NCBI GenBank assembly: GCA_051313645.2
Contig: JBNRSN020000010.1
Location: 12,090,001-12,154,000 of the forward strand
Direction: 5' to 3'
Length of the DNA stretch: 64,000 nt
From: Centroscyllium fabricii
Lineage: Eukaryota
The position numbers and the translations under genes are program-made. Positions 1 through 64,000 of the stretch are shown piece by piece (the stretch's first letter is position 1; each line of letters begins with the position of its first letter). Below the pieces are notes generated by a model. That model was not told the origin of the DNA, did not search any database, and saw nothing but the letters and a program-made list of their open reading frames with translations.

Positions 1-775
1 CTGACACCCCAACACTTTTCTACCAGCTACAAGGCACATGTCAGGAGTGTGATGGAATACACAGAAACACAGAGGATAGGAGCAGGAGTAGGACATTTGG
101 TCCTTCGAGGCTGCTCTGCCATTTTGATGAGATCATGGCTGATCATCCAAACCCAGCACCCCCCATCCTACCCTCTCCCCATATCGCTCGACACCACTAA
201 CTCTAAGAACTATATCTCACACACATCCTCATGTGCAATTTTTAGTATCTCCAATTCACCTAACCTGCATGTCTTTGGGTACTCGCCACTTGCCTGGATA
301 AGTGAAGCTCCAATATTCAAGAAGCTCAAAACCATCCAGGACAAAGCAGCCCGCTTGATTGGCACAGAACCAACATGTTCACCATTAACTCCGTCCACCA
401 CCAGTGCATTGTGTCTGCAGTGTGTACCATCTAAAAGATGTACTGCAGCATCTCGCCAGGTTTCTTCGACAGAACCTCCCAGACATGCGAACTCTGCAGC
501 CAGGAAGGACAAGGCCAGCAGTTGAATTGCGAACACCACCACCTGCAAGTTCTCCTCCAAGTTACACACTATCCAGACTTGGAAATATGTCGCCGTTCCT
601 TCACCATCATTCGGTCAAAATCATGGAAATACCTCCCCAACGGCACTGTGGGAGGACCTTCACAAATAGGCTGCAGTGGTTTAAGAAGGCGGCTGATCAC
701 CAACATCTGAAGTGTAGTTCGGGATGGGGATTAATGGCTGGCCTTGACATTGACACCAACATCCCGTGAACAAAT
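1..775 (+). mobile_element. 3' part of a CR1/L2-clade LINE, interrupted by an antisense SINE fragment (~61-275)
   Basis: RT C-terminal motif RSVMEY...YSPLAWISEAP..KKLKTIQDKAARLIG is split by a SINE tail (ataggagcaggagtagg...). Continuous with the longer copy at 42222-44107. Confidence 0.75.
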
Positions 776-789
776 AAGGAAGAGGTCAA

Positions 790-1320
790 CAGAAGTAATG
801 GTAGAGATTAGTCACGACCCATTAGCTTAGAGTATCGTTCAAAGCAGTAACATTTCAGAAGAGCCACTACCAGCTATATTAGAATCGGATCATCACGAAT
901 AATGTTATATTAAGGTCAGCTGCAGTAATATTACAGCCACGTAATCACCAGTAATAAGGTCGTAGAGTCACCAACAGCAACGTGACTGTGGGGACTTCGG
1001 TATTAATGTAAGAGTAGGATCATCCCTGTCATGTTTATGTAGGGCCGCCACCAGTAATAATCGAGTAGGGTCAAACACTGTCAAGTTATAGTTCAGGCTC
1101 AACCTGTAGGTTGTAATGTACGAGTAGGGTCATCAGCAGTTTGTTTTAGTAGTGTCATCACAAGTAATGTTAGAGTAGTGTCATCAGCATTACTATTAGA
1201 GAAGTGTCACCGGCAATATTGTTAGAGTGGAGTCACCACCAGTAATGTCAGTGCAGGGTCAGCACCAGTCCTGTTACAGCCGATTCAACATCATTCATCA
1301 TCATAGTACAAAACAAATTT
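790..1320. repeat. Degenerate 26-bp minisatellite (gtaatgttagagtagagtcaccacca), ~20 units, upstream of GPCR copy A
   Basis: Recurrent gtaatgttagagtag.gtca.cacca units, same family as 17600-21390. Confidence 0.8.
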
Positions 1321-1439
1321 TAATTATGCAATGGATGAGTGACGATTTCACGAAATCAACGCAGTGTCCGGGGGAATATTTGTTTACACCTTCAGGGTTT
1401 GCTGGGCATGCGCAGAGTTCATTTCCTCTGGGATAACTT

Positions 1440-1620
1440 TGATGGGCGGAATTTCATGGACTGAGCTGTTCAATTTCCCCATTGGCCGCCCGGGCGCACT
1501 GGACCAGAAAATCGCCCCTTGTTTGTTAAGTGACTGTAACTAACGCCAATTATTGTGAAACCTAATTTTCTCACCGGGGCACCGATTGTTCTATAAATTG
1601 GAAGCATTTACGGATCTCAG
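1440..1620 (+). promoter_or_regulatory. Putative core promoter of GPCR copy A
   Basis: GC box gggcgg (1444), ATTGG (1481), CCAAT (1546), TATAAA (1592-1597) about 80 nt before the ATG at 1677. The block is recognisably conserved at 21396-21660. Confidence 0.6.
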
Positions 1621-1676
1621 AATCACTCCAGTGAGAATCGTAAAGCAGCGCAAAAATCACAAAAATCTTCCAAATC

Positions 1677-1746
1677 ATGGTACGGCCATTAATTCTGCAG
1701 ATACGGGACATTTTCTACCATGTCCTCGCAGCATTTGGCATTCCCG
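1677..1746 (+). CDS. GPR139/GPR142-like GPCR copy A, exon 1 (MVRPLILQIRDIFYHVLAAFGIP, N-terminus + start of TM1)
   Basis: aatcATGG Kozak context, 70 nt = 23 codons + 1, donor G|gtaagt at 1746/1747. Phase 1 joins the acceptor ttacag|cg at 3379 to give ...FGIPANLLT (the TM1 GN/AN motif). Confidence 0.85.
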
Positions 1747-2409
1747 GTAAGTCAATGTATCCTGTTGCAAAATAACTGTTGACTATCTCAGTGTTAATGT
1801 AACAGATTCCGGGAATGTTCACATTGCAGAGTTATTTATTCACCGGGATCAGTCGGTGAAAATCGGCGGCAATCCTAGTCGTCTTCGCGACCGCTGAGGC
1901 GCTGTTCTGGTCATTAGATCGCGGGCATCGGGCACTTCTTGTTCCTCCCTATATTGAGGGAGGGTGAGTCTGATTCCCCGGCTTCTCCAACTAAAGAATG
2001 TGTTGCTCAGAGCCCGTAGTAATCAGGTAATTTGTGACGTTGTTCCCTGTGTGCATTAAGTTGATAATTGCTCGGAATGCAAAAACGTCCACACAGCAGG
2101 GGATTTGGAAAAGGTATTTTATGAAATAAATTCTACTCAGGAAGGTGCACTCCTCCTCTCGGCAGCGTTTGAGTAGAAGTTGAACGTTTTTTTTCGATCA
2201 GAGTTGAATATTTTATTTTGTATTATATCTTTCCATTAATTGCCGTGTAGTTACATTTAATGCTTGACTGAAGTTTTCTGGACAGACGGGGGATTTTCAG
2301 ACCCTCGAGAGTGAATGTTCAGTGATGTCATTGCTTTAAATGAGGTGTCTTCACCATCGCCTATATTAATGAAAAAATCAGTGCACATAACGCTAAATAG
2401 GAAAACATC

Positions 2410-2580
2410 TGAACATTGAAACATAGAAACATAGAAGATAGGGGCAGCAGTATGCCATTCGGCCCATCGAGCCTGCTCTGCCATTCAATGAGACTATGGC
2501 TGATCATCCAAACTCAGTACCCTCTCCCTGCCTTCTCCACATATCCCTTGATTCCTTTAGCCTTAAGAAACATATCTAAA
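2410..2580 (-). mobile_element. CR1/HER1 LINE 3' tail in GPCR intron
   Basis: (aacatagaa)n tail followed by the reverse complement of the CR1 3' UTR. Confidence 0.7.
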
Positions 2581-2589
2581 CATTTCCCC

Positions 2590-3322
2590 AAGAGCCCGAT
2601 ATTTCTGAGCCGTGCATATCCTGTTTGAGCTCTGGTGCGAGCGTACCAGAGCTCAAACCCGCATGAAGCAGCCGTTTGCGCTGATCATGACTTTCCGTAT
2701 ACGGCCCGCAAGGTGGGGGGGGGGTGCAGAGTTCCTGCTATGGTTATCGCAGAATTCCGGGTTTTTTTCTAAGATTTTCATCGGACCAAGCACTGAAGAT
2801 TCTGCGCTTGGAAAAAAGGAGTCGTTAGCACCCGGTTTTAGCAGGTAAGTCTTTATTTTATTGATTTAAAGTATTGTTCTTTCAGATTTTTAATTATTGT
2901 TAACTTTAAAGACAGGTAAGTATTTTTTAGGCCTATTAAATTGTGAAACATGTTTTTCAAAAATTTTATTTTTTCTTTAAAATAGGTGATTTATGTTAGT
3001 TGGATGAATTTTTTTTTTAAATGTGGTGTTTTTTAAAAAAAATTGTGTTTAGATGTGTTTTGGAAGATCTCTCTTTTGAAAACTTACACAGATTTCACCA
3101 TGTAAGTTTTTAATGGAGGATTGCTTCCATTGATTGGCTCCCTGCCGATCACGTGATCTCGTGGGAGATTTCTAATTACGCCACTTAATTGCCCAGGGAG
3201 CTCGCACAGAGCTGTGCAACTCGGAAAGTCACAGTGCAAAAACTAAAAACTGAAAAAGTGCTGGGCATGTGCAAATAAGAGTACTGCACCCACACGAATG
3301 CTCCTGGGCTAATTTCTGGCTT
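2590..3322. mobile_element. MITE-like non-autonomous repeat filling the 3' half of the GPCR intron
   Basis: GC-rich ends (gcccgatatt... / ...aatttctggc) around an AT-rich core with repeated caggtaagt motifs, a layout typical of shark interspersed repeats. Family not identified. Confidence 0.4.
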
Positions 3323-3378
3323 CTGTGAGATTTATCTGAATGACCCTGTTATTGACCTCTTGTTGCTCCTTCTTACAG

Positions 3379-4279
3379 CGAACCTATTGACAATATTGAT
3401 TCTCTCCAGAGGAAAATGCGGCCTTTCCAAATGTATCTCTGTCTACATGGTGGCCATGGCAGCAGCAGACCTACTGGTCATGATCATCAATATATTATTG
3501 AACCGCATTTTACGTTATCACTTCCCACATTCATTCCTGTCCTACACTGCCGTTTGTAAGCTCATTATATACCTGCAATCTGTTGCCCTCTATTTGTCGG
3601 TGTGGTTTACAGTCTCGTTCACATTTGACCGATTTGTAGCTATATGTTGTAAGAAGTTTAATACAACGTATTGTACAGTGAGAACTGCCGCTGCGGTTAT
3701 AACAACGGTCTCTGTCCTGATTTGTTTACAGAGCCTCCTGTTTTGGTTTTCGTTTGAACCTCAGCGAATAATTAACAATATTCACTGGGGTTGCCGCCCC
3801 AGACTGGAATTTTTGTCATCGCCTTTAGGAATTGCGTTTACCTGGTTGCTAGCATTTGTTTTTCTTGGCTTAGTTATGCTTTGATATTACTGTTTAATGG
3901 TTTGACAGCCAGACGTATTTTAGTGGCCAGTCGAGCCCGCAGGGGACTCCGGGGTCGCAGCAGTGAGAATCAGAGCGATCCAGAGATGGAGAGCCGAAGG
4001 AAATCCATCATTTTGCTGTTCACTGTATCGACCAGTTTTATACTGCTGTGGCTGACGGCTGTCGCATCTTCTTTACTTTCCAGCCTGCTAAGCACCGTGT
4101 ATTACAGAGGCGATTATGCAGCCCCTGCCTATATTGCCGTTGAAACCGGATATATGCTCATGTACTTGAGTTCCTGTACAAACACGTGCATTTATGCAGC
4201 TACACAAACCAAATTCAGGGAAGACCTGAAGCAGGTAGTGAAAACTCCTTGGACATTTATTTGCAAAAAAACGAAATAA
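3379..4279 (+). pseudogene. GPR139/GPR142-like GPCR copy A, exon 2, frameshifted
   Basis: AMAAADLLV (TM2), FTFDRFVAIC (TM3), SSCTNTCIY (TM7). One G is missing between 3849 and 3850 (ttgc-tagc vs ttgcGtagc at 47211), which splits it into ORFs 3360-3884 and 3791-4279. Confidence 0.9.
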
Positions 4280-4371
4280 TATAACAAAGATTCTGGTCCA
4301 AACTAGAGAGCAATTACTATGGTTTGCTGTTGAGAAAATTAAAAGGCATCAGAGAACATTTACTCGGAAGG

Positions 4372-4665
4372 TCAGCATTTATTGTCCATCCCTAATTGCT
4401 CTTGAGAAGGTGCTGATGAGCCGCCCTCTTGAACTGTTGCAATCCATGTGGTGAAGCTATTAGTAGTGTGTTGTTCGGGAGGGAGTTCCAGGATTTTGAC
4501 CCAGCGATGACGTATGAACGGCGATATACATCCAAGTCAGAATGGTGTGTGATTTGGAGGGGAACGTGGAGTTAGTGGTGTTCTCATGTGACTGTTGCCC
4601 TTGACCTTCGAGGTGGAAAGTTTTGCGTGTTTGGGAGGTGCTGCCGAATGTGCCTTGGCGAGTAA
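4372..4665 (-). mobile_element. LINE 3' fragment in GPCR 3' UTR (same family as 1-775)
   Basis: Reverse complement resembles 480-770 (gaacaccac...aagttccc.tcca...cacac.atcc.gacttgga). A candidate AATAAA follows at 4686. Confidence 0.65.
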
Positions 4666-5659
4666 ATTGGTACAAATGTTACAAAAATAAAAACAGAGTT
4701 ATAATTAAAATATTCACTTTGCCGAATTGCAATTAAAGGAACAAGAGCAAAATTATTGGTAATATAACAAAGGAAGGTAATCATCCATATCAACCCAAAC
4801 GAAAACGTGCTCGTTAAGTAAAGGTAACTATCAATGATGATAAAAAGATGAGTCCGTTAAATTTTCCATATATAGAGTTGTATTTTCACTTCTATATGAT
4901 TAGATAATGCAAAATTGTGAGGAATGATACGAAGAGGCAGTGGGAATGTGTCAGTTTGGAATGAGCTTTCGCAATGGTCTAAGAAAGATACTGAGTTCAG
5001 AACAAAACACTTTTGATCCCCAACAAACAATCAACATTTGTGATCGTAGTTAGTACCTTTCATTGTATGTTTCAGAACTATTGCAAATACTGTTTCCTTA
5101 ATATACCTATGTCACCTCACTGCAATGTTCAAGAACCTGATTGAAAACCTTTCGCTAACAATAGCTTCATTACTTTGTGAATGAGCTTCATTTATTAAAT
5201 GGGATTAAATGCCCTCTGTACCCATCAATCTTCAGAGTGCCACTTGATCCTGACCTTCTGTAAAAGCCAAACTCCACTTGGTTTCAAGTCTCTGTGGAGC
5301 CCAGACTTTGACAATCCGGCTGCCTTCCAGCTTCTGGGGAACTGATTATGAGTTTCGAGTAATTCTGTGTAACAGGCACATTCTCATTTAACAGCAGTCA
5401 GACGATCAATAGTAGTTACGGCTTCATGCAGTGGTTTTCACTCGATGACACCCAGAAGAGATGCATGTGCAGCCAGCTACAATCGTGAGAATTCCATCTG
5501 CAATCAACCACATTATTCAAAATCAAAAAGTAAAATAGAAAGCAAAGTTAACCATTACATAACCGTGTCAAATTGCATCCCATATGATTGTGATTCTGGA
5601 CCTCATTTCTAATTAAACAGCCACTACTTAAAATTCACTCTTCTATAAACGTTTCCAAT

Positions 5660-5790
5660 TCAGACGAAGGGTTCGATCCGAAACGTTATCTTTGTTTCTC
5701 TCTCCTCGATGCAGCCTGAACTGCTGAGTGATTCCAGCATTTTCTCTTGTTATTTCAGATTGCATGCTCCGCTCTATTTGGCTATTTGTA
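5660..5790 (+). mobile_element. Penelope-type terminal repeat fragment with degenerate hammerhead-like core
   Basis: cagacgaagggttcgatccgaaacgtt...gatgcagcctgaactgctgag...ttccagcattttc. The core reads CAGACGA...GAAA rather than CTGANGA...GAAA. Confidence 0.5.
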
Positions 5791-5864
5791 TTGACAAGTT
5801 GCTATGTGCTTCTGGCATTCCTGTGAACTCTATTTGTTATTAAACGGTGAATATCTTTCTACGT

Positions 5865-7060
5865 CCCCGAAATTACACTGTCTCTATCTCTAATCACACA
5901 GTTACTGTGAACCCTTAAATTGCCCTGTCTTCTATCTCTACTGACATCGTTACTGTGTTCCCCTAAATTACCCTGTCATCTAGCTCTCATTAAACAGTTA
6001 CTGTGTGCCCTAAATTACCCTGTCCCCTATCTCTAATTACGCAGTTACTGTGTTCCCCTAAATTATCTTGTCCTCTATCACTAATTACACGCTTACTGGG
6101 TAACGCTATACTACCCTGTCCTCTATCTACTTTGCACAGTTACTGGGCTCCCCTCAATTACCCTGTCCTCTTTCACTAATTACAGTTAGTTTCCCCTGAA
6201 GTACCCTGTCCGCGTGCCCTAATTATAATGACTACATTCCACCAAATTACCCTATTTAATTACACTGTTAATGTGATCCCCAAATTAACGTGTCCTCTAT
6301 CTCTAATTACACTGTTACTGTGTTCTCCTAAATGACCTTGTCCTCCCTCTAATTACACAGTTACTGTGTTCCCTTAAATTACCCTGTCTGCTATCTCTTA
6401 TTCCACCTTTAATGTGTTCCCATTAATTAAACTGTTCTCCATCTCTAATTATACAGTTGCAGTGTTCCTCTAAATTGCCCTGTCCTCTATTTCTACTTGC
6501 ACAGTTACTCTGTTGCTCTTAATTACACTGTCCTCTATCTATTATTAGACAATTACTAATTTCACCTAAATGACCCTGTCTTCTCTCAAGTCATTTACTC
6601 TATCACTGGATATAGAGTTAGTTTCCACTAAATAATCCTGTCCACACTCTCTCATTACAGTTTCATTTTCCACTAAATTACCCTGTCCTCTAGCTCTCAT
6701 TAAACAGCTACTGTCATCCCCTAAATTACCCTGTCCTCTATTTCCAATTACACATTTACTGGGTTCCTCTAAATTAGCCTACCCTCTATCTCAAATAACA
6801 CTGTTAGTGTAAAGTCAGTTTAATCTATTTCCGTATAATTACTGTCTGCATTACTCAAATTACCCATTTCTCTATTTCTAATTCAGCAATTGCTGTTTTA
6901 CCCTATATATCCCGTTATTCTACTGATAAGTAAACCATTGTTTAACTCCCCTAAAGTCTCCTTTATTCGAGTTTAATTAGAAAGTTGCTGCCTTCCCCTA
7001 AATATACCTTTCCTTTAATTTAATTTAGCACATACTGTAATCCCGTGAAGTCCCCTATTA
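5865..7060. repeat. 48-bp minisatellite (taaattaccctgtcctctatctctaattacacagttactgtgttcccc), ~25 units
   Basis: Visible 48-bp periodicity, decaying toward the right. Confidence 0.85.
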
Positions 7061-7544
7061 CCCATCGTGTAAGCTTTTGTTGTCCTGGAGTCCACCTCCT
7101 GCTGCCTTAATCCTATTCCAAATGAACAGGTGACCAGGCTGTTTCTCTTCCTAGACCCATGCTGTCAGATTATGAACAGTTCCCTCAGCTCTGGCACTAT
7201 CCGCTCCCTTTCAGATCAGCCACCCTCACTCCCTCATGGCAAATGCAACATTGAGTCCTCTACCTTTTGCAATCTACTGCCGCATCTCCAACATCATAAT
7301 CCTGTCCAAATACCTTATTGTTGGCGTATTGTCGGCCCCATAATTCGTGTCCATCTCTCCCGCAATTCCCTGTTTAAATCTATCCAATCTAATTTCTGCC
7401 TTTTCACAGCACTTGAAACGGCCATAATTGAATTCTCAAATTATATGCTCTGTGACTGTGACCATGGTGTAGCCCTGCAATCTTCCCGCGATCGATGCTG
7501 CGTGGTCCATCCAGTTTGATTCTTACGGAGTTTTGTAGTATTTT

Positions 7545-7880
7545 GTTACAACTAAGAGGCTTGCTGGTGTATTGCAGTCGCGAGTTAGAGTCAACACCAT
7601 TGCTGTGGGTCTGGAATCGCATATTTGCCTGACCTGGTAAGGACAGCAGATTCCTTCCCTGAAGGGCATTAGTGAACCAGTTGGGTTTTTAACACAGTGC
7701 AATACTTTCATGGCCACCATTACCGATACTAGCTTTTTATTCCAGACTTTTATTTCATTAATTGAATTTAATTTCCCCCAGCTGCGTAGTGGACGTTGAG
7801 CTCACGTCTCCAGATCATTACGTCATGGTCACTGGATTACTTGTCCAGCAATTCAAACGGTTTACCGTCATGCCCACCTG
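7545..7880 (-). mobile_element. tRNA-derived SINE (SacSINE1/Deu-like)
   Basis: Reverse strand reads ...aacccaactggttcactaatgcccttcagggaaggaatctgctgtccttaccagg... This is the empty site of the ERV found in copy B. Confidence 0.6.
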
Positions 7881-8056
7881 GGAGCCCAGAGTTAGAAATC
7901 GCATCATGTTATTGCTTCACTTTGTAAAGTCCTACTTCTGGTCAGTAATATCTCAGTTCCTGTTCCGTGACAGACTGATAGATCTACGTCTCATAGAGCT
8001 GTGCATGCAACAAGGAAATTAATATTCCCATGTTAATAAAGGAAAGCCACTAATGA

Positions 8057-8459
8057 GGGCGGCACGGTGGCACAGTCGTTAGCACTATTGTCTCACAGCA
8101 CTGGAGACCCGGGTTCAAATCCAGCCTCGGGTACTATCTGTGTGGAGTTTGCGCATTCTCCCCGTGTCTGCGTGGGTTTCCTCCGGGTGCTCCGGTTTCC
8201 TCCCACAGTCCAAAGATGTGCCGGTTAGGTTGATTGGCCATGATAAATTGACCCTTAGTGTTAGGGGGATTGAATAGGTGGAGTTACGGGGATAGGGTGG
8301 GATATGTGTCGATGCAGGCTCAATAGGGATCGAGGGATATGGGGAGAGGGCAGGGACGTGGTACTGGGTTTGGATGATCAGCCATGATCTCATTGAATGG
8401 CGGAGCAGGCTCGAAGGGCCGAATGACCTACTCCTGCTCCTATCTTCTATGTTTCTATG
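8057..8459 (+). mobile_element. Full-length HE1-type V-SINE
   Basis: tRNA-like head (gggcggcacggtggcacagt...ggttcaaatcc), V-core tgtgtggagtttgc..ttctccccgtgtctgcgtgggtttcctccgggtgctccgg, and CR1-derived tail ending ttctatgtttctatg. Confidence 0.9.
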
Positions 8460-8869
8460 ATTGCATCAAACACAGGAATGTCTGGTGAAAATATTTGTCG
8501 AGAGACAGATATACAAACACGAGGCCTATAAAATGAAAATGTAGACTTAGTGAAGAAGATCGACAGCGTTTTAGATTTTAGATTTAAAGTGAGGACAGGA
8601 GGACAGGAAATTCCACCTTTTTCTCAGCAACAACACATTGGTCATAGTCACTGTTTGCTCGTAGTTTCTGTTTCTTCTTCCTTGATAGGGTCATTTTTGT
8701 GCTGAATAATGGGTGCAGAAATTCAGCACAGCCCAGGATAACATGTGTGGATGAACAACTTCCACGTCTCCTCAGTCACAATCTCGCATTATTTAACATC
8801 TGGTAAACTGCACCTGAAAAACTCTGCCTCCCTTTTTAAATGCCCACCCCTCCACTGATGATAATCTTC

Positions 8870-9210
8870 TTCAAAGTCTCTCTCTCTCGCTCGCTGTACC
8901 TCACTATTTCGCTCTTGTCTCTATCTGTGCTTCACTCTCTTTTTCTTTCAGTCTTCTTTTCCTGTCGCTCTCTTGGTCTCCTCACTCTATTTTTGTATCC
9001 CTCTCTTTCTCCTCATTCGCTGCCTCGTTTTCTCTCTGTCCCTCTGTTTCGCTTGTATTTGCGTCACAGCCCCCTCTCTATATTTGTATCCCTCATTCTC
9101 TGTTTTTCGCTAATGTCTCGCTGTCTCATTGTGGATGTAATTGTCTATTTGTGAATGTCGTTGTCATCAATTGCTGCTTCTCTCCCTATATCTGTCTTTC
9201 TGTCTCTAGC
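8870..9210. repeat. CT-rich low-complexity tract
   Basis: Pyrimidine-rich (ct)n-like sequence; accounts for the spurious Leu/Ser-rich ORF 8840-9154. Confidence 0.7.
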
Positions 9211-9255
9211 CCTAAACCTTTGTGTGTTTGATGGGACAGCCCAACCTCTAACTCA

Positions 9256-10387
9256 CACATGGGATTGGGGGTAATGTGTTGACGTGGATTGAGAACTCGT
9301 TGGCACACAGGAAACAAAGAGTAGGAGTAAATAGGTACTTTTCAGAATGGCATGCAGTGACCAGCGGGGTACCGCAAGGTTCGGTGCTGGGTCCCCAGCT
9401 GTTTACATTATATATTAATGATCTGGACGAAGGGATTAAATGTTGAACTTCCAAATTTGCGGATGACACTAAATTGGGAGGCAGTGTGAGCTGCGAGGAG
9501 GATGCTAAGAGGCTACAGAGTGACTTGCACAGGTTAGGTGAATGGGCAAATATATGGTAAATGAAGTACAATGTTGATAAATGTGAGGTTATCCACTTTG
9601 GTGGTAAAAATAGAAAGACAGACTATTATTTGAATGGTGACAGATTAGGGAAAGGGGAGGTGCAACGAGATCTGGGCGTCCTGGTACATCAGTCACTGAA
9701 TGTGGAAATGCATGTACAGCAGGCAGTTAAGAAAGCAAACGGCATGTTGGTCTTCATAGCAAAGGGATTTGAGTACAGGAGTAGGGAGCTGTTGCTACAG
9801 TTGTACAGGGCTTTGGTGAGGCCACACTTTGAGTATTTTGTGCAGTTTTGGTCCCCTAACTTGATAAAGGGCATTTTACTATTGAGGGAGCGCAGCGAAG
9901 GTTCACTAGATTGATTCCTGGGATGGCCGGACTGACATATCAAGAAAGACTGGATCAACTGAACTTGTACTCTCTGGTGTTCAGCAGAATGAGGGAGATC
10001 TCATACAAATGTTTAAAATACTGACGGGTTTAGACAGGTTAGACGCGGGCAGAATGTTCCCATTGTTAGGGAAGTCCAAAACCAGGGGGCACAGACTAAG
10101 GTTAAGGGGTAAGCTATTTAGGACCGAGATGAGGAGAAACTTCTACACCCAGAGATGGTGAACCTGTGGAATTCTCTACCACAGAATGTTGTTGAGGTCA
10201 ATTCACTAAATATATTCAAAACGGAGTTAGATGTAATACTTACAACTAGGGGGATCAAGGGATATGGTGCGAAATCAGGAATGGGGTACTGATGTAGCAT
10301 GATCAGCAATGAACGTGTTGAATGGCGGTGCCTGCTCGAAGGGCCGAATGGTCTACTCCTGCACCTATTTTCTATGTATCTATGTTT
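9256..10387 (+). mobile_element. CR1 (HER1-like) LINE, 5'-truncated
   Basis: [37 protein letters not shown] motifs with stops and frameshifts; tail ctatgtatctatgttt. Confidence 0.92.
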
Positions 10388-11029
10388 CTCCCTTGATTTT
10401 GTTACTCTGCAACTTCCGCTGTCAGAGCAACAATTACCTGGAGTGGCACTTTGAAAGTAATATCGAAACGAACATAATCAACGCCAGAAGGTAACTGTAT
10501 CCGGTTAACCAGTTCTAGGTTGTAAGTGCACACCACTAGCCAGAAGAGAAGAGGAACAAAGTGTCACTTTGAGCAGACCTGTAGGAAACGTGGAGTAAAA
10601 TAGTCACATTTCAATCTTTGAAAATCAAGTTTACGTTAACAAGTTATCACGGTCCATCGCAGGTCAGATTGAGCTTCCTTTGACACAATAAAGTGCTTGA
10701 CCCTGTCGCAAGACAATTACTTTCAGTTCTTGAGACATCGAGAGGAAAGTCAATGTTCTAAGCATCTGGGATCAATACAACTAAAAATGAGATGTGAAGT
10801 CGATAACAAAGCAAATCTATTCTTCAGTCTTAAATTACAAGTTTGAAAATGACCGGAGCAGTGGAACAACCTCATTATTTTTCAGAAATATATCAAGTAC
10901 TTCTGGACCACCATCTCATTCTGTCCCCAGAGAAAATGTTAGCATCTTGTGAGCAAAAGCAAGACGTACATCTGAAAAAACCTCCAGCTACACCAAACAG
11001 CAACTGCCAACAGGTTAGGTTCCGTAGAA

Positions 11030-11800
11030 GTTTGACACATAATACACATCCATCTATCCTGTCCCATCAAACACACATAGGGCAGGTACAGCACGTGTTA
11101 CATAAAATGTAAAGCTCCCTCTACAATATCACATTTTATATTTCCAGGGCATGTAAGGCACTGGTGAGATACTGAGCAGAACTCACACTGCAATAGCCCT
11201 TCAAACACTCACACCAACTACCGTCAAGTTATACAGAGTAAGGGTTAGCTAACGCATGAGTCAAATACAGAGTTAAGCTCCATCTATTCCGTCCCATCAA
11301 ACACGCCCAGGGTAGGTACAGCATAGGTCATATAGGGAGTAAATATCTCGCTACACTGTCCCATCAAACACTCCCAGGGAAGGTGCAACTTGCGTCAGAT
11401 ACAGATTAAAACGACCTGTACAGTGGCCAATCAAACACTCACATCAACTAACATGAGTTAAAGTACATGAGTGGGCCAGATAAAACATGCGAAAGATACA
11501 GAGTATAGCTCCATCTACACTGGTCCATGAAACATTCCCAGGGCAGGTACAGCACAGGTTAGATACAGTTTGACGCGTTCGCTGCAATGTCCCAGCAAAA
11601 CCACCCAGGGAAGGTATAGCACGGGATAGATACAGAGTAAAGCTCTTTATATACTGTTCCATAAAGCAATCCTAGGTTTGGTACAATACGAGTTTGATAC
11701 ACAGTTAGTCTCCCTCTGTATATCCTTCTCAAATACTCAAGGTGCATTTACAGTTGTGGATATGGAATAGTGATTCATCTACGCAGTCCACTCAAACAAA
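11030..11800. repeat. ~67-bp minisatellite (ctacactgtcccatcaaacactcccagggcaggtacagcacgggttagatacagagtaaagctccct)
   Basis: About 11 diverged tandem units. Confidence 0.85.
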
Positions 11801-12227
11801 TATACGCTTAACACTGGCAGTTAGTCAATGGTTACACTCAGGATATGAAAAGAGAGTCATACCACCCAGATCAGCGCAATGTGGGCCAAATACTCTCCCA
11901 TTATATGGGCGTAGCTTTCTCTTGATGTGTTGCAAATGATAAAACTTGTCAGCAGTGAAATTGGTGCCAGGTCTGCCAAGGAACTGAAGAACATACGCTT
12001 GGTCAGACTTTCCTGTTCTGAGATGCCTGTTCATTGAAATGGATATAAGAATCATTGTTGAAGTCACTGTTGGAAAAGTGCTTCCACTTGTCTAGCAAAT
12101 CAGTCCAATAATGGAAACTCAGCACCGCAGGACATCAGGAATCAATAACAGTCATCCGAAGCTGGAGCATTTCTTAATACATGAGTTCAACTGTCAGTAC
12201 CATACATTCATCTCAATTAGACTCCAT

Positions 12228-12390
12228 GGGGGTAATTTTAACTTTGGACACGGGTGCAAAGTGGACGTTATTGAATTGGTCGCCATTTTATGCCACGCCC
12301 AATGTTCCCTTTGATTAACGTCATGGTGTATATTAGGCGGATAATTCCATATCGTCCATTTTACACCATCACTCAACGTTATAATTACCC
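12228..12390. mobile_element. MITE-like element with terminal inverted repeats
   Basis: gggtaattttaac ... gttataattaccc. A related, more decayed element lies at ~12625-12878. Confidence 0.55.
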
Positions 12391-13374
12391 AACACCGCAT
12401 ACTTTATTTCTGATCGATACTACCCTGTGTAACTAATTGTTGTATATTTATAAAAGCCCTTGCTATTTGCTGTTATGCTACCTGTTGTCCATTTGCTACC
12501 CAATTTTAAACCTTCCACTCTTCCGTTTGAAAACGCCAGTAAATATTTTACATTCCACGTGGCTATATTTAACATTATTAGCCACAAACTTCCTCAGATG
12601 CCTTCATTTGAAGTTTCCCCTTGCGGGTAATTTAAACTCTGGGCTATCGTATTCAGTGGTTGATATCCATTTAACCGCCCATTATAGGCCCGTTCAATTT
12701 TGCTTGCCCTGGGAGAAATTCTGACTGTGTGCCATTGTGTAAAATGGGTGATCGTGAATCGGAGGACGGCTTTACAACTTTCCCGAATGAGTAATTGAAA
12801 GGAAAATGTATTGAGGTGTATCTCGTGCGATCGAACTCATATGATCCGTTTTAAATTTTTGCCCAAAGTTAAAATGGCTATCATTCTGATGCACCCCGTC
12901 CTCCCAATATGTGATGGTTACTCTCAAGTTACTCTCCTCGTCTCATTGCAGTTATTTACCCCACTCAAATTTCCAGAACTGAAGCAAGCGATGTGTCTTT
13001 CCTTGTTGAATTGAAACATGCTGATCTGACAAGTAGCTCCGGATCCATTCTAAAATGTGTTCTACACTTTGACCACGCATATTCAGTTTATTTCTGTTTA
13101 TCTTGGGATAGATAAAATCCCCAATATGATTAAGCTTTAGTTGTTACATTATCCTTTGAACTGGTTGCAATTCTCCCCTTCTAACACATAGGCATAACGT
13201 TCTGTTATGTTGATCGATATTTGTAATTTGGCTCTTACTAATCGTCAACACTGTCCATGTGAATTCTGTCTCATTGTAACGTCTGTGATGTCATTGTTTT
13301 CTAGCGCTATAAGATAATCCTTCACTAACACTGCCACTCCAGAACCCTTTACTGCTAGTTTATCTCATGAACGC

Positions 13375-13640
13375 AGCAACAACTTGAACTTATATAGCGC
13401 CAATAGCGTACACTTCCCTCGGTGCTTCACAGGAGCGTGGAGAGATTTTTACAGGAGGATCAGAAATTTTAAACCGAAGTTTTGCAGAACAAGGGGGCAA
13501 TATAGGTCAGCGCAGACAGGAGAGGTGGGTGCACGGGACTTGGTGCAAGTTAAGGTTGGGGCCGCAGAACTTACAAACAGATCAAGATTATGCAGGGTTC
13601 AAGAAGGGAGAGCAGCCAGGAGAGCAGGCGAGTCCACTCT
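13375..13640 (-). mobile_element. L2-like LINE 3' fragment
   Basis: caacaacttgaacttatatagcgcc is the reverse complement of the L2-type terminus ggcgctatataa.t.caagttgttg. Confidence 0.55.
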
Positions 13641-13849
13641 AGAGATTACATAGGGATTAGAATATACTGAGCTTGATGGCCGGCGTGGACACGATGGACC
13701 AAATGGCCTCTCTCTGTGCTGTATAACTCTATGACTCTCTATCACTCTAATAGCAGGATGAGGGCTTCATTATCAAATGGGCAGAGGCAAGGAGGAAATC
13801 TCGAATATTAAGTTCCAAGCCCAGTTCAATTTTAAGATCTGTTCCTGCT

Positions 13850-15040
13850 ACAGAAACATTATATTCTCCATAATTCGGCCCCTCAAGCCTGTTCCGCCAT
13901 TTAATGAGATCATGTCTGATCATACAAATTCAGTACGCTGTCCCTGCTTTCTCCCCATATCGCTTGATCCCTTTAGCCTTAAGGAATATATCTAACTCCG
14001 CTTGAATATAGATAATGAATTGGTCTCAACTGCTTTCTGTGCTAGAGAACTCCACAGGTTCACCACTCCCTGGGTGAAGAAATTACACCTCATCTCAGTT
14101 CTAAAAGGGTTACCCCTTATCATTAGATCGTGACCCCTGGTTCTGGACTCCCCGCCATCGGGAACATCCTTCCTTCATCTAGTCTGTCTAACCCTGTTAC
14201 AATTGTATACGTTTGAAGGAGATCTCCTTCCATTCTTCGAAACTCTAGCGATTACAAGCCCAATCGACCCAATCTTTTCAAGACGTTATTCCTGCGATCC
14301 CAGGTATCAGTCTGGTGAATCATCGCTGCATTCCCTCCATGGCAAGAACATCCTTCCTCAGATAAGAACACCCAGGCCTCATGGCACTTCGCCTTTTGCC
14401 TATCTATTGTCATTCAGATAATAATCTGCCTTCCTGTTGTTACCACCATAGTGGGTAACATCGCATTTATCGATTTTATACTGCATCTGCAATGCATGTG
14501 CCCGATCATCCCACCTGTCCAAATCATACTGGAGTTTCTCTGCATTCTCATCACAGCATAGACGCCCACTGAGCTTTGTGTCGTTGGCAAACTTGGAGAT
14601 ATTACATCCAATTCTGTCATCTCGGTCATTCATAGATATTGTGAAGAACCGGGGTCCTCGCACCGATCCCTACGGTAGCCCACTAGTTACTGCCTGCTAC
14701 TCGGAAAAGGACATGTTTATTCCAACGCTTTGCTTCCTATCTGCCAACCAGTTCTCTATCCAGGTCAGTCCTTAGCCCCAAGTCCATGTGCTTTAAATTT
14801 GCACGCTAATTAATTATGCAACACCTTATCGAAAACCTTCTGAAAGTCCAAATACACCACATCCACTGGTTGTCCCTTATCTATTCTACCATATACATCC
14901 TCAAAAAATTCCAGTAGATTAGTCAAGCATGATTCAGCTTTTATAAATGCATGTTGACTTTGTCCGATTCTTTTACTGTTTTCCAAGTGCTCTGCTATTA
15001 CATCATTTATAATGAACTCTAGTATTTTCCCCGTTGCCAT
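13850..15040 (-). mobile_element. CR1 LINE fragment with internal deletions
   Basis: Minus ORFs SCLTNLLEFFEDV..VDVVYLDFQKVFDKV and ISKFANDTKL; CR1 3' UTR at 13850-14000. Confidence 0.9.
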
Positions 15041-15369
15041 AGCTTCCTATTGCAACTTTGTTTAGAACGCTTTGTGCATCCACCCAGATATAGATGAATC
15101 CTGATCCAGATTATATGCGCTGCTCGCTTCAATTCTCTTCCATGGTAAATGATTCCTGGATTTCAGTTCACTTCGGATAAAGTGTGTCATTCGATATCTG
15201 TTCTTGCTCCTACTTCCCGATTCTATCTCGAGTGCCTTGGTGTATGAAAGGTTCACAGTAATCTTTTCAACTTCGCCATTAACTTGAAATCTTGAAGATC
15301 ATCTTGATGTATTCTATCTGCAGAAGAAAATAAGTCCAATTTTCCTTTGCAAATATTCATGATTTTATA

Positions 15370-15660
15370 ACAAAGCTTACATTTGTATAGCACTTTACTG
15401 TAGTAAAACCTCCCAAAGCGCTTCACATGAGCGTTATGAAACAGGACTTGACACGGAGCCAGATAAGGAGACGAAGTAAAGAGGTAGATTTTAACGAGCG
15501 CCTAGAAGGAGGAAAGAGAAATAAAGTGGTGGCGAGGCTTAGAGAGGGAATACCAAACCTCAGAGCCTCGGCAGTTGAATGCAGGGCCACCAATCGAGGA
15601 GCGGTTAACATCGGAGATCTGTAATAAGCCAGAACTAGAGGAGCGCACAGAGAAACATAG
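15370..15660 (-). mobile_element. L2-like LINE 3' fragment
   Basis: cttacatttgtatagcacttt...cccaaagcgcttcac terminus; similar to 13375. Confidence 0.5.
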
Positions 15661-15969
15661 AGCACAGTCTCCTTGCCCCATGCCCTCTTCAGTTATAACA
15701 CTTTTTTATTTTCCATTTCTGACAATGTTGTTAATTCTCATCCTTGTTTGCCCAGTGTTACTGCACCTGTCCTGAACACAACTCACTCCACAGCCTCACC
15801 GGCTCTCCTCCAGCTGGCATCTGGCTGTGCTCATGATCAGCTCGCAGTCCTTCTCCAGCTGGTTCAGCGTGTTCTGAACTGTCCGGGTTATCACCGTTTC
15901 TATTTTCGTGCCCACCTCCTGGATCAGATTGATTCAATGTGTTGACTACCAGCCCAGATGACATAAGCA

Positions 15970-16510
15970 GACATAGGATCTACCAACTGATAAATTCCGA
16001 AGGACACATTGTGCATTATCATATCCACATCGATGAATAACAGATTCATTTGCGACCTCCCTACCTCCTTCCATTTCGCATCTACATGCTGCTCATTGGC
16101 GACATCAGCCGAAAACGCAACATCAGATTACACCTGTATGCTAAAGACACACAACTCTACCTCATCACCAACTCCTTTAATTCAACGACTGTCTCTGTGT
16201 TGTAACATAGCTTGTCTGCCCGCCATTCAAAGAGAAGCCAAAATATCCTCCTGTGTATCCTCCATTTCCTTCGGCCCGCCATTGACAGCAGTGCCTTTCG
16301 TTCCATAGGCTCAAAACACTGGAACTCCCTCCCTGAAACTCTGCATTTCTCCTCACCTTTAAGCCTCTCCTTAAAATCTACCTCTGCGTAAACTTTTATG
16401 TCACCTCTCCACGTGTCTCCTTCTTTGGTTGCGTGTCATTTTTTGTCTGATTGCGCTCCGTAGAAGCACCTTGTGGCATTTTATTAACTTAATTGCGCTA
16501 TATAAATGAA
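15970..16510 (+). mobile_element. L2-like LINE fragment
   Basis: Decayed YA(D)DTQLYL (tatgctaaagacacacaactctacctc), ctggaactccctccct, and terminus gcgctatataaatg. Confidence 0.55.
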
Positions 16511-16539
16511 CATTTTTCTAATAAGATGTCTATGCTGGC

Positions 16540-17590
16540 CAGTCCCTCAGTGAGATTCATCTAGCTGATTTGGGACATTTATAAGGAAAATGTTGAGGGT
16601 GGGGGGACGTTGGGCTGCATTGATCAGTCTATTATAATGAGTCAAGTTTCTGGTCAATAGTGGACCCCAGAATGTTGATGGTGGTTTAGTCAGTGACGGT
16701 AATGCCATTAAATGTCAAGGGGCGGTGGTTAACATTCTCTTGTTGGAGATATGCATTGCCTGTCACTTGTGTGGTGCGAAAGCTACTTCCACTTATAAGG
16801 CCAAGCCTGAATGTCGTGCAGGTTTTGTTGTATGCAAGCATGGACTGCCTCATTATCTGAAGAGTTATGAATGGAACTGAAAGCTGTGCAATCATCAACG
16901 AACATCCCAAATTCTGAACTGATGAACGAGAGATTGTCATTGATGAAGTAGCTGAAGATTGTTGGTCCTAGGAAACGGTTCTGAGGTTCTCCTATAGCGA
17001 TACCCTGCGGCTGCGATGGTTGACCTCCAGCCACCACGCCCATCTTCCTTTATGCTAGGTACAGCTCCAGCCAGTGTAGAGCTTTCCCACTGATTCCCAT
17101 TGACTGAAGTTTTACGAGGGCTCCTTGATGCCAAATTCGGCCAAGTGCTGCCTTGATGTCAAGGGCAGTCACTCTTATCTCACCTCTGATTTCAGCTCTT
17201 TTGTCCATGTTTTGACTAATTATATAATGAGCTATGGGGTTCAGTGTACCTTATAGAACCCAGACTGCGCATTGGTGAGCAGGTTATTGTTGAGTTAGTG
17301 CCGATTGATAGCACTGTCGATGACACATTCTATCACATAGCTGATGATTGCATGTAGACTGATCGGTCAGTAACTGGCCAGGTTGTATTTGCCCTGCGTT
17401 TTGTGCACAGGACATACTTGGGCAGTTTTCCACGTTGTCGAGTAGGTGCCAGTGTTGCAGCTGTACTGGAACAGCTTGGTTGGAGGTGCAGTTCGTTCTG
17501 GCGCACAAGTCTTCTGCAGGATTGCCTGGATTTTGCCGGGGCCCATAGCCTCTGCTGGATCCAGTGCGCTCAGCCGTTTCTTCATATCAC
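16540..17590 (-). mobile_element. CR1/L2-clade LINE RT fragment
   Basis: Minus ORFs LDPAEAMGP..WKTAQVCPVHK and LGPTIFSYFIND..MFVDDCT. Confidence 0.85.
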
Positions 17591-17599
17591 ATCAATGAA

Positions 17600-20500
17600 T
17601 CGAAGTAAGGTTAACACCAGTTATTTAAGTTTAGAATCAGCACCTGCAATGTTAGTGTAGGTTCACCACTAGTAATGTTAGAGCAGAGTTACCACCAGCA
17701 ATGTTAGTGTAGACTCACCACCAGTGATGTTAGAGTAGAGTCTCCACCAATAATGTTAGAGTAGACTCACCACCAGTGATGTCAGAGTAGAGTCTACACC
17801 AATAATGTTAGAGTAGATTCACCAACAGCAATGTTACATTAGAATCTGCACCAGTAATGTTAGATTACTGTCGGCACCAGTAATGTTAGAGTAGAGTTAC
17901 TACCAGTCACGTTAGAGTAGTGTCACCACCAGTAATAGAACATAGACATTGAAACTAGGAGCAGGAGTAGGCCATTCGGCCCTTCCAGCCTGCTCCGCCA
18001 TTCAATGAGATCATGGCTGATCATCGAAACCCAGTATCCCGCCCCTGCCCTCTTCCCATATCCCTCGATCCATATCGAGCCTGCATCAACACATATCCCA
18101 CCCTATCCCCGTAACCCCACATATTCAATCCCCCTAACACTAAGGGTCAATGTATCATGGCCAATCCACCTAACCCGCACATCTTTGGACTGTGGGAGGA
18201 AACCGGAGCACCCGGAGGAAACCCACGCAGACACGAGGAGAATGTGCAAACTCCACACAGATAGTACCCGAGGCTGCATTTGAACCCGGGTCTCCAGTGC
18301 TGTGAGGCAACAGTGCTAACCACTGTGCAACCGTGCCGCCCAATGATCGATTGGAGTCACCACGAGTAATGATAGAGTAGATTCACCACCAGTAATGTTA
18401 GATTAGATTCACCACCAGCAATAATATAGTAGATCCAGCACCAGAAATGTTAGGGCACATACACCACCAGAAATTGTAAAGTTGGGTCACCACCAGCAAC
18501 GGCAGAGTAGAGTCACCACTAATAATTTTAGAATATAGTGTCCACCAGTAATGTTAAAGTAGGGGCACAGTCATTAATGTTATAGTACGGTCCCCACCAG
18601 TAATGTTACTGTAAGCTCACCTCCAGTAATGATAGACTAGGGTCACCAGCAGTTATGTTAGAGTACAGTCACCACTAGCAATGTTAGTGAAGGGTCACCA
18701 CCGGAAATGTTAGAGTAGGGTCATCACCAGTAACGTTGGAGTAGGTTTACAATCTGAAATATTAGAGTAGGGCCACCTCTAATAATGCTAGTGTAGTGTC
18801 ACCACCATTAATGTTAGAGGAGGGTCACCAAGATAAATGTTAGAGTACGGTCACGCCCATTAACATTATAGTAGTGTCACCAACAATAATGTTCGTGTGG
18901 GGTCACCGTCAGTAATGTCGGGGTAGAGTCACCACCAGTAATGTTATAATAGGGTCTCCTCCATTAATGTTAGAGTAGGATGAACGCCAGTAATGTTGGA
19001 GTAGTGTGACCACCATTATTGTTAGAGTAGGGTCGCGAGCAGTAATGTTTGAGTAGGGTCAAAATCATCAATGTTAGAGTAGATTCAAAACAAGTAATGT
19101 GTCACCAACAGTAATGCTAGAGTAGGGTCACCACCGTTAATGTTATAGTACGGTCACCACCAGCAATATTAGTGTAGGTTCTCCACAAGTAATGATAGCG
19201 AAGAGTCACCAGTAGTTATGTTAGATTAAAGTCACCACCAGAACTGTTAGAGTAGATTCACCTCCAGTAATGAAAGAGTGGAGTCTCCAACAGTTATGTT
19301 AGAGTACAATCAACACCAGTAATGTTAGAGGGGGTTTACCACCGGTACTGTTAAAGAATGGTTACCACGATTAATGCCAGATTAGAGCCAGCACCACAAA
19401 TGGTAGTGTATGGTCACCACCAGTTATGTTGGAGTAGATTTAACACCAGTAATTTTATAGTACAGTCACCAGCAGCAATGTTAGAGGGTGTTTACCAACG
19501 GTAATGGTAAAGTATGTTTACCACCAATAATATTACATTAGAGTCATCACCAGTAATGTTAGAGTAGAATAACCACCAGTGATGTTAGATTAGATACACG
19601 ACCAGTAACGTTAGAGTAGAGACACCAGCAGTAATGTTGGAGTAGATACACTAACAGTAATGTTGGAGTAGAGCTGCAATCAGGAATATTAGAGTAGGGT
19701 CACCAATAATAATGTTAGAGTAGTGTCACCACCATCAATATTATAGCATGGTCGAAACCAATAATGTTAGTGTGGGGGCACCATCAGTTATGTTAGAGTA
19801 GAACTACCACCAGTGATGTTAGAGTAGAGTCACCACCAGTAATGTTGGAGTTGAATAACCACCAGGAATGTTAGATTAGATACACTACCAGTAATGTTAG
19901 AGTAGAGACACTACCAGTAATGTTGGAGTAGAGCTGCAATCAGGAGTATTAGAGTAGGGTCACCACTAATAATGTTAGAGTAGTGTCACCACCATCAATA
20001 TTATAGTATGGTCAAAACCAATAATGTTAGTGTGGGGGCACCATCAGTTATGTTAGAGTAGAGTCACCGCCTGTAATGTTAGAGTGGAGACACCACCAGT
20101 AATGTTGGAGTAGAGTTGCAATCAGGAATATTACAGTAGAGTCACCATCAGTGATGTTAGAGTAGAGTTACCACCAGTAATTACAGAATAGAATCTCCTG
20201 CATTAAATTTAGAATAGGGTCAGCGCCAGTAATGTTGGCGTAGTGGGACAACGATTAACGTTAGAGTAGAGTCACCAGCAGTAATGTTAAAGTACGGTCA
20301 AAATCATTAATGCTAGTGTGGATTCAAAACCAGTAATGTTGGGGTGGAGTCACCAACACCAATGTGAGTGTAGGATCACCACCATTAATGTTATAGAAGG
20401 TTCACCACTAATAATGTTGGTGTAGGATCACCACCAGTAATGGTAAAGTGGAGTCAACACCAGTAATCTGAGAGTAGAGTCACCACCAGTCATGTTAGAG

Positions 20501-21390
20501 TAGGGTCACCCCCATTAATGTTAGATAGGAGTCACCACCACTCATGATATAGTAGATTCACTGCCAGATTGTTAGATTCGATTCACCACAAGTAATGATA
20601 TAGTAGATTAACCAGCAGTAATGTTAGAGCAGATAAATCTCCAGCAATTGTAGAGTAGGTTCACCAGCAGTAACGTCAGAGTAGGAACACCACAAATACT
20701 GTTAGAATAGAGTATCCACCAATAATGTTAAAGTAGCGTCAGAACAATTAATGTAATGGTAGGGTCGCCACCAGCAATGTTTGTGTAGGCTCACCTCCAG
20801 TAATGAAAAAGTCGAGTCACCACCAGTTATGTTAGAGTTCAGTCACCACCAGTAATGTTAGGGTTGGTTTACGCTGGGTATTGTTAAAGTATGGTTACCA
20901 TCATTAATGTTATAGCAGAGTCACCACCAGTAATGTTAGGGTTGGTTTACCACCATTAATGTTAGAGTAGGACCAAAACACAGTCATGTAAGGTTTTGGT
21001 CACCACAATTATGTTGGAGTAGGCTCATCCTCAGTAATTACAAGTAGGATTAGCATCAGTAATTTTAGTGTAACTTTTCCAGCAATACTGTTAGAATGGC
21101 CCTCGCCTGTTCTTGTTTCTGCTGCGTTACCATAGGTCGTGTTAGAGTATAAGCACCACCAGTAACGAGAGAATAGGATCAAATCCAATGGCGGTACAAT
21201 AGGATTACACGTATTAATGTCAGCGTAGCTTCATCGCAAATAATCTTAGAGTAGGATCACGGCCAGCAACGTAAGAGCGGAGTCATCACTAGTAATGTTA
21301 GCGATGAATCATCGCCAGTATTGTTAGCAAAGAATGATTGTCGGTAATATTAAATCGGAGTCATAACTAGTTATCATTATAGTAAAAAAA
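17600..21390. repeat. 26-bp minisatellite array (~130 units) with higher-order sub-duplications
   Basis: Unit gtaatgttagagtagagtcaccacca. Block 19657-19802 recurs at 19917-20062 (260 bp = 10 units). A SINE is inserted at 17936-18341. Confidence 0.95.
17936..18341 (-). mobile_element. Full-length HE1-type V-SINE inserted in the minisatellite
   Basis: Reverse complement of the 8057-8459 family. Confidence 0.9.
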
Positions 21391-21395
21391 TTAGC

Positions 21396-21660
21396 TTATG
21401 CAATGGATGAGTAAAATTTTCAGCAAATGTATTCGAATCCTCAAGAGCCTAACGGAAAGTCCAGGAGGGCTGCTTCATTCAGCGGGCCGGGGCGCACTGA
21501 ATCTGAAAATCGCCGCTTGCTTGTTAAGTGACTGTAACTGACGCCGCTTATTGTGTCATATTTATTTTTCTGAGACGGGCACATAATTGTTTGTTTATGC
21601 GGAGTATTTACCGTTGTCAGATACACACCAGCCCGAACCGTAAAGCTATACAGGTTTCGC
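21396..21660 (+). promoter_or_regulatory. Diverged paralogue of the GPCR promoter block
   Basis: Shares ttatgcaatggatgagt, gggcgcactg, gaaaatcgcc and ttgttaagtgactgtaact with 1324-1545. The TATA position is degenerate (ttgtttatgc). Confidence 0.65.
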
Positions 21661-21672
21661 ACAGTTATTTTA

Positions 21673-21742
21673 ATGGAACTGTTAACAATTATGCAGATGA
21701 AGCAAATTTACTACCCAGTTCTCGCAACATTTGGGGTTCCCG
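21673..21742 (+). CDS. Orphan exon 1 of a third GPR139-like paralogue (MELLTIMQMKQIYYPVLATFGVP)
   Basis: ATG at 21673, 70 nt, donor G|gtaagc, same length and phase as 1677-1746. Intron homology continues to ~21950 (cctccctata). I found no same-strand exon 2 before 46740. Confidence 0.8.
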
Positions 21743-22099
21743 GTAAGCCAATGTCTTCTGCTGTTTAATAGCTATTGAATATCTCAGTGTTAATGTAATA
21801 TATTCGTGTATGTCACTATTTCAGTGTCATTGATCCACCAGGATAAGTCGGTCGAAGTAAATAGGATGTCTATCAGTCTGCGGGGCCGCTGAGACGCTGT
21901 TGTGGTCGTTCGATCATGGCCACCAGGAGCTCAGCTTTCCTCCCTATACTGCGGAAGGGCTATGTTGATCCCCGGGCACATCCAACAGTACACAGATCAT
22001 TAAATAATGTTTCTCTAGTCTTGCCCTGCTGAATTATTCCAGCGCTTCCTGTTATTATTTCAGATTTCCAGCATCCGCAGTATTTCGCTATCCTTTTGG

Positions 22100-22415
22100 A
22101 ATCATAGAATCATAGAATGCCGACAGTGCAGATGGAAACAATTTCGGCCCATCGAACCTGCAACGACACAAATCACACCCTATCACCGTAACCCCACATA
22201 CTTAATCGCCCTAACATTAAGGGTCAATTTATCCTGGCCAATAAACCTGACCCGCACATCTTTGGACTGTGGGAGGAAAACGGAGCAACCAGAGGAATCC
22301 CACACAGACACGGGGAGAATGTGCAAACTCCACACAGAAAGTGAGCTGATGCCGGATTTGAACCCGGCCCCTAGCACTGTGAGGTAACAGTGCTAACCAC
22401 TATGCAACGGTGCCG
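22100..22415 (-). mobile_element. V-SINE (shorter subfamily, gaatcata tail)
   Basis: V-core reverse complement tttggactgtgggagga...ggggagaatgtgcaaactccacaca. Confidence 0.8.
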
Positions 22416-22519
22416 TAATGATATTAGTCTTTGGTTCAGTATCACCTCTCTTCTGGGAATGCACACGTTGAAGAATTTCCGCTGTTCTCCTCGACAGGAT
22501 CTCCGTTTGGCTCTTCTAA

Positions 22520-24990
22520 CTTGACTATGTAGGTATGAGAGAGGAATTGATTAGACTGGATTGGGAAAACAGATTAAAGGGTAAGACGATGCATTATCAG
22601 TGGTGTATATTGAAGGAGATACTTCACAACTTCCAAGAAAAATATATTCCACTGAGAAGAAAGGGTGTAAAAGTAAAGACGGTCATCCGTGGCTAAGCAA
22701 AGAAATTAAGGATAGTATTAGACAGTAAAAAAGGGCATAAAAGGTAGCCAAATCTACGGGGAGGATAGTGGATTGGGAACACTTTAAAATACAGCAAAAA
22801 ACAAGTAAAAGATTGATTAAGAAAGGGAAGAGAGATTATGAAAGTAAATTGGCAAAAATATAAAAACAGATGGTAAGAGTTTCTATAGTTATATAAAAAG
22901 AAAAAGGGTGGCTAAAGTAAATGTTGGTCCCCTAGAGGATGAGACCGGGAATTAAATGGTGGGAAATATGGAGATGGCAAAAACACTGAATGAATATTTT
23001 GTTAAATGAATATTTTGTATCAGTCTTTATATTAGAGGACAATAAGAATATCCCAACACTGGACAAACAGAGGTCTAAAGGGGGGGAGGAGCTAAACATG
23101 ATCAAAATCACTAAGGAAGTAGTACTCGGTAAATTAATGGGGCTCAAGGTGGATAAATCACCTCGATCTGATGGCTTACATCCTAGGGTCTTGAGGGAAG
23201 TTGCGGTAGGCATTGTGGATGCATTGGTAATAATTTTCCAAAGCTATCTGGACTCAGCAAAAGTCCCGGCAGACTGGAAAACTGCGAATGTCAGCATGGT
23301 TTTATGAAGGGGAAGTCTTGTTTGACAAATTTGTTGGAGTTCTTTGAGGAAACATAGAAACATAGAAGATAGGAGCAGGAGTAGGCCATTCGGCCCTTAG
23401 AGCCTGCTCCGCCATTCAATGAGATCATGGCTGATCATCCAAACCCAGTGCGACGCCCCTGCCCTCTCCCCATATCCCTCGGTCCCTATCGAGCCAGCAT
23501 CAACACATATCCCACCCTATCCCCGTAACCCTACATGTTTAATCCCCCTAACTCTAAGGGTCAATTTATCATGGCAAATCAACCTAACCCGCACATCTTT
23601 GGACTGTGGGAGGAAACCGGAGCACCCAGAGGAAACCCACGCAGACACGGGGAGAATGTTCAAACTCCACACAGATAGTACCCGAGGCTGGATTTGAACC
23701 CGGGTCTCCAGTGCTGTGAGACAGCAGCGCTAACCACTGTGCCACCGTGCCGCCCATGGAAGTAACATATAGGGTAGATAAATGTGAACCAGTGAACGTA
23801 GTGTATTTAAACTTTCAAAAGGCATTTGACAAGTTGCCACACAAAAGATTATTGCTTAAAATAAAAAATCACGGTATTGGGGGTAATATTCTGGCATGGA
23901 TTGAGGATTGGCTATCTAACAGAAGGCAGAGAGTTTGGATTAATGGGTCATTTTCAGACTGGCAATCGGTAACTAGTGGTGTTCCGCAGGGGACAGCGCT
24001 GGGTCCCCAACTCTTTTTAATTTATATTAACGATTTAGAGGAGGGGACCGAGTGTAACATATCAAAGTTTGCAGATGATGCTAAGGTGGGAGGGAAAGTC
24101 GTGAATGAGGAGGACATAAAGAACCTGCAAGGGGACATCGACAGGCTGTCAGTGGGCAGAGATTTGGCAGATGGAGTACAATACTGGAAAGTGTAAGGTT
24201 ATGCACTTAGGCAGAAAACATCGTAGAGCGGATAATTATATTAATGGCAAGAAACTGGAAAGTACTGTAGTACAAAGGGATCTGGGGGCTCTGGTGCACG
24301 AAACTCAAAAGTTTAGTATGCAGGTGCAGCAAGGAATTAAGAAGGCCAATTGAATGTTGGCTTTCATTGCTAGGGGGATAGAATATAAAAATAGGGAGGT
24401 ATTGCTTCAGTTGTACAAGGTATTTGTGAGACCGCACCTGGAGTACAGCATACAGTTTTGGTGTCCATACTTAAGAAAGGACATACTCGATCTCGAGTCA
24501 GTACAAAGAAGGTTCAATCGGTTACTCCCAGGGATGAGTTGTTGGACATATGAGGGCAGGTTGAGTAGATTGGAACTCTACTCATTGGAGTTCAGAGAAA
24601 TGAGCGGAGATCTTATTGAAACATATAAGATTGTGAAGGGGTTGGATCAGGTGGATGAGGGGAAGATGTTCCCAATGTTGGGTGAAACTAGAACTAGGGG
24701 GCATAAACTTAGAATAAGGGGCTGCTCTTTCAAAACTGAGATGAGGAGAAACTACTTCACTCAGAGGGTAGTAGGTCCATGGAACATGCTGCCCCAAGAA
24801 GCTGTAGAAGCTACATCATTATATAAATTTAAACCAGAAATAGGCAGTTTCCTGGTGGTAAAAGCGATTAAGGGTTACGGGGAGCAGGCAGCAATTTGGA
24901 CATGAATCTAGGTTCAGATCACTCATGGCCCTGTGGGTAGTGGAGCAGGCCCAGGGACCGTGTAGCCGGATCTGGCAACTATTTTGTGTG
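22520..24990 (+). mobile_element. CR1 (HER1-like) LINE ORF2, disrupted
   Basis: [47 protein letters not shown] motifs; a SINE is inserted at 23350-23755. Confidence 0.93.
23350..23755 (-). mobile_element. Full-length HE1-type V-SINE inserted in CR1
   Basis: Same family as 8057-8459; splits the CR1 LEFFEE|VT motif. Confidence 0.9.
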
Positions 24991-25114
24991 TCTAATTCTG
25001 TTAGATGCAGGAGATGCTTCTGCGATAGTAGGTTGGTTGTTAGGATATGATCAGCCATGGTCTTATTGAATGGTGTAGCAGGCTCGAGGGGCCGATTGGG
25101 CTACCCCTGCTCCT

Positions 25115-27640
25115 ATTTCTTATGTTCTTATGGTCATCTTCATTGCTTTCAGTTCCTGTCCCGTGTTTCTTCAGGTATCTGCCAAGACACAGTTTCACAG
25201 CCACATCATTTTCCTCAGCTACTCTCTCTGGATCTGCCTTATTCCACGTGGATGCCAACTAAACTTTCACCCTTCGTGTACTGGATCCACCCAGGTTTAC
25301 AAATATCTCCAAGACATTCACCGTTCCTCGAATTACTGCTCTCGCCACATTGTGAGATCCATGCTCAATGCCATGCAGCGCCACAAGATCACTCTCGACC
25401 TCTCTCTTCAGCAGCACCAATGCACTCAATCTCAAAGCTGTCCTGATCCACAGTTCCATTTCATCCTATGACTCATCTGATGTTTCAACAAAAAAAAAAA
25501 AATCTTCCTTTCCGATGTCTAGGATCGCAAGCTTCATCATCTCTTGAACACCATTGCCCCTCCAGAAGCTTCTTCCCCTTCACTTCCCTCTAACATGGCG
25601 TATCCCAATCTCACCCCCTGCCACGTTTTCACGATCCCCTGTAACCTTCCCCTCACTGGCCCCGAAAGATCAGTCCTCAGCAAAGGCTTGAGCTTCATCC
25701 CCTTTTGACTCCACCTCAAAGAATTTGGAGCTGGGCACGATGCTGAGCCCTTTTTCCACTGCCTTCGTCTGCGTGTCCACTTCTCTGGCCAGGAGTCTTC
25801 CCCCACACGGCTGACACTTTCTCCCGCTTTCCCAATTATCGTTCTACCTGGACACATCCTTTGGCCTCTTACCCTTTCCAGATCTTTTCATTGCTAACTG
25901 CTGCAGTGACATCGGCCATCTACATTTCTCTGTTGCCGACACTCACTACAACCTACCTCCCTCTGAACTTGCAGCACTCCAGTCTCTCCGATCCAACCCC
26001 GACATTGTCATTAAACCTGCTGACAAGGGTGGTGCTGTTGTTTATTTGCAAACCAACCTCTTCCTATTGGAAGCTGAATGCGAACTCTCCGGGACCTACT
26101 CCTACCTCGATCTGGACCATGACCGCACTACCAAACATCAAACCATCGTTTCCAAGACTGTCATCTAATCTCCTCTGGAGATCTTCGCCCCACAACCACC
26201 AAACTCATAGTTCCCAAACCCCGCACAACGCACTTCTACCGCCTTCCCAAGATCAACAAACAGCACTGCCCTGATAGACCCACCGTTGCACCCTGTTCTT
26301 GCATCATGGAACTTATCTCTTCCTATCTCGAGTCTATCTTTTCTCCCCTTCGCCAGTCTCTTCCCAACTACAGCTGTAACTTTTCTGACGCCCTCTGCCA
26401 CGTTAACATTTTCCAATTTCCTGCCCAAAACTGCCTCCTTTTCCCCATGGACGTTAAATCGCTCAACACCTCTATCCCCCACCAGGATGGCCTGAGAGCA
26501 CTCCACTTCTTCCGTGAACAGAGACCCGGCCAGTCCCCATCTACCACCACCCTCCGCTGTCTGGCTGAACTTGTTCTCACATTGAACAACTTCTCCTTTG
26601 ATTCCACTCATTTCCTCCAAATTAAAGGTGTTGCTCTGCGTACCCGCATGGGTCCTAGCTATGCCTGCCTTTTCGTGGAATATGTGGAAAACTCTTTGTT
26701 CTGTTTCTACTCGGGTCCCCACCCTCTCCTCGTTTTCAGGTACATTGATGACTGAAATGATACTGTACGGTGGCGGAATGGTTAGCAATGCTGCCTCGCA
26801 ATAATCAGCTCCTGGATTCGAATCCTGCTTGGCCTGGACCTCTCTGCGTGGAGTTTGCATGTTCTCCCCGTGTCTGTGTGTGTTTCCTACGGGTACTCCG
26901 GTTTCCTCCTACCACCCAAAGACATGCAGGTTAGGTGAATTGTAGATACTAAAAATTGCCCATGAGTATGTGTGTGTGATATAGTTCTTAGAGTTGGGGG
27001 TGGCGGGGGATATGGGGAGAGGTTAGGAGGGGAGTGCTGGGTTTGGATGATCAGCCATGATCTCATCAAAAATGAAGGAGCAGACTCGAAGAGCCGAATG
27101 CCCTACTCTTGCTCCTATCTTCTGTGTTGCTGTGTTTCTGTGACACAGTTTTCTGCTCTTGCCCTGAGCTAGACAATTCCAATCACTTGGCCTCCAATTT
27201 CCACCATTCCATCACCTTAAAATGTTCCCTCTCCGATTCTTTCCTTCCCTTCCTCGACTTCTCCATCTCCATCTCTGAGGATTGGTTATTGACAAACATT
27301 CACCACAAGCCCACTGATCCCCACAGCTACATGGACTACACTTCCTCCCACCCCACCTCCTGTAAGGACTCTATTGCTTTCTCCAGGTTTCTCCATCTCC
27401 ACCACACCTGTTCCAATGATGCCACCTTCCACACCAGTGCTTCTGACATGTGTTCCTTTTTCGTCAACCAAGGATTCTCCTCTTCTGTGGTTGACACGGC
27501 CCTGGTCCATGTCAGTTCTATCTCCTGCACTTCTGCCCTCACCCCTGCCCCTCCCTCCCGGAGCTACGATAGGGTTCCCCTTGTCCTCACTTTTCCCCGC
27601 TCCAGGCTCCACATTCAAATAGTTAATGTATGTCATTTAT
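25115..27640 (+). mobile_element. Penelope-like retroelement, disrupted
   Basis: IKPADKGGAVV, MDVKSLNTSIPH, LTLNNFSF, GVA..TRMGPSYACLF, FRYIDD, LPFLD, HKPTD..Y.DYTSSHP are PLE reverse transcriptase motifs. Confidence 0.9.
26765..27135 (+). mobile_element. V-SINE inserted just after the Penelope YIDD motif
   Basis: gtacggtggcggaatggttagc head, V-core, CR1-like tail. Confidence 0.8.
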
Positions 27641-27906
27641 AATCATTTTAAAAATGTGATTTAAAAAAAAATCATTTCAAGTTTTACTTATGTTTGGTTG
27701 GCGATCCCTATTCATAGAGTCGACATATCTTCCTGTCACATCTATGAATGGACATTCCCTTCTCCTATAGGCTCTACATGGCCCACGTGGCACAAAGTGG
27801 GAGACATACTTTCCAATACATATTTATTTTAATAAAAACAAACCGCTTCCTCCTAACAGAAAGACGGCCATTCTAAAATAGAAGATGGCATGTAAATGAG
27901 CTATAG

Positions 27907-28165
27907 TTAGGAAAGGATTAGAATTTTCCTTCTTTTCCAAATAGATCTCCATGGAATTTTCATCACTTGTTTTAGCTTCACCCTGAATTTAGTTTGAGTA
28001 TCTGCATACATACAGGTGTTTGTACAGGAACTCAAATAAATGAGCATATATCCGGTTTCAGTGGCAATATTCACCTCAATACTGTGTTTGTCGGTGTGGT
28101 AGTTGCAAAATTAACAAATGTCAGCCAACAACGGTAAAAAAAAACAGCTCCATAAAGTGGACAGT
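27907..28165 (-). pseudogene. Inverted 3' remnant (TM6-TM7-C-tail) of a GPR139-like exon 2
   Basis: Minus strand translates IATETGYMLIYLSSCTNTCMYADTQTKFRVKLKQVMKIPW...ILS*, versus IAVETGYMLMYLSSCTNTCIYAATQTKFREDLKQVVKTPW in copy B. The upstream part has indels and abuts Gypsy protease sequence. Confidence 0.9.
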
Positions 28166-29541
28166 GCGGTGATGAAGTCCCAATGGTACGTGTGGCCTGC
28201 TAGCTTGATGGTGAGCTTGCGGGTGCCGTACGTTTTTATTTCGGAGCCGTTAGCGGCTTTGAGTGGCGGGCCCCAGGTGCCTTGTTTGGTTTCTGCGGGG
28301 GAGGCTGGCATGATGCTGTGCTGCGCCCCTGTGTCGCAGAGGAACCGGAGTCCTCTGCCAGTGTCTGTGACGCAGAGCAGTGCTCCAGAGCGGCCTACAG
28401 ACATACTGTGGCTTGAGCTGGTCTGGGGTTTGAAAGTGCAGGGCTGGATGCAGTGTTGCGCTTTGGCTTCCAACCGGGTGTGGTAGTAACACCAGCCAGT
28501 GCCCGTTGTACGCGGCCTTTTGTGGGATCGCGTTGGTCTGGGTTCAGATTTGGAGTTGGACTTGGGGTGCGTGTGGCGGGGCTCCGATGCCGTGGCAACG
28601 GGCTCGCACGTGGAGGAGCAGGAGCGCTCGGCCGTCATAAGCTTGTCGGCCTCCTCAGCCAGCCATTCTCCGCTGCAGTGGCAGAGGGCCGTTAGAGCCG
28701 GTCTGACGGAGAGGGGCATTTTGAGGAGGAACTAAGTGCGCTTGATGGAGGCTGGGTCTGAGTTCAGTGCTTCCATTTGGGCCCAAAGGTCCGATGGGTC
28801 TGCGTCCCCGAGTTCGGGGAGGTTGATGAGCTGGCAGTCGCGCTCAAATTGGGAGGGGGTGAATTTTTTAAGCAGCACGGCCTTAAGGAATTCGTACCTG
28901 CCTGCTGCTGGTGCATGCTGTAACGTCGGCCACATCCGATCGACCGTGGTCTGTGGTAGGGCCGCGAAGAGCAGGTCGTAGCGATCATCCCCCTGGACGC
29001 CATGGATGCGGCAGCTGGTTTCGATGCAGAGGAACCAGGCCGCTGGGCGTAGCTCCCAGAACTCTGGCAGAGTTAATCTGTGGACGGAGTTCTGGCCCAG
29101 TCTTTGAGGTTGCGCAGCTTGGCTCCCTGATGGCATGTTGGTTGGAAGTGCTCTGAGGCAGCTTGGCCCTCAGTCCTGCAGCAACTGCTTCATTTTTGTT
29201 CCCTTGAAAGACGTTCCAAGTATCACTGTAGTGCATGCAGGCCTGAAGAACCATGCTGGAGCCAGTAAGACAGAAACACTTGTTTATTACATTACAGGGA
29301 CCAGGTAGCAAAGAGACTGAACCACCTGGAGCAGCCTTATTTAAAGGGCCCGCGGTTGGTGATCTCATCACGCCGGAAGTCGCGGTGACGTCACCACGTC
29401 ACCCGATGGGCGGGGCCGTGCCCCGCGGTACTGCCGAGGGGGATTCGATGCCTTTGGTGGGTGTGTCGCCACAATAAAACTATTGTTTCTGTCTTGCTGT
29501 TATCCGAGCAACAATTCTTGCTGTCGCTGCATCTTGTTACA
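28166..29541 (-). mobile_element. Gypsy LTR retrotransposon, 5' LTR + gag + protease only
   Basis: LTR 29227-29541 (TGTA...TACA, with TATA-like and AATAAA motifs on the minus strand); gag LTLPEFWELRPAAWF; protease FLCDTGAQ. One in-frame stop at 28732-28734; truncated after protease. Confidence 0.88.
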
Positions 29542-30359
29542 TTGTACATGAAGCGGGAAGAGACATTCATATGCGTACCTTCCTTTGGGAAGTACCTGTC
29601 CCTGTTGGTGAACCGTAAATCAAAAGCTTCAAACAGGAACTGACGAAAAGTGTTGTTTAACCAAAAATCTAACCAGCAGCTACATTTGCTTGCGGAACTG
29701 AAGCCAGATTTTTGATATTATTAAATATTAGAAATCAAAACAAAGACAAAGGCTCTGGCATAAAGTCCTTGATCAATGTTATCTTCATTCTTCTCTTAGT
29801 AAAAAATAATTTACAGGAAACCTGTTGGAGCACTGATAAGCACTAAGTGAGATGGCGACCACGTATTTTATTTGTGACGTAAGAGTATTTACAAAGGGGG
29901 TCCTTCTCGAAGTCACCTCATTGAAGATTGGCCAGCCATAGGGAATGTGGCAATCCAGCAATTTAAATCTCTATAGATTCTACAGCTATTACTGGATCAG
30001 CTATTTAGCTGATGACGTCAAAAGCCCTTGGTCATCAGAAACGAGCAAGCTGGTGATGTAATGAATGCGAAGAGTTAGAACACGTAACGGAGCCGTGAAT
30101 TACGGAACTCTGATTTTTTTCTGTGTGCAGAGAGCAGCGACTTCAGGGTGCTACATTTTCATGGCTGGAGCAGAAACATGGAAGCTGCAATGCTTGATCA
30201 GTAGCAGTGGTTGTGTGATGAAGAAGATAGATTAAAAAATCTATTGCGGCCTCCCCGGTCGAGTTCTGAAAGCCACTGACCTCCTCTTCCCCTTTACCAG
30301 CATTACCTGTTTGGTCTCAACCCGCACGGGCTTTCGGGGCGTTTGGAAAGATTGCTAGT

Positions 30360-31750
30360 GTGATTGTGCAAGGGGTAAATCAGCCACTCTTAAGACTCTC
30401 CCTGTCTAATTCATTTCACATTCTTGGAGTAGCAGTTTCAATTAAGACAAACATTACAGAGCTAGAAATAGAGAATATCCTTGAAGGATCATAGGCTTAA
30501 TATATATTTTTTGGAGTTGAGAAGCAAGAAAGAATCGAAACGTTACTTGGTCAACTTTGTAGGCCAGCAAATGCTAGAAGGGGTTAGCGAAGCTGATTTG
30601 CCAATAAATCACTTGGAAGTGCAAAACTTTAGCATTCGTAATTACGGGAGGGTATAACTATCCCAATTGTGAATGAGGCAGTGATGGGTTAAAGGAAGTG
30701 AACTGTGTTCAGGAGAATTTTCTTGAACTGTATGTTTCCTGCCCAGCGAGGAAGGGGCAGTGGAGGATGTAGTCCTGGGGAATGAAGTGGTTCAGGCGGA
30801 AAATGCCACACTTGTAGTGCAGCTCGGGAATTGTGATCAAAGTGTCATAAGATTTAGATTCGGTATTGAGAAGAACAAGGGCCAACCTAGAATTTTAAAA
30901 CAATAACTTACCTTCACGAGGGCTAACTTCAAAGAACTCAGGACGGATCTGGCTCGGGTAAATTGGATCCAAACACTGGCAGTTACAGATGTAACGGAGC
31001 AATTAGTGGCCTTTGAACGAGGAAATGGTCGGGAAAAGTTAGGTATATTTCTACAAGAACGAAAGGAGAGCAACAAAAGCCAGAGCTCCGTGGATGCTGA
31101 AAGTGTTAGAGTGTAAGATGTTGCAGCAAAGGGGTTATGCCAGATCTCAGCTTGATAATACAGGGGAGGATCAGGCTTAATAAAAAAAGTAAACAGGAGA
31201 AATGAAAATGAATTAAGAGGGGTAAAGAAACAGTGCGAGAATAGATTGACATCTAACATTAATGGAAACACAAAGTTCTTCTATTGCCATGTTAATAGTA
31301 AACGCGTTGTCAGAGGAGAATTGGGGCCAAAATGGAGAACTATTGATGGAGGCAGAAGGACTGACTGAGGCAGTAAATGAATAGTCTACGAAACAAGAGG
31401 AGTTTTCCAGAGCTACGGTATATAGGAGGCTGCTGGGATACTGGATGAGAAAAATATGGTTAAAGAAGAGATACTAGAAAGTCTGGCGGTATTTAAAGCG
31501 GATACGTCTCCCAGTCTGCATTGGATGAAAGCTAGGTTCTTCTGGGAAGTTAAAGTAGAAATTATGGAGGTCCTGCTTGCATTCATTCAATCGTCCTCAG
31601 ATACAGGAGTAGTGTCAAAGCACAGGGGAATCGCAAATGTTACACCAATATACAAAAAATGTGACAAGGTTAATCCTGGCAATTGCAGGCCAGTCTATTA
31701 AACAGCGGTGATGGGGAAGCTAATGACAATAATCTGGGAAAAAGTGACAG
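30360..31750 (+). mobile_element. Old CR1 LINE ORF2, continues after the Gypsy at 35996-36150
   Basis: Decayed endonuclease/RT motifs, ANVTPIYKK..NPGNCRPV; resumes with gagagggtggatgagggc..gtgtaaatggacttcca. Confidence 0.7.
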
Positions 31751-34700
31751 TGTGGGAGACTATTTTCTCCCAGCGAAAATAATCAGCAGAACTCGGTAGA
31801 TAAACTCGGTACAGGTCTTTACTACTCAGCTGCAACAAACCGAATGAATTAAAAAAGCCCCCAAAATGCACTACGATGTCACGGCATGGTCATGTGATCC
31901 CCGTTTCTCCTCCCTCTTAAACGGGAGGGAAGAACTGCAAGTTAAAGGGGATTGTACATGTTTAACTGTGTACAGACATTTAATCCCCAATGTGGAAACG
32001 CCTCATGCGCCCCCCGCCCCCCCCCCCCCCCCCCGCAGAATCCTCTCTAACTGAGAAAGTCAATCTTCCAGGCAGCTTGAACAAGCAGCCATAGCGGCTG
32101 AAGTGCCCTGATGGTGGATGAGGAGAAGTATCTGGAAGGCTGGCTGGCTGAGGAGCTGGCGGGTCCAGCAGGTGATCTGGCGATGGTCTAGCAGGTGGCT
32201 CTGCCAGTGGTGTCGACGATGTAGCAGGAGAAAAAGGTGAACACAAAAACTGGTTGACAGGCAGACTGGCAGGTTGCCGTGGCATTAGGGGTGGCTTGCC
32301 TCGCCATGGGGGAAGAACATTCTGCACCAGGGAGATGAGGTGCAAGTGGGCCAGCTTCAGGCAGTCTACGGAAATGTGATCTGGCTTCCCGCCAACGTCT
32401 ATGATGAAGGATGTTTTGACTGCCTCTAAATCCGGGAAGGGTCCCGTGTAAGATGCTTGAAGGGGGTCTTCTTGCACATCCCGGTGTACGAAGACAAACT
32501 CCTCCTGGTGTAGATATCTTGGTACGTTGGAAAGTTGAGGGCCCTGATGGGACGTGGGTACTAGTTGCTTAGCGGCTTATTGATGCAGCGAACGCTGCAC
32601 GGATGCGGACCATGGCTCATTTGCGAGGGGAAGAAATTCGCCTGAGACTCTGAGCGGTTGCCCATCGGCCATTTTGGCAGCTGACGAATTGAGGTATTCC
32701 TTAGTTGCGGTAAAACGTCCTAGGAGGATCCAGGATAACTTGTCAGTCCAGCCAGTATCGGCTAGGCAAGCTCGTAAGGAGGCAATCAGCAATCTCTAAA
32801 AGCGCTCGCAGTGTCCATTGACCTGCGGGTGGTAGGCTGTGGTTCTGTGGAGTTTTGCTCCTAACCCGTGAGCGACGGCATTCCACAGCTGGGAGGTGAA
32901 CTGCGGGCCGCTGTCGGATGAGATATCGATGGGTACATCGAATCTGGCCATTCAAGAAGATCTGAAATCACTTGTGATATCGGCCACGGTGGTGCAGGTT
33001 AGGGGAACCAATTTTGGCTATCTTGTGGTGCCTTCGATGATGGTGAGGAGATGGGTAGAGCCATGTGATGGTGGCAGTGGGCCGACTAGTTCCACATGGA
33101 AGTGGTCGAAGTGTCTTTCGGGCATGGGGAAGACGTCCAGGGGCACTGTTGATTGAGCTTTGCGCTCCGGCACCCAACACACGTGCTCGTCCAGTCTCAG
33201 ACCTCTTTGTAGAGTCCGGGCCACACGAATTTCGCTGCAATGAGCTTCTGGACGCTCGCATACCTGGGTGAGAAAGCCCAGGTACGACATCAAAGACTTG
33301 CCTGCGCCAGGAGGATGGGACCAGTGGTCACGGGTCCTTGACAGAAACGTCACACAAAATAAATTTACCATCCACTTGGAAATGAAGGTCGGCCAGGTTG
33401 AGGCCGGCCATCACCAATCTTAGTACCTGGATTTCAGCGTCTACAGCTTGGTCCTACGCCAAAGCAGAGTAGTCTATGCCTCGATGCATGGCATGCAGAG
33501 AGGGTCGTGAGAGGCAATACGCAAGCATATTGTTTTTTATGGCCATGTGGCGGATGACTGTGGTTAATTCTGAGATGAAATTAAGCTGGTGCTGCTGGCG
33601 CACAGTCCATGGATTTGCTGCGTTAGCCATGGCGAAAGTTAATGGTTTGTGGTCGAAGAACGCCGTGAACGGTCGGCCTTCCAGCAGGAATCTGAAGTGC
33701 CTGAAAGCCAGAAACAGGGCGAGCAGCCCTCCGTCAAATGTGCTGTATGCTTGTTCGTTCTTTTGTAATTGACAGCTAAAAAGCGTTAGTGGCTGCAATG
33801 CGCCATCAAGCCATTGCTGCTGTACCGCGCCGATGGCTAGTCAGATCCATCCGTGATGAGTGGGACTGTAGTGCCCGGGATGGGGTGAGACAAAAGTGTG
33901 GCAATGGCCAAGGCTTACTTTGTTTTCACGAAAGCCGAGGTCATCTCGTTGCACCATGGTAGCGACTCTTTCCCAGTCTTGCCACTGGTGGCTTTGTAGA
34001 GAGAACGCATGAGTAATGCAGCTTTGGGCAAAAAATGATGGCAAAAATTAACCATACCCAGAAACTCTTGGAGAGCTTTGACTGACGTGGGCCGGTGATA
34101 GTCTGACCACACCTGTACCTTGGCGGGAAGGGGGATTGCACCTCCCGCCGAAATCCAGTGACCAATATAATCATCTGGGCCAGACCGAATTGGCATTTTG
34201 CGGGGTTAACAATAAGCCCGTGTTGACTCAAGCACTGGAAGAGGGAGTGCAAGTGCGAGATGTGTTCTGCCTTGCTGGTACTGGCCAAGAGAATGTCGGC
34301 TAGATGGACAAAAAGGAAAATCAGTTCGCAGAGCACCAAATCCATAAGGCGCTGGAAGGCCTGTCCGAAGGGCATTCTCAGGAATTCGAAAAGCCCAAAA
34401 GGGGTGATTACTGCCGTCTTCTGAATATGCGCCTGGTGGCCTGGGACATAATGGTAACCTCGGATCCGCTCCACCTTGGAGAAGATGTTTTTTCCCACCA
34501 GATGCGCTGAAAAGTCGTGGGTGTCCCATATAGTGTCGGCGTCTGGCGTGGTGGCAGCGTTGAGACATCTATAGTCACCGCAAGGTCGCCAGCCACCGCC
34601 CGGCTTGGGTACAATGTTGTGTGGGGATGACCGGGGACTATTCAAACGTCGAACTATGCTCAATTTCTCAATCATCATGATCTCTTCTTTGTCCATGGCC

Positions 34701-35995
34701 ATCTTGGCCATGTAAAGGCGTCTAGCCCGAGCGTACACCGGGGGACCGGTGGTGGCGATGTGGTATTCCACACCATGTTTTTCTGCAGAAGCTGAAGCAC
34801 TTGGCTGTGCTAGCCTTGGAAAATTTACCAGAAGGTGAGAATAGGCGTCCCTTGCCATGAGAAGCATGAACACACGATGGCCGGTGTGTTGCGTTGTCAG
34901 CATAACAAAGAATTAAAAGTAGTCGCATCGATGAGGTGTCTGCCGCGGACATCAATCAAAGGTCCATGAGCGCACAGGAAATCTGCGCCTAGCAGGGGCT
35001 GCAAGACCGAGGCCATTACAGAATCCCAGGTAAACATCTGGCCATTGAAGCAGACTTCCACCCTACACTTTCCAAAAATGCTGATGCCAGCACCATTGAG
35101 CACCACAAGGGGAGGGCCGTTTCGGCCTGTGTGGATGTCAAGGGTGGAATCTGGGATGATGCTGCCCTGTGCAGCTGTGTCGCAGAGGAATTTTCGCTCA
35201 AACAGCGAACTTGGTTGCTGAGTGGACGGCCATCGTGGCAGCGGTGGTGCGTTCAAAAGGAGCGTTCAGTCGGTGGCGAGAGCAGCCTGGACCTGCTGTG
35301 GCAGCTGGATCATATATAAGGCCCGGAATAAAAAGCATTGCGTTTCTGACACCAGAAGGGTGAGCATCCGACTCATCAACTGGGTCGGGGTGGAGTCGCC
35401 AAAGCATGGTAACGAGAGAAGCCTGCGTGTATCTATTCTTGTGACTGGCTGAAGACGTGCAAGAATCTATCTTTCACTGCCTCGTACTTGCCGGCAGCTG
35501 GGCGGGTTCCCCAAAAGATCCATGATTTCGGCGGCCTTGGAGCTCTGGAGGACTGAAACTATGTGGAGGTATCGTTCTTCGTCGTGCACGACCTTCCGGA
35601 GCGAGATCTGGGCCTCTGTATGGGCGAAACATGTGGGTGCTTGTTGTTCCCAAAACGAAGGGAGCCTTAAGACCATAGCGCTGGTCACCATTGTGCTGCA
35701 TGGGTGAACAGCTTCGGCTGCTGACACCGGCTTCACCAATGTGGGAGATTATGTTCTCCCAGCGAAAATAATCAGCCGAACTCGGTAGAGTAACTCAATA
35801 CAGGTCTTTACTGCTCACCTCCAACAATCAGATTGAATTCAAAACCCCACAAAATGTGCTACGACGTCACAACTTGGTCACTTGGTCCCCGTTTTCCCTC
35901 TCTCTCTTAAAGGGGAGGGGAAATCTGCCAGTTAAAGGAGATTTTACATGTTTAACTGTGCACAGACATTGAATCCCCAGTATGGAAGCGACACA
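31751..35995 (-). mobile_element. Full-length degenerate Gypsy LTR retrotransposon
   Basis: LTRs 31751-32005 and 35740-35995, 4-bp TSD ACAG, G-rich PPT at ~32006-32035. Motifs: gag LRLPSFW, PR FLCDTAA, RT WRPCGDYR..TAVITPFGLFEFLRMPFG, RNase H DHKPL, integrase. Many frameshifts. Confidence 0.93.
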
Positions 35996-36159
35996 ACAGC
36001 CTATTATAATCACAAGGGCTAATGAAGGAGGGACAACTGGGATATTTTAAAAACAAATAATATTTGATTAAGTTGATTCCGTTTTTTGAAGTGTTAACCG
36101 AGAGGGTGGATGAGGGCATTGCACTTGCCATTGTGTAAATGGACTTCCACAAATCATGA

Positions 36160-36830
36160 CTGAGGTGCTAAATGAATATTTTTTATCAGTCTTTAGCAAG
36201 GAAGAAGATGCTACCAAAGTTCGTGGTTATGATCTTGAATGCACTCACTAAAAGAATGGTGGAGGCAGATTCAATCGGGGCTCTCAAAGGGGAATTGGAT
36301 AAGGACCTGAAAGCAAAAATGCGGGTCGGGGGAGTGAGAATAGCTGAAACGCTCTTGCAGCGAGCCGCATGTGATCAATGGGCCGAATGTCTTCCTTCTG
36401 TGCAGTAATGATTCTGTGATTCTATGATACTAATCTCTCAGCAGGACATATTCGATAGAGTTGATTTATATAGAAGATTAAAATAATTGATAGGGTAGAG
36501 AGAGAGAGAGATAAAATATTTTATTTGGTGTGTTGTCGAGAGAAATGGACCGTAAGCTTAAAATTAAAGCTGGGTCGGTCAGGGATGATGTCAGGATGCA
36601 ATTGTTCACACACAGGTAGTGTCAATCTGGAACTGCCTCACTCAAATAATTGTTGATTCTGGCGGTCAATTAAGTCTTCAATTCTTTGACTGACATAATT
36701 TGATTTGAGTAAGGGCATTAAGGATTATTGTTCTACTGTGTGTAAATGGAGTTCAGATTCAGAGCAGCCATGATCTAATTAAATGGCAGAAGATGATCCA
36801 GGTGCTGAATGGCCTCCTCCTATTTTTATG
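36160..36830 (+). mobile_element. Two short CR1 3'-end fragments
   Basis: gtggaggcagattcaatc..., tails gattctatgat and gctgaatggcctcctcct. Confidence 0.55.
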
Positions 36831-36935
36831 CACCTGATACAGCCAAATAAACTTACACTGGAAAGTGTCACGCTTTGAATTACCAAGACTGCTTAATTAT
36901 CAATTTGCTTATTTATTTTACAGGTGATTCAAAAT

Positions 36936-37897
36936 ATGAAGTCATTTTCTGGTAAAATATGTTCTTTCACCTTACGGCCAAGGGAGCATTTTTTTGTTTG
37001 TGTGACCCATTTTGCTGATACTTATTATTCTCGGATATTTAAGCCGCAACATTTCTGAACATTCACATTACCGGAGTTAAATGACGCTTCCTTCTTAATG
37101 AAACCCGACAGCAGGTGTGACGCCAGTACTCCATTCCTGGTCCTTCTCATCACCAGTGCCCAGAACCAGTTCGAAGCTCGCTCGGCCATTCGCCGGTCCT
37201 AGGGGAGAGAGCAGACAACACATGGTAAGAGGGTAGTGACCTATTTCCTGCTCCCGTACATCCTGGTTGTTGGAGGGAGCTTCAGGAGTACCTGCTAGAG
37301 GAAGGTTTGCTGCAAAAAATATCATACAGAAAGGGTTCAATGACACTTATTACAACCTGACCACCAAGGTGATAATGGGCCTGGGTGAGCCGGTTTTTTC
37401 TGTCGGCCTCCTTTGTGATGAAAAGCGATTCAGACATGTTTGTTAAGTTGATTATCTGAGAGAGTTCTTGGTGTGAACCAGTGGCACGAATATCTTCACC
37501 GGCTGCATAACGAGACATTCAGAACCCATCAGGGACAAATTCAGTAAAAGGTACGTGGGTGAACTGGAAACCCTCTGGAATGGTATTCGCCATTCTGCTC
37601 TGGCATTGGGTACGTGCTCTCGACCGATGTCGCCTATCTAGCTTGGAACGTTTCTAAGAGCGTCCCCAAATTGAACGGCGAAGCCATCTCTGCCCGGCTG
37701 AGCTGAAGATAGAGCCGGTGCAAATTCATTCGAGCAAAATATTCCACAAATCAAAGGAGCGGTGTTCTGTTTGATCCTTTTGGAAACGTGTGTCCACTCA
37801 CGGGGTGAATCACTCTGAGCTGTTGATCTACTGGAAAGCACTGGCAAATGTCGCAAATGAGGACAGCCCTGGAGCTACGAGAAGGTGGCCACTGTGA
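36936..37897 (+). pseudogene. B3GALT5: Beta-1,3-galactosyltransferase 5-like (GT31) pseudogene, full-length coding exon
   Basis: Across frameshifts: ILLILIILGY (TM), CDASTPFLVLLITS..ARSAIRRS*G, IIQKGFNDTYYNLTTKVIMG, FVMKSDSDMFV (DxD), PIRDKFSK, PFCSGIGYVLSTDVA, NVSKSVP, LLIYWKAL. TAG at 37200 replaces the conserved Trp. Splice acceptor ttttacag at 36923. Confidence 0.9.
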
Positions 37898-38610
37898 AGA
37901 GGATTGTCATTTGGCCCTCCAAATGTCACTTGCCCTTATAGCTTTATTATGCAGCCTCATTACACCTTTACCAGATATCATTATTGCTGCTGCTGGTGTG
38001 CAGGCATAATACTCACTGCACCTACAAAATAACCTTTTTAACGTGCTTTAAGATGTTTCTCGGAGATGCGACAAGGTGTTAGGTTTACCTGTCATATATT
38101 GGAATTCATGCATCTACATTCATTTCCTCCATTCTCTTCACTTTTATTAAGGATGCCCCCTGTATGTACTGGACATGCTGTAATTACACGCTCCTTCGTA
38201 TGGTGGTGCTGTAGAGCATCAGTTTGACGTCTCCCAGCTCCTCGACCAGTACCACGGAAAAACCAAATCCACGTCTTTCGTTTTGAAGTTGCCAATTACC
38301 TCGATTTTGAACATAAATTCAAGAAACCTAAAGAATTTAACTTTTAAGGGAATTAGCGATTGATTCGGAGGGAATATGAGCTGAATTTGTCTCTCACAGC
38401 GAGTTGTTACGATTTGGAATGTAGTGCTATGAAAGGGTGGTGGAAGCAGTTTCAATCGTAACTTTTAATATTAATTGAATAAGTAATTGAAAGTGGAACT
38501 GTGCAGGGCTAAGTGGAAGGAGAAGGGGAGTCGGACTAAATGCAGGCTCTTTCACAGACCCGTCACAGAAACAAGTTTATTGATCAACCAATCAAATGAA
38601 GCAAACAGCT

Positions 38611-39214
38611 TGTTGAAAATAATGCCAATCATATTATTCAGTAACTGCAATGCCTAATCTTCCAAATAAGGCTCTAAATCGAAACTGGGGAAATTCCTTT
38701 ATATTTATAAAGCACAAGCAAGACGTTATACATGACAATATTCGAGCAGCAGTTTACAGACGACTCTTAAGTCCTATATTACCCCGTTATACTCTGGGTA
38801 GAAGCACAAACATGATTAAGCTGCACACCATGTCTCTGGTCTCTCTTCGCTCTTTGTCTCCTGGGTGTCTCCTTGAATCTTCCTGAAATGTTCTACACGT
38901 TGTTTCTGTTAAGATCCCCTTGGTATATCCTTACTCTCATCAGAAACTTTCATATGGAGTCTTACTGAACCAATCGCTGGCTGACACCCAAAAGCCCCCA
39001 TATCCAATCACAGAGATGCCACCTCCGTAGCAACTTGGCTTGCACATGTTCAAGACTTATGAGAAAATTATATAACCTGTTTTTGACCAACAATACTCAT
39101 ATTTGGAGTAGTTATGGCATCCCAACGGAACATATCTCCAGATTGCAGAGATATGGCGTCCTTCCTGTTTCTGAGAAATGCGTAGGTTTTGGTTTCACTG
39201 CAGACATCATAACA
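38611..39214 (-). mobile_element. Putative old LTR
   Basis: TGTT...AACA ends, two CCAAT boxes and a TATA-like motif arranged as in the LTR at 51209. No partner LTR or TSD found. Confidence 0.3.
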
Positions 39215-39494
39215 TTCCAATTGAGTGGCAGCTACACCTGAACTTGCTTCCCCGGCTAGCTGCACTCCATGTCTCATTCTTGCTTTGGCTAATATCCACC
39301 TTTCACCCACAGCTTTCCTATTCGGCTATAGCAGTGCTCTTTCTGACTCAGGTTGACTGGTTAAAGCCACCACACAGAATGTTAAGTAAGAGCAACGTGA
39401 TTTCGTATCATATATCATCCAGATTACAATTGCATAAAATTGATTATGAAAGATTGCTACATTTAATTCATACACAAGATTCAGACGATTGAAC

Positions 39495-40495
39495 TGGAAG
39501 CAGCTATACAGTGGTGTTTCCCAGAGGTCGGTTCCAGGATCACTGTTTCTCTTGATATAAATTAATGACTTGGACTTCGCTATGGAGGGCAACATTTCAA
39601 AAGTTGCAGTTGACACAAAATGTGCAAGTATTGTGAACATTGAGGAGGATAGTGATAGACATGGAGAAGACATGCAAATGAAACTTAACGCAGAATGGTG
39701 CGAAGTGATTATTTTGGTAGGAAGAACCTGGAGAGGCAATAAACTAAAGGGTATAATTCTAAAATCGGTGCCTGAATTGAGAGACCTGAGTGTATATGTG
39801 CACACATCTTTGAAGGTGGCAGGGCAGGTTGAGAAAGCAGTTAAAGGAGCATATGGCATCACGGGCTTCATAAATAGAGGCTTAGAGTACAAAATCTATT
39901 CGGGTAAAATGAACATTCATAAAACACTGGGTCGGTATGAACTGCAGTATTGTGTACAATTCTGAGCGCCGCACATTATCAAGGATGTGACGGCCTTATA
40001 GACGTCGCAGAAAAGAATTCCGAGAATGATTCCAGGGTCGAGGGTTTTCAGTTACGTGTATAGACTCGAAACGCTGGGGTTGTTCTCCTTACAGCAGACA
40101 ATGTTAAAAGGAGATTTGCTAAATATATTCATATCATGATGGCTCTAGACAGATTAGATAGAGAGACACTGGTCCAGTTGGCAGAATGGTCGCTGAAGCA
40201 GAATACACACATTTAAGGTGATTGGCAAAAGATCCAAAAGCGACGTGAGAAATAACTTGAATATGCAGCAAGCGGTTAGGGTACGGAATACACTGCCTGA
40301 AGGGCTGGTGGAACTAAACTCAATCGGCGCTTTCAAAACGGAATTGGATAATTACCTGAAAGAAAACAAATGCAGGGCTATGGGGAAAGGGAAGGCGAGT
40401 GGAACTAGCTGAAGTGCGCTTGCAGAGAACCAGCACGGGCTCAACGGGCCGAATAGCCTCCTTCTGTGCTGCAGACGTTCTATGATTCTATGATT
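39495..40495 (+). mobile_element. CR1 LINE, 5'-truncated
   Basis: ISKVAVDTK, RDLSVYVHTSLKV, LQYCVQF; tail ttctatgattctatgatt. Confidence 0.85.
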
Positions 40496-41574
40496 ATAAG
40501 ATATTTATTATTATAAGATATTACATCAATATTGTAAAATCGACGAAATGCATGATAACCTTTCACCATGACGTTACAGATTGTGGTGATATACAATTAT
40601 GTTGATGTTGATGGACGACAGCGATTCGTAGAGGCTAATTCCTAAGCTGCTAAATCTGTTCTGAACCATTTAGCAAGTTGGTAGTGCCACACAACACGTG
40701 TATAGAAGGCCCTTCGTCTCGACACGGACTGTGCAGCCGTAACTCCTAAACATACTGACATGGATAGATGCATTTGTGATACATAGAGTGTTTTGGACGA
40801 GCTCAAGTAGGTTTTCCCTCGTGTTGTTTCGCTCACCACATGCCCCAAGCACAGACTTCCAGTTATGCCCTTGTAGGGTCGGACAACTCGGTCAGTAGTG
40901 GTGTTACTGAGCCAGTTTTGATTTTGAACATATATATCACCTCCCAATGAACATTCTGTGTCATTTCTAATCTCAGTGCTTCTTCGAATTGGTCTTCAAC
41001 ATTAACAAGAACTTCATCCTCACTGACAGAGGTCGTTAGGTGGTAATCAGCATGAGGTATCCTTGCCCATGTATGATCTGATGACATGAGTCTTTATGAG
41101 GTCCGAAGTCAATTTATAATACTCCGAGTACCACACATTCACGACTGTATACCACTGTGTTGGCACCTCTTCGAGGTCTGTCATGGTGGTGGGAAAGCAC
41201 CTACCCAGGGATAGTGATGGAGGATACTTGGACGTTGGCTGCCGGTCTGGGATTTTGACAGGTGTTGAGCGAACAATCACGAGGGTAATAATTACTTGAC
41301 CACGACCTCAACAATTACCTGTTGCAGATACATCTGACCATGAGAGCATTGATCGCAGTGACCAACACACAGTCCTTGTGGAGACGGAATCAGGTGCTGA
41401 TTTGGTTGTTTTCAGAAAAGATCTAGCAGCTAAAAGCTGGCACCATGAGGTGCGTGTGCCATCCGCAGCAGCAGAATTGTATTTTACCTGAATCTGTAAC
41501 CTCATGGCGCGGCATATCACTTAATCTACTGTTACCATTAAGCCTGGGTAGCACCCTGGTTCAATGAAGAGTGT

Positions 41575-42215
41575 AGGAACAAAGAAACATAGAAATATAC
41601 AAACATAGATAACAGGAGCAGGAATAGGCCATTTGGTTATTCGAGCCTGTTCTGCCATTTAATAAGATCATGGCTGAACATCCCATTCCGTACGCTGTCC
41701 CTGATGCCTCACGATACCCCTTGATCACTTTAGCCTTAAGAAATATATCTAACTCATTATTGAATATATTTTATCAGTTGTCCTCAACTGCCTTCTGTGG
41801 TGGAGAATTCCACAGGATCACCACTCTCTGGGTGAAGAAATTTCTCCTCATCTGAGTACTAAATGGAGTATCGCTTAACATTAGTCTGTGACCATGGATC
41901 TGGATTCTCTCGCCAACGGTAACATCCTTCCTGCATCTAGCCGATCTAATGCTGTTAGAATTGTATAAGTTTCATTGAGATCCCCTCTCATTCTTCAAAA
42001 CTCCAGCGAATATCAGACTAATTGATCCAAACTCTCATATACGTCATTCCTGCCATCCCAGCTATCAGTCTGCTGAATCCTCCATGCACTCCGTCCATGG
42101 CAAGAACATCCTTCCTCAGAAAAGGCGAGCAAAACTGCACACAATACTCAAGCTGTTGACTCAGCAAGGCCCTGTACAACTGCAGCAAGACATCATTGCT
42201 CCTGTACTCGAATTC
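41575..42215 (-). mobile_element. CR1 (HER1-like) 3' fragment
   Basis: aacatagaaa tail plus reverse complement of the CR1 3' end. Confidence 0.85.
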
Positions 42216-42221
42216 TCAAGG

Positions 42222-44107
42222 ACGACGGTGTCAATCATGGGAGAGCAAAAGACAATGCTGACGTGTTCGCAACCATCTTCAGCCAATATTGCCGAGTGGA
42301 TGATCCATCTCGGCCTGCTCCTGAGATCGCCACCATCAGTGTCAGTTTCAGCCAAATCGATTCACTCCAAGCAACATCAATGTATGACTGACCGCGCTTG
42401 CTACGGTAGAGGCCGTGGCCCAACAGCCTCTGTGCTGTGCTGCTGCAGATTTGTGATCCAGATGTAGCTGGACTTCTTGCCAACCTGTTTCAGTGCAACA
42501 GCAACACTGGCATCTACCGATATAGTGAAAACTTACCCCGGACTGTCCTGTCGACAAAAAGCAGGACAAATCAAATTGGGCCAATTACCGCTCCATCAAC
42601 TTACTCTCAAGTATCAGCAAAGTGAAGGAAGGTGTCATCGTCTTTGCTATCAAGCGTCACTTGCTAATCACTAATCTGCTAATCGATGCTCAGTTGGGTT
42701 CCGCCACGATCACATGGCTCCAGATCTCATTACAGCTTTGTTCAAACATGGACAAAGGATCAGAATTCCAGAGGTGAGGTGACAATGATTGCCCCGGAAA
42801 CCAACAGGCATTTGCTCGAGTCTGACATCCAACAACACTGGTAAGACTTCACTGGCTGGAGTCATACCGAGCAAAAAGCAAGATTGTTGCAGGCCAGTCA
42901 TATCTGCCGAAGGATTTACTCAGGGCAGTGTCCGAGACACAACCATCTTCAGCAGCTTCATCATTGAAGATCCTGCCATCATAAGAACAGAGGAGTCAGG
43001 TTGTTCGCTACTGTTTGCAGAGTGTTGCATTTATTCTCAGCTCCTGTGATATTGATGCCCACATACAGCGAGACCAGGGAAACTGGCAGGCCTGGGCTGA
43101 TAAATGGCAAGAAACATTGCTGACAGACATTTTGCAGGAAATTACAAACTCCAAAAAGACAGAAAGTAAACACCTCCCCTTAACATTCAACAGCATTACC
43201 ATCGTCCAGACTCCCACAATAAACATCGCAGGGGACACCAATGACCAGATAATTAACAGGACGAGCTACAGCAGTAATGTAACTGCAACAGCAGGTCAGA
43301 GATCGGGTATTCTGCGACGAGTTTCCCACCCCCTGACTCCCCAACACTTTTCTACCTGCTACAAGGCACATGTCAGGAGTGTGATGGAATACACAGAAAC
43401 ACAGAGGATAGGAGCAGGAGTAGGACATTTGGTCCTTCGAGGCTGCTCTGCCATTTTGATGAGATCATGGCTGATCATCCAAACCCAGCACCCCCCATCC
43501 TACCCTCTCCCCATATCGCTCGACACCACTAACTCTAAGAACTATATCTCACACACATCCTAATGGGCAATTTTTAGTATCTCCAATTCACCTAACCTGC
43601 ATGTCTTTGGGTACTCGCCACTTGCCTGGATAAGTGCAGCTCCAATATTCAAGAAGCTCAAAACCATCCAGGACAAAGCAGCCCGCTTGATTGGCACAGA
43701 ACCAACATGTTCACCATTAACTCCGTCCACCACCAGTACATTGTGTCTGCAGTGTGTACCATCTAAAAGATGTACTGCAGCATCTCGCCAGGTTTCTTCG
43801 ACAGAACCTCCCAGACATGCGAACTCTGCAGCCAGGAAGGACAAGGCCAGCAGTTGAATTGCGAACACCACCACCTGCAAGTTCTCCTCCAAGTTACACA
43901 CTATCCAGACTTGGAAATATGTCGCCGTTCCTTCACCATCATTCGGTCAAAATCATGGAAATACCTCCCCAACGGCACTGTGGGAGGACCTTCACAAATA
44001 GACTGCAGTGGTTTAAGAAGGCGGCTGATCACCAACATCTGAAGTGTAGTTCGGGATGGGGATTAATGGCTGGCCTTGACATTGACACCAACATCCCGTG
44101 AACAAAT
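42222..44107 (+). mobile_element. CR1/L2-clade LINE with deletions and an inserted SINE fragment (~43393-43607)
   Basis: AWADKWQ, ATAGQRSGILRRV, YKAHVRSVMEY, IQDKAARLIG motifs. Confidence 0.8.
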
Positions 44108-44119
44108 AAGGAAGAGGTC

Positions 44120-44650
44120 AACAGAAGTAATGGTAGAGATTAGTCACGACCCATTAGCTTAGAGTATCGTTCAAAGCAGTAACATTTCAGAAGAGCCACT
44201 ACCAGCTATATTAGAATCGGATCATCACGAATAATGTTATATTAAGGTCAGCTGCAGTAATATTACAGCCAAGTAATCACCAGTAATAAGGTCGTAGAGT
44301 CACCAACAGCAACGTGACAGTGGGGACTTCGGTATTAATGTAAGAGTAGGATCATCCCTGTCATGTTTATGTAGGGCCGCCACCAGTAATAATCGAGTAG
44401 GGTCAAACACTGTCAAGTTATAGTTCAGGCTCAACCTGTAGGTTGTAATGTACGAGTAGGGTCATCAGCAGTTTGTTTTAGTAGTGTCATCACAAGTAAT
44501 GTTAGAGTAGTGTCATCAGCATTAATATTAGAGAAGTGTCACCGGCAATATTGTTAGAGTGGAGTCACCACCAGTAATGTCAGTGCAGGGTCAGCACCAG
44601 TCCTGTTACAGCCGATTCAACATCATTCATCATCATAGTACAAAACAAAT
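44120..44650. repeat. Degenerate 26-bp minisatellite upstream of GPCR copy B
   Basis: Copy of 790-1320. Confidence 0.8.
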
Positions 44651-44771
44651 TTTAATTATGCAATGGATGAGTGACGATTTCACGAAATCAACGCAGTGTC
44701 CGGGGGAATATTTGTTTACACCTTCAGGGTTTGCTGGGCATGCGCAGAGTTCATTTCCTCTGGGATAACTT

Positions 44772-44952
44772 TGATGGGCGGAATTTCATGGACTGAGCTG
44801 TTCAATTTCCCCATTGGCCGCCCGGGCGCACTGGACCAGAAAATCGCCCCTTGTTTGTTAAGTGACTGTAACTAACGCCAATTATTGTGAAACCTAATTT
44901 TCTCACCGGGGCACCGATTGTTCTATAAATTGGAAGCATTTACGGATCTCAG
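44772..44952 (+). promoter_or_regulatory. Putative core promoter of GPCR copy B
   Basis: TATAAA at 44924-44929, with CCAAT and GC box as in copy A. Confidence 0.6.
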
Positions 44953-45008
44953 AATCACTCCAGTGAGAATCGTAAAGCAGCGCAAAAATCACAAAAATCT
45001 TCCAAATC

Positions 45009-45078
45009 ATGGTACGGCCATTAATTCTGCAGATACGGGACATTTTCTACCATGTCCTCGCAGCATTTGGCATTCCCG
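45009..45078 (+). CDS. GPR139/GPR142-like GPCR copy B, exon 1
   Basis: ATG at 45009, MVRPLILQIRDIFYHVLAAFGIP, donor G|gtaagt. Confidence 0.88.
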
Positions 45079-46739
45079 GTAAGTCAATGTATCCTGTTGC
45101 AAAATAACTGTTGACTATCTCAGTGTTAATGTAACAGATTCCGGGAATGTTCACATTGCAGAGTTATTTATTCACCGGGATCAGTCGGTGAAAATCGGCG
45201 GCAATCCTAGTCGTCTTCGCGACCGCTGAGGCGCTGTTCTATGCATTAGATCGCGGGCATCGGGCACTTCTTGTTCCTCCCTATATTGAGGGAGGGTGAG
45301 CCTGATTCCCCGGCCTCTCCAACTAAAGAATGTGTTGCTCAGAGCCCGTAGTAATCAGGTAATTTGTGACGTTGTTCCCTGTGTGCATTAAGTTGATAAT
45401 TGCTCGGAATGCAAAAACGTCCACACAGCAGGGGATTTGGAAAAGGTATTTTATGAAATAAATTCTACTCAGGAAGGTGTGCTCCTCCTCTCGGCAGCGT
45501 TTGAGTAGAAGTTGAACGTTTTTTTTCGATCGGAGTTGAATATTTTATTTTGTATTATATCTTTCCATTAATTGCCGTGTAGTTACATTTAATGCTTGAC
45601 TGAAGTTTTCTGGACAGACGGGGGATTTTCAGACCCTCGAGAGTGAATGTTCAGTGATGTCATTGCTTTAAATGAGGTGTCTTCACCATCGCCTATATTA
45701 ATGAAAAAATCCGTGCACATAACGCTAAATAGGAAAACATCTGAACATTGAAACATAGAAACATAGAAGATAGGGGCAGCAGTATGCCATTCGGCCCATC
45801 GAGCCTGCTCTGCCATTCAATGAGACTATGGCTGATCATCCAAACTCAGTACCCTCTCCCTGCCTTCTCCCCATATCCCTTGATTCCTTTAGCCTTAAGA
45901 AACATATCTAAACATTTCCCCAAGAGCCCGATATTCCCGAGCCGTGCATATCCTGTTTGAGCTCTGGTGCGAGCGTACCAGAGCTCAAACCCGCATGAAG
46001 CAGCCGTTTGCGCTGATCATGACTTTCCGTATACGGCCCGCAGGGGGGGGGGGGCGGGGGGGGCAGAGTTCCTGCTATGGTTATCGCAGAAACCAGCGCA
46101 CCACGTGGTGCGCTGAAACATTACGGGTTTTTTTCTAAGATTTTCATCGGACCAAGCACTGAAGATTCTGCGCTTGGAAAAAAGGAGTCGTTAGCACCCG
46201 GTTTTACAGGTAAGTCTTTATTTTATTGATTTAAAGTATTGTTCTTTCAGATTTTTAATTATTGTTAACTTTAAAGACGGGTAAGTATTTTTTATGCCTA
46301 TTAAATTGTGAAACATGTTTTTCAAAATTTTTATTTTTTCTTTAAAATAGGTGATTTATGTTAGTTGGATGATTTTTTTTTTAATGTGGTGTTTTTAAAA
46401 AAAAATTGTGTTTAGATGTGTTTTGGAAGATCTCTCTTTTGAAAACTTACACAGATTTCACCATGTAAGTTTTTAATGGAGGATTACTTCCATTGATTGG
46501 CTCCCTGCCGATCACGTGATCTCGTGGGAGATTTCTAATTACGCCACTTAATTGCCCAGGGAGCTCGCACAGAGCTGTGCAACTTGGAAAGTCACAGTGC
46601 AAAAACTAAAAACTGAAAAAGTGCTGGGCATGTGCAAATAAGAGTACTGCACCCACACGAATGCTCCTGGGCTAATTTCTGGCTTCTGTGAGATTTATCC
46701 GAATGACTGTTATTGACCTCTTGTTGCTCCTTCTTACAG

Positions 46740-47641
46740 CGAACCTATTGACAATCGTGATTCTCTCCAGAGGAAAATGCGGCCTTTCCAAATGTATCTC
46801 TTTCTACATGGTGGCCATGGCAGCAGCAGACCTACTGGTCATGATCATCAATATATTATTGAACCGCATTTTACGTTATCACTTCCCACATTCATTCCTG
46901 TCCTACACTGCCGTTTGTAAGCTCATTATATACCTGCAATCTGTTGCCCTCTATTTGTCGGTGTGGTTTACAGTCTCGTTCACATTTGACCGATTTGTAG
47001 CTATATGTTGTAAGAAGTTTAATACAACGTATTGTACAGTGAGAACTGCCGCTGCGGTTATAACAACGGTCTCTGTCCTGATTTGTTTACAGAGCCTCCT
47101 GTTTTGGTTTTCGTTTGAACCTCAGCGAATAAGTAACAATATTCACTGGGGTTGCCGCCCCAGACTGGAATTTTTGTCATCGCCTTTAGGAATTGCGTTT
47201 ACCTGGTTGCGTAGCATTTGTTTTTCTTGGCTTAGTTATGCTTTGATATTACTGTTTAATGGTTTGACAGCCAGACGTATTTTAGTGGCCAGTCGAGCCC
47301 GCAGGGGACTCCGGGGTCGCAGCAGTGAGAATCAGAGCGATCCAGAGATGGAGAGCCGAAGGAAATCCATCATTTTGCTGTTCACTGTATCGACCAGTTT
47401 TATACTGCTGTGGCTGACAGCTGTCGCATCTTCTTTACTTTCCAGCCTGCTAAGCACCGTGTATTACAGAGGCGATTATGCAGCCCCTGCCTATATTGCC
47501 GTTGAAACCGGATATATGCTCATGTACTTGAGTTCCTGTACAAACACGTGCATTTATGCAGCTACACAAACCAAATTCAGGGAAGACCTGAAGCAGGTAG
47601 TGAAAACTCCTTGGACATTTATTTGCAAAAAAACGAAATAA
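46740..47641 (+). CDS. GPR139/GPR142-like class A GPCR copy B, exon 2 (intact; 323 aa spliced)
   Basis: Acceptor ttcttacag|c, 902 nt open to TAA. Seven hydrophobic segments, TM2 AADL, TM3 Cys and DRF, ECL2 Cys (WGC), TM7 NTCIY, helix 8 TKFR. Confidence 0.95.
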
Positions 47642-49226
47642 TATAACAAAGATTCTGGTCCAAACTAGAGAGCAATTACTATGGTTTGCTGTTGAGAAAA
47701 TTAAAAGGCATCAGAGAACATTTACTCGGAAGGTCAGCATTTATTGTCCATCCCTAATTGCTCTTGAGAAGGTGCTGATGAGCCGCCCTCTTGAACTGTT
47801 GCAATCCATGTGGTGAAGCTATTAGTAGTGTGTTGTTCGGGAGGGAGTTCCAGGATTTTGACCCAGCGATGACGTATGAACGGCGATATACATCCAAGTC
47901 AGAATGGTGTGTGATTTGGAGGGGAACGTGGAGTTAGTGGTGTTCTCATGTGACTGTTGCCCTTGACCTTCGAGGTGGAAAGTTTTGCGTGTTTGGGAGG
48001 TGCTGCCGAATGTGCCTTGGCGAGTAAATTGGTACAAATGTTACAAAAATAAAAACAGAGTTATAATTAAAATATTCACTTTGCCGAATTGCAATTAAAG
48101 GAACAAGAGCAAAATTATTGGTAATATAACAAAGGAAGGTAATCATCCATATCAACCCAACCGAAAACGTGCTCGTTAAGTAAAGGTAACTATCAATGAT
48201 GATAAAAAGATGAGTCCTTTAAATTTTCCATATATAGAGTTGTATTTTCACTTCTATATGATTAGATAATGCAAAATTGTGAGGAATGATACGAAGAGGC
48301 AGTGGGAATTTGTCAGTTTGGAATGAGCTTTCGCAATGGTCTAAGAAAGATACTGAGTTCAGAACAAAACACTTTTGATCCCCAACAAACAATCAACATT
48401 TGTGATCGTAGTTAGTACCTTTCATTGTATGTTTCAGAACTATTGCAAATACTGTTTCCTTAATATACCTATGTCACCTCACTGCAATGTTCAAGAACCT
48501 GATTGAAAACCTTTCGCTAACAATAGCTTCAGTACTTTGTGAATGAGCTTCATTTATTAAATGGGATTAAATGCCCTCTGTACCCATCAATCTTCAGAGT
48601 GCCACTTGATCCTGACCTTCTGTAAAAGCCAAACTCCACTTGGTTTCAAGTCTCTGTGGAGCCCAGACTTTGACAATCCGGCTGCCTTCCAGCTTCTGGG
48701 GAACTGATTATGAGTTTCGAGTAATTCTGTGTAACAGGCACATTCTCATTTAACTGCAGTCAGACGATCAATAGTAGTTACGGCTTCATGCAGTGGTTTT
48801 CACTCGATGAGACCCAGAAGAGATGCATGTGCAGCCAGCTACAATCGTGAGAATTCCATCTGCAATCAACCACATTATTCAAAATCAAAAAGTAAAATAG
48901 AAAGCAAAGTTAACCATTACATAACCGTGTCAAATTGCATCCCATATGATTGTGATTCTGGACCTCATTTCTAATTAAACAGCCACTACTTAAAATTCAC
49001 TCTTCTATAAACGTTTCCAATTCAGACGAAGGGTTCGATCCGAAACGTTATCTTTGTTTCTCTCTCCTCGATGCAGCCTGAACTGCTGAGTGATTCCAGC
49101 ATTTTCTCTTGTTATTTCAGATTGCATGCTCCGCTCTATTTGGCTATTTGTATTGACAAGTTGCTATGTGCTTCTGGCATTCCTGTGAACTCTATTTGTT
49201 ATTAAACGGTGAATATCTTTCTACGT

Positions 49227-50422
49227 CCCTGAAATTACACTGTCTCTATCTCTAATCACACAGTTACTGTGAACCCTTAAATTGCCCTGTCTTCTATCTC
49301 TACTGACACCGTTACTGTGTTCCCCTAAATTACCCTGTCATCTAGCTCTCATTAAACAGTTACTGTGTGCCCTAAATTACCCTGTCCCCTATCTCTAATT
49401 ACGCAGTTACTGTGTTCCCCTAAATTATCTTGTCCTCTATCACTAATTACACGCTTACTGGGTAACGCTATACTACCCTGTCCTCTATCTACTTTGCACA
49501 GTTACTGGGCTCCCCTCAATTACCCGGTCCTCTTTCACTAATTACAGTTAGTTTCCCCTGAAGTACCCTGTCCGCGTGCCCTAATTACAATGACTACATT
49601 CCACCAAATTACCCTATTTAATTACACTGTTAATGTGATCCCCAAATTAACGTGTCCTCTATCTCTAATTACACTGTTACTGTGTTCTCCTAAATGACCT
49701 TGTCCTCCCTCTAATTACACAGTTACTGTGTTCCCTTAAATTACCCTGTCTGCTATCTCTTATTCCACCTTTAATGTGTTCCCATTAATTAAACTGTCCT
49801 CCATCTCTAATTACACAGTTGCAGTGTTCCTCTAAATTGCCCTGTCCTCTATTTCTACTTGCACAGTTACTCTGTTGCTCTTAATTACACTGTCCTCTAT
49901 CTATTATTAGACAATTACTAATTTCACCTAAATGACCCTGTCTTCTCTCAAGACATTTATTCTATCACTGGATATAGAGTTAGTTTCCCCTAAATAATCC
50001 TGTCCGCACTCTCTCATTACAGTTTCATTTTCCACTAAATTACCCTGTCCTCTAGCTCTCATTAAACAGCTACTGTCATCCCCTAAATTACCCTGTCCTC
50101 TATTTCCAATTACACATTTACTGGGTTCCTCTAAATTAGCCTACCCTCTATCTCAAATAACACTGTTAGTGTAAAGTCAGTTTAATCTATTTCCGTATAA
50201 TTACTGTCTGCATTACTCAAATTACCCATTTCTCTATTTCTAATTCAGCAATTGCTGTTTTACCCTATATATCCCGTTATTCTACTGATAAGTAAACCAT
50301 TGTTTAACTCCCCTAAAGTCTCCTTTATTCGAGTTTAATTAGAAAGTTGCTGTCTTCCCCTAAATGTACCTTTCCTTTAATTTAATTTAGCACATACTGT
50401 AATCCCGTGAAGTCCCCTATTA
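49227..50422. repeat. 48-bp minisatellite (copy B)
   Basis: Copy of 5865-7060. Confidence 0.85.
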
Positions 50423-51208
50423 CCCATCGTGTAAGCTTTTGTTGTCCTGGATTCCACCTCCTGCTGCCTTAATCCTATTCCAAATGAACAGGTGACCAGG
50501 CTGTTTCTCTTCCTAGACCCATGCTGTCAGATTATGAACAGTTCCCTCAGCTCTGGCACTATCCGCTCCCTTTCAGATCAGCCACCCTCTCTCCCTCATG
50601 GCAAATGCAACATTGAGTCCTCTACCTTTTGCAATCTACTGCCGCATCTCCAACATCATAATCCTGTCCAAATACCTTATTGTTGGCGTATTGTCGGCTC
50701 CATAATTCGTGTCCATCTCTCGCGCAATTCCCTGTTTAAATCTATCCAATCTAATTTCTGCCTTTTCACAGCACTTGAAACGGCCATTATTGAATTCTCA
50801 AATTATATGCTCTGTGACTGTGACCATGGTGTAGCCCTGCAATCTTCCCGCGATCGATGCTGCGTGGTCCATCCAGTTTGATTCTTACGGAGTTTTGTAG
50901 TGTTTTGTTACAACTAAGAGGCTTGCTAGTGTATTGCAGTCGCGAGTTAGAGTCAACAACATTGCTGTGGGTCTGGAATCGCATATTTGCCTGACCTGGT
51001 AAGGACAGCAGATTTCCTTCCCTGAAGGGCATTAGTGAACCAGTTGGGTTTTTAAGACAGTGCAATAGTTTCATGGCCACCATTACCGATACTAGCTTTT
51101 TATTCCAGACTTTTATTTCATTAATTGAATTTAATTTCCCCCAGCTGCCGTAGTGGAAGTTGAGCTCAGGTCTCCACATCATTACGTCCTGGTCACTGGA
51201 TTACTAGT

Positions 51209-51886
51209 TGTTGTAGGAATATTTATGTATTGATTAGCTGAAGTCTGGCGGACGAACCGTGAAGGAAAGTCGACGCTACCCAGCCTAATCACACAGAGTA
51301 ATAAAACTCAAACTCAGATTGTCTGTTTAAAATGCGAGAGTATACCTTTATTTTTCAGAGCTCCGGGAGATAAGTGCTAGTCACACTTTCTCAAAATAGC
51401 TGCTCCGGTTTTCCTTTTTATACAATATTTCAAAGCATTTGCGCGCGTTACATTTTCTTAAGCCAATCAATAAATTGTTTCTAGGCATATTACATTATTA
51501 TGAGCCAATTAACTCAATAACCTCCAACTTACGTCAACAACCTAGCCTTATCTTGCACCTGCAACTACCCCCTAGCTTCTTCTAAGACCCCATTGTATTC
51601 TGTTTTTAGTTAGTTTCTCTATGTCCCTTTGTTGATTTACGTCTTTAATCAACTTTTAATCTGTTCCCACAGTTGAAGCTCACTCCTCGTAGCTGTTCCC
51701 ATAGCCTAGGAGTTTTCAAACCGTCTAGAATATGCTGCAGTTGTATATTATTTAATTCTCTTTAAAACGTCCTCAATATTACCCTGTTAACCCTTTGGCG
51801 GCGTTTCTTCACTGGAAGTGTATGCCTTTTAAATTTAAAGGGTCCATTAAAGCTTTTAGTCCAAGCATCCAAAATTTACTCCAACA
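51209..51886 (-). repeat. ERV 3' LTR (678 bp)
   Basis: Minus strand has ATTGG, TATAAAA (~51416-51422) and AATAAA (~51347-51352). Confidence 0.9.
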
Positions 51887-51960
51887 ATCGCTCCTTTTGG
51901 TTCTGGGCAAGGCCGTGCTTGACCCAGATGACCATCGATCGATCTTCACAGTGCTGACGC

Positions 51961-52855
51961 TTACAGCCACTGGCTATTATCCACCCAGTCGTTGTCTTCT
52001 TTCTTCTGCTCATCCTCTTTTGCCAACAGGGTATCGATTTCGGCAGCACTTTTTGGCATTAATTGTGTAATAGCAGCTTTGCAGCAGGTTTTAATAGCAG
52101 CAAATAAGCAGCACATGGTAAGGCATATAGCAATAATCACGAGTAATATATGCGCCACCCAGGGACCCCATCCGGTGAGCCCTAGCCAATCAGGCCACCC
52201 TGGGGCGGGGGCGCGATGTAATTCTTTAACTTCTTTTCTAATATGAGCTACCAAATTGGTTACGTTCTGTGAACTGTCGGGGATATACGTGCAACATTCT
52301 TGTCCAATTAGAGCGCACGTTCCCCCTTTCTCCACTAACAAGTAGTCTAATGCCATTCTATTCTGTAGGGCAACCGTTCTGGTTGCTACCAATTCGGCGT
52401 TTATACCCGTAAGTGCTTCCGCAGTGTCATTGGCTACACCCTCAAGGATTCATGCGCTGTTCCCAATCTCCGCTGCTAATCTAGCCATTCCATACATGGG
52501 GAACAGAATAGCAAAAAATCTTTCTGTCTCAGTTACTGCTCGTTTGCTCTTATATAAGAAAGTGTTAACATGTAGTTCTCGCTTCCTGACTTGCAGGTGG
52601 CCTAATGTCTCCAATGTAATCATATCTAAACCTATCCATCTTCTCATAATAGCTTTTAAATAAAGGCTGACTCTCAGCCTTACGAGCGCTCTTCTGATAA
52701 TGGTCTTGTATTAACACAGTAACATACACACTAAAAACCACAATTGTACATAGCCAAAATACAAATGCCCAAATGGGCAAACAAATAAGATAATCGTACA
52801 TGCAGCAGATACAAACACATTCCGTTAATCTAGTTATCATAACACAGTGTCTCAT
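51961..52855 (-). pseudogene. env: ERV env remnant (leader + TM subunit, SU almost entirely missing, frameshifted)
   Basis: Furin site KSKR|AV, fusion peptide RFFAILFPMYG, immunosuppressive domain LQNRMALDYLL, CX6CC (CALIGQECC), membrane anchor. Confidence 0.9.
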
Positions 52856-52943
52856 ATCCTCTTATAGTTCTTAACGGTCGTTTTTATTTTCAACATCCCC
52901 GATTTGATTTGGTTCGTTAGAACCTGTCTTTTATCGTACACCT

Positions 52944-53590
52944 TCAACTAAGTCCAGTGATAATGTCCTCCGGTAGTTTCATTGCTCTACCTGTCATTAG
53001 TTCATAAGGATTTAACCCCATATCACGGTTTGAGGTTGCCCGTAATCTCATCAACATAATGGGTAAAATCTCAACCCATGTCTTCCCTGACTCCTGTATT
53101 GCCTTTGCTAAGGCATTTTTGAGTGTCCGGTTCATTCTCTCGACCATTCCCAAGCTTTGGGGGTGGTATGGGATATGACATCTTTGTTTAATGCCCATAA
53201 ACTGGCAGATACCCTTCACGACCTTTCCCGTGAAATGTGTCCCCTGGTCAGGATCAATTTGTAGTGGTATTCCCCACCACGGAATTACCTCCTGAGCCAG
53301 AATCCTGGCTACTGTTATGGCAGTATAATTCCGGATTGGAAAGGCTTCCACCCATCTCGTGAATAGATCAATTATCACGAGGTAATAGGTTTTATCGTGT
53401 GACTGGGGAAGGGGTCCTGTAAAGTCAATTTGTATGTGCTCCCAAGGTCCCTTCGGCCTCGGCTGTGTCCCATTTTAATTTTTATGTGCCTTCCAGGGTT
53501 ATGTTGTGCACATATCACACATTTTCTGTAAAATGTGGCAATATCTCTCTTAACCCCATGCCACCACCAGTCTTTACACATCACTCATCC
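52944..53590 (-). pseudogene. pol: ERV integrase remnant
   Basis: WWWHG..CVIC zinc finger, IIDLFTRWVEAFP, DQGTHF, HIPYHPQSLGMVERMNRTLK. Confidence 0.9.
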
Positions 53591-53988
53591 ATGGCCTCCC
53601 TCCCCGAATGAGAGATGCCATGATGTATTTTCTAACAAAGTCTGCTGTATACATTACGGCGCGACCGCTTTACCTTCCTTTTGGCACATGTCCGCAGCAC
53701 ATTGGTTAGTTCCCTGTTTAACCCACCTTTCTTTTCCAGTGTCTGGCGCTTTTCCAGCACTAGGCTACTAATTGGCTCTTCCTTTATCTTTGCTGTTTCT
53801 AAAGCTGCCTGTGCCGCTTCATCTGCGGCCCGATTACCTTGGTGATTTTACCACTCTGGGCTGGTTTTGTCTTACCCCCTCTGTTGTGCCTTTATTTTAA
53901 TACTGCTGCCTGCCTTTTCTCCTATGTCTCATACTGATTGAATCACTTGGGGATATAGCAGCACCATCTCCCATTTGGCCCTTTTGAT

Positions 53989-54396
53989 TCTTCTTCTTCG
54001 TGTCCATATACAAAGCTATTCAGCTTATATAACGTCCAACCAGTGCTTGGTACATTGCTGTCCCTTGATGTTGTAGAGTGCTAGGTCCTTTGCTGTGCAG
54101 GGTCCACCTAACAGAGGACATCGAAGGAGGTGCTCCATGGTCTGGGGTTCTGTGCCACAGTCGCATGTGGTTGGGCCACTAAGATAACCCCACCTGCTTA
54201 GGGCTTCCCTGGAACGGACAACACCTGAGCGGAGTCGGTTCAAGCACTTCCATTTTGCCCAGTTGTTATCTCCTGGTGGGAGGGTTTCGGCAGGGGGGAT
54301 GAGCATAGTCGAGCTGTGTGGGTGTTTGGACAGCTTTTCCTTCCACATTTTAAGGCGGGCTTCAGATGGTGTTGTCTCCAGTGGAGCAGTGCTGGT
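53989..54396 (-). mobile_element. 5'-truncated Vingi/Ingi-like LINE nested in the ERV
   Basis: WKCLNRLRSG..WGY..CDCG.EPQTMEHLLRCP C-terminus, (GAA)n tail, 9-bp TSD ccttttgat (53980-53988 / 54397-54405). Confidence 0.8.
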
Positions 54397-55194
54397 CCTT
54401 TTGATATGGGAGACAGACGGATCTTAACTTTCCTGTTTTCTTAAAAGTTCAAAATTCTCAATTGGTGTTGTAATACTCCTGTTTCTATCTCGCACCCGCA
54501 ATCACTTCCTCTCTCCACTTTACACATTCCATTAACTTTCACTCATATCTCATTCATGAGCCCTGGAGTAACTTTACTGTTTAGTAAAATATTTAAGATT
54601 GAAAACATATCAAACATTCTCACTTGGTCCAAGATATTAACACTTTTTATTTATCGTTATTTTAGAGGTTCTTTCATTTTTTCCAAAAGTAACCCAATAT
54701 ATATATATTGCCTGGGTCCAATTATCTCTAAATGTCAAGCTAAAGTTGTTGCTCGTTGAACTTAGACAACTGTCGGTGGAAAGGGTTAACTTCTCTGCAG
54801 ATTTTTAGAAGGTGGAGCTAAACAATCATGGCACACATAAGCACGTAACTTCACGTATCGAACTGCTTTGGAAGATTTCACCATAACAACCGTGTCTTCC
54901 AAGGTTAAATCTTAGACTGAAACTTAATCTTTGTTGTTCTTCTCAGTTTTTTTAAAAAATACCAGATTAAACTTAAATTAGTTCAAAGTTTTTCAATTCT
55001 TGAGGCACAATCTTATTCGCACATTCTTAAAATTTACAAAATCCAAAACAAGGCAAAGGAGCTAAATTCTTTTAACTCAGAGAAGTGGGAGGAGCTAAAA
55101 CAAACATAACAGAATCTTCCTTTTCAAAGACAGATTTCTCAGGCAAAAGAAACACTAACTTCCTCAACATTCAGGAAAATATTCAGTTTTCCCT

Positions 55195-55530
55195 TTTTCT
55201 GGATCTCAGGGCTTGCTTTCAATCCTGCATCCCTAAGTGCTAACAGACGGGTCCATGTATACTGTTTATCTCCTACCGTGAAGGCAAATTCCTCCTGGGA
55301 TCCTGGGTCCAATGGAAGTGCCCAGAATCCATTAGCTATGTCTAAAACCGTGAATATCTTATGTACGGGACCCAGTTCATTTAAAATGGTTGCTGGGCTC
55401 GCCACTATGGGGTGGAGTTTAGGCATTACCTTATTTAAGGCCGTATATTCAATTAAAACCTGGTATTCCTTCATTAGGTCACTCCCCATTATTGTCCCTT
55501 CGCTATTTTTACACACATAGAATTTCATTG
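55195..55530 (-). pseudogene. pol: ERV reverse transcriptase remnant
   Basis: EYTALNKVMP..TVLDIANGFWALPL..FAFTVGDKQYTWTRL, after which the YxDD region is deleted. Confidence 0.85.
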
Positions 55531-56364
55531 GGATATACCATTATCAATCTGTACTAGCTGTGCTGTACTGAGATAGGCGGGTGTTTTGCCTCCCCCTGTT
55601 CTGGTAATAAAGATCTCATTGTGACGGGGCCATTGCCTCCTTGTCAATTTCATCTATCAATCATACGGGCCCTGAACCCCGTATGGGGACGGTCCTATTC
55701 TCATTCTCCACTACAAGCCTTTTGTTCTTGATTTATTCCTTCTAAAATTTCTATCTTTTCATACTTGGCTGTCTGGTCTGTGTTTTCCAGATTTTCTCTG
55801 TGGTCAGGTAATCCTGCCATCTGGTGGACTAATATGACTGACTGACTAACATCCCATCCGTCCTTCTGCATTTTCTCAATCAGCGAACTTTTATCTGTCA
55901 TATAAGCGCTAATGAGGGAGCCCGGGGGGGGGGGGGGCCTGTTTAACTTCCTTACTGAACATCCTTGGCTCGCTTTATTGAACACTCTCCAGTAAACACT
56001 CACCGCCCCTTTGTGCTCGTTCGTCACCGCGGGTTTGTAACCTTGTTTACCAACGTGTATCGTTCTCTGACCACTCTCCAGTAAACACTCACCACCCCGT
56101 GGGTTTGTGACTTGTTTACCGACGTGTATCACTGCCTGGGGTTTTCTGGACTTCCCAAGCCTCGCGAAGATTTAACTCTAGTTATCCTGCTTCTTTAAAA
56201 GTCTGAGATAAATGCAAAACACTTACAATGCTTTTGTGTACTCTTAATTATACCCGAGAGTCCCAAGACCAAACCCAGTAAGATACACTCTCGCAAATTT
56301 TCCTCAGATTCTTTTTGATCAACGAGCCCACCGACACTTGATCAAGGTGTCCGTGGGAGTCGTT

Positions 56365-56382
56365 ATCCTGCCGACTATGCCA
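56365..56382 (-). promoter_or_regulatory. ERV primer-binding site, tRNA-Ser
   Basis: TGGCATAGTCGGCAGGAT, 17/18 match to the complement of the vertebrate tRNA-Ser(AGA) 3' end (ATCCTGCCGACTACGCCA), 2 nt from the LTR. Confidence 0.88.
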
Positions 56383-56384
56383 GA

Positions 56385-56862
56385 TGTTGTAGGAAAATTT
56401 ATGTATTGATTAGCTGAAGCCTGGCGGACGAACCGTGAAGGAAAGTCGACGCTACCCAGCCTAATCACACAGAGTATTAGCCAATTAACTCAATAACCTC
56501 TAACCTACGTCAACAACCTAGCCTTATCTTGCACCTGCAACTACCCGCTAGCTTCTTCTAAGACCCCATTCTATTCTGTTTTTAGTTAGTTTCTCTATGT
56601 CCCTTTGTTGATTTACGTCTTTAATCAACTTTTAATCTGTTCCCACAGTTGAAGCTCACTCCTCGTATCTGTTCCCATAGCCTAGGAGTTTTCAAACCAT
56701 CTAGAATATGCTGCAGTTGTATATTATTTAATTCTCTTTAAAACGTCCTCAGTATTACCCTGTTAACCCTTTGGCGGCGTTTCTTCACCGGAAGTGTATG
56801 CCTTTTAAATTTAAAGAGTCCATTAAAGCTTTTAGTCCAAGCATCCAAAATTTACTCCAACA
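56385..56862 (-). repeat. ERV 5' LTR (478 bp, 200-bp internal deletion)
   Basis: Matches 51209-51886 except that ~51301-51500 is missing. Confidence 0.9.
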
Positions 56863-57079
56863 ATAGTCCAGCAATTTAAACGGTTTACCGTCATGCCCAC
56901 CTGGGAGCCCAGAGTTAGAAATCGCATCATGTTATTGCTTCACTTTGCAAAGTCCTACTGCTGGTCAGTTATACCTCAGTTCCTGTTCAGTGACAGACTG
57001 ATAGATCTACGTCTCATAGAGCTGTGCATGCAACAAGGAAATTAATATTCCCATGTTAATAAAGGAAAGCCACTAATGA

Positions 57080-57482
57080 GGGCGGCACGGTGGCACAGTG
57101 TTTAGCACTATTGTCTCACAGCACTGGAGACCCGGGTTCAAATCCAGCCTCGGGTACACTCTGTGTGGAGTTTGCACATTCTCCCCGTGTCTGCGTGGGT
57201 TTCCTCCGGGTGCTCCGGTTTCCTCCCACAGTCCAAAGATGTGCCGGTTAGGTTGATTGGCCATGATAAATTGACCCTTAGTGTTAGGGGGATTGAATAG
57301 GTGGAGTTACGGGGATAGGGTGGGATATGTGTCGATGCAGGCTCGATAGGGATCGAGACATATGGGGAGAAGGCAGGGGCGTGGTACTGGGTTTGGATGA
57401 TCAGCCATGATCTCATTGAATGGCGGAGCAGGCTCGAAGGGCCGAATGGCCTATTCCTGCTCCTATCTTCTATGTGTCTATG
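57080..57482 (+). mobile_element. HE1-type V-SINE (copy B)
   Basis: Paralogue of 8057-8459. Confidence 0.9.
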
Positions 57483-58314
57483 ATTGCATCAAACACAGGA
57501 ATGTCTGGTGAAAATATTTGTCGAGAGACAGATATACAAACACGAGGCCTATAAAATGAAAATGCAGACTTAGTGAAGAAGATCGACAGCGTTTTAGATT
57601 TTAGATTTAAAGTGAGGACAGGAAGACAGGAAATTCCACCTTTTTCTCAGCAACAACACATTGGTCATAGTCACTGTTTGCTCGTACTTTCTGTTTCTTC
57701 TTCCTCGATAGGGTCATTTTTGTGCTGAATAATGGGGGCAGAAATTCAGCACAGCCCAGGATAACATGTGTGGATGAACAACTTCCGCGTCTCCTCAGTT
57801 ACAATCTCGCATTATTTAACATCTGGTAAACTGCACCTGAAAAACTCTGCCTCCCTTTTTAAATGCCCACCCCTCCACTGATGATAATCTTCTTCAAAGT
57901 CTCTCTCTCTCTCTCTCTCTCTCGCTCGCTCGCTGTATCTCACTATTTCGCTCTTGTCTCTATCTGTGCTTCACTCTCTTTTTCTTTCAGTCTTCTTTTC
58001 CTGTCGCTCTCTTGGTCTCCACACTCTATTTTTGTATCCCTCTCTATCAACTCACTAGCTGCCTCGTTTTCTCTCTGTCCCTCTGTTTCGCTTGTATTTC
58101 CGTCACTGCCCCCTCTCTATATTTGTATCCCTCCTTCTCTGTTTTTCGCTAATGTCTCGCTGTCTCATTGTGGATGTAAGTGTCTCTTTGTGGATGTCTT
58201 TGTCTATTTGTGAATGTCGTTGTCATCAATTGCTGCTTCTCTCCCAATATCTGTCTTTCTGTCTCTAGCCCTAAACCTTTGTGTGTTTGATGGGACAGCC
58301 CAACCTCTAACTCA

Positions 58315-59446
58315 CACATGGGATTGGGGGTAATGTGTTGACGTGGATTGAGAACTCGTTGGCACACAGGAAACAAAGAGTAGGAGTAAATAGGTACGTT
58401 TCAGAATGGCAGGCAGTGACAAGCGGGGTACCGCAAGGTTCGGTGCTGGGGCCCCAGCTGTTTACATTATATATTAATGATTTGGACGAAGGGATTAAAT
58501 GTTGAACCTCCAAATTTGCGGATGACACTAAATTGGGAGGCAGTGTGAGCTGCGAGGAGGATGCTAAGAGGCTACAGAGTGACTTGCACAGGTTAGGTGA
58601 ATGGGCAAATATATGGTAAATGAAGTACAATGTTGATAAATGTGAGGTTATCCACTTTGGTGGTAAACATAGAAAGACAGACTATTATATGAATGGTGAC
58701 AGATTAGGGAAAGGGGAGGTGCAACGAGATCTGGGCGTCATGGTACATCAGTCACTGAAGGTGGAAATGCAGGTACAGCAGGCAGTTAGGAAAGCAAATG
58801 ACATGTTGGTCTTCATAACAAAGGGATTTGAGTACAGGAGTAGGGAGCTGTTGCTACAGTTGTACAGGGCCTTGGTGAGGCCACACTTTGAGTATTTTGT
58901 GCAGTTTTGGTCCCCTAACTTGATAAAGGGCATTTTACTATTGAGGGAGCGCAGCGAAGGTTCACTAGATTGATTCCTGGGATGGCCGGACTGACATATC
59001 AAGAAAGACTGGATCAACTGAACTTGTACTCTCTGGTGTTCAGCAGAATGAGGGGGATCTCATACAAATGTTTAAAATACTGACGGGTTTAGACAGGTTA
59101 GACGCGGGCAGAATGTTCCCATTGTTAGGGAAGTCCAAAACCAGGGGGCACAGACTAAGGTTAAGGGGTAAGCTATTTAGGACCGAGATGAGGAGAAACT
59201 TCTACACCCAGAGATGGTGAACCTGTGGAGTTCTCTACCACAGAATGTTGTTGAGGTCAATTCAATAAATATATTCAAAACGGAGTTAGATGTAATACTT
59301 ACAACTAGGGGGATCAAGGGATATGGCGCAAAATCAGGAATGGGGTACTGATGTAGCATGTTCAGCCATGAACATGTTGCATGGCGGTGCAGGCTCGAAG
59401 GGCCGAATGGTCTACTCCTGCACCTATTTTCTATGTATCTATGTTT
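58315..59446 (+). mobile_element. CR1 LINE (copy B)
   Basis: Paralogue of 9256-10387. Confidence 0.92.
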
Positions 59447-60089
59447 CTCCCTTGATTTTGTTACTCTGCAACTTCCGCTGTCAGAGCAACAATTACCTGG
59501 AGTAGCACTTTGAAAGTAATATCAAAACGAACATAATCAACGCCAGAAGGTAACTGTATCCGGTTAACCAGTTCTAGGTTGTAAGTGCACACCACTAGCC
59601 AGAAGAGAAGAGGAACAAAGTGTCACTTTGAGCAGACCTGTAGGAAACGTGGAGTAAAATAGTCACATTTCAATCTTTGAAAATCAAGTTTACGTTAACA
59701 AGTTATCACGGTCCATCGCAGGTCAGATTGAGCTTCCTTTGACACAATAACGCGCTTGACCCTGTCGCAAGACAATTACTTTCAGTTCTTGAGACATCGA
59801 GAGGAAAGTCAATGTTCTAAGCATCTGGGATCAATACAACTAAAAATGAGATGTGAAGTCGATAACAAAGCAAATCTATTCTTCAGTCTTAAATTCCAAG
59901 TTTGAAAATGACCGGTGCAGTGGAACAACATCATTATTTTTCAGAAATATATCAAGTACTTCTGGACCACCATTTCATTCTGTCCCCAGAGAAAATGTTA
60001 GCATCTTATGAGCAAAAGCAAGACGTACATCTGAAAAAACCTCCAGCTACACCAAACATCAACTACCAACAGGTTAGGTTCCGTAGAAG

Positions 60090-60860
60090 TTTGACACATA
60101 ATACACATCCATCTATCCTGTCCCATCAAACACACATAGGGCAGGTACAGCACGTGTTACATAAAATGTAAAGCTCCCTCTACAATATCACGTTTTATAT
60201 TTCCAGGGCATGTAAGGCACTGGTGAGATACTGAGCAGAACTCACACTGCAATAGCCCTTCAAACACTCACACCAACTACCGTCAAGTTATACAGAGTAA
60301 GGGTTAGCTAACGCATGGGTCAAATACAGAGTTAAGCTCCATCTATTCCGTTCCATCAAACACGCCCAGGGTAGGTACAGCATAGGTCATATAGCGAGTA
60401 AATATCTCGCTACACTGTCCCATCAAACACTCCCAGGGAAGGTGCAACTTGCGTCAGATACAGATTAAAACGACCTGTACAGTGGCCAATCAAACACTCA
60501 CATCAATTAACATGAGTTAAAGTACATGAGTGGGCCAGATAAAACATGCGAAAGATACAGAGTATAGCTCCATCTACACTGGTCCATGAAACATTCCCAG
60601 GGCAGGTACAGCACAGGTTGGATACAGTTTGACGCATTCGCTGCAATGTCACAGCAAAACCACACAGGGAAGGTATAGCACGGGATAGATACAGAGTAAA
60701 GCTCTTTATATACTGTACCATAAAGCAATCCTAGGTTTGGTACAATACGAGTCTGATACACAGTTAGTCTCCCTCTGTATATCCTTCTCAAATACTCAAG
60801 GTGCAGTTACAGTTGTGGATATGGAATAGTGATTCATCTACGCAGTCCACTCAAACAAAT
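60090..60860. repeat. ~67-bp minisatellite (copy B)
   Basis: Paralogue of 11030-11800. Confidence 0.85.
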
Positions 60861-62919
60861 ATACGCTTAACACTGGCAGTTAGTCAATGGTTACACTCAG
60901 GATATGAAAAGAGAGTCATACCACCCAGATCAGCGCAATGTGGGCCAAATACTCTCCCATTATATGGGCGGAGCTTTCTCTTGAAGTGTTGCAAATGATA
61001 AAATTTGTCAGCAGTGAAAGTGGTGCCATGTCTGCCAAGGAACTGAAGAACATACGCTTGGTCAGACTTTCCTGTTCTGAGGTGCCTGTTCATTGAAATG
61101 GAAATAAGAATCATTGTCTGAAGTCACTGTTGGAAAAGTGCTTCCACTAGTCGAGCAAATCAGTCCAATAATGGAAACTCAGCACCGCAGGACACCAGGA
61201 ATCAATAACAGTGATCCGAAGCTGGAGCATTTCTTAATACATGAGTTCAACTGTCATTACCATACATTCATCTCAATTAGACTCCATGGGGGTAATTTTA
61301 ACTTTGGACACGGGTGCAAAGTGGACGTTATTGAATTGGTCGCCATTTTATGCCACGCCCAATGTTCCCTTTGATTAACGTCATGGTGTATATTAGGCGG
61401 ATAATTGCATATCGTCCATTTTACACCATCACTCAACGTTATAATTACCCAACACCGCATACTTTATTTCTGATCGATACTACCCTGTGTAACTAATTGT
61501 TGTATATTTATAAAAGCCCTTGCTATTTGCTGTTATGCTACCTGTTGTCCATTTGCTACCCAATTTTAAACCTTCCACTCTTCCGTTTGAAAACGCCATT
61601 AAATATTTTACATTCCACGTGGCTATATTTAACATTATTAGCCACAAACTTCCTCAGACGCCTTCATTTGAAGTTTCCCCTTGCGGGTAATTTTAACTCT
61701 GGGCTATCGTATTCAGTGGCTGATATTCATTTAACTGCCCATTATAGGCCCGTTCGATTTTGCTTGCCCTGGGAGAAATTCTGACTGTGTGCCATTGTGT
61801 AAAATGGGTGATCGTGAATCGGAGGACGGCTTTACAACTTTCCCGAATGACGCTAATTGAAAGGAAAATGTATTGAGGTGTATCTCGTGCGATCGAACTC
61901 ATATGATACGTTTTACATTTTTGCCCAAAGTTAAAATGGCTATCATTCTGATGCGCCCCGTCCTCCCAATATGTGATGGTTACTCTCAAGTTACTCTCCT
62001 AGTCTCATTGCAGTTATTTACCCCACTCAAATTTCCAGAACTGAAGCAAGCGATGTGTCTTTTCTTGTTGAATTGAAACATGCTGATCTGACAAGTAGCT
62101 CCGGATCCATTCTAAAATGTGTTCTACACTTTGACCACGCATATTCAGTTTATTTCTGTTTATCTTGGGATAGATAAAATCCCCAATATGATTAAGCTTT
62201 AGTTGTTACATTATCCTTTGAACTGGTTGCAATACTCCCCTTCTAACACATAGGCATAACGTTCTGTTATGTTGATCGATATTTGTAATATGGCTCTTAC
62301 TAATCGTCAACACTGTCCATGTGAATTCTGTCTCATTGTAACGTCTGTGATGTCATTGTTTTCTAGCGCTATAAGATAATCCTTCACTAACACTGCCACT
62401 CCAGAACCCTTTACTGCTAGTTTATCTCATGAACGCAGCAACAACTTGAATTTATATAGCGCCATTAGCGTACACTTCCCTAGGTGCTTCACAGGAGCGT
62501 GGAGAGATTTTTACAGGAGGAACAGAAATTTTGAACCGAAGTGTTGCAGAACAAGGGGGCAATATAGGTCAGCGCAGACATGAGAGGTGGGTGCATGGGA
62601 CTTGGTGCAAGTTAAGGTTGGGGCCGCAGAACTTACAAAGAGATCAAGATTATGCAGGGTTCAAGAAGGGAGAGCAGCCAGGAGAGCACTGGAATAGGCG
62701 AGTCCACTCTAGAGATTACAGAGGGATTAGAATATACTGAGCTTGATGGCCGGCGTGGACACGATGGACCAAAGGGCCTCTCTCTGTGCTGTAAAACTCT
62801 TTGACTCACTATCACTCTAATAGCAGGATGAGGGCTTCAGTATCAAATGGGCAGAGGCAAGGAGGAAATCTCGAATATTAAATTCCAAGCCCAGTTCAAT
62901 TTTAAGATCTGTTCCTGCT

Positions 62920-63644
62920 ACAGAAACATTATATTTTCTATAATTCGGCCCCTCAAGCCTGTTCCACCATTTAATGAGATCATGTCTGATCATCCAAATT
63001 CAGTACGCTGTCCCTGCTTTCTCCCCATATCCCTTGATCCCTTTAGCCTTAAGGAATATATCTAACTCCACTTGAATATAGATAATGAATTGGTCTCAAC
63101 TGCCTTCTGTGGTAGAGAACTCCACAGGTTCACCACTCCCTGGGTGAACAAATTACACCTCATCTCAGTTCTAAAAGGCTTACCCCTTATCATTAGATTG
63201 TGACCCCTGGTTCTGGACTCCCCGCCATCGGGAACATCCTTCCTTCATCTGGTCTGTCTAACCCTGTTACAATTGTATACGTTTGAAGGAGATCTCCTTC
63301 CATTCTTCGAAACTCTAGCGATTACAAGCCCAATCGACCCAATCTTTTCAAGACGTTATTCCTGCCATCCCAGGTATCAGTCTGGTGAATCATCGCTGCA
63401 TTCCCTCCATGGCAAGAACATCCTTCCTCAGATAAGAACACCCAGGCCTCATGGCACTTCCCCTTTTGCCTATCTATTGTCATTCAGATAATAATCTGCC
63501 TTCCTGTTGTTACCACCATAGTGGGTAACATCGCATTTATCCATATTATACTGCATCTGCAATGCATGTGCCCGATCATCCCACCTGTCCAAATCATACT
63601 GGAGTTTCTCTGCATTCTCATCACAGCATAGACGCCCACTGAGC
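62920..63644 (-). mobile_element. CR1 LINE fragment (copy B), broken at the duplication end
   Basis: Paralogue of 13850-14574. Confidence 0.85.
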
Positions 63645-63821
63645 CATGAGGCCTGGGTGTTCTTATCTGAGGAAGGATGTTCTTGCCATGGAGGGAATGC
63701 AGCGATGATTCACCAGACTGATACCTGGGATGGCAGGAATAACGTCTTGAAAAGATTGGGTCGAATGGGCTTGTAATCGCTAGAGTTTCGAAGAATGGAA
63801 GGAGATCTCCTTCAAACGTAT
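63277..63821. repeat. 179-bp inverted repeat with 187-bp spacer
   Basis: 63643-63821 is the reverse complement of 63277-63455 with one mismatch seen. Confidence 0.92.
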
Positions 63822-64000
63822 TTGGGCCCTGTCTTCCTGTGGCCCGATTGCTGCGGGTGCGTGCTGACGAGCACCCGCGGCGCACGCGCACGTGATTTTT
63901 TTTTTCTCACGTGAACTTCCTGTGGGAAATCCCGTTTTTTTTTCGTTCGGAGGGGACGTCTTGTTTTTGGTCCGGGGTGCAAGCCACGCCCACTGAGGTC

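Follow-up and report, generated by a model that had tools for sequence, protein, structure and literature searches.

A GPR139/142-related class A receptor gene of Centroscyllium fabricii is a member of an expanded elasmobranch family with a diversified pocket and a possible role in chemosensing

The window analysed here is a 64,000-nucleotide stretch of DNA from Centroscyllium fabricii (GCA_051313645.2, contig JBNRSN020000010.1, positions 12,090,001 to 12,154,000). A sequence-only reading had described four pieces of receptor genes within 46 kb, an intact gene, a frameshifted near-copy, an orphan first exon and an inverted exon 2 remnant, and we found all four again (copies B, A, C and D respectively). 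Copy B is a two-exon gene on the forward strand. Its first exon (45009..45078) starts with an ATG, encodes the N-terminus and the first half of TM1, and ends at a phase-1 GT donor; its second exon (46740..47641) follows an AG acceptor and runs from the remainder of TM1 to the stop codon. The spliced coding sequence is 972 nt (323 aa) with an intact open reading frame, and a TATAAA lies at −85 for exon 1. Copy A, also on the forward strand, has an exon 1 (1677..1746) with the same sequence as that of B, and a frameshifted exon 2 (3379..4279) that makes it a pseudogene. A 1-bp deletion at about position 3850, outside any homopolymer, shifts the frame where TM5 starts and leaves a 191-aa product. 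Beyond this deletion, manual inspection of the differences between the two coding sequences gives three non-synonymous and two synonymous changes.

Copy C (21673..21742, forward strand) is an orphan exon 1 of a diverged paralogue that has retained its ATG, open frame and GT donor. It shares 70% nucleotide identity with B across 512 bp including the flanks (E 3e-56), but there was no TATAAA in the 300 bp upstream, and no exon 2 for it was found. Copy D (27925..28104, reverse strand) is the inverted remnant of a diverged paralogue, covering TM7, helix 8 and the C-terminus, and Gypsy-type sequence adjoins it. Its 59 codons of TM7 to helix 8 scored 76 bits, compared with 21.6 bits for the best background in the masked window. 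Because the cores of D and B differ by a dN of 0.11 and a dS of 0.62 (dN/dS about 0.18), D was formerly a constrained gene. A single destroyed paralogue may have left both C and D as its two ends, and thus the four pieces may be three genes; the best matches of C and D differ. The window yielded no additional gene fragments when 120 homologues were used as queries.

A and B lie in two copies of one segmental duplication, which are 97–99% identical and both on the forward strand. The first copy (1..14574) holds A and has its left end beyond the window; the second (43333..63644) holds B together with a copy-specific 5.66-kb LTR-element insertion. A 26-bp satellite occupies 17632..21335, upstream of C, and short arrays of the same unit are also found upstream of A (1113–1276) and B (44445–44608). 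It is distinctly unlikely that the assembly has placed two haplotypes in tandem as A and B, or that the frameshift in A is a base error, and such a local artefact would touch the copy count of the window, not the family. The low divergence around the gene (about 0.9%) and a fold-back of 63277–63455 at the right breakpoint are what an artefact might leave. Against it stand the absence of N gaps from the window, a divergence of about 2.2% past the LTR insertion, the position of the A deletion outside a homopolymer, and the copy-specific LTR element itself, which has a 4-bp target duplication and LTRs that differ at 12 of 478 sites.

B is a class A (rhodopsin-like) GPCR by both domain and fold. 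Exon 2 matches Pfam 7tm_1 (E 3e-22), and the structure model (pLDDT 80.7) has a seven-helix fold with an ECL2 hairpin as in peptide receptors. Fold searches with this model matched peptide GPCRs at Z 23–25 (rmsd about 3 Å across about 260 residues), showing a class A fold of the peptide type. They do not single out GPR139, which took 18th place in both searches, at most about 1.4 Z below the top. The cysteine pair of C3.25 and ECL2, D/ER3.50, W6.48, N7.49 and Y7.53 are all present in B and in 114–120 of the 120 closest relatives. Among these relatives R3.50, N5.58, N7.49 and Y7.53 are invariant (120/120) and both disulphide cysteines nearly so, and P6.50 and P7.50 are mostly missing across the family. 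B has a serine at position 5.50, where 116 of the 120 have proline, but it departs at 4 of 91 conserved columns, which is the family median. The motifs DRF, NTCIY and LLWLT are present as had been claimed, and N1.50 is residue 25. These oddities and the short N-terminus had been read as signs of a chemoreceptor. We do not consider them indicative of chemosensation, because most are common to single-copy relatives, which have F3.51 (85/86), T6.50 (78/86), no P7.50, and 24–27 residues ahead of 1.50.

B belongs to a large family. Among 4,789 candidates, 2,356 clusters were matched at E ≤ 1e-3, and 103 representatives at 50% identity reached E ≤ 1e-30. The best 120 of the 2,356 matches are elasmobranch throughout, come from 16 species and mostly carry the automatic name ‘probable GPR139’; within these 120 there are 30 clusters from Pristiophorus, 29 from Heterodontus and 28 from Heptranchias. 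Thus, the earlier proposal of an expanded GPR139/142-related family with birth-and-death turnover holds, and a family of few copies genome-wide is contradicted by 28–30 clusters per species in the best 120 alone. Species labels on the tree required 39 changes, compared with a minimum of 15 and a mean of 73.6 after shuffling, a pattern that suggests old subfamilies together with species-specific bursts. Copies are retained in both sharks and rays, and no holocephalan was seen among the named matches. We are almost certain that an elasmobranch GPR139-like family with birth-and-death turnover exists. The description ‘chondrichthyan-specific’ must be revised: the best 120 are all elasmobranch, and a sister gene, apparently in single copy, persists in amphibians and sturgeon.

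The expanded family is apparently undescribed. Searches of the CC-licensed literature in PMC and bioRxiv found no paper that describes an expansion of GPR139-like genes in sharks. ‘GPR139’ does not occur in the main texts of PMC10620051, PMC10116579, PMC10869828, PMC8455134 and PMC6368271, that of PMC11979771 contains no ‘139’, and the searched supplements of PMC13188829 and PMC8455134 gave no GPR139 match.

GPR139 appears to be the nearest characterised receptor, within a GPR139/142-related clade in the wide sense. Among solved structures GPR139 scored 67.4 bits in a family profile search (next best 52.5) and 37.7 compared with 36.2 in a single-sequence search; the affinity to GPR139/142 rests on these searches, as our trees were built without GPR139/142 sequences. 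The family resembles GPR139 and GPR142 in the patterns of TM1, TM3, TM5 and TM7, in N5.58 and in the missing proline at 7.50. It differs in having an N-terminus 19 residues shorter ahead of 1.50, in having C3.25, and in its many copies, compared with one copy of GPR139/142 per genome. Of the GPR139 Trp/Phe pocket F3.33/H5x43/W6.48/R6.51/N7x38 (PMC5430874, PMC8807744), B has W6.48 only (1/5); at most two of the five residues are kept in 118 of the 120 relatives, and R/K6.51 in none (0/120). Sensing of Trp/Phe in the manner of GPR139, as once suggested for this locus, is thus unsupported because the key pocket residues have not been retained. Pocket residues and copy number also rule out 1:1 orthology to GPR139/142, as far as these two features and trees without GPR139/142 can test it.

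The sister of the shark family is an apparently single-copy ‘GPR139-like’ gene of amphibians and sturgeon (Pleurodeles P0217, Acipenser P0411; support 100/100). This gene has an equally short N-terminus and a similar ICL3 and TM6 start. However, each of the 20 amphibian species has a single cluster of this gene, its 12-site pocket is invariant (one fingerprint in 20), it retains K6.51, P6.50 and the ECL2 glycan sequon (20/20), and it is about 29% identical to the shark family. A second ‘GPR139-like’ gene is pan-gnathostome (Latimeria P0227, Scyliorhinus P0269). It belongs to the same wider clade and shares the short N-terminus, F3.51, T6.50 and lack of P7.50, but it forms its own clade (100/99), is kept by sharks additionally, and has a conserved pocket with R6.51 (R/K in 85/86). 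No expansion of it was seen, and the tree rules out 1:1 orthology between it and the shark family. It is possibly the GPR210A/B of Rinne et al. 2019 (PMC6504862).

Site rates show that the pocket is diversified. We defined the pocket as 19 positions from PMC8807744 and PMC5430874, mapped by alignment, and expressed rates relative to the TM mean, treating sites as independent. The four sets were 120 near paralogues, 59 deep paralogues (52 of them without a taxon name), 20 amphibian orthologues and 86 gnathostome orthologues. Pocket rates were 1.70 and 2.12 in the near and deep paralogues, but 0.37 and 0.77 in the amphibian and gnathostome orthologues. Intracellular-loop rates showed the opposite pattern, with 0.92 and 0.95 in the paralogues and 2.46 and 1.93 in the orthologues (permutation p 0.006–0.0001 for the pocket/loop contrast). 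In pairs matched at 60–70% non-pocket TM identity, pocket identity was 0.44 in the family compared with 0.73 and 0.89 in the single-copy sets. The family pocket also evolved faster than the remaining outer-TM sites (p 0.013 and 0.0003), a difference that is not an obvious consequence of simple relaxation. Fingerprints of 12 pocket sites, picked after the data had been seen, were distinct in 30/30 and 29/29 cases inside one species, and each of three sharks has at least 23–30 distinct pockets per genome. A variable pocket with conserved intracellular loops is consistent with a multi-ligand repertoire whose members share one output, and we believe that the family probably is one.

Based on these results, we propose a model in which B, to all appearances intact, belongs to an elasmobranch class A family that expanded from a GPR139/142-related ancestral gene, still an apparent single copy in amphibians and sturgeon. 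Segmental duplication in repeat-rich DNA, as seen in the window, creates new copies, and frameshift, inversion and transposon insertion, also seen there, kill them. In surviving copies the site rates show that the orthosteric pocket (TM2, 3, 5, 6 and 7) diversifies while the intracellular G-protein face is fixed. The paralogues would then each recognise their own small molecule or short peptide and share a single G-protein route, and the family would thus work like an OR, V1R, TAAR or T2R repertoire.

The most likely use of such a repertoire may be the detection of external chemicals by sensory cells, such as microvillous olfactory neurons, taste cells or solitary chemosensory cells. This is our best guess, and it falls just short of an even chance. 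According to the available part of PMC10869828, cartilaginous fishes have many olfactory neurons, yet their known olfactory receptor genes average 43.8. We put forward, as a tentative possibility, that an additional, so far unrecognised chemoreceptor family of sharks and rays arose within the GPR139/sex-peptide/FMRFamide receptor lineage, numbering tens of genes per genome, perhaps 100 or more, rivalling or exceeding the known OR, TAAR, V1R and V2R genes (mean 43.8), and with one or few expressed per cell in nose, taste organs or skin.

Several points stand against external chemosensing. OR, TAAR, V1R and T2R genes are not known to carry a coding intron, unlike the family gene. A diversified pocket is also a mark of immune and internal sensor families such as FPR and MRGPR. 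GPR139, the nearest characterised relative, is described as a brain receptor (PMC12208981), and catshark olfactory neurons as all Go/TRPC2-positive with a V2R-dominated known repertoire (PMC10116579). In sharks, the expanded V2R and OR genes frequently show expression in tissues beyond the nose (PMC11979771, section 13). The top-50 catshark brain and olfactory gene list, in the available part of the same paper, contains no GPCR; this is weak counter-evidence because V2R is missing from the list as well.

The paralogues may instead be an immune or barrier repertoire on leukocytes or epithelia that senses microbial or damage-derived peptides and metabolites like FPR or MRGPR, but we think this unlikely. 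A variable pocket with conserved loops would be equally expected, the fold is nearest to peptide receptors, and MAS1 and its relatives are missing from cartilaginous fishes, which leaves this role vacant (available part of PMC8455134). However, the lineage descends from neuropeptide-type receptors, as far as the available part of PMC8514136 describes it, and chemokine receptors scored 52 bits against the family profile compared with 67 for GPR139.

Another reading is internal or reproductive signalling, in which diversified endogenous peptides or metabolites, including sex-peptide-like signals, act in brain, gut, gonad or sperm. GPR139/142 share a common origin with MIP, sex-peptide and FMRFamide receptors (available parts of PMC12208981 and PMC8514136). 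GPR139 is a CNS receptor, FMRFamide-receptor-like clusters are among the atlas neighbours, and the modelled ECL2 hairpin is peptide-receptor-like. This reading is also unlikely, in our view: in receptors for endogenous ligands the pocket is retained, as is the case in both single-copy relatives, and the 30/30 and 29/29 distinct fingerprints per species (at sites picked after the data were seen) would need a matching ligand family. We know of no ligand family with such diversity. Largely non-adaptive amplification, in which repeats drive the duplication of a small gene cassette whose pocket is relaxed and whose copies are in many cases dead or silent, would account for three of four broken window pieces, the satellite- and transposon-rich setting and the missing P5.50 of B, but is quite improbable given the 120/120 invariant residues and nearly invariant disulphide cysteines, intracellular loops more conserved than those of single-copy genes, a D–B dN/dS of about 0.18, and the persistence of copies across sharks and rays.

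If external chemosensing is correct, vertebrates would gain a new chemoreceptor family of independent origin, which would explain how the large olfactory organs of sharks operate with so few known receptors. Only six canonical receptor families are counted in reviews of shark chemosensation, whose conclusion is that sharks have a very small repertoire (available parts of PMC10869828, PMC10116579 and PMC6368271); the present family, annotated under the misleading name ‘probable GPR139’, falls outside their receptor counts. Even if its role is immune or endocrine, it would probably rank with the largest expansions of GPCRs known in cartilaginous fishes, in which a paucity of GPCRs has been reported (available part of PMC8455134). 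For the ancestral ligand, a model is at hand in the single-copy amphibian sister gene.

Compared with the vertebrate OR, TAAR, V1R/ORA, V2R/OlfC, T1R and T2R repertoires, the elasmobranch family likewise duplicates in clusters, contains pseudogenes, expands in bursts within single species, combines a hypervariable pocket with a conserved signalling face, and has a short N-terminus. It differs in ancestry, as it matches Pfam 7tm_1 only and comes from a peptide-receptor lineage, in its coding intron in TM1, and in that its sensory role is putative. It is not a member of these families: 7tm_1 was the only one of 24,736 Pfam models with a match at E ≤ 0.1, and no OR, TAAR, V1R, V2R or T2R was among 54 PDB sequence matches. 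A second parallel is found in the nematode srw and lophotrochozoan FMRFamide-receptor-like expansions, which are linked to chemosensation. The atlas neighbours of our family carry Srw/Srx Pfam families and belong to the same ancient receptor lineage, but the expansions are independent, and the invertebrate-like sequences fall outside the chordate clade in the tree.

The intact copy, B, is a class A GPCR gene of two exons on the forward strand; exon 1 (45009-45078) ends in a phase-1 GT donor and, joined to exon 2 (46740-47641), encodes 323 aa. Pfam 7tm_1 was the only match of exon 2 (E 3.4e-22), and its predicted structure (pLDDT 80.7) is the helical bundle of a class A receptor, in which ECL2 forms a hairpin. 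B departs from conserved columns at 4 of 91 positions, the same as the family median, and because position 5.50 is Ser, its function is uncertain. A (1677-1746 and 3379-4279, forward strand) is a pseudogene: relative to B, it has five substitutions in the coding sequence and a 1-bp deletion at ~3850, which stops its protein at 191 aa. C (21673-21742, forward strand) is the orphan first exon of a diverged paralogue, with an open frame, ATG and donor, and shares 70% identity with B across 512 bp, flanks included. TATAAA lies at -85 in A and B and is missing in C. D (27925-28104, reverse strand) is an inverted remnant coding for TM7-helix 8 (76 bits, where the background reaches 21.6 at most; dN 0.11 and dS 0.62 relative to B). 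Thus, the intact gene, frameshifted copy, orphan exon 1 and inverted exon 2 remnant described in the sequence-only reading are all present; no further gene pieces were found in the window, which has no N bases, with 120 homologues as queries. A exon 1 and C share the same phase-1 donor and strand and lie upstream of B exon 2 (46740), so their alternation as first exons onto B exon 2 is possible in principle. There is also a conserved block 5' of B (44820-45008) and of C (21486-21672). As this region matches a mis-predicted N-terminal extension of the Heterodontus protein P0034, the proximal promoter/UTR of the gene seems to be conserved across species.

A and B lie in the two copies of a segmental duplication (1-14574 and 43333-63644, respectively). 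The copies diverge by ~0.9% around the gene (1-7841) and by ~2.2% (7843-14574) past the insertion site of a decayed, env-bearing LTR element of 5.66 kb (51209-56862), which is found in the B copy only. This element has TG...CA ends, a 4-bp target duplication, 12 differences between its LTRs over 478 sites, an extra piece of ~195 bp in its left LTR, and fragmented ORFs matching Pfam TLV_coat, rve and RVT_1. The step in divergence suggests a gene-conversion tract over the gene, and we infer a true duplication that was later homogenised near the gene. A less probable reading is that the block represents two haplotypes assembled in tandem. At its right end, an inverted copy (99.4%) of 63277-63455 occupies 63643-63821 and reflects either a breakpoint with fold-back or a join made during assembly. 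Returning to a true duplication, C and D are older than it, and they may be a single paralogue split by inversion and transposons; D adjoins a fragmented Ty3/Gypsy-type sequence (28114-35800, reverse strand; protease, RT, RNase H). Together these events imply a minimum of two duplications and two losses in a set of three or four genes, in keeping with the repeated duplication and loss proposed earlier. A 26-bp satellite lies 5' of the first exons of C (17632-21335, ~100 copies), A (1113-1276) and B (44445-44608), and it could be carried along with the gene cassette or favour unequal crossing-over. A 48-bp minisatellite lies downstream of A (5864-6810) and B (49227-50172).

When B exon 2 was used as the query (E<=1e-3, clusters at 90% identity), 2,356 clusters matched among 4,789 candidates. 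The best 120 were all elasmobranch (120/120), came from 16 species, were 50-73% identical to the query and were mostly auto-named 'probable GPR139'. By hand count, they include at least 30 clusters in Pristiophorus, at least 29 in Heterodontus, at least 28 in Heptranchias, at least nine and at least seven in two Scyliorhinus species, and one each in several rays; these are lower bounds because they are drawn from the best 120 of 2,356 matches, down to 367 bits. Some Heptranchias clusters have identical TM regions, which leaves at least 23 distinct pockets in Heptranchias. Clustering at 50% identity gave 103 representatives at E<=1e-30. We infer that most of the 2,356 clusters are family members, roughly 100 in each genome. 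Species labels change 39 times on the family tree (minimum 15; shuffled 73.6), which indicates old subfamilies plus species-specific bursts. The proposed expansion of the receptor family is supported in these sharks. No holocephalan occurred among the named matches of the family and relative searches. The family proteins are already in public annotations. We found no description of the expansion in CC-licensed PMC and bioRxiv literature, including the main texts of shark and chemoreceptor papers and the supplements of PMC13188829. The family is a probable receptor repertoire expanded from an unexpected lineage.

Two 'GPR139-like' genes are apparently single-copy relatives. One has one cluster per species in 20/20 amphibians and occurs in sturgeon (48 matches among 8,000 scored candidates; P0217, P0388-P0407, P0411). 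The other is pan-gnathostome (145 matches among 1,739 candidates; rows P0227, P0269-P0386); among the best 120 of its 145 matches it has ~1-2 clusters per species in sharks, coelacanth, ray-finned fishes, amphibians and reptiles, and none in a mammal or bird. Two records of these genes carry the name TMEM183A isoforms, hinting at linkage. In a mixture-model tree of 58 rows (31 family rows hand-picked across diversity; GPR139 and GPR142 left out), the family grouped with the amphibian/sturgeon gene at 100/100 and by itself at 94/77, the pan-gnathostome gene formed a separate clade (100/99), and lamprey and amphioxus rows fell outside; two other analyses agreed. Adjacent locus numbers among the amphioxus relatives (P0387, P0410, P0417; P0391, P0414; P0255, P0423) suggest that these too form small tandem clusters. 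Both single-copy genes look unstudied, and their strongly conserved pockets make them good targets in the search for an ancestral ligand.

We defined the pocket as 19 positions drawn from published structural and mutagenesis work on GPR139 (PMC8807744, PMC5430874) and placed by hand through a family-GPR139 alignment; the entropy table was known before the list was fixed, the list itself coming from the papers. Rates were estimated for four sets: the 120 near paralogues; a deep set of 59, made up of 52 near-full-length rows among the 150 listed at 50% identity and of 7 sharks and rays with names; the amphibian orthologues (20); and the pan-gnathostome rows that carry names (86 of the 120 listed, the 34 unnamed ones being dropped). 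In this order, and relative to the TM mean, the pocket rate was 1.70, 2.12, 0.37 and 0.77; the non-pocket outer-half TM rate was 1.15, 1.07, 1.30 and 1.22; and the rate of the intracellular loops and helix 8 was 0.92, 0.95, 2.46 and 1.93. Permutation of the pocket rank shift gave p = 0.006, 0.0014, 0.0006 and 0.0001. Three limits apply to these results: the sites are not independent of one another, the amphibians span a short tree, and rates of protein change are no proof of positive selection. Adding 11 class A positions, which we take to line the pocket, gave a 30-site set with a stronger shift; a 7-site core gave a weaker one (within-set p 0.09 for near and 0.067 for gnathostome). Across all TM sites, with the pocket list unused, the top shifts were at 6.51, 2.61, 3.33, 3.29, 5.39, 7.39, 6.55, 7.43 and 5.42. 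When pairs were matched for identity outside the pocket (60-70%), identity within it was 0.44 for paralogues and 0.73 and 0.89 for orthologues; loop identity was 0.68 for paralogues and 0.49 and 0.52 for orthologues. An ECL2 N-glycan sequon is present in 20/20 amphibian and 78/86 gnathostome orthologues and in 5/120 of the shark family; B has no extracellular sequon.

In this family, genes have duplicated and decayed, the class A signalling core and cytoplasmic face are conserved, and the pocket has diversified. We think it probable that the paralogues bind many ligands and feed one G-protein output. As to where they act, we tentatively predict external chemosensing, a little short of an even bet. 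The lineage of GPR139 and the MIP, sex-peptide and FMRFamide receptors may be linked with invertebrate chemoreceptor expansions; the family has Srw/Srx-bearing neighbours in the Atlas. Excerpts from the literature bear on the nose in both directions. In its favour, the known olfactory receptor genes of cartilaginous fishes number 43.8 on average, and their olfactory neurons are many (PMC10869828). Against it, or neutral, are the reports that every olfactory neuron of the catshark is Go/TRPC2-positive and V2Rs predominate (PMC10116579), that sharks often express OR and V2R genes outside the nose (PMC11979771), and that GPR139 is a brain receptor, kin of the MIP, sex-peptide and FMRFamide receptors (PMC12208981, PMC8514136). 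Internal or reproductive signalling is unlikely, and immune or barrier sensing equally so. An explanation mostly by drift seems to us quite improbable.

Among characterised receptors, GPR139 is the closest: the human receptor was the best match of the family profile to solved structures (67.4 bits; runner-up 52.5), although fold searches did not discriminate among peptide receptors. The survey by Rinne et al. (PMC6504862), made without sharks, describes GPR210A/B as GPR139/142-related orphans of fish and coelacanth. Sensing of Trp/Phe as in GPR139 is not supported for B. The residues of that site (F3.33, H5x43, W6.48, R6.51 and N7x38) are S, R, W, A and Y in B, so that W6.48 alone is kept; at most two are kept in 118/120 of its relatives, and R/K at 6.51, found in 20/20 amphibian and 85/86 gnathostome orthologues, occurs in 0/120 of the family. 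The short N-terminus and motif oddities were also pointed out in the sequence-only reading. The short N-terminus and the absence of P7.50 are common to the family and both single-copy genes, and F3.51 and T6.50 to the family and the pan-gnathostome gene; judged from these alignments, they are clade traits and no mark of a sensory role.
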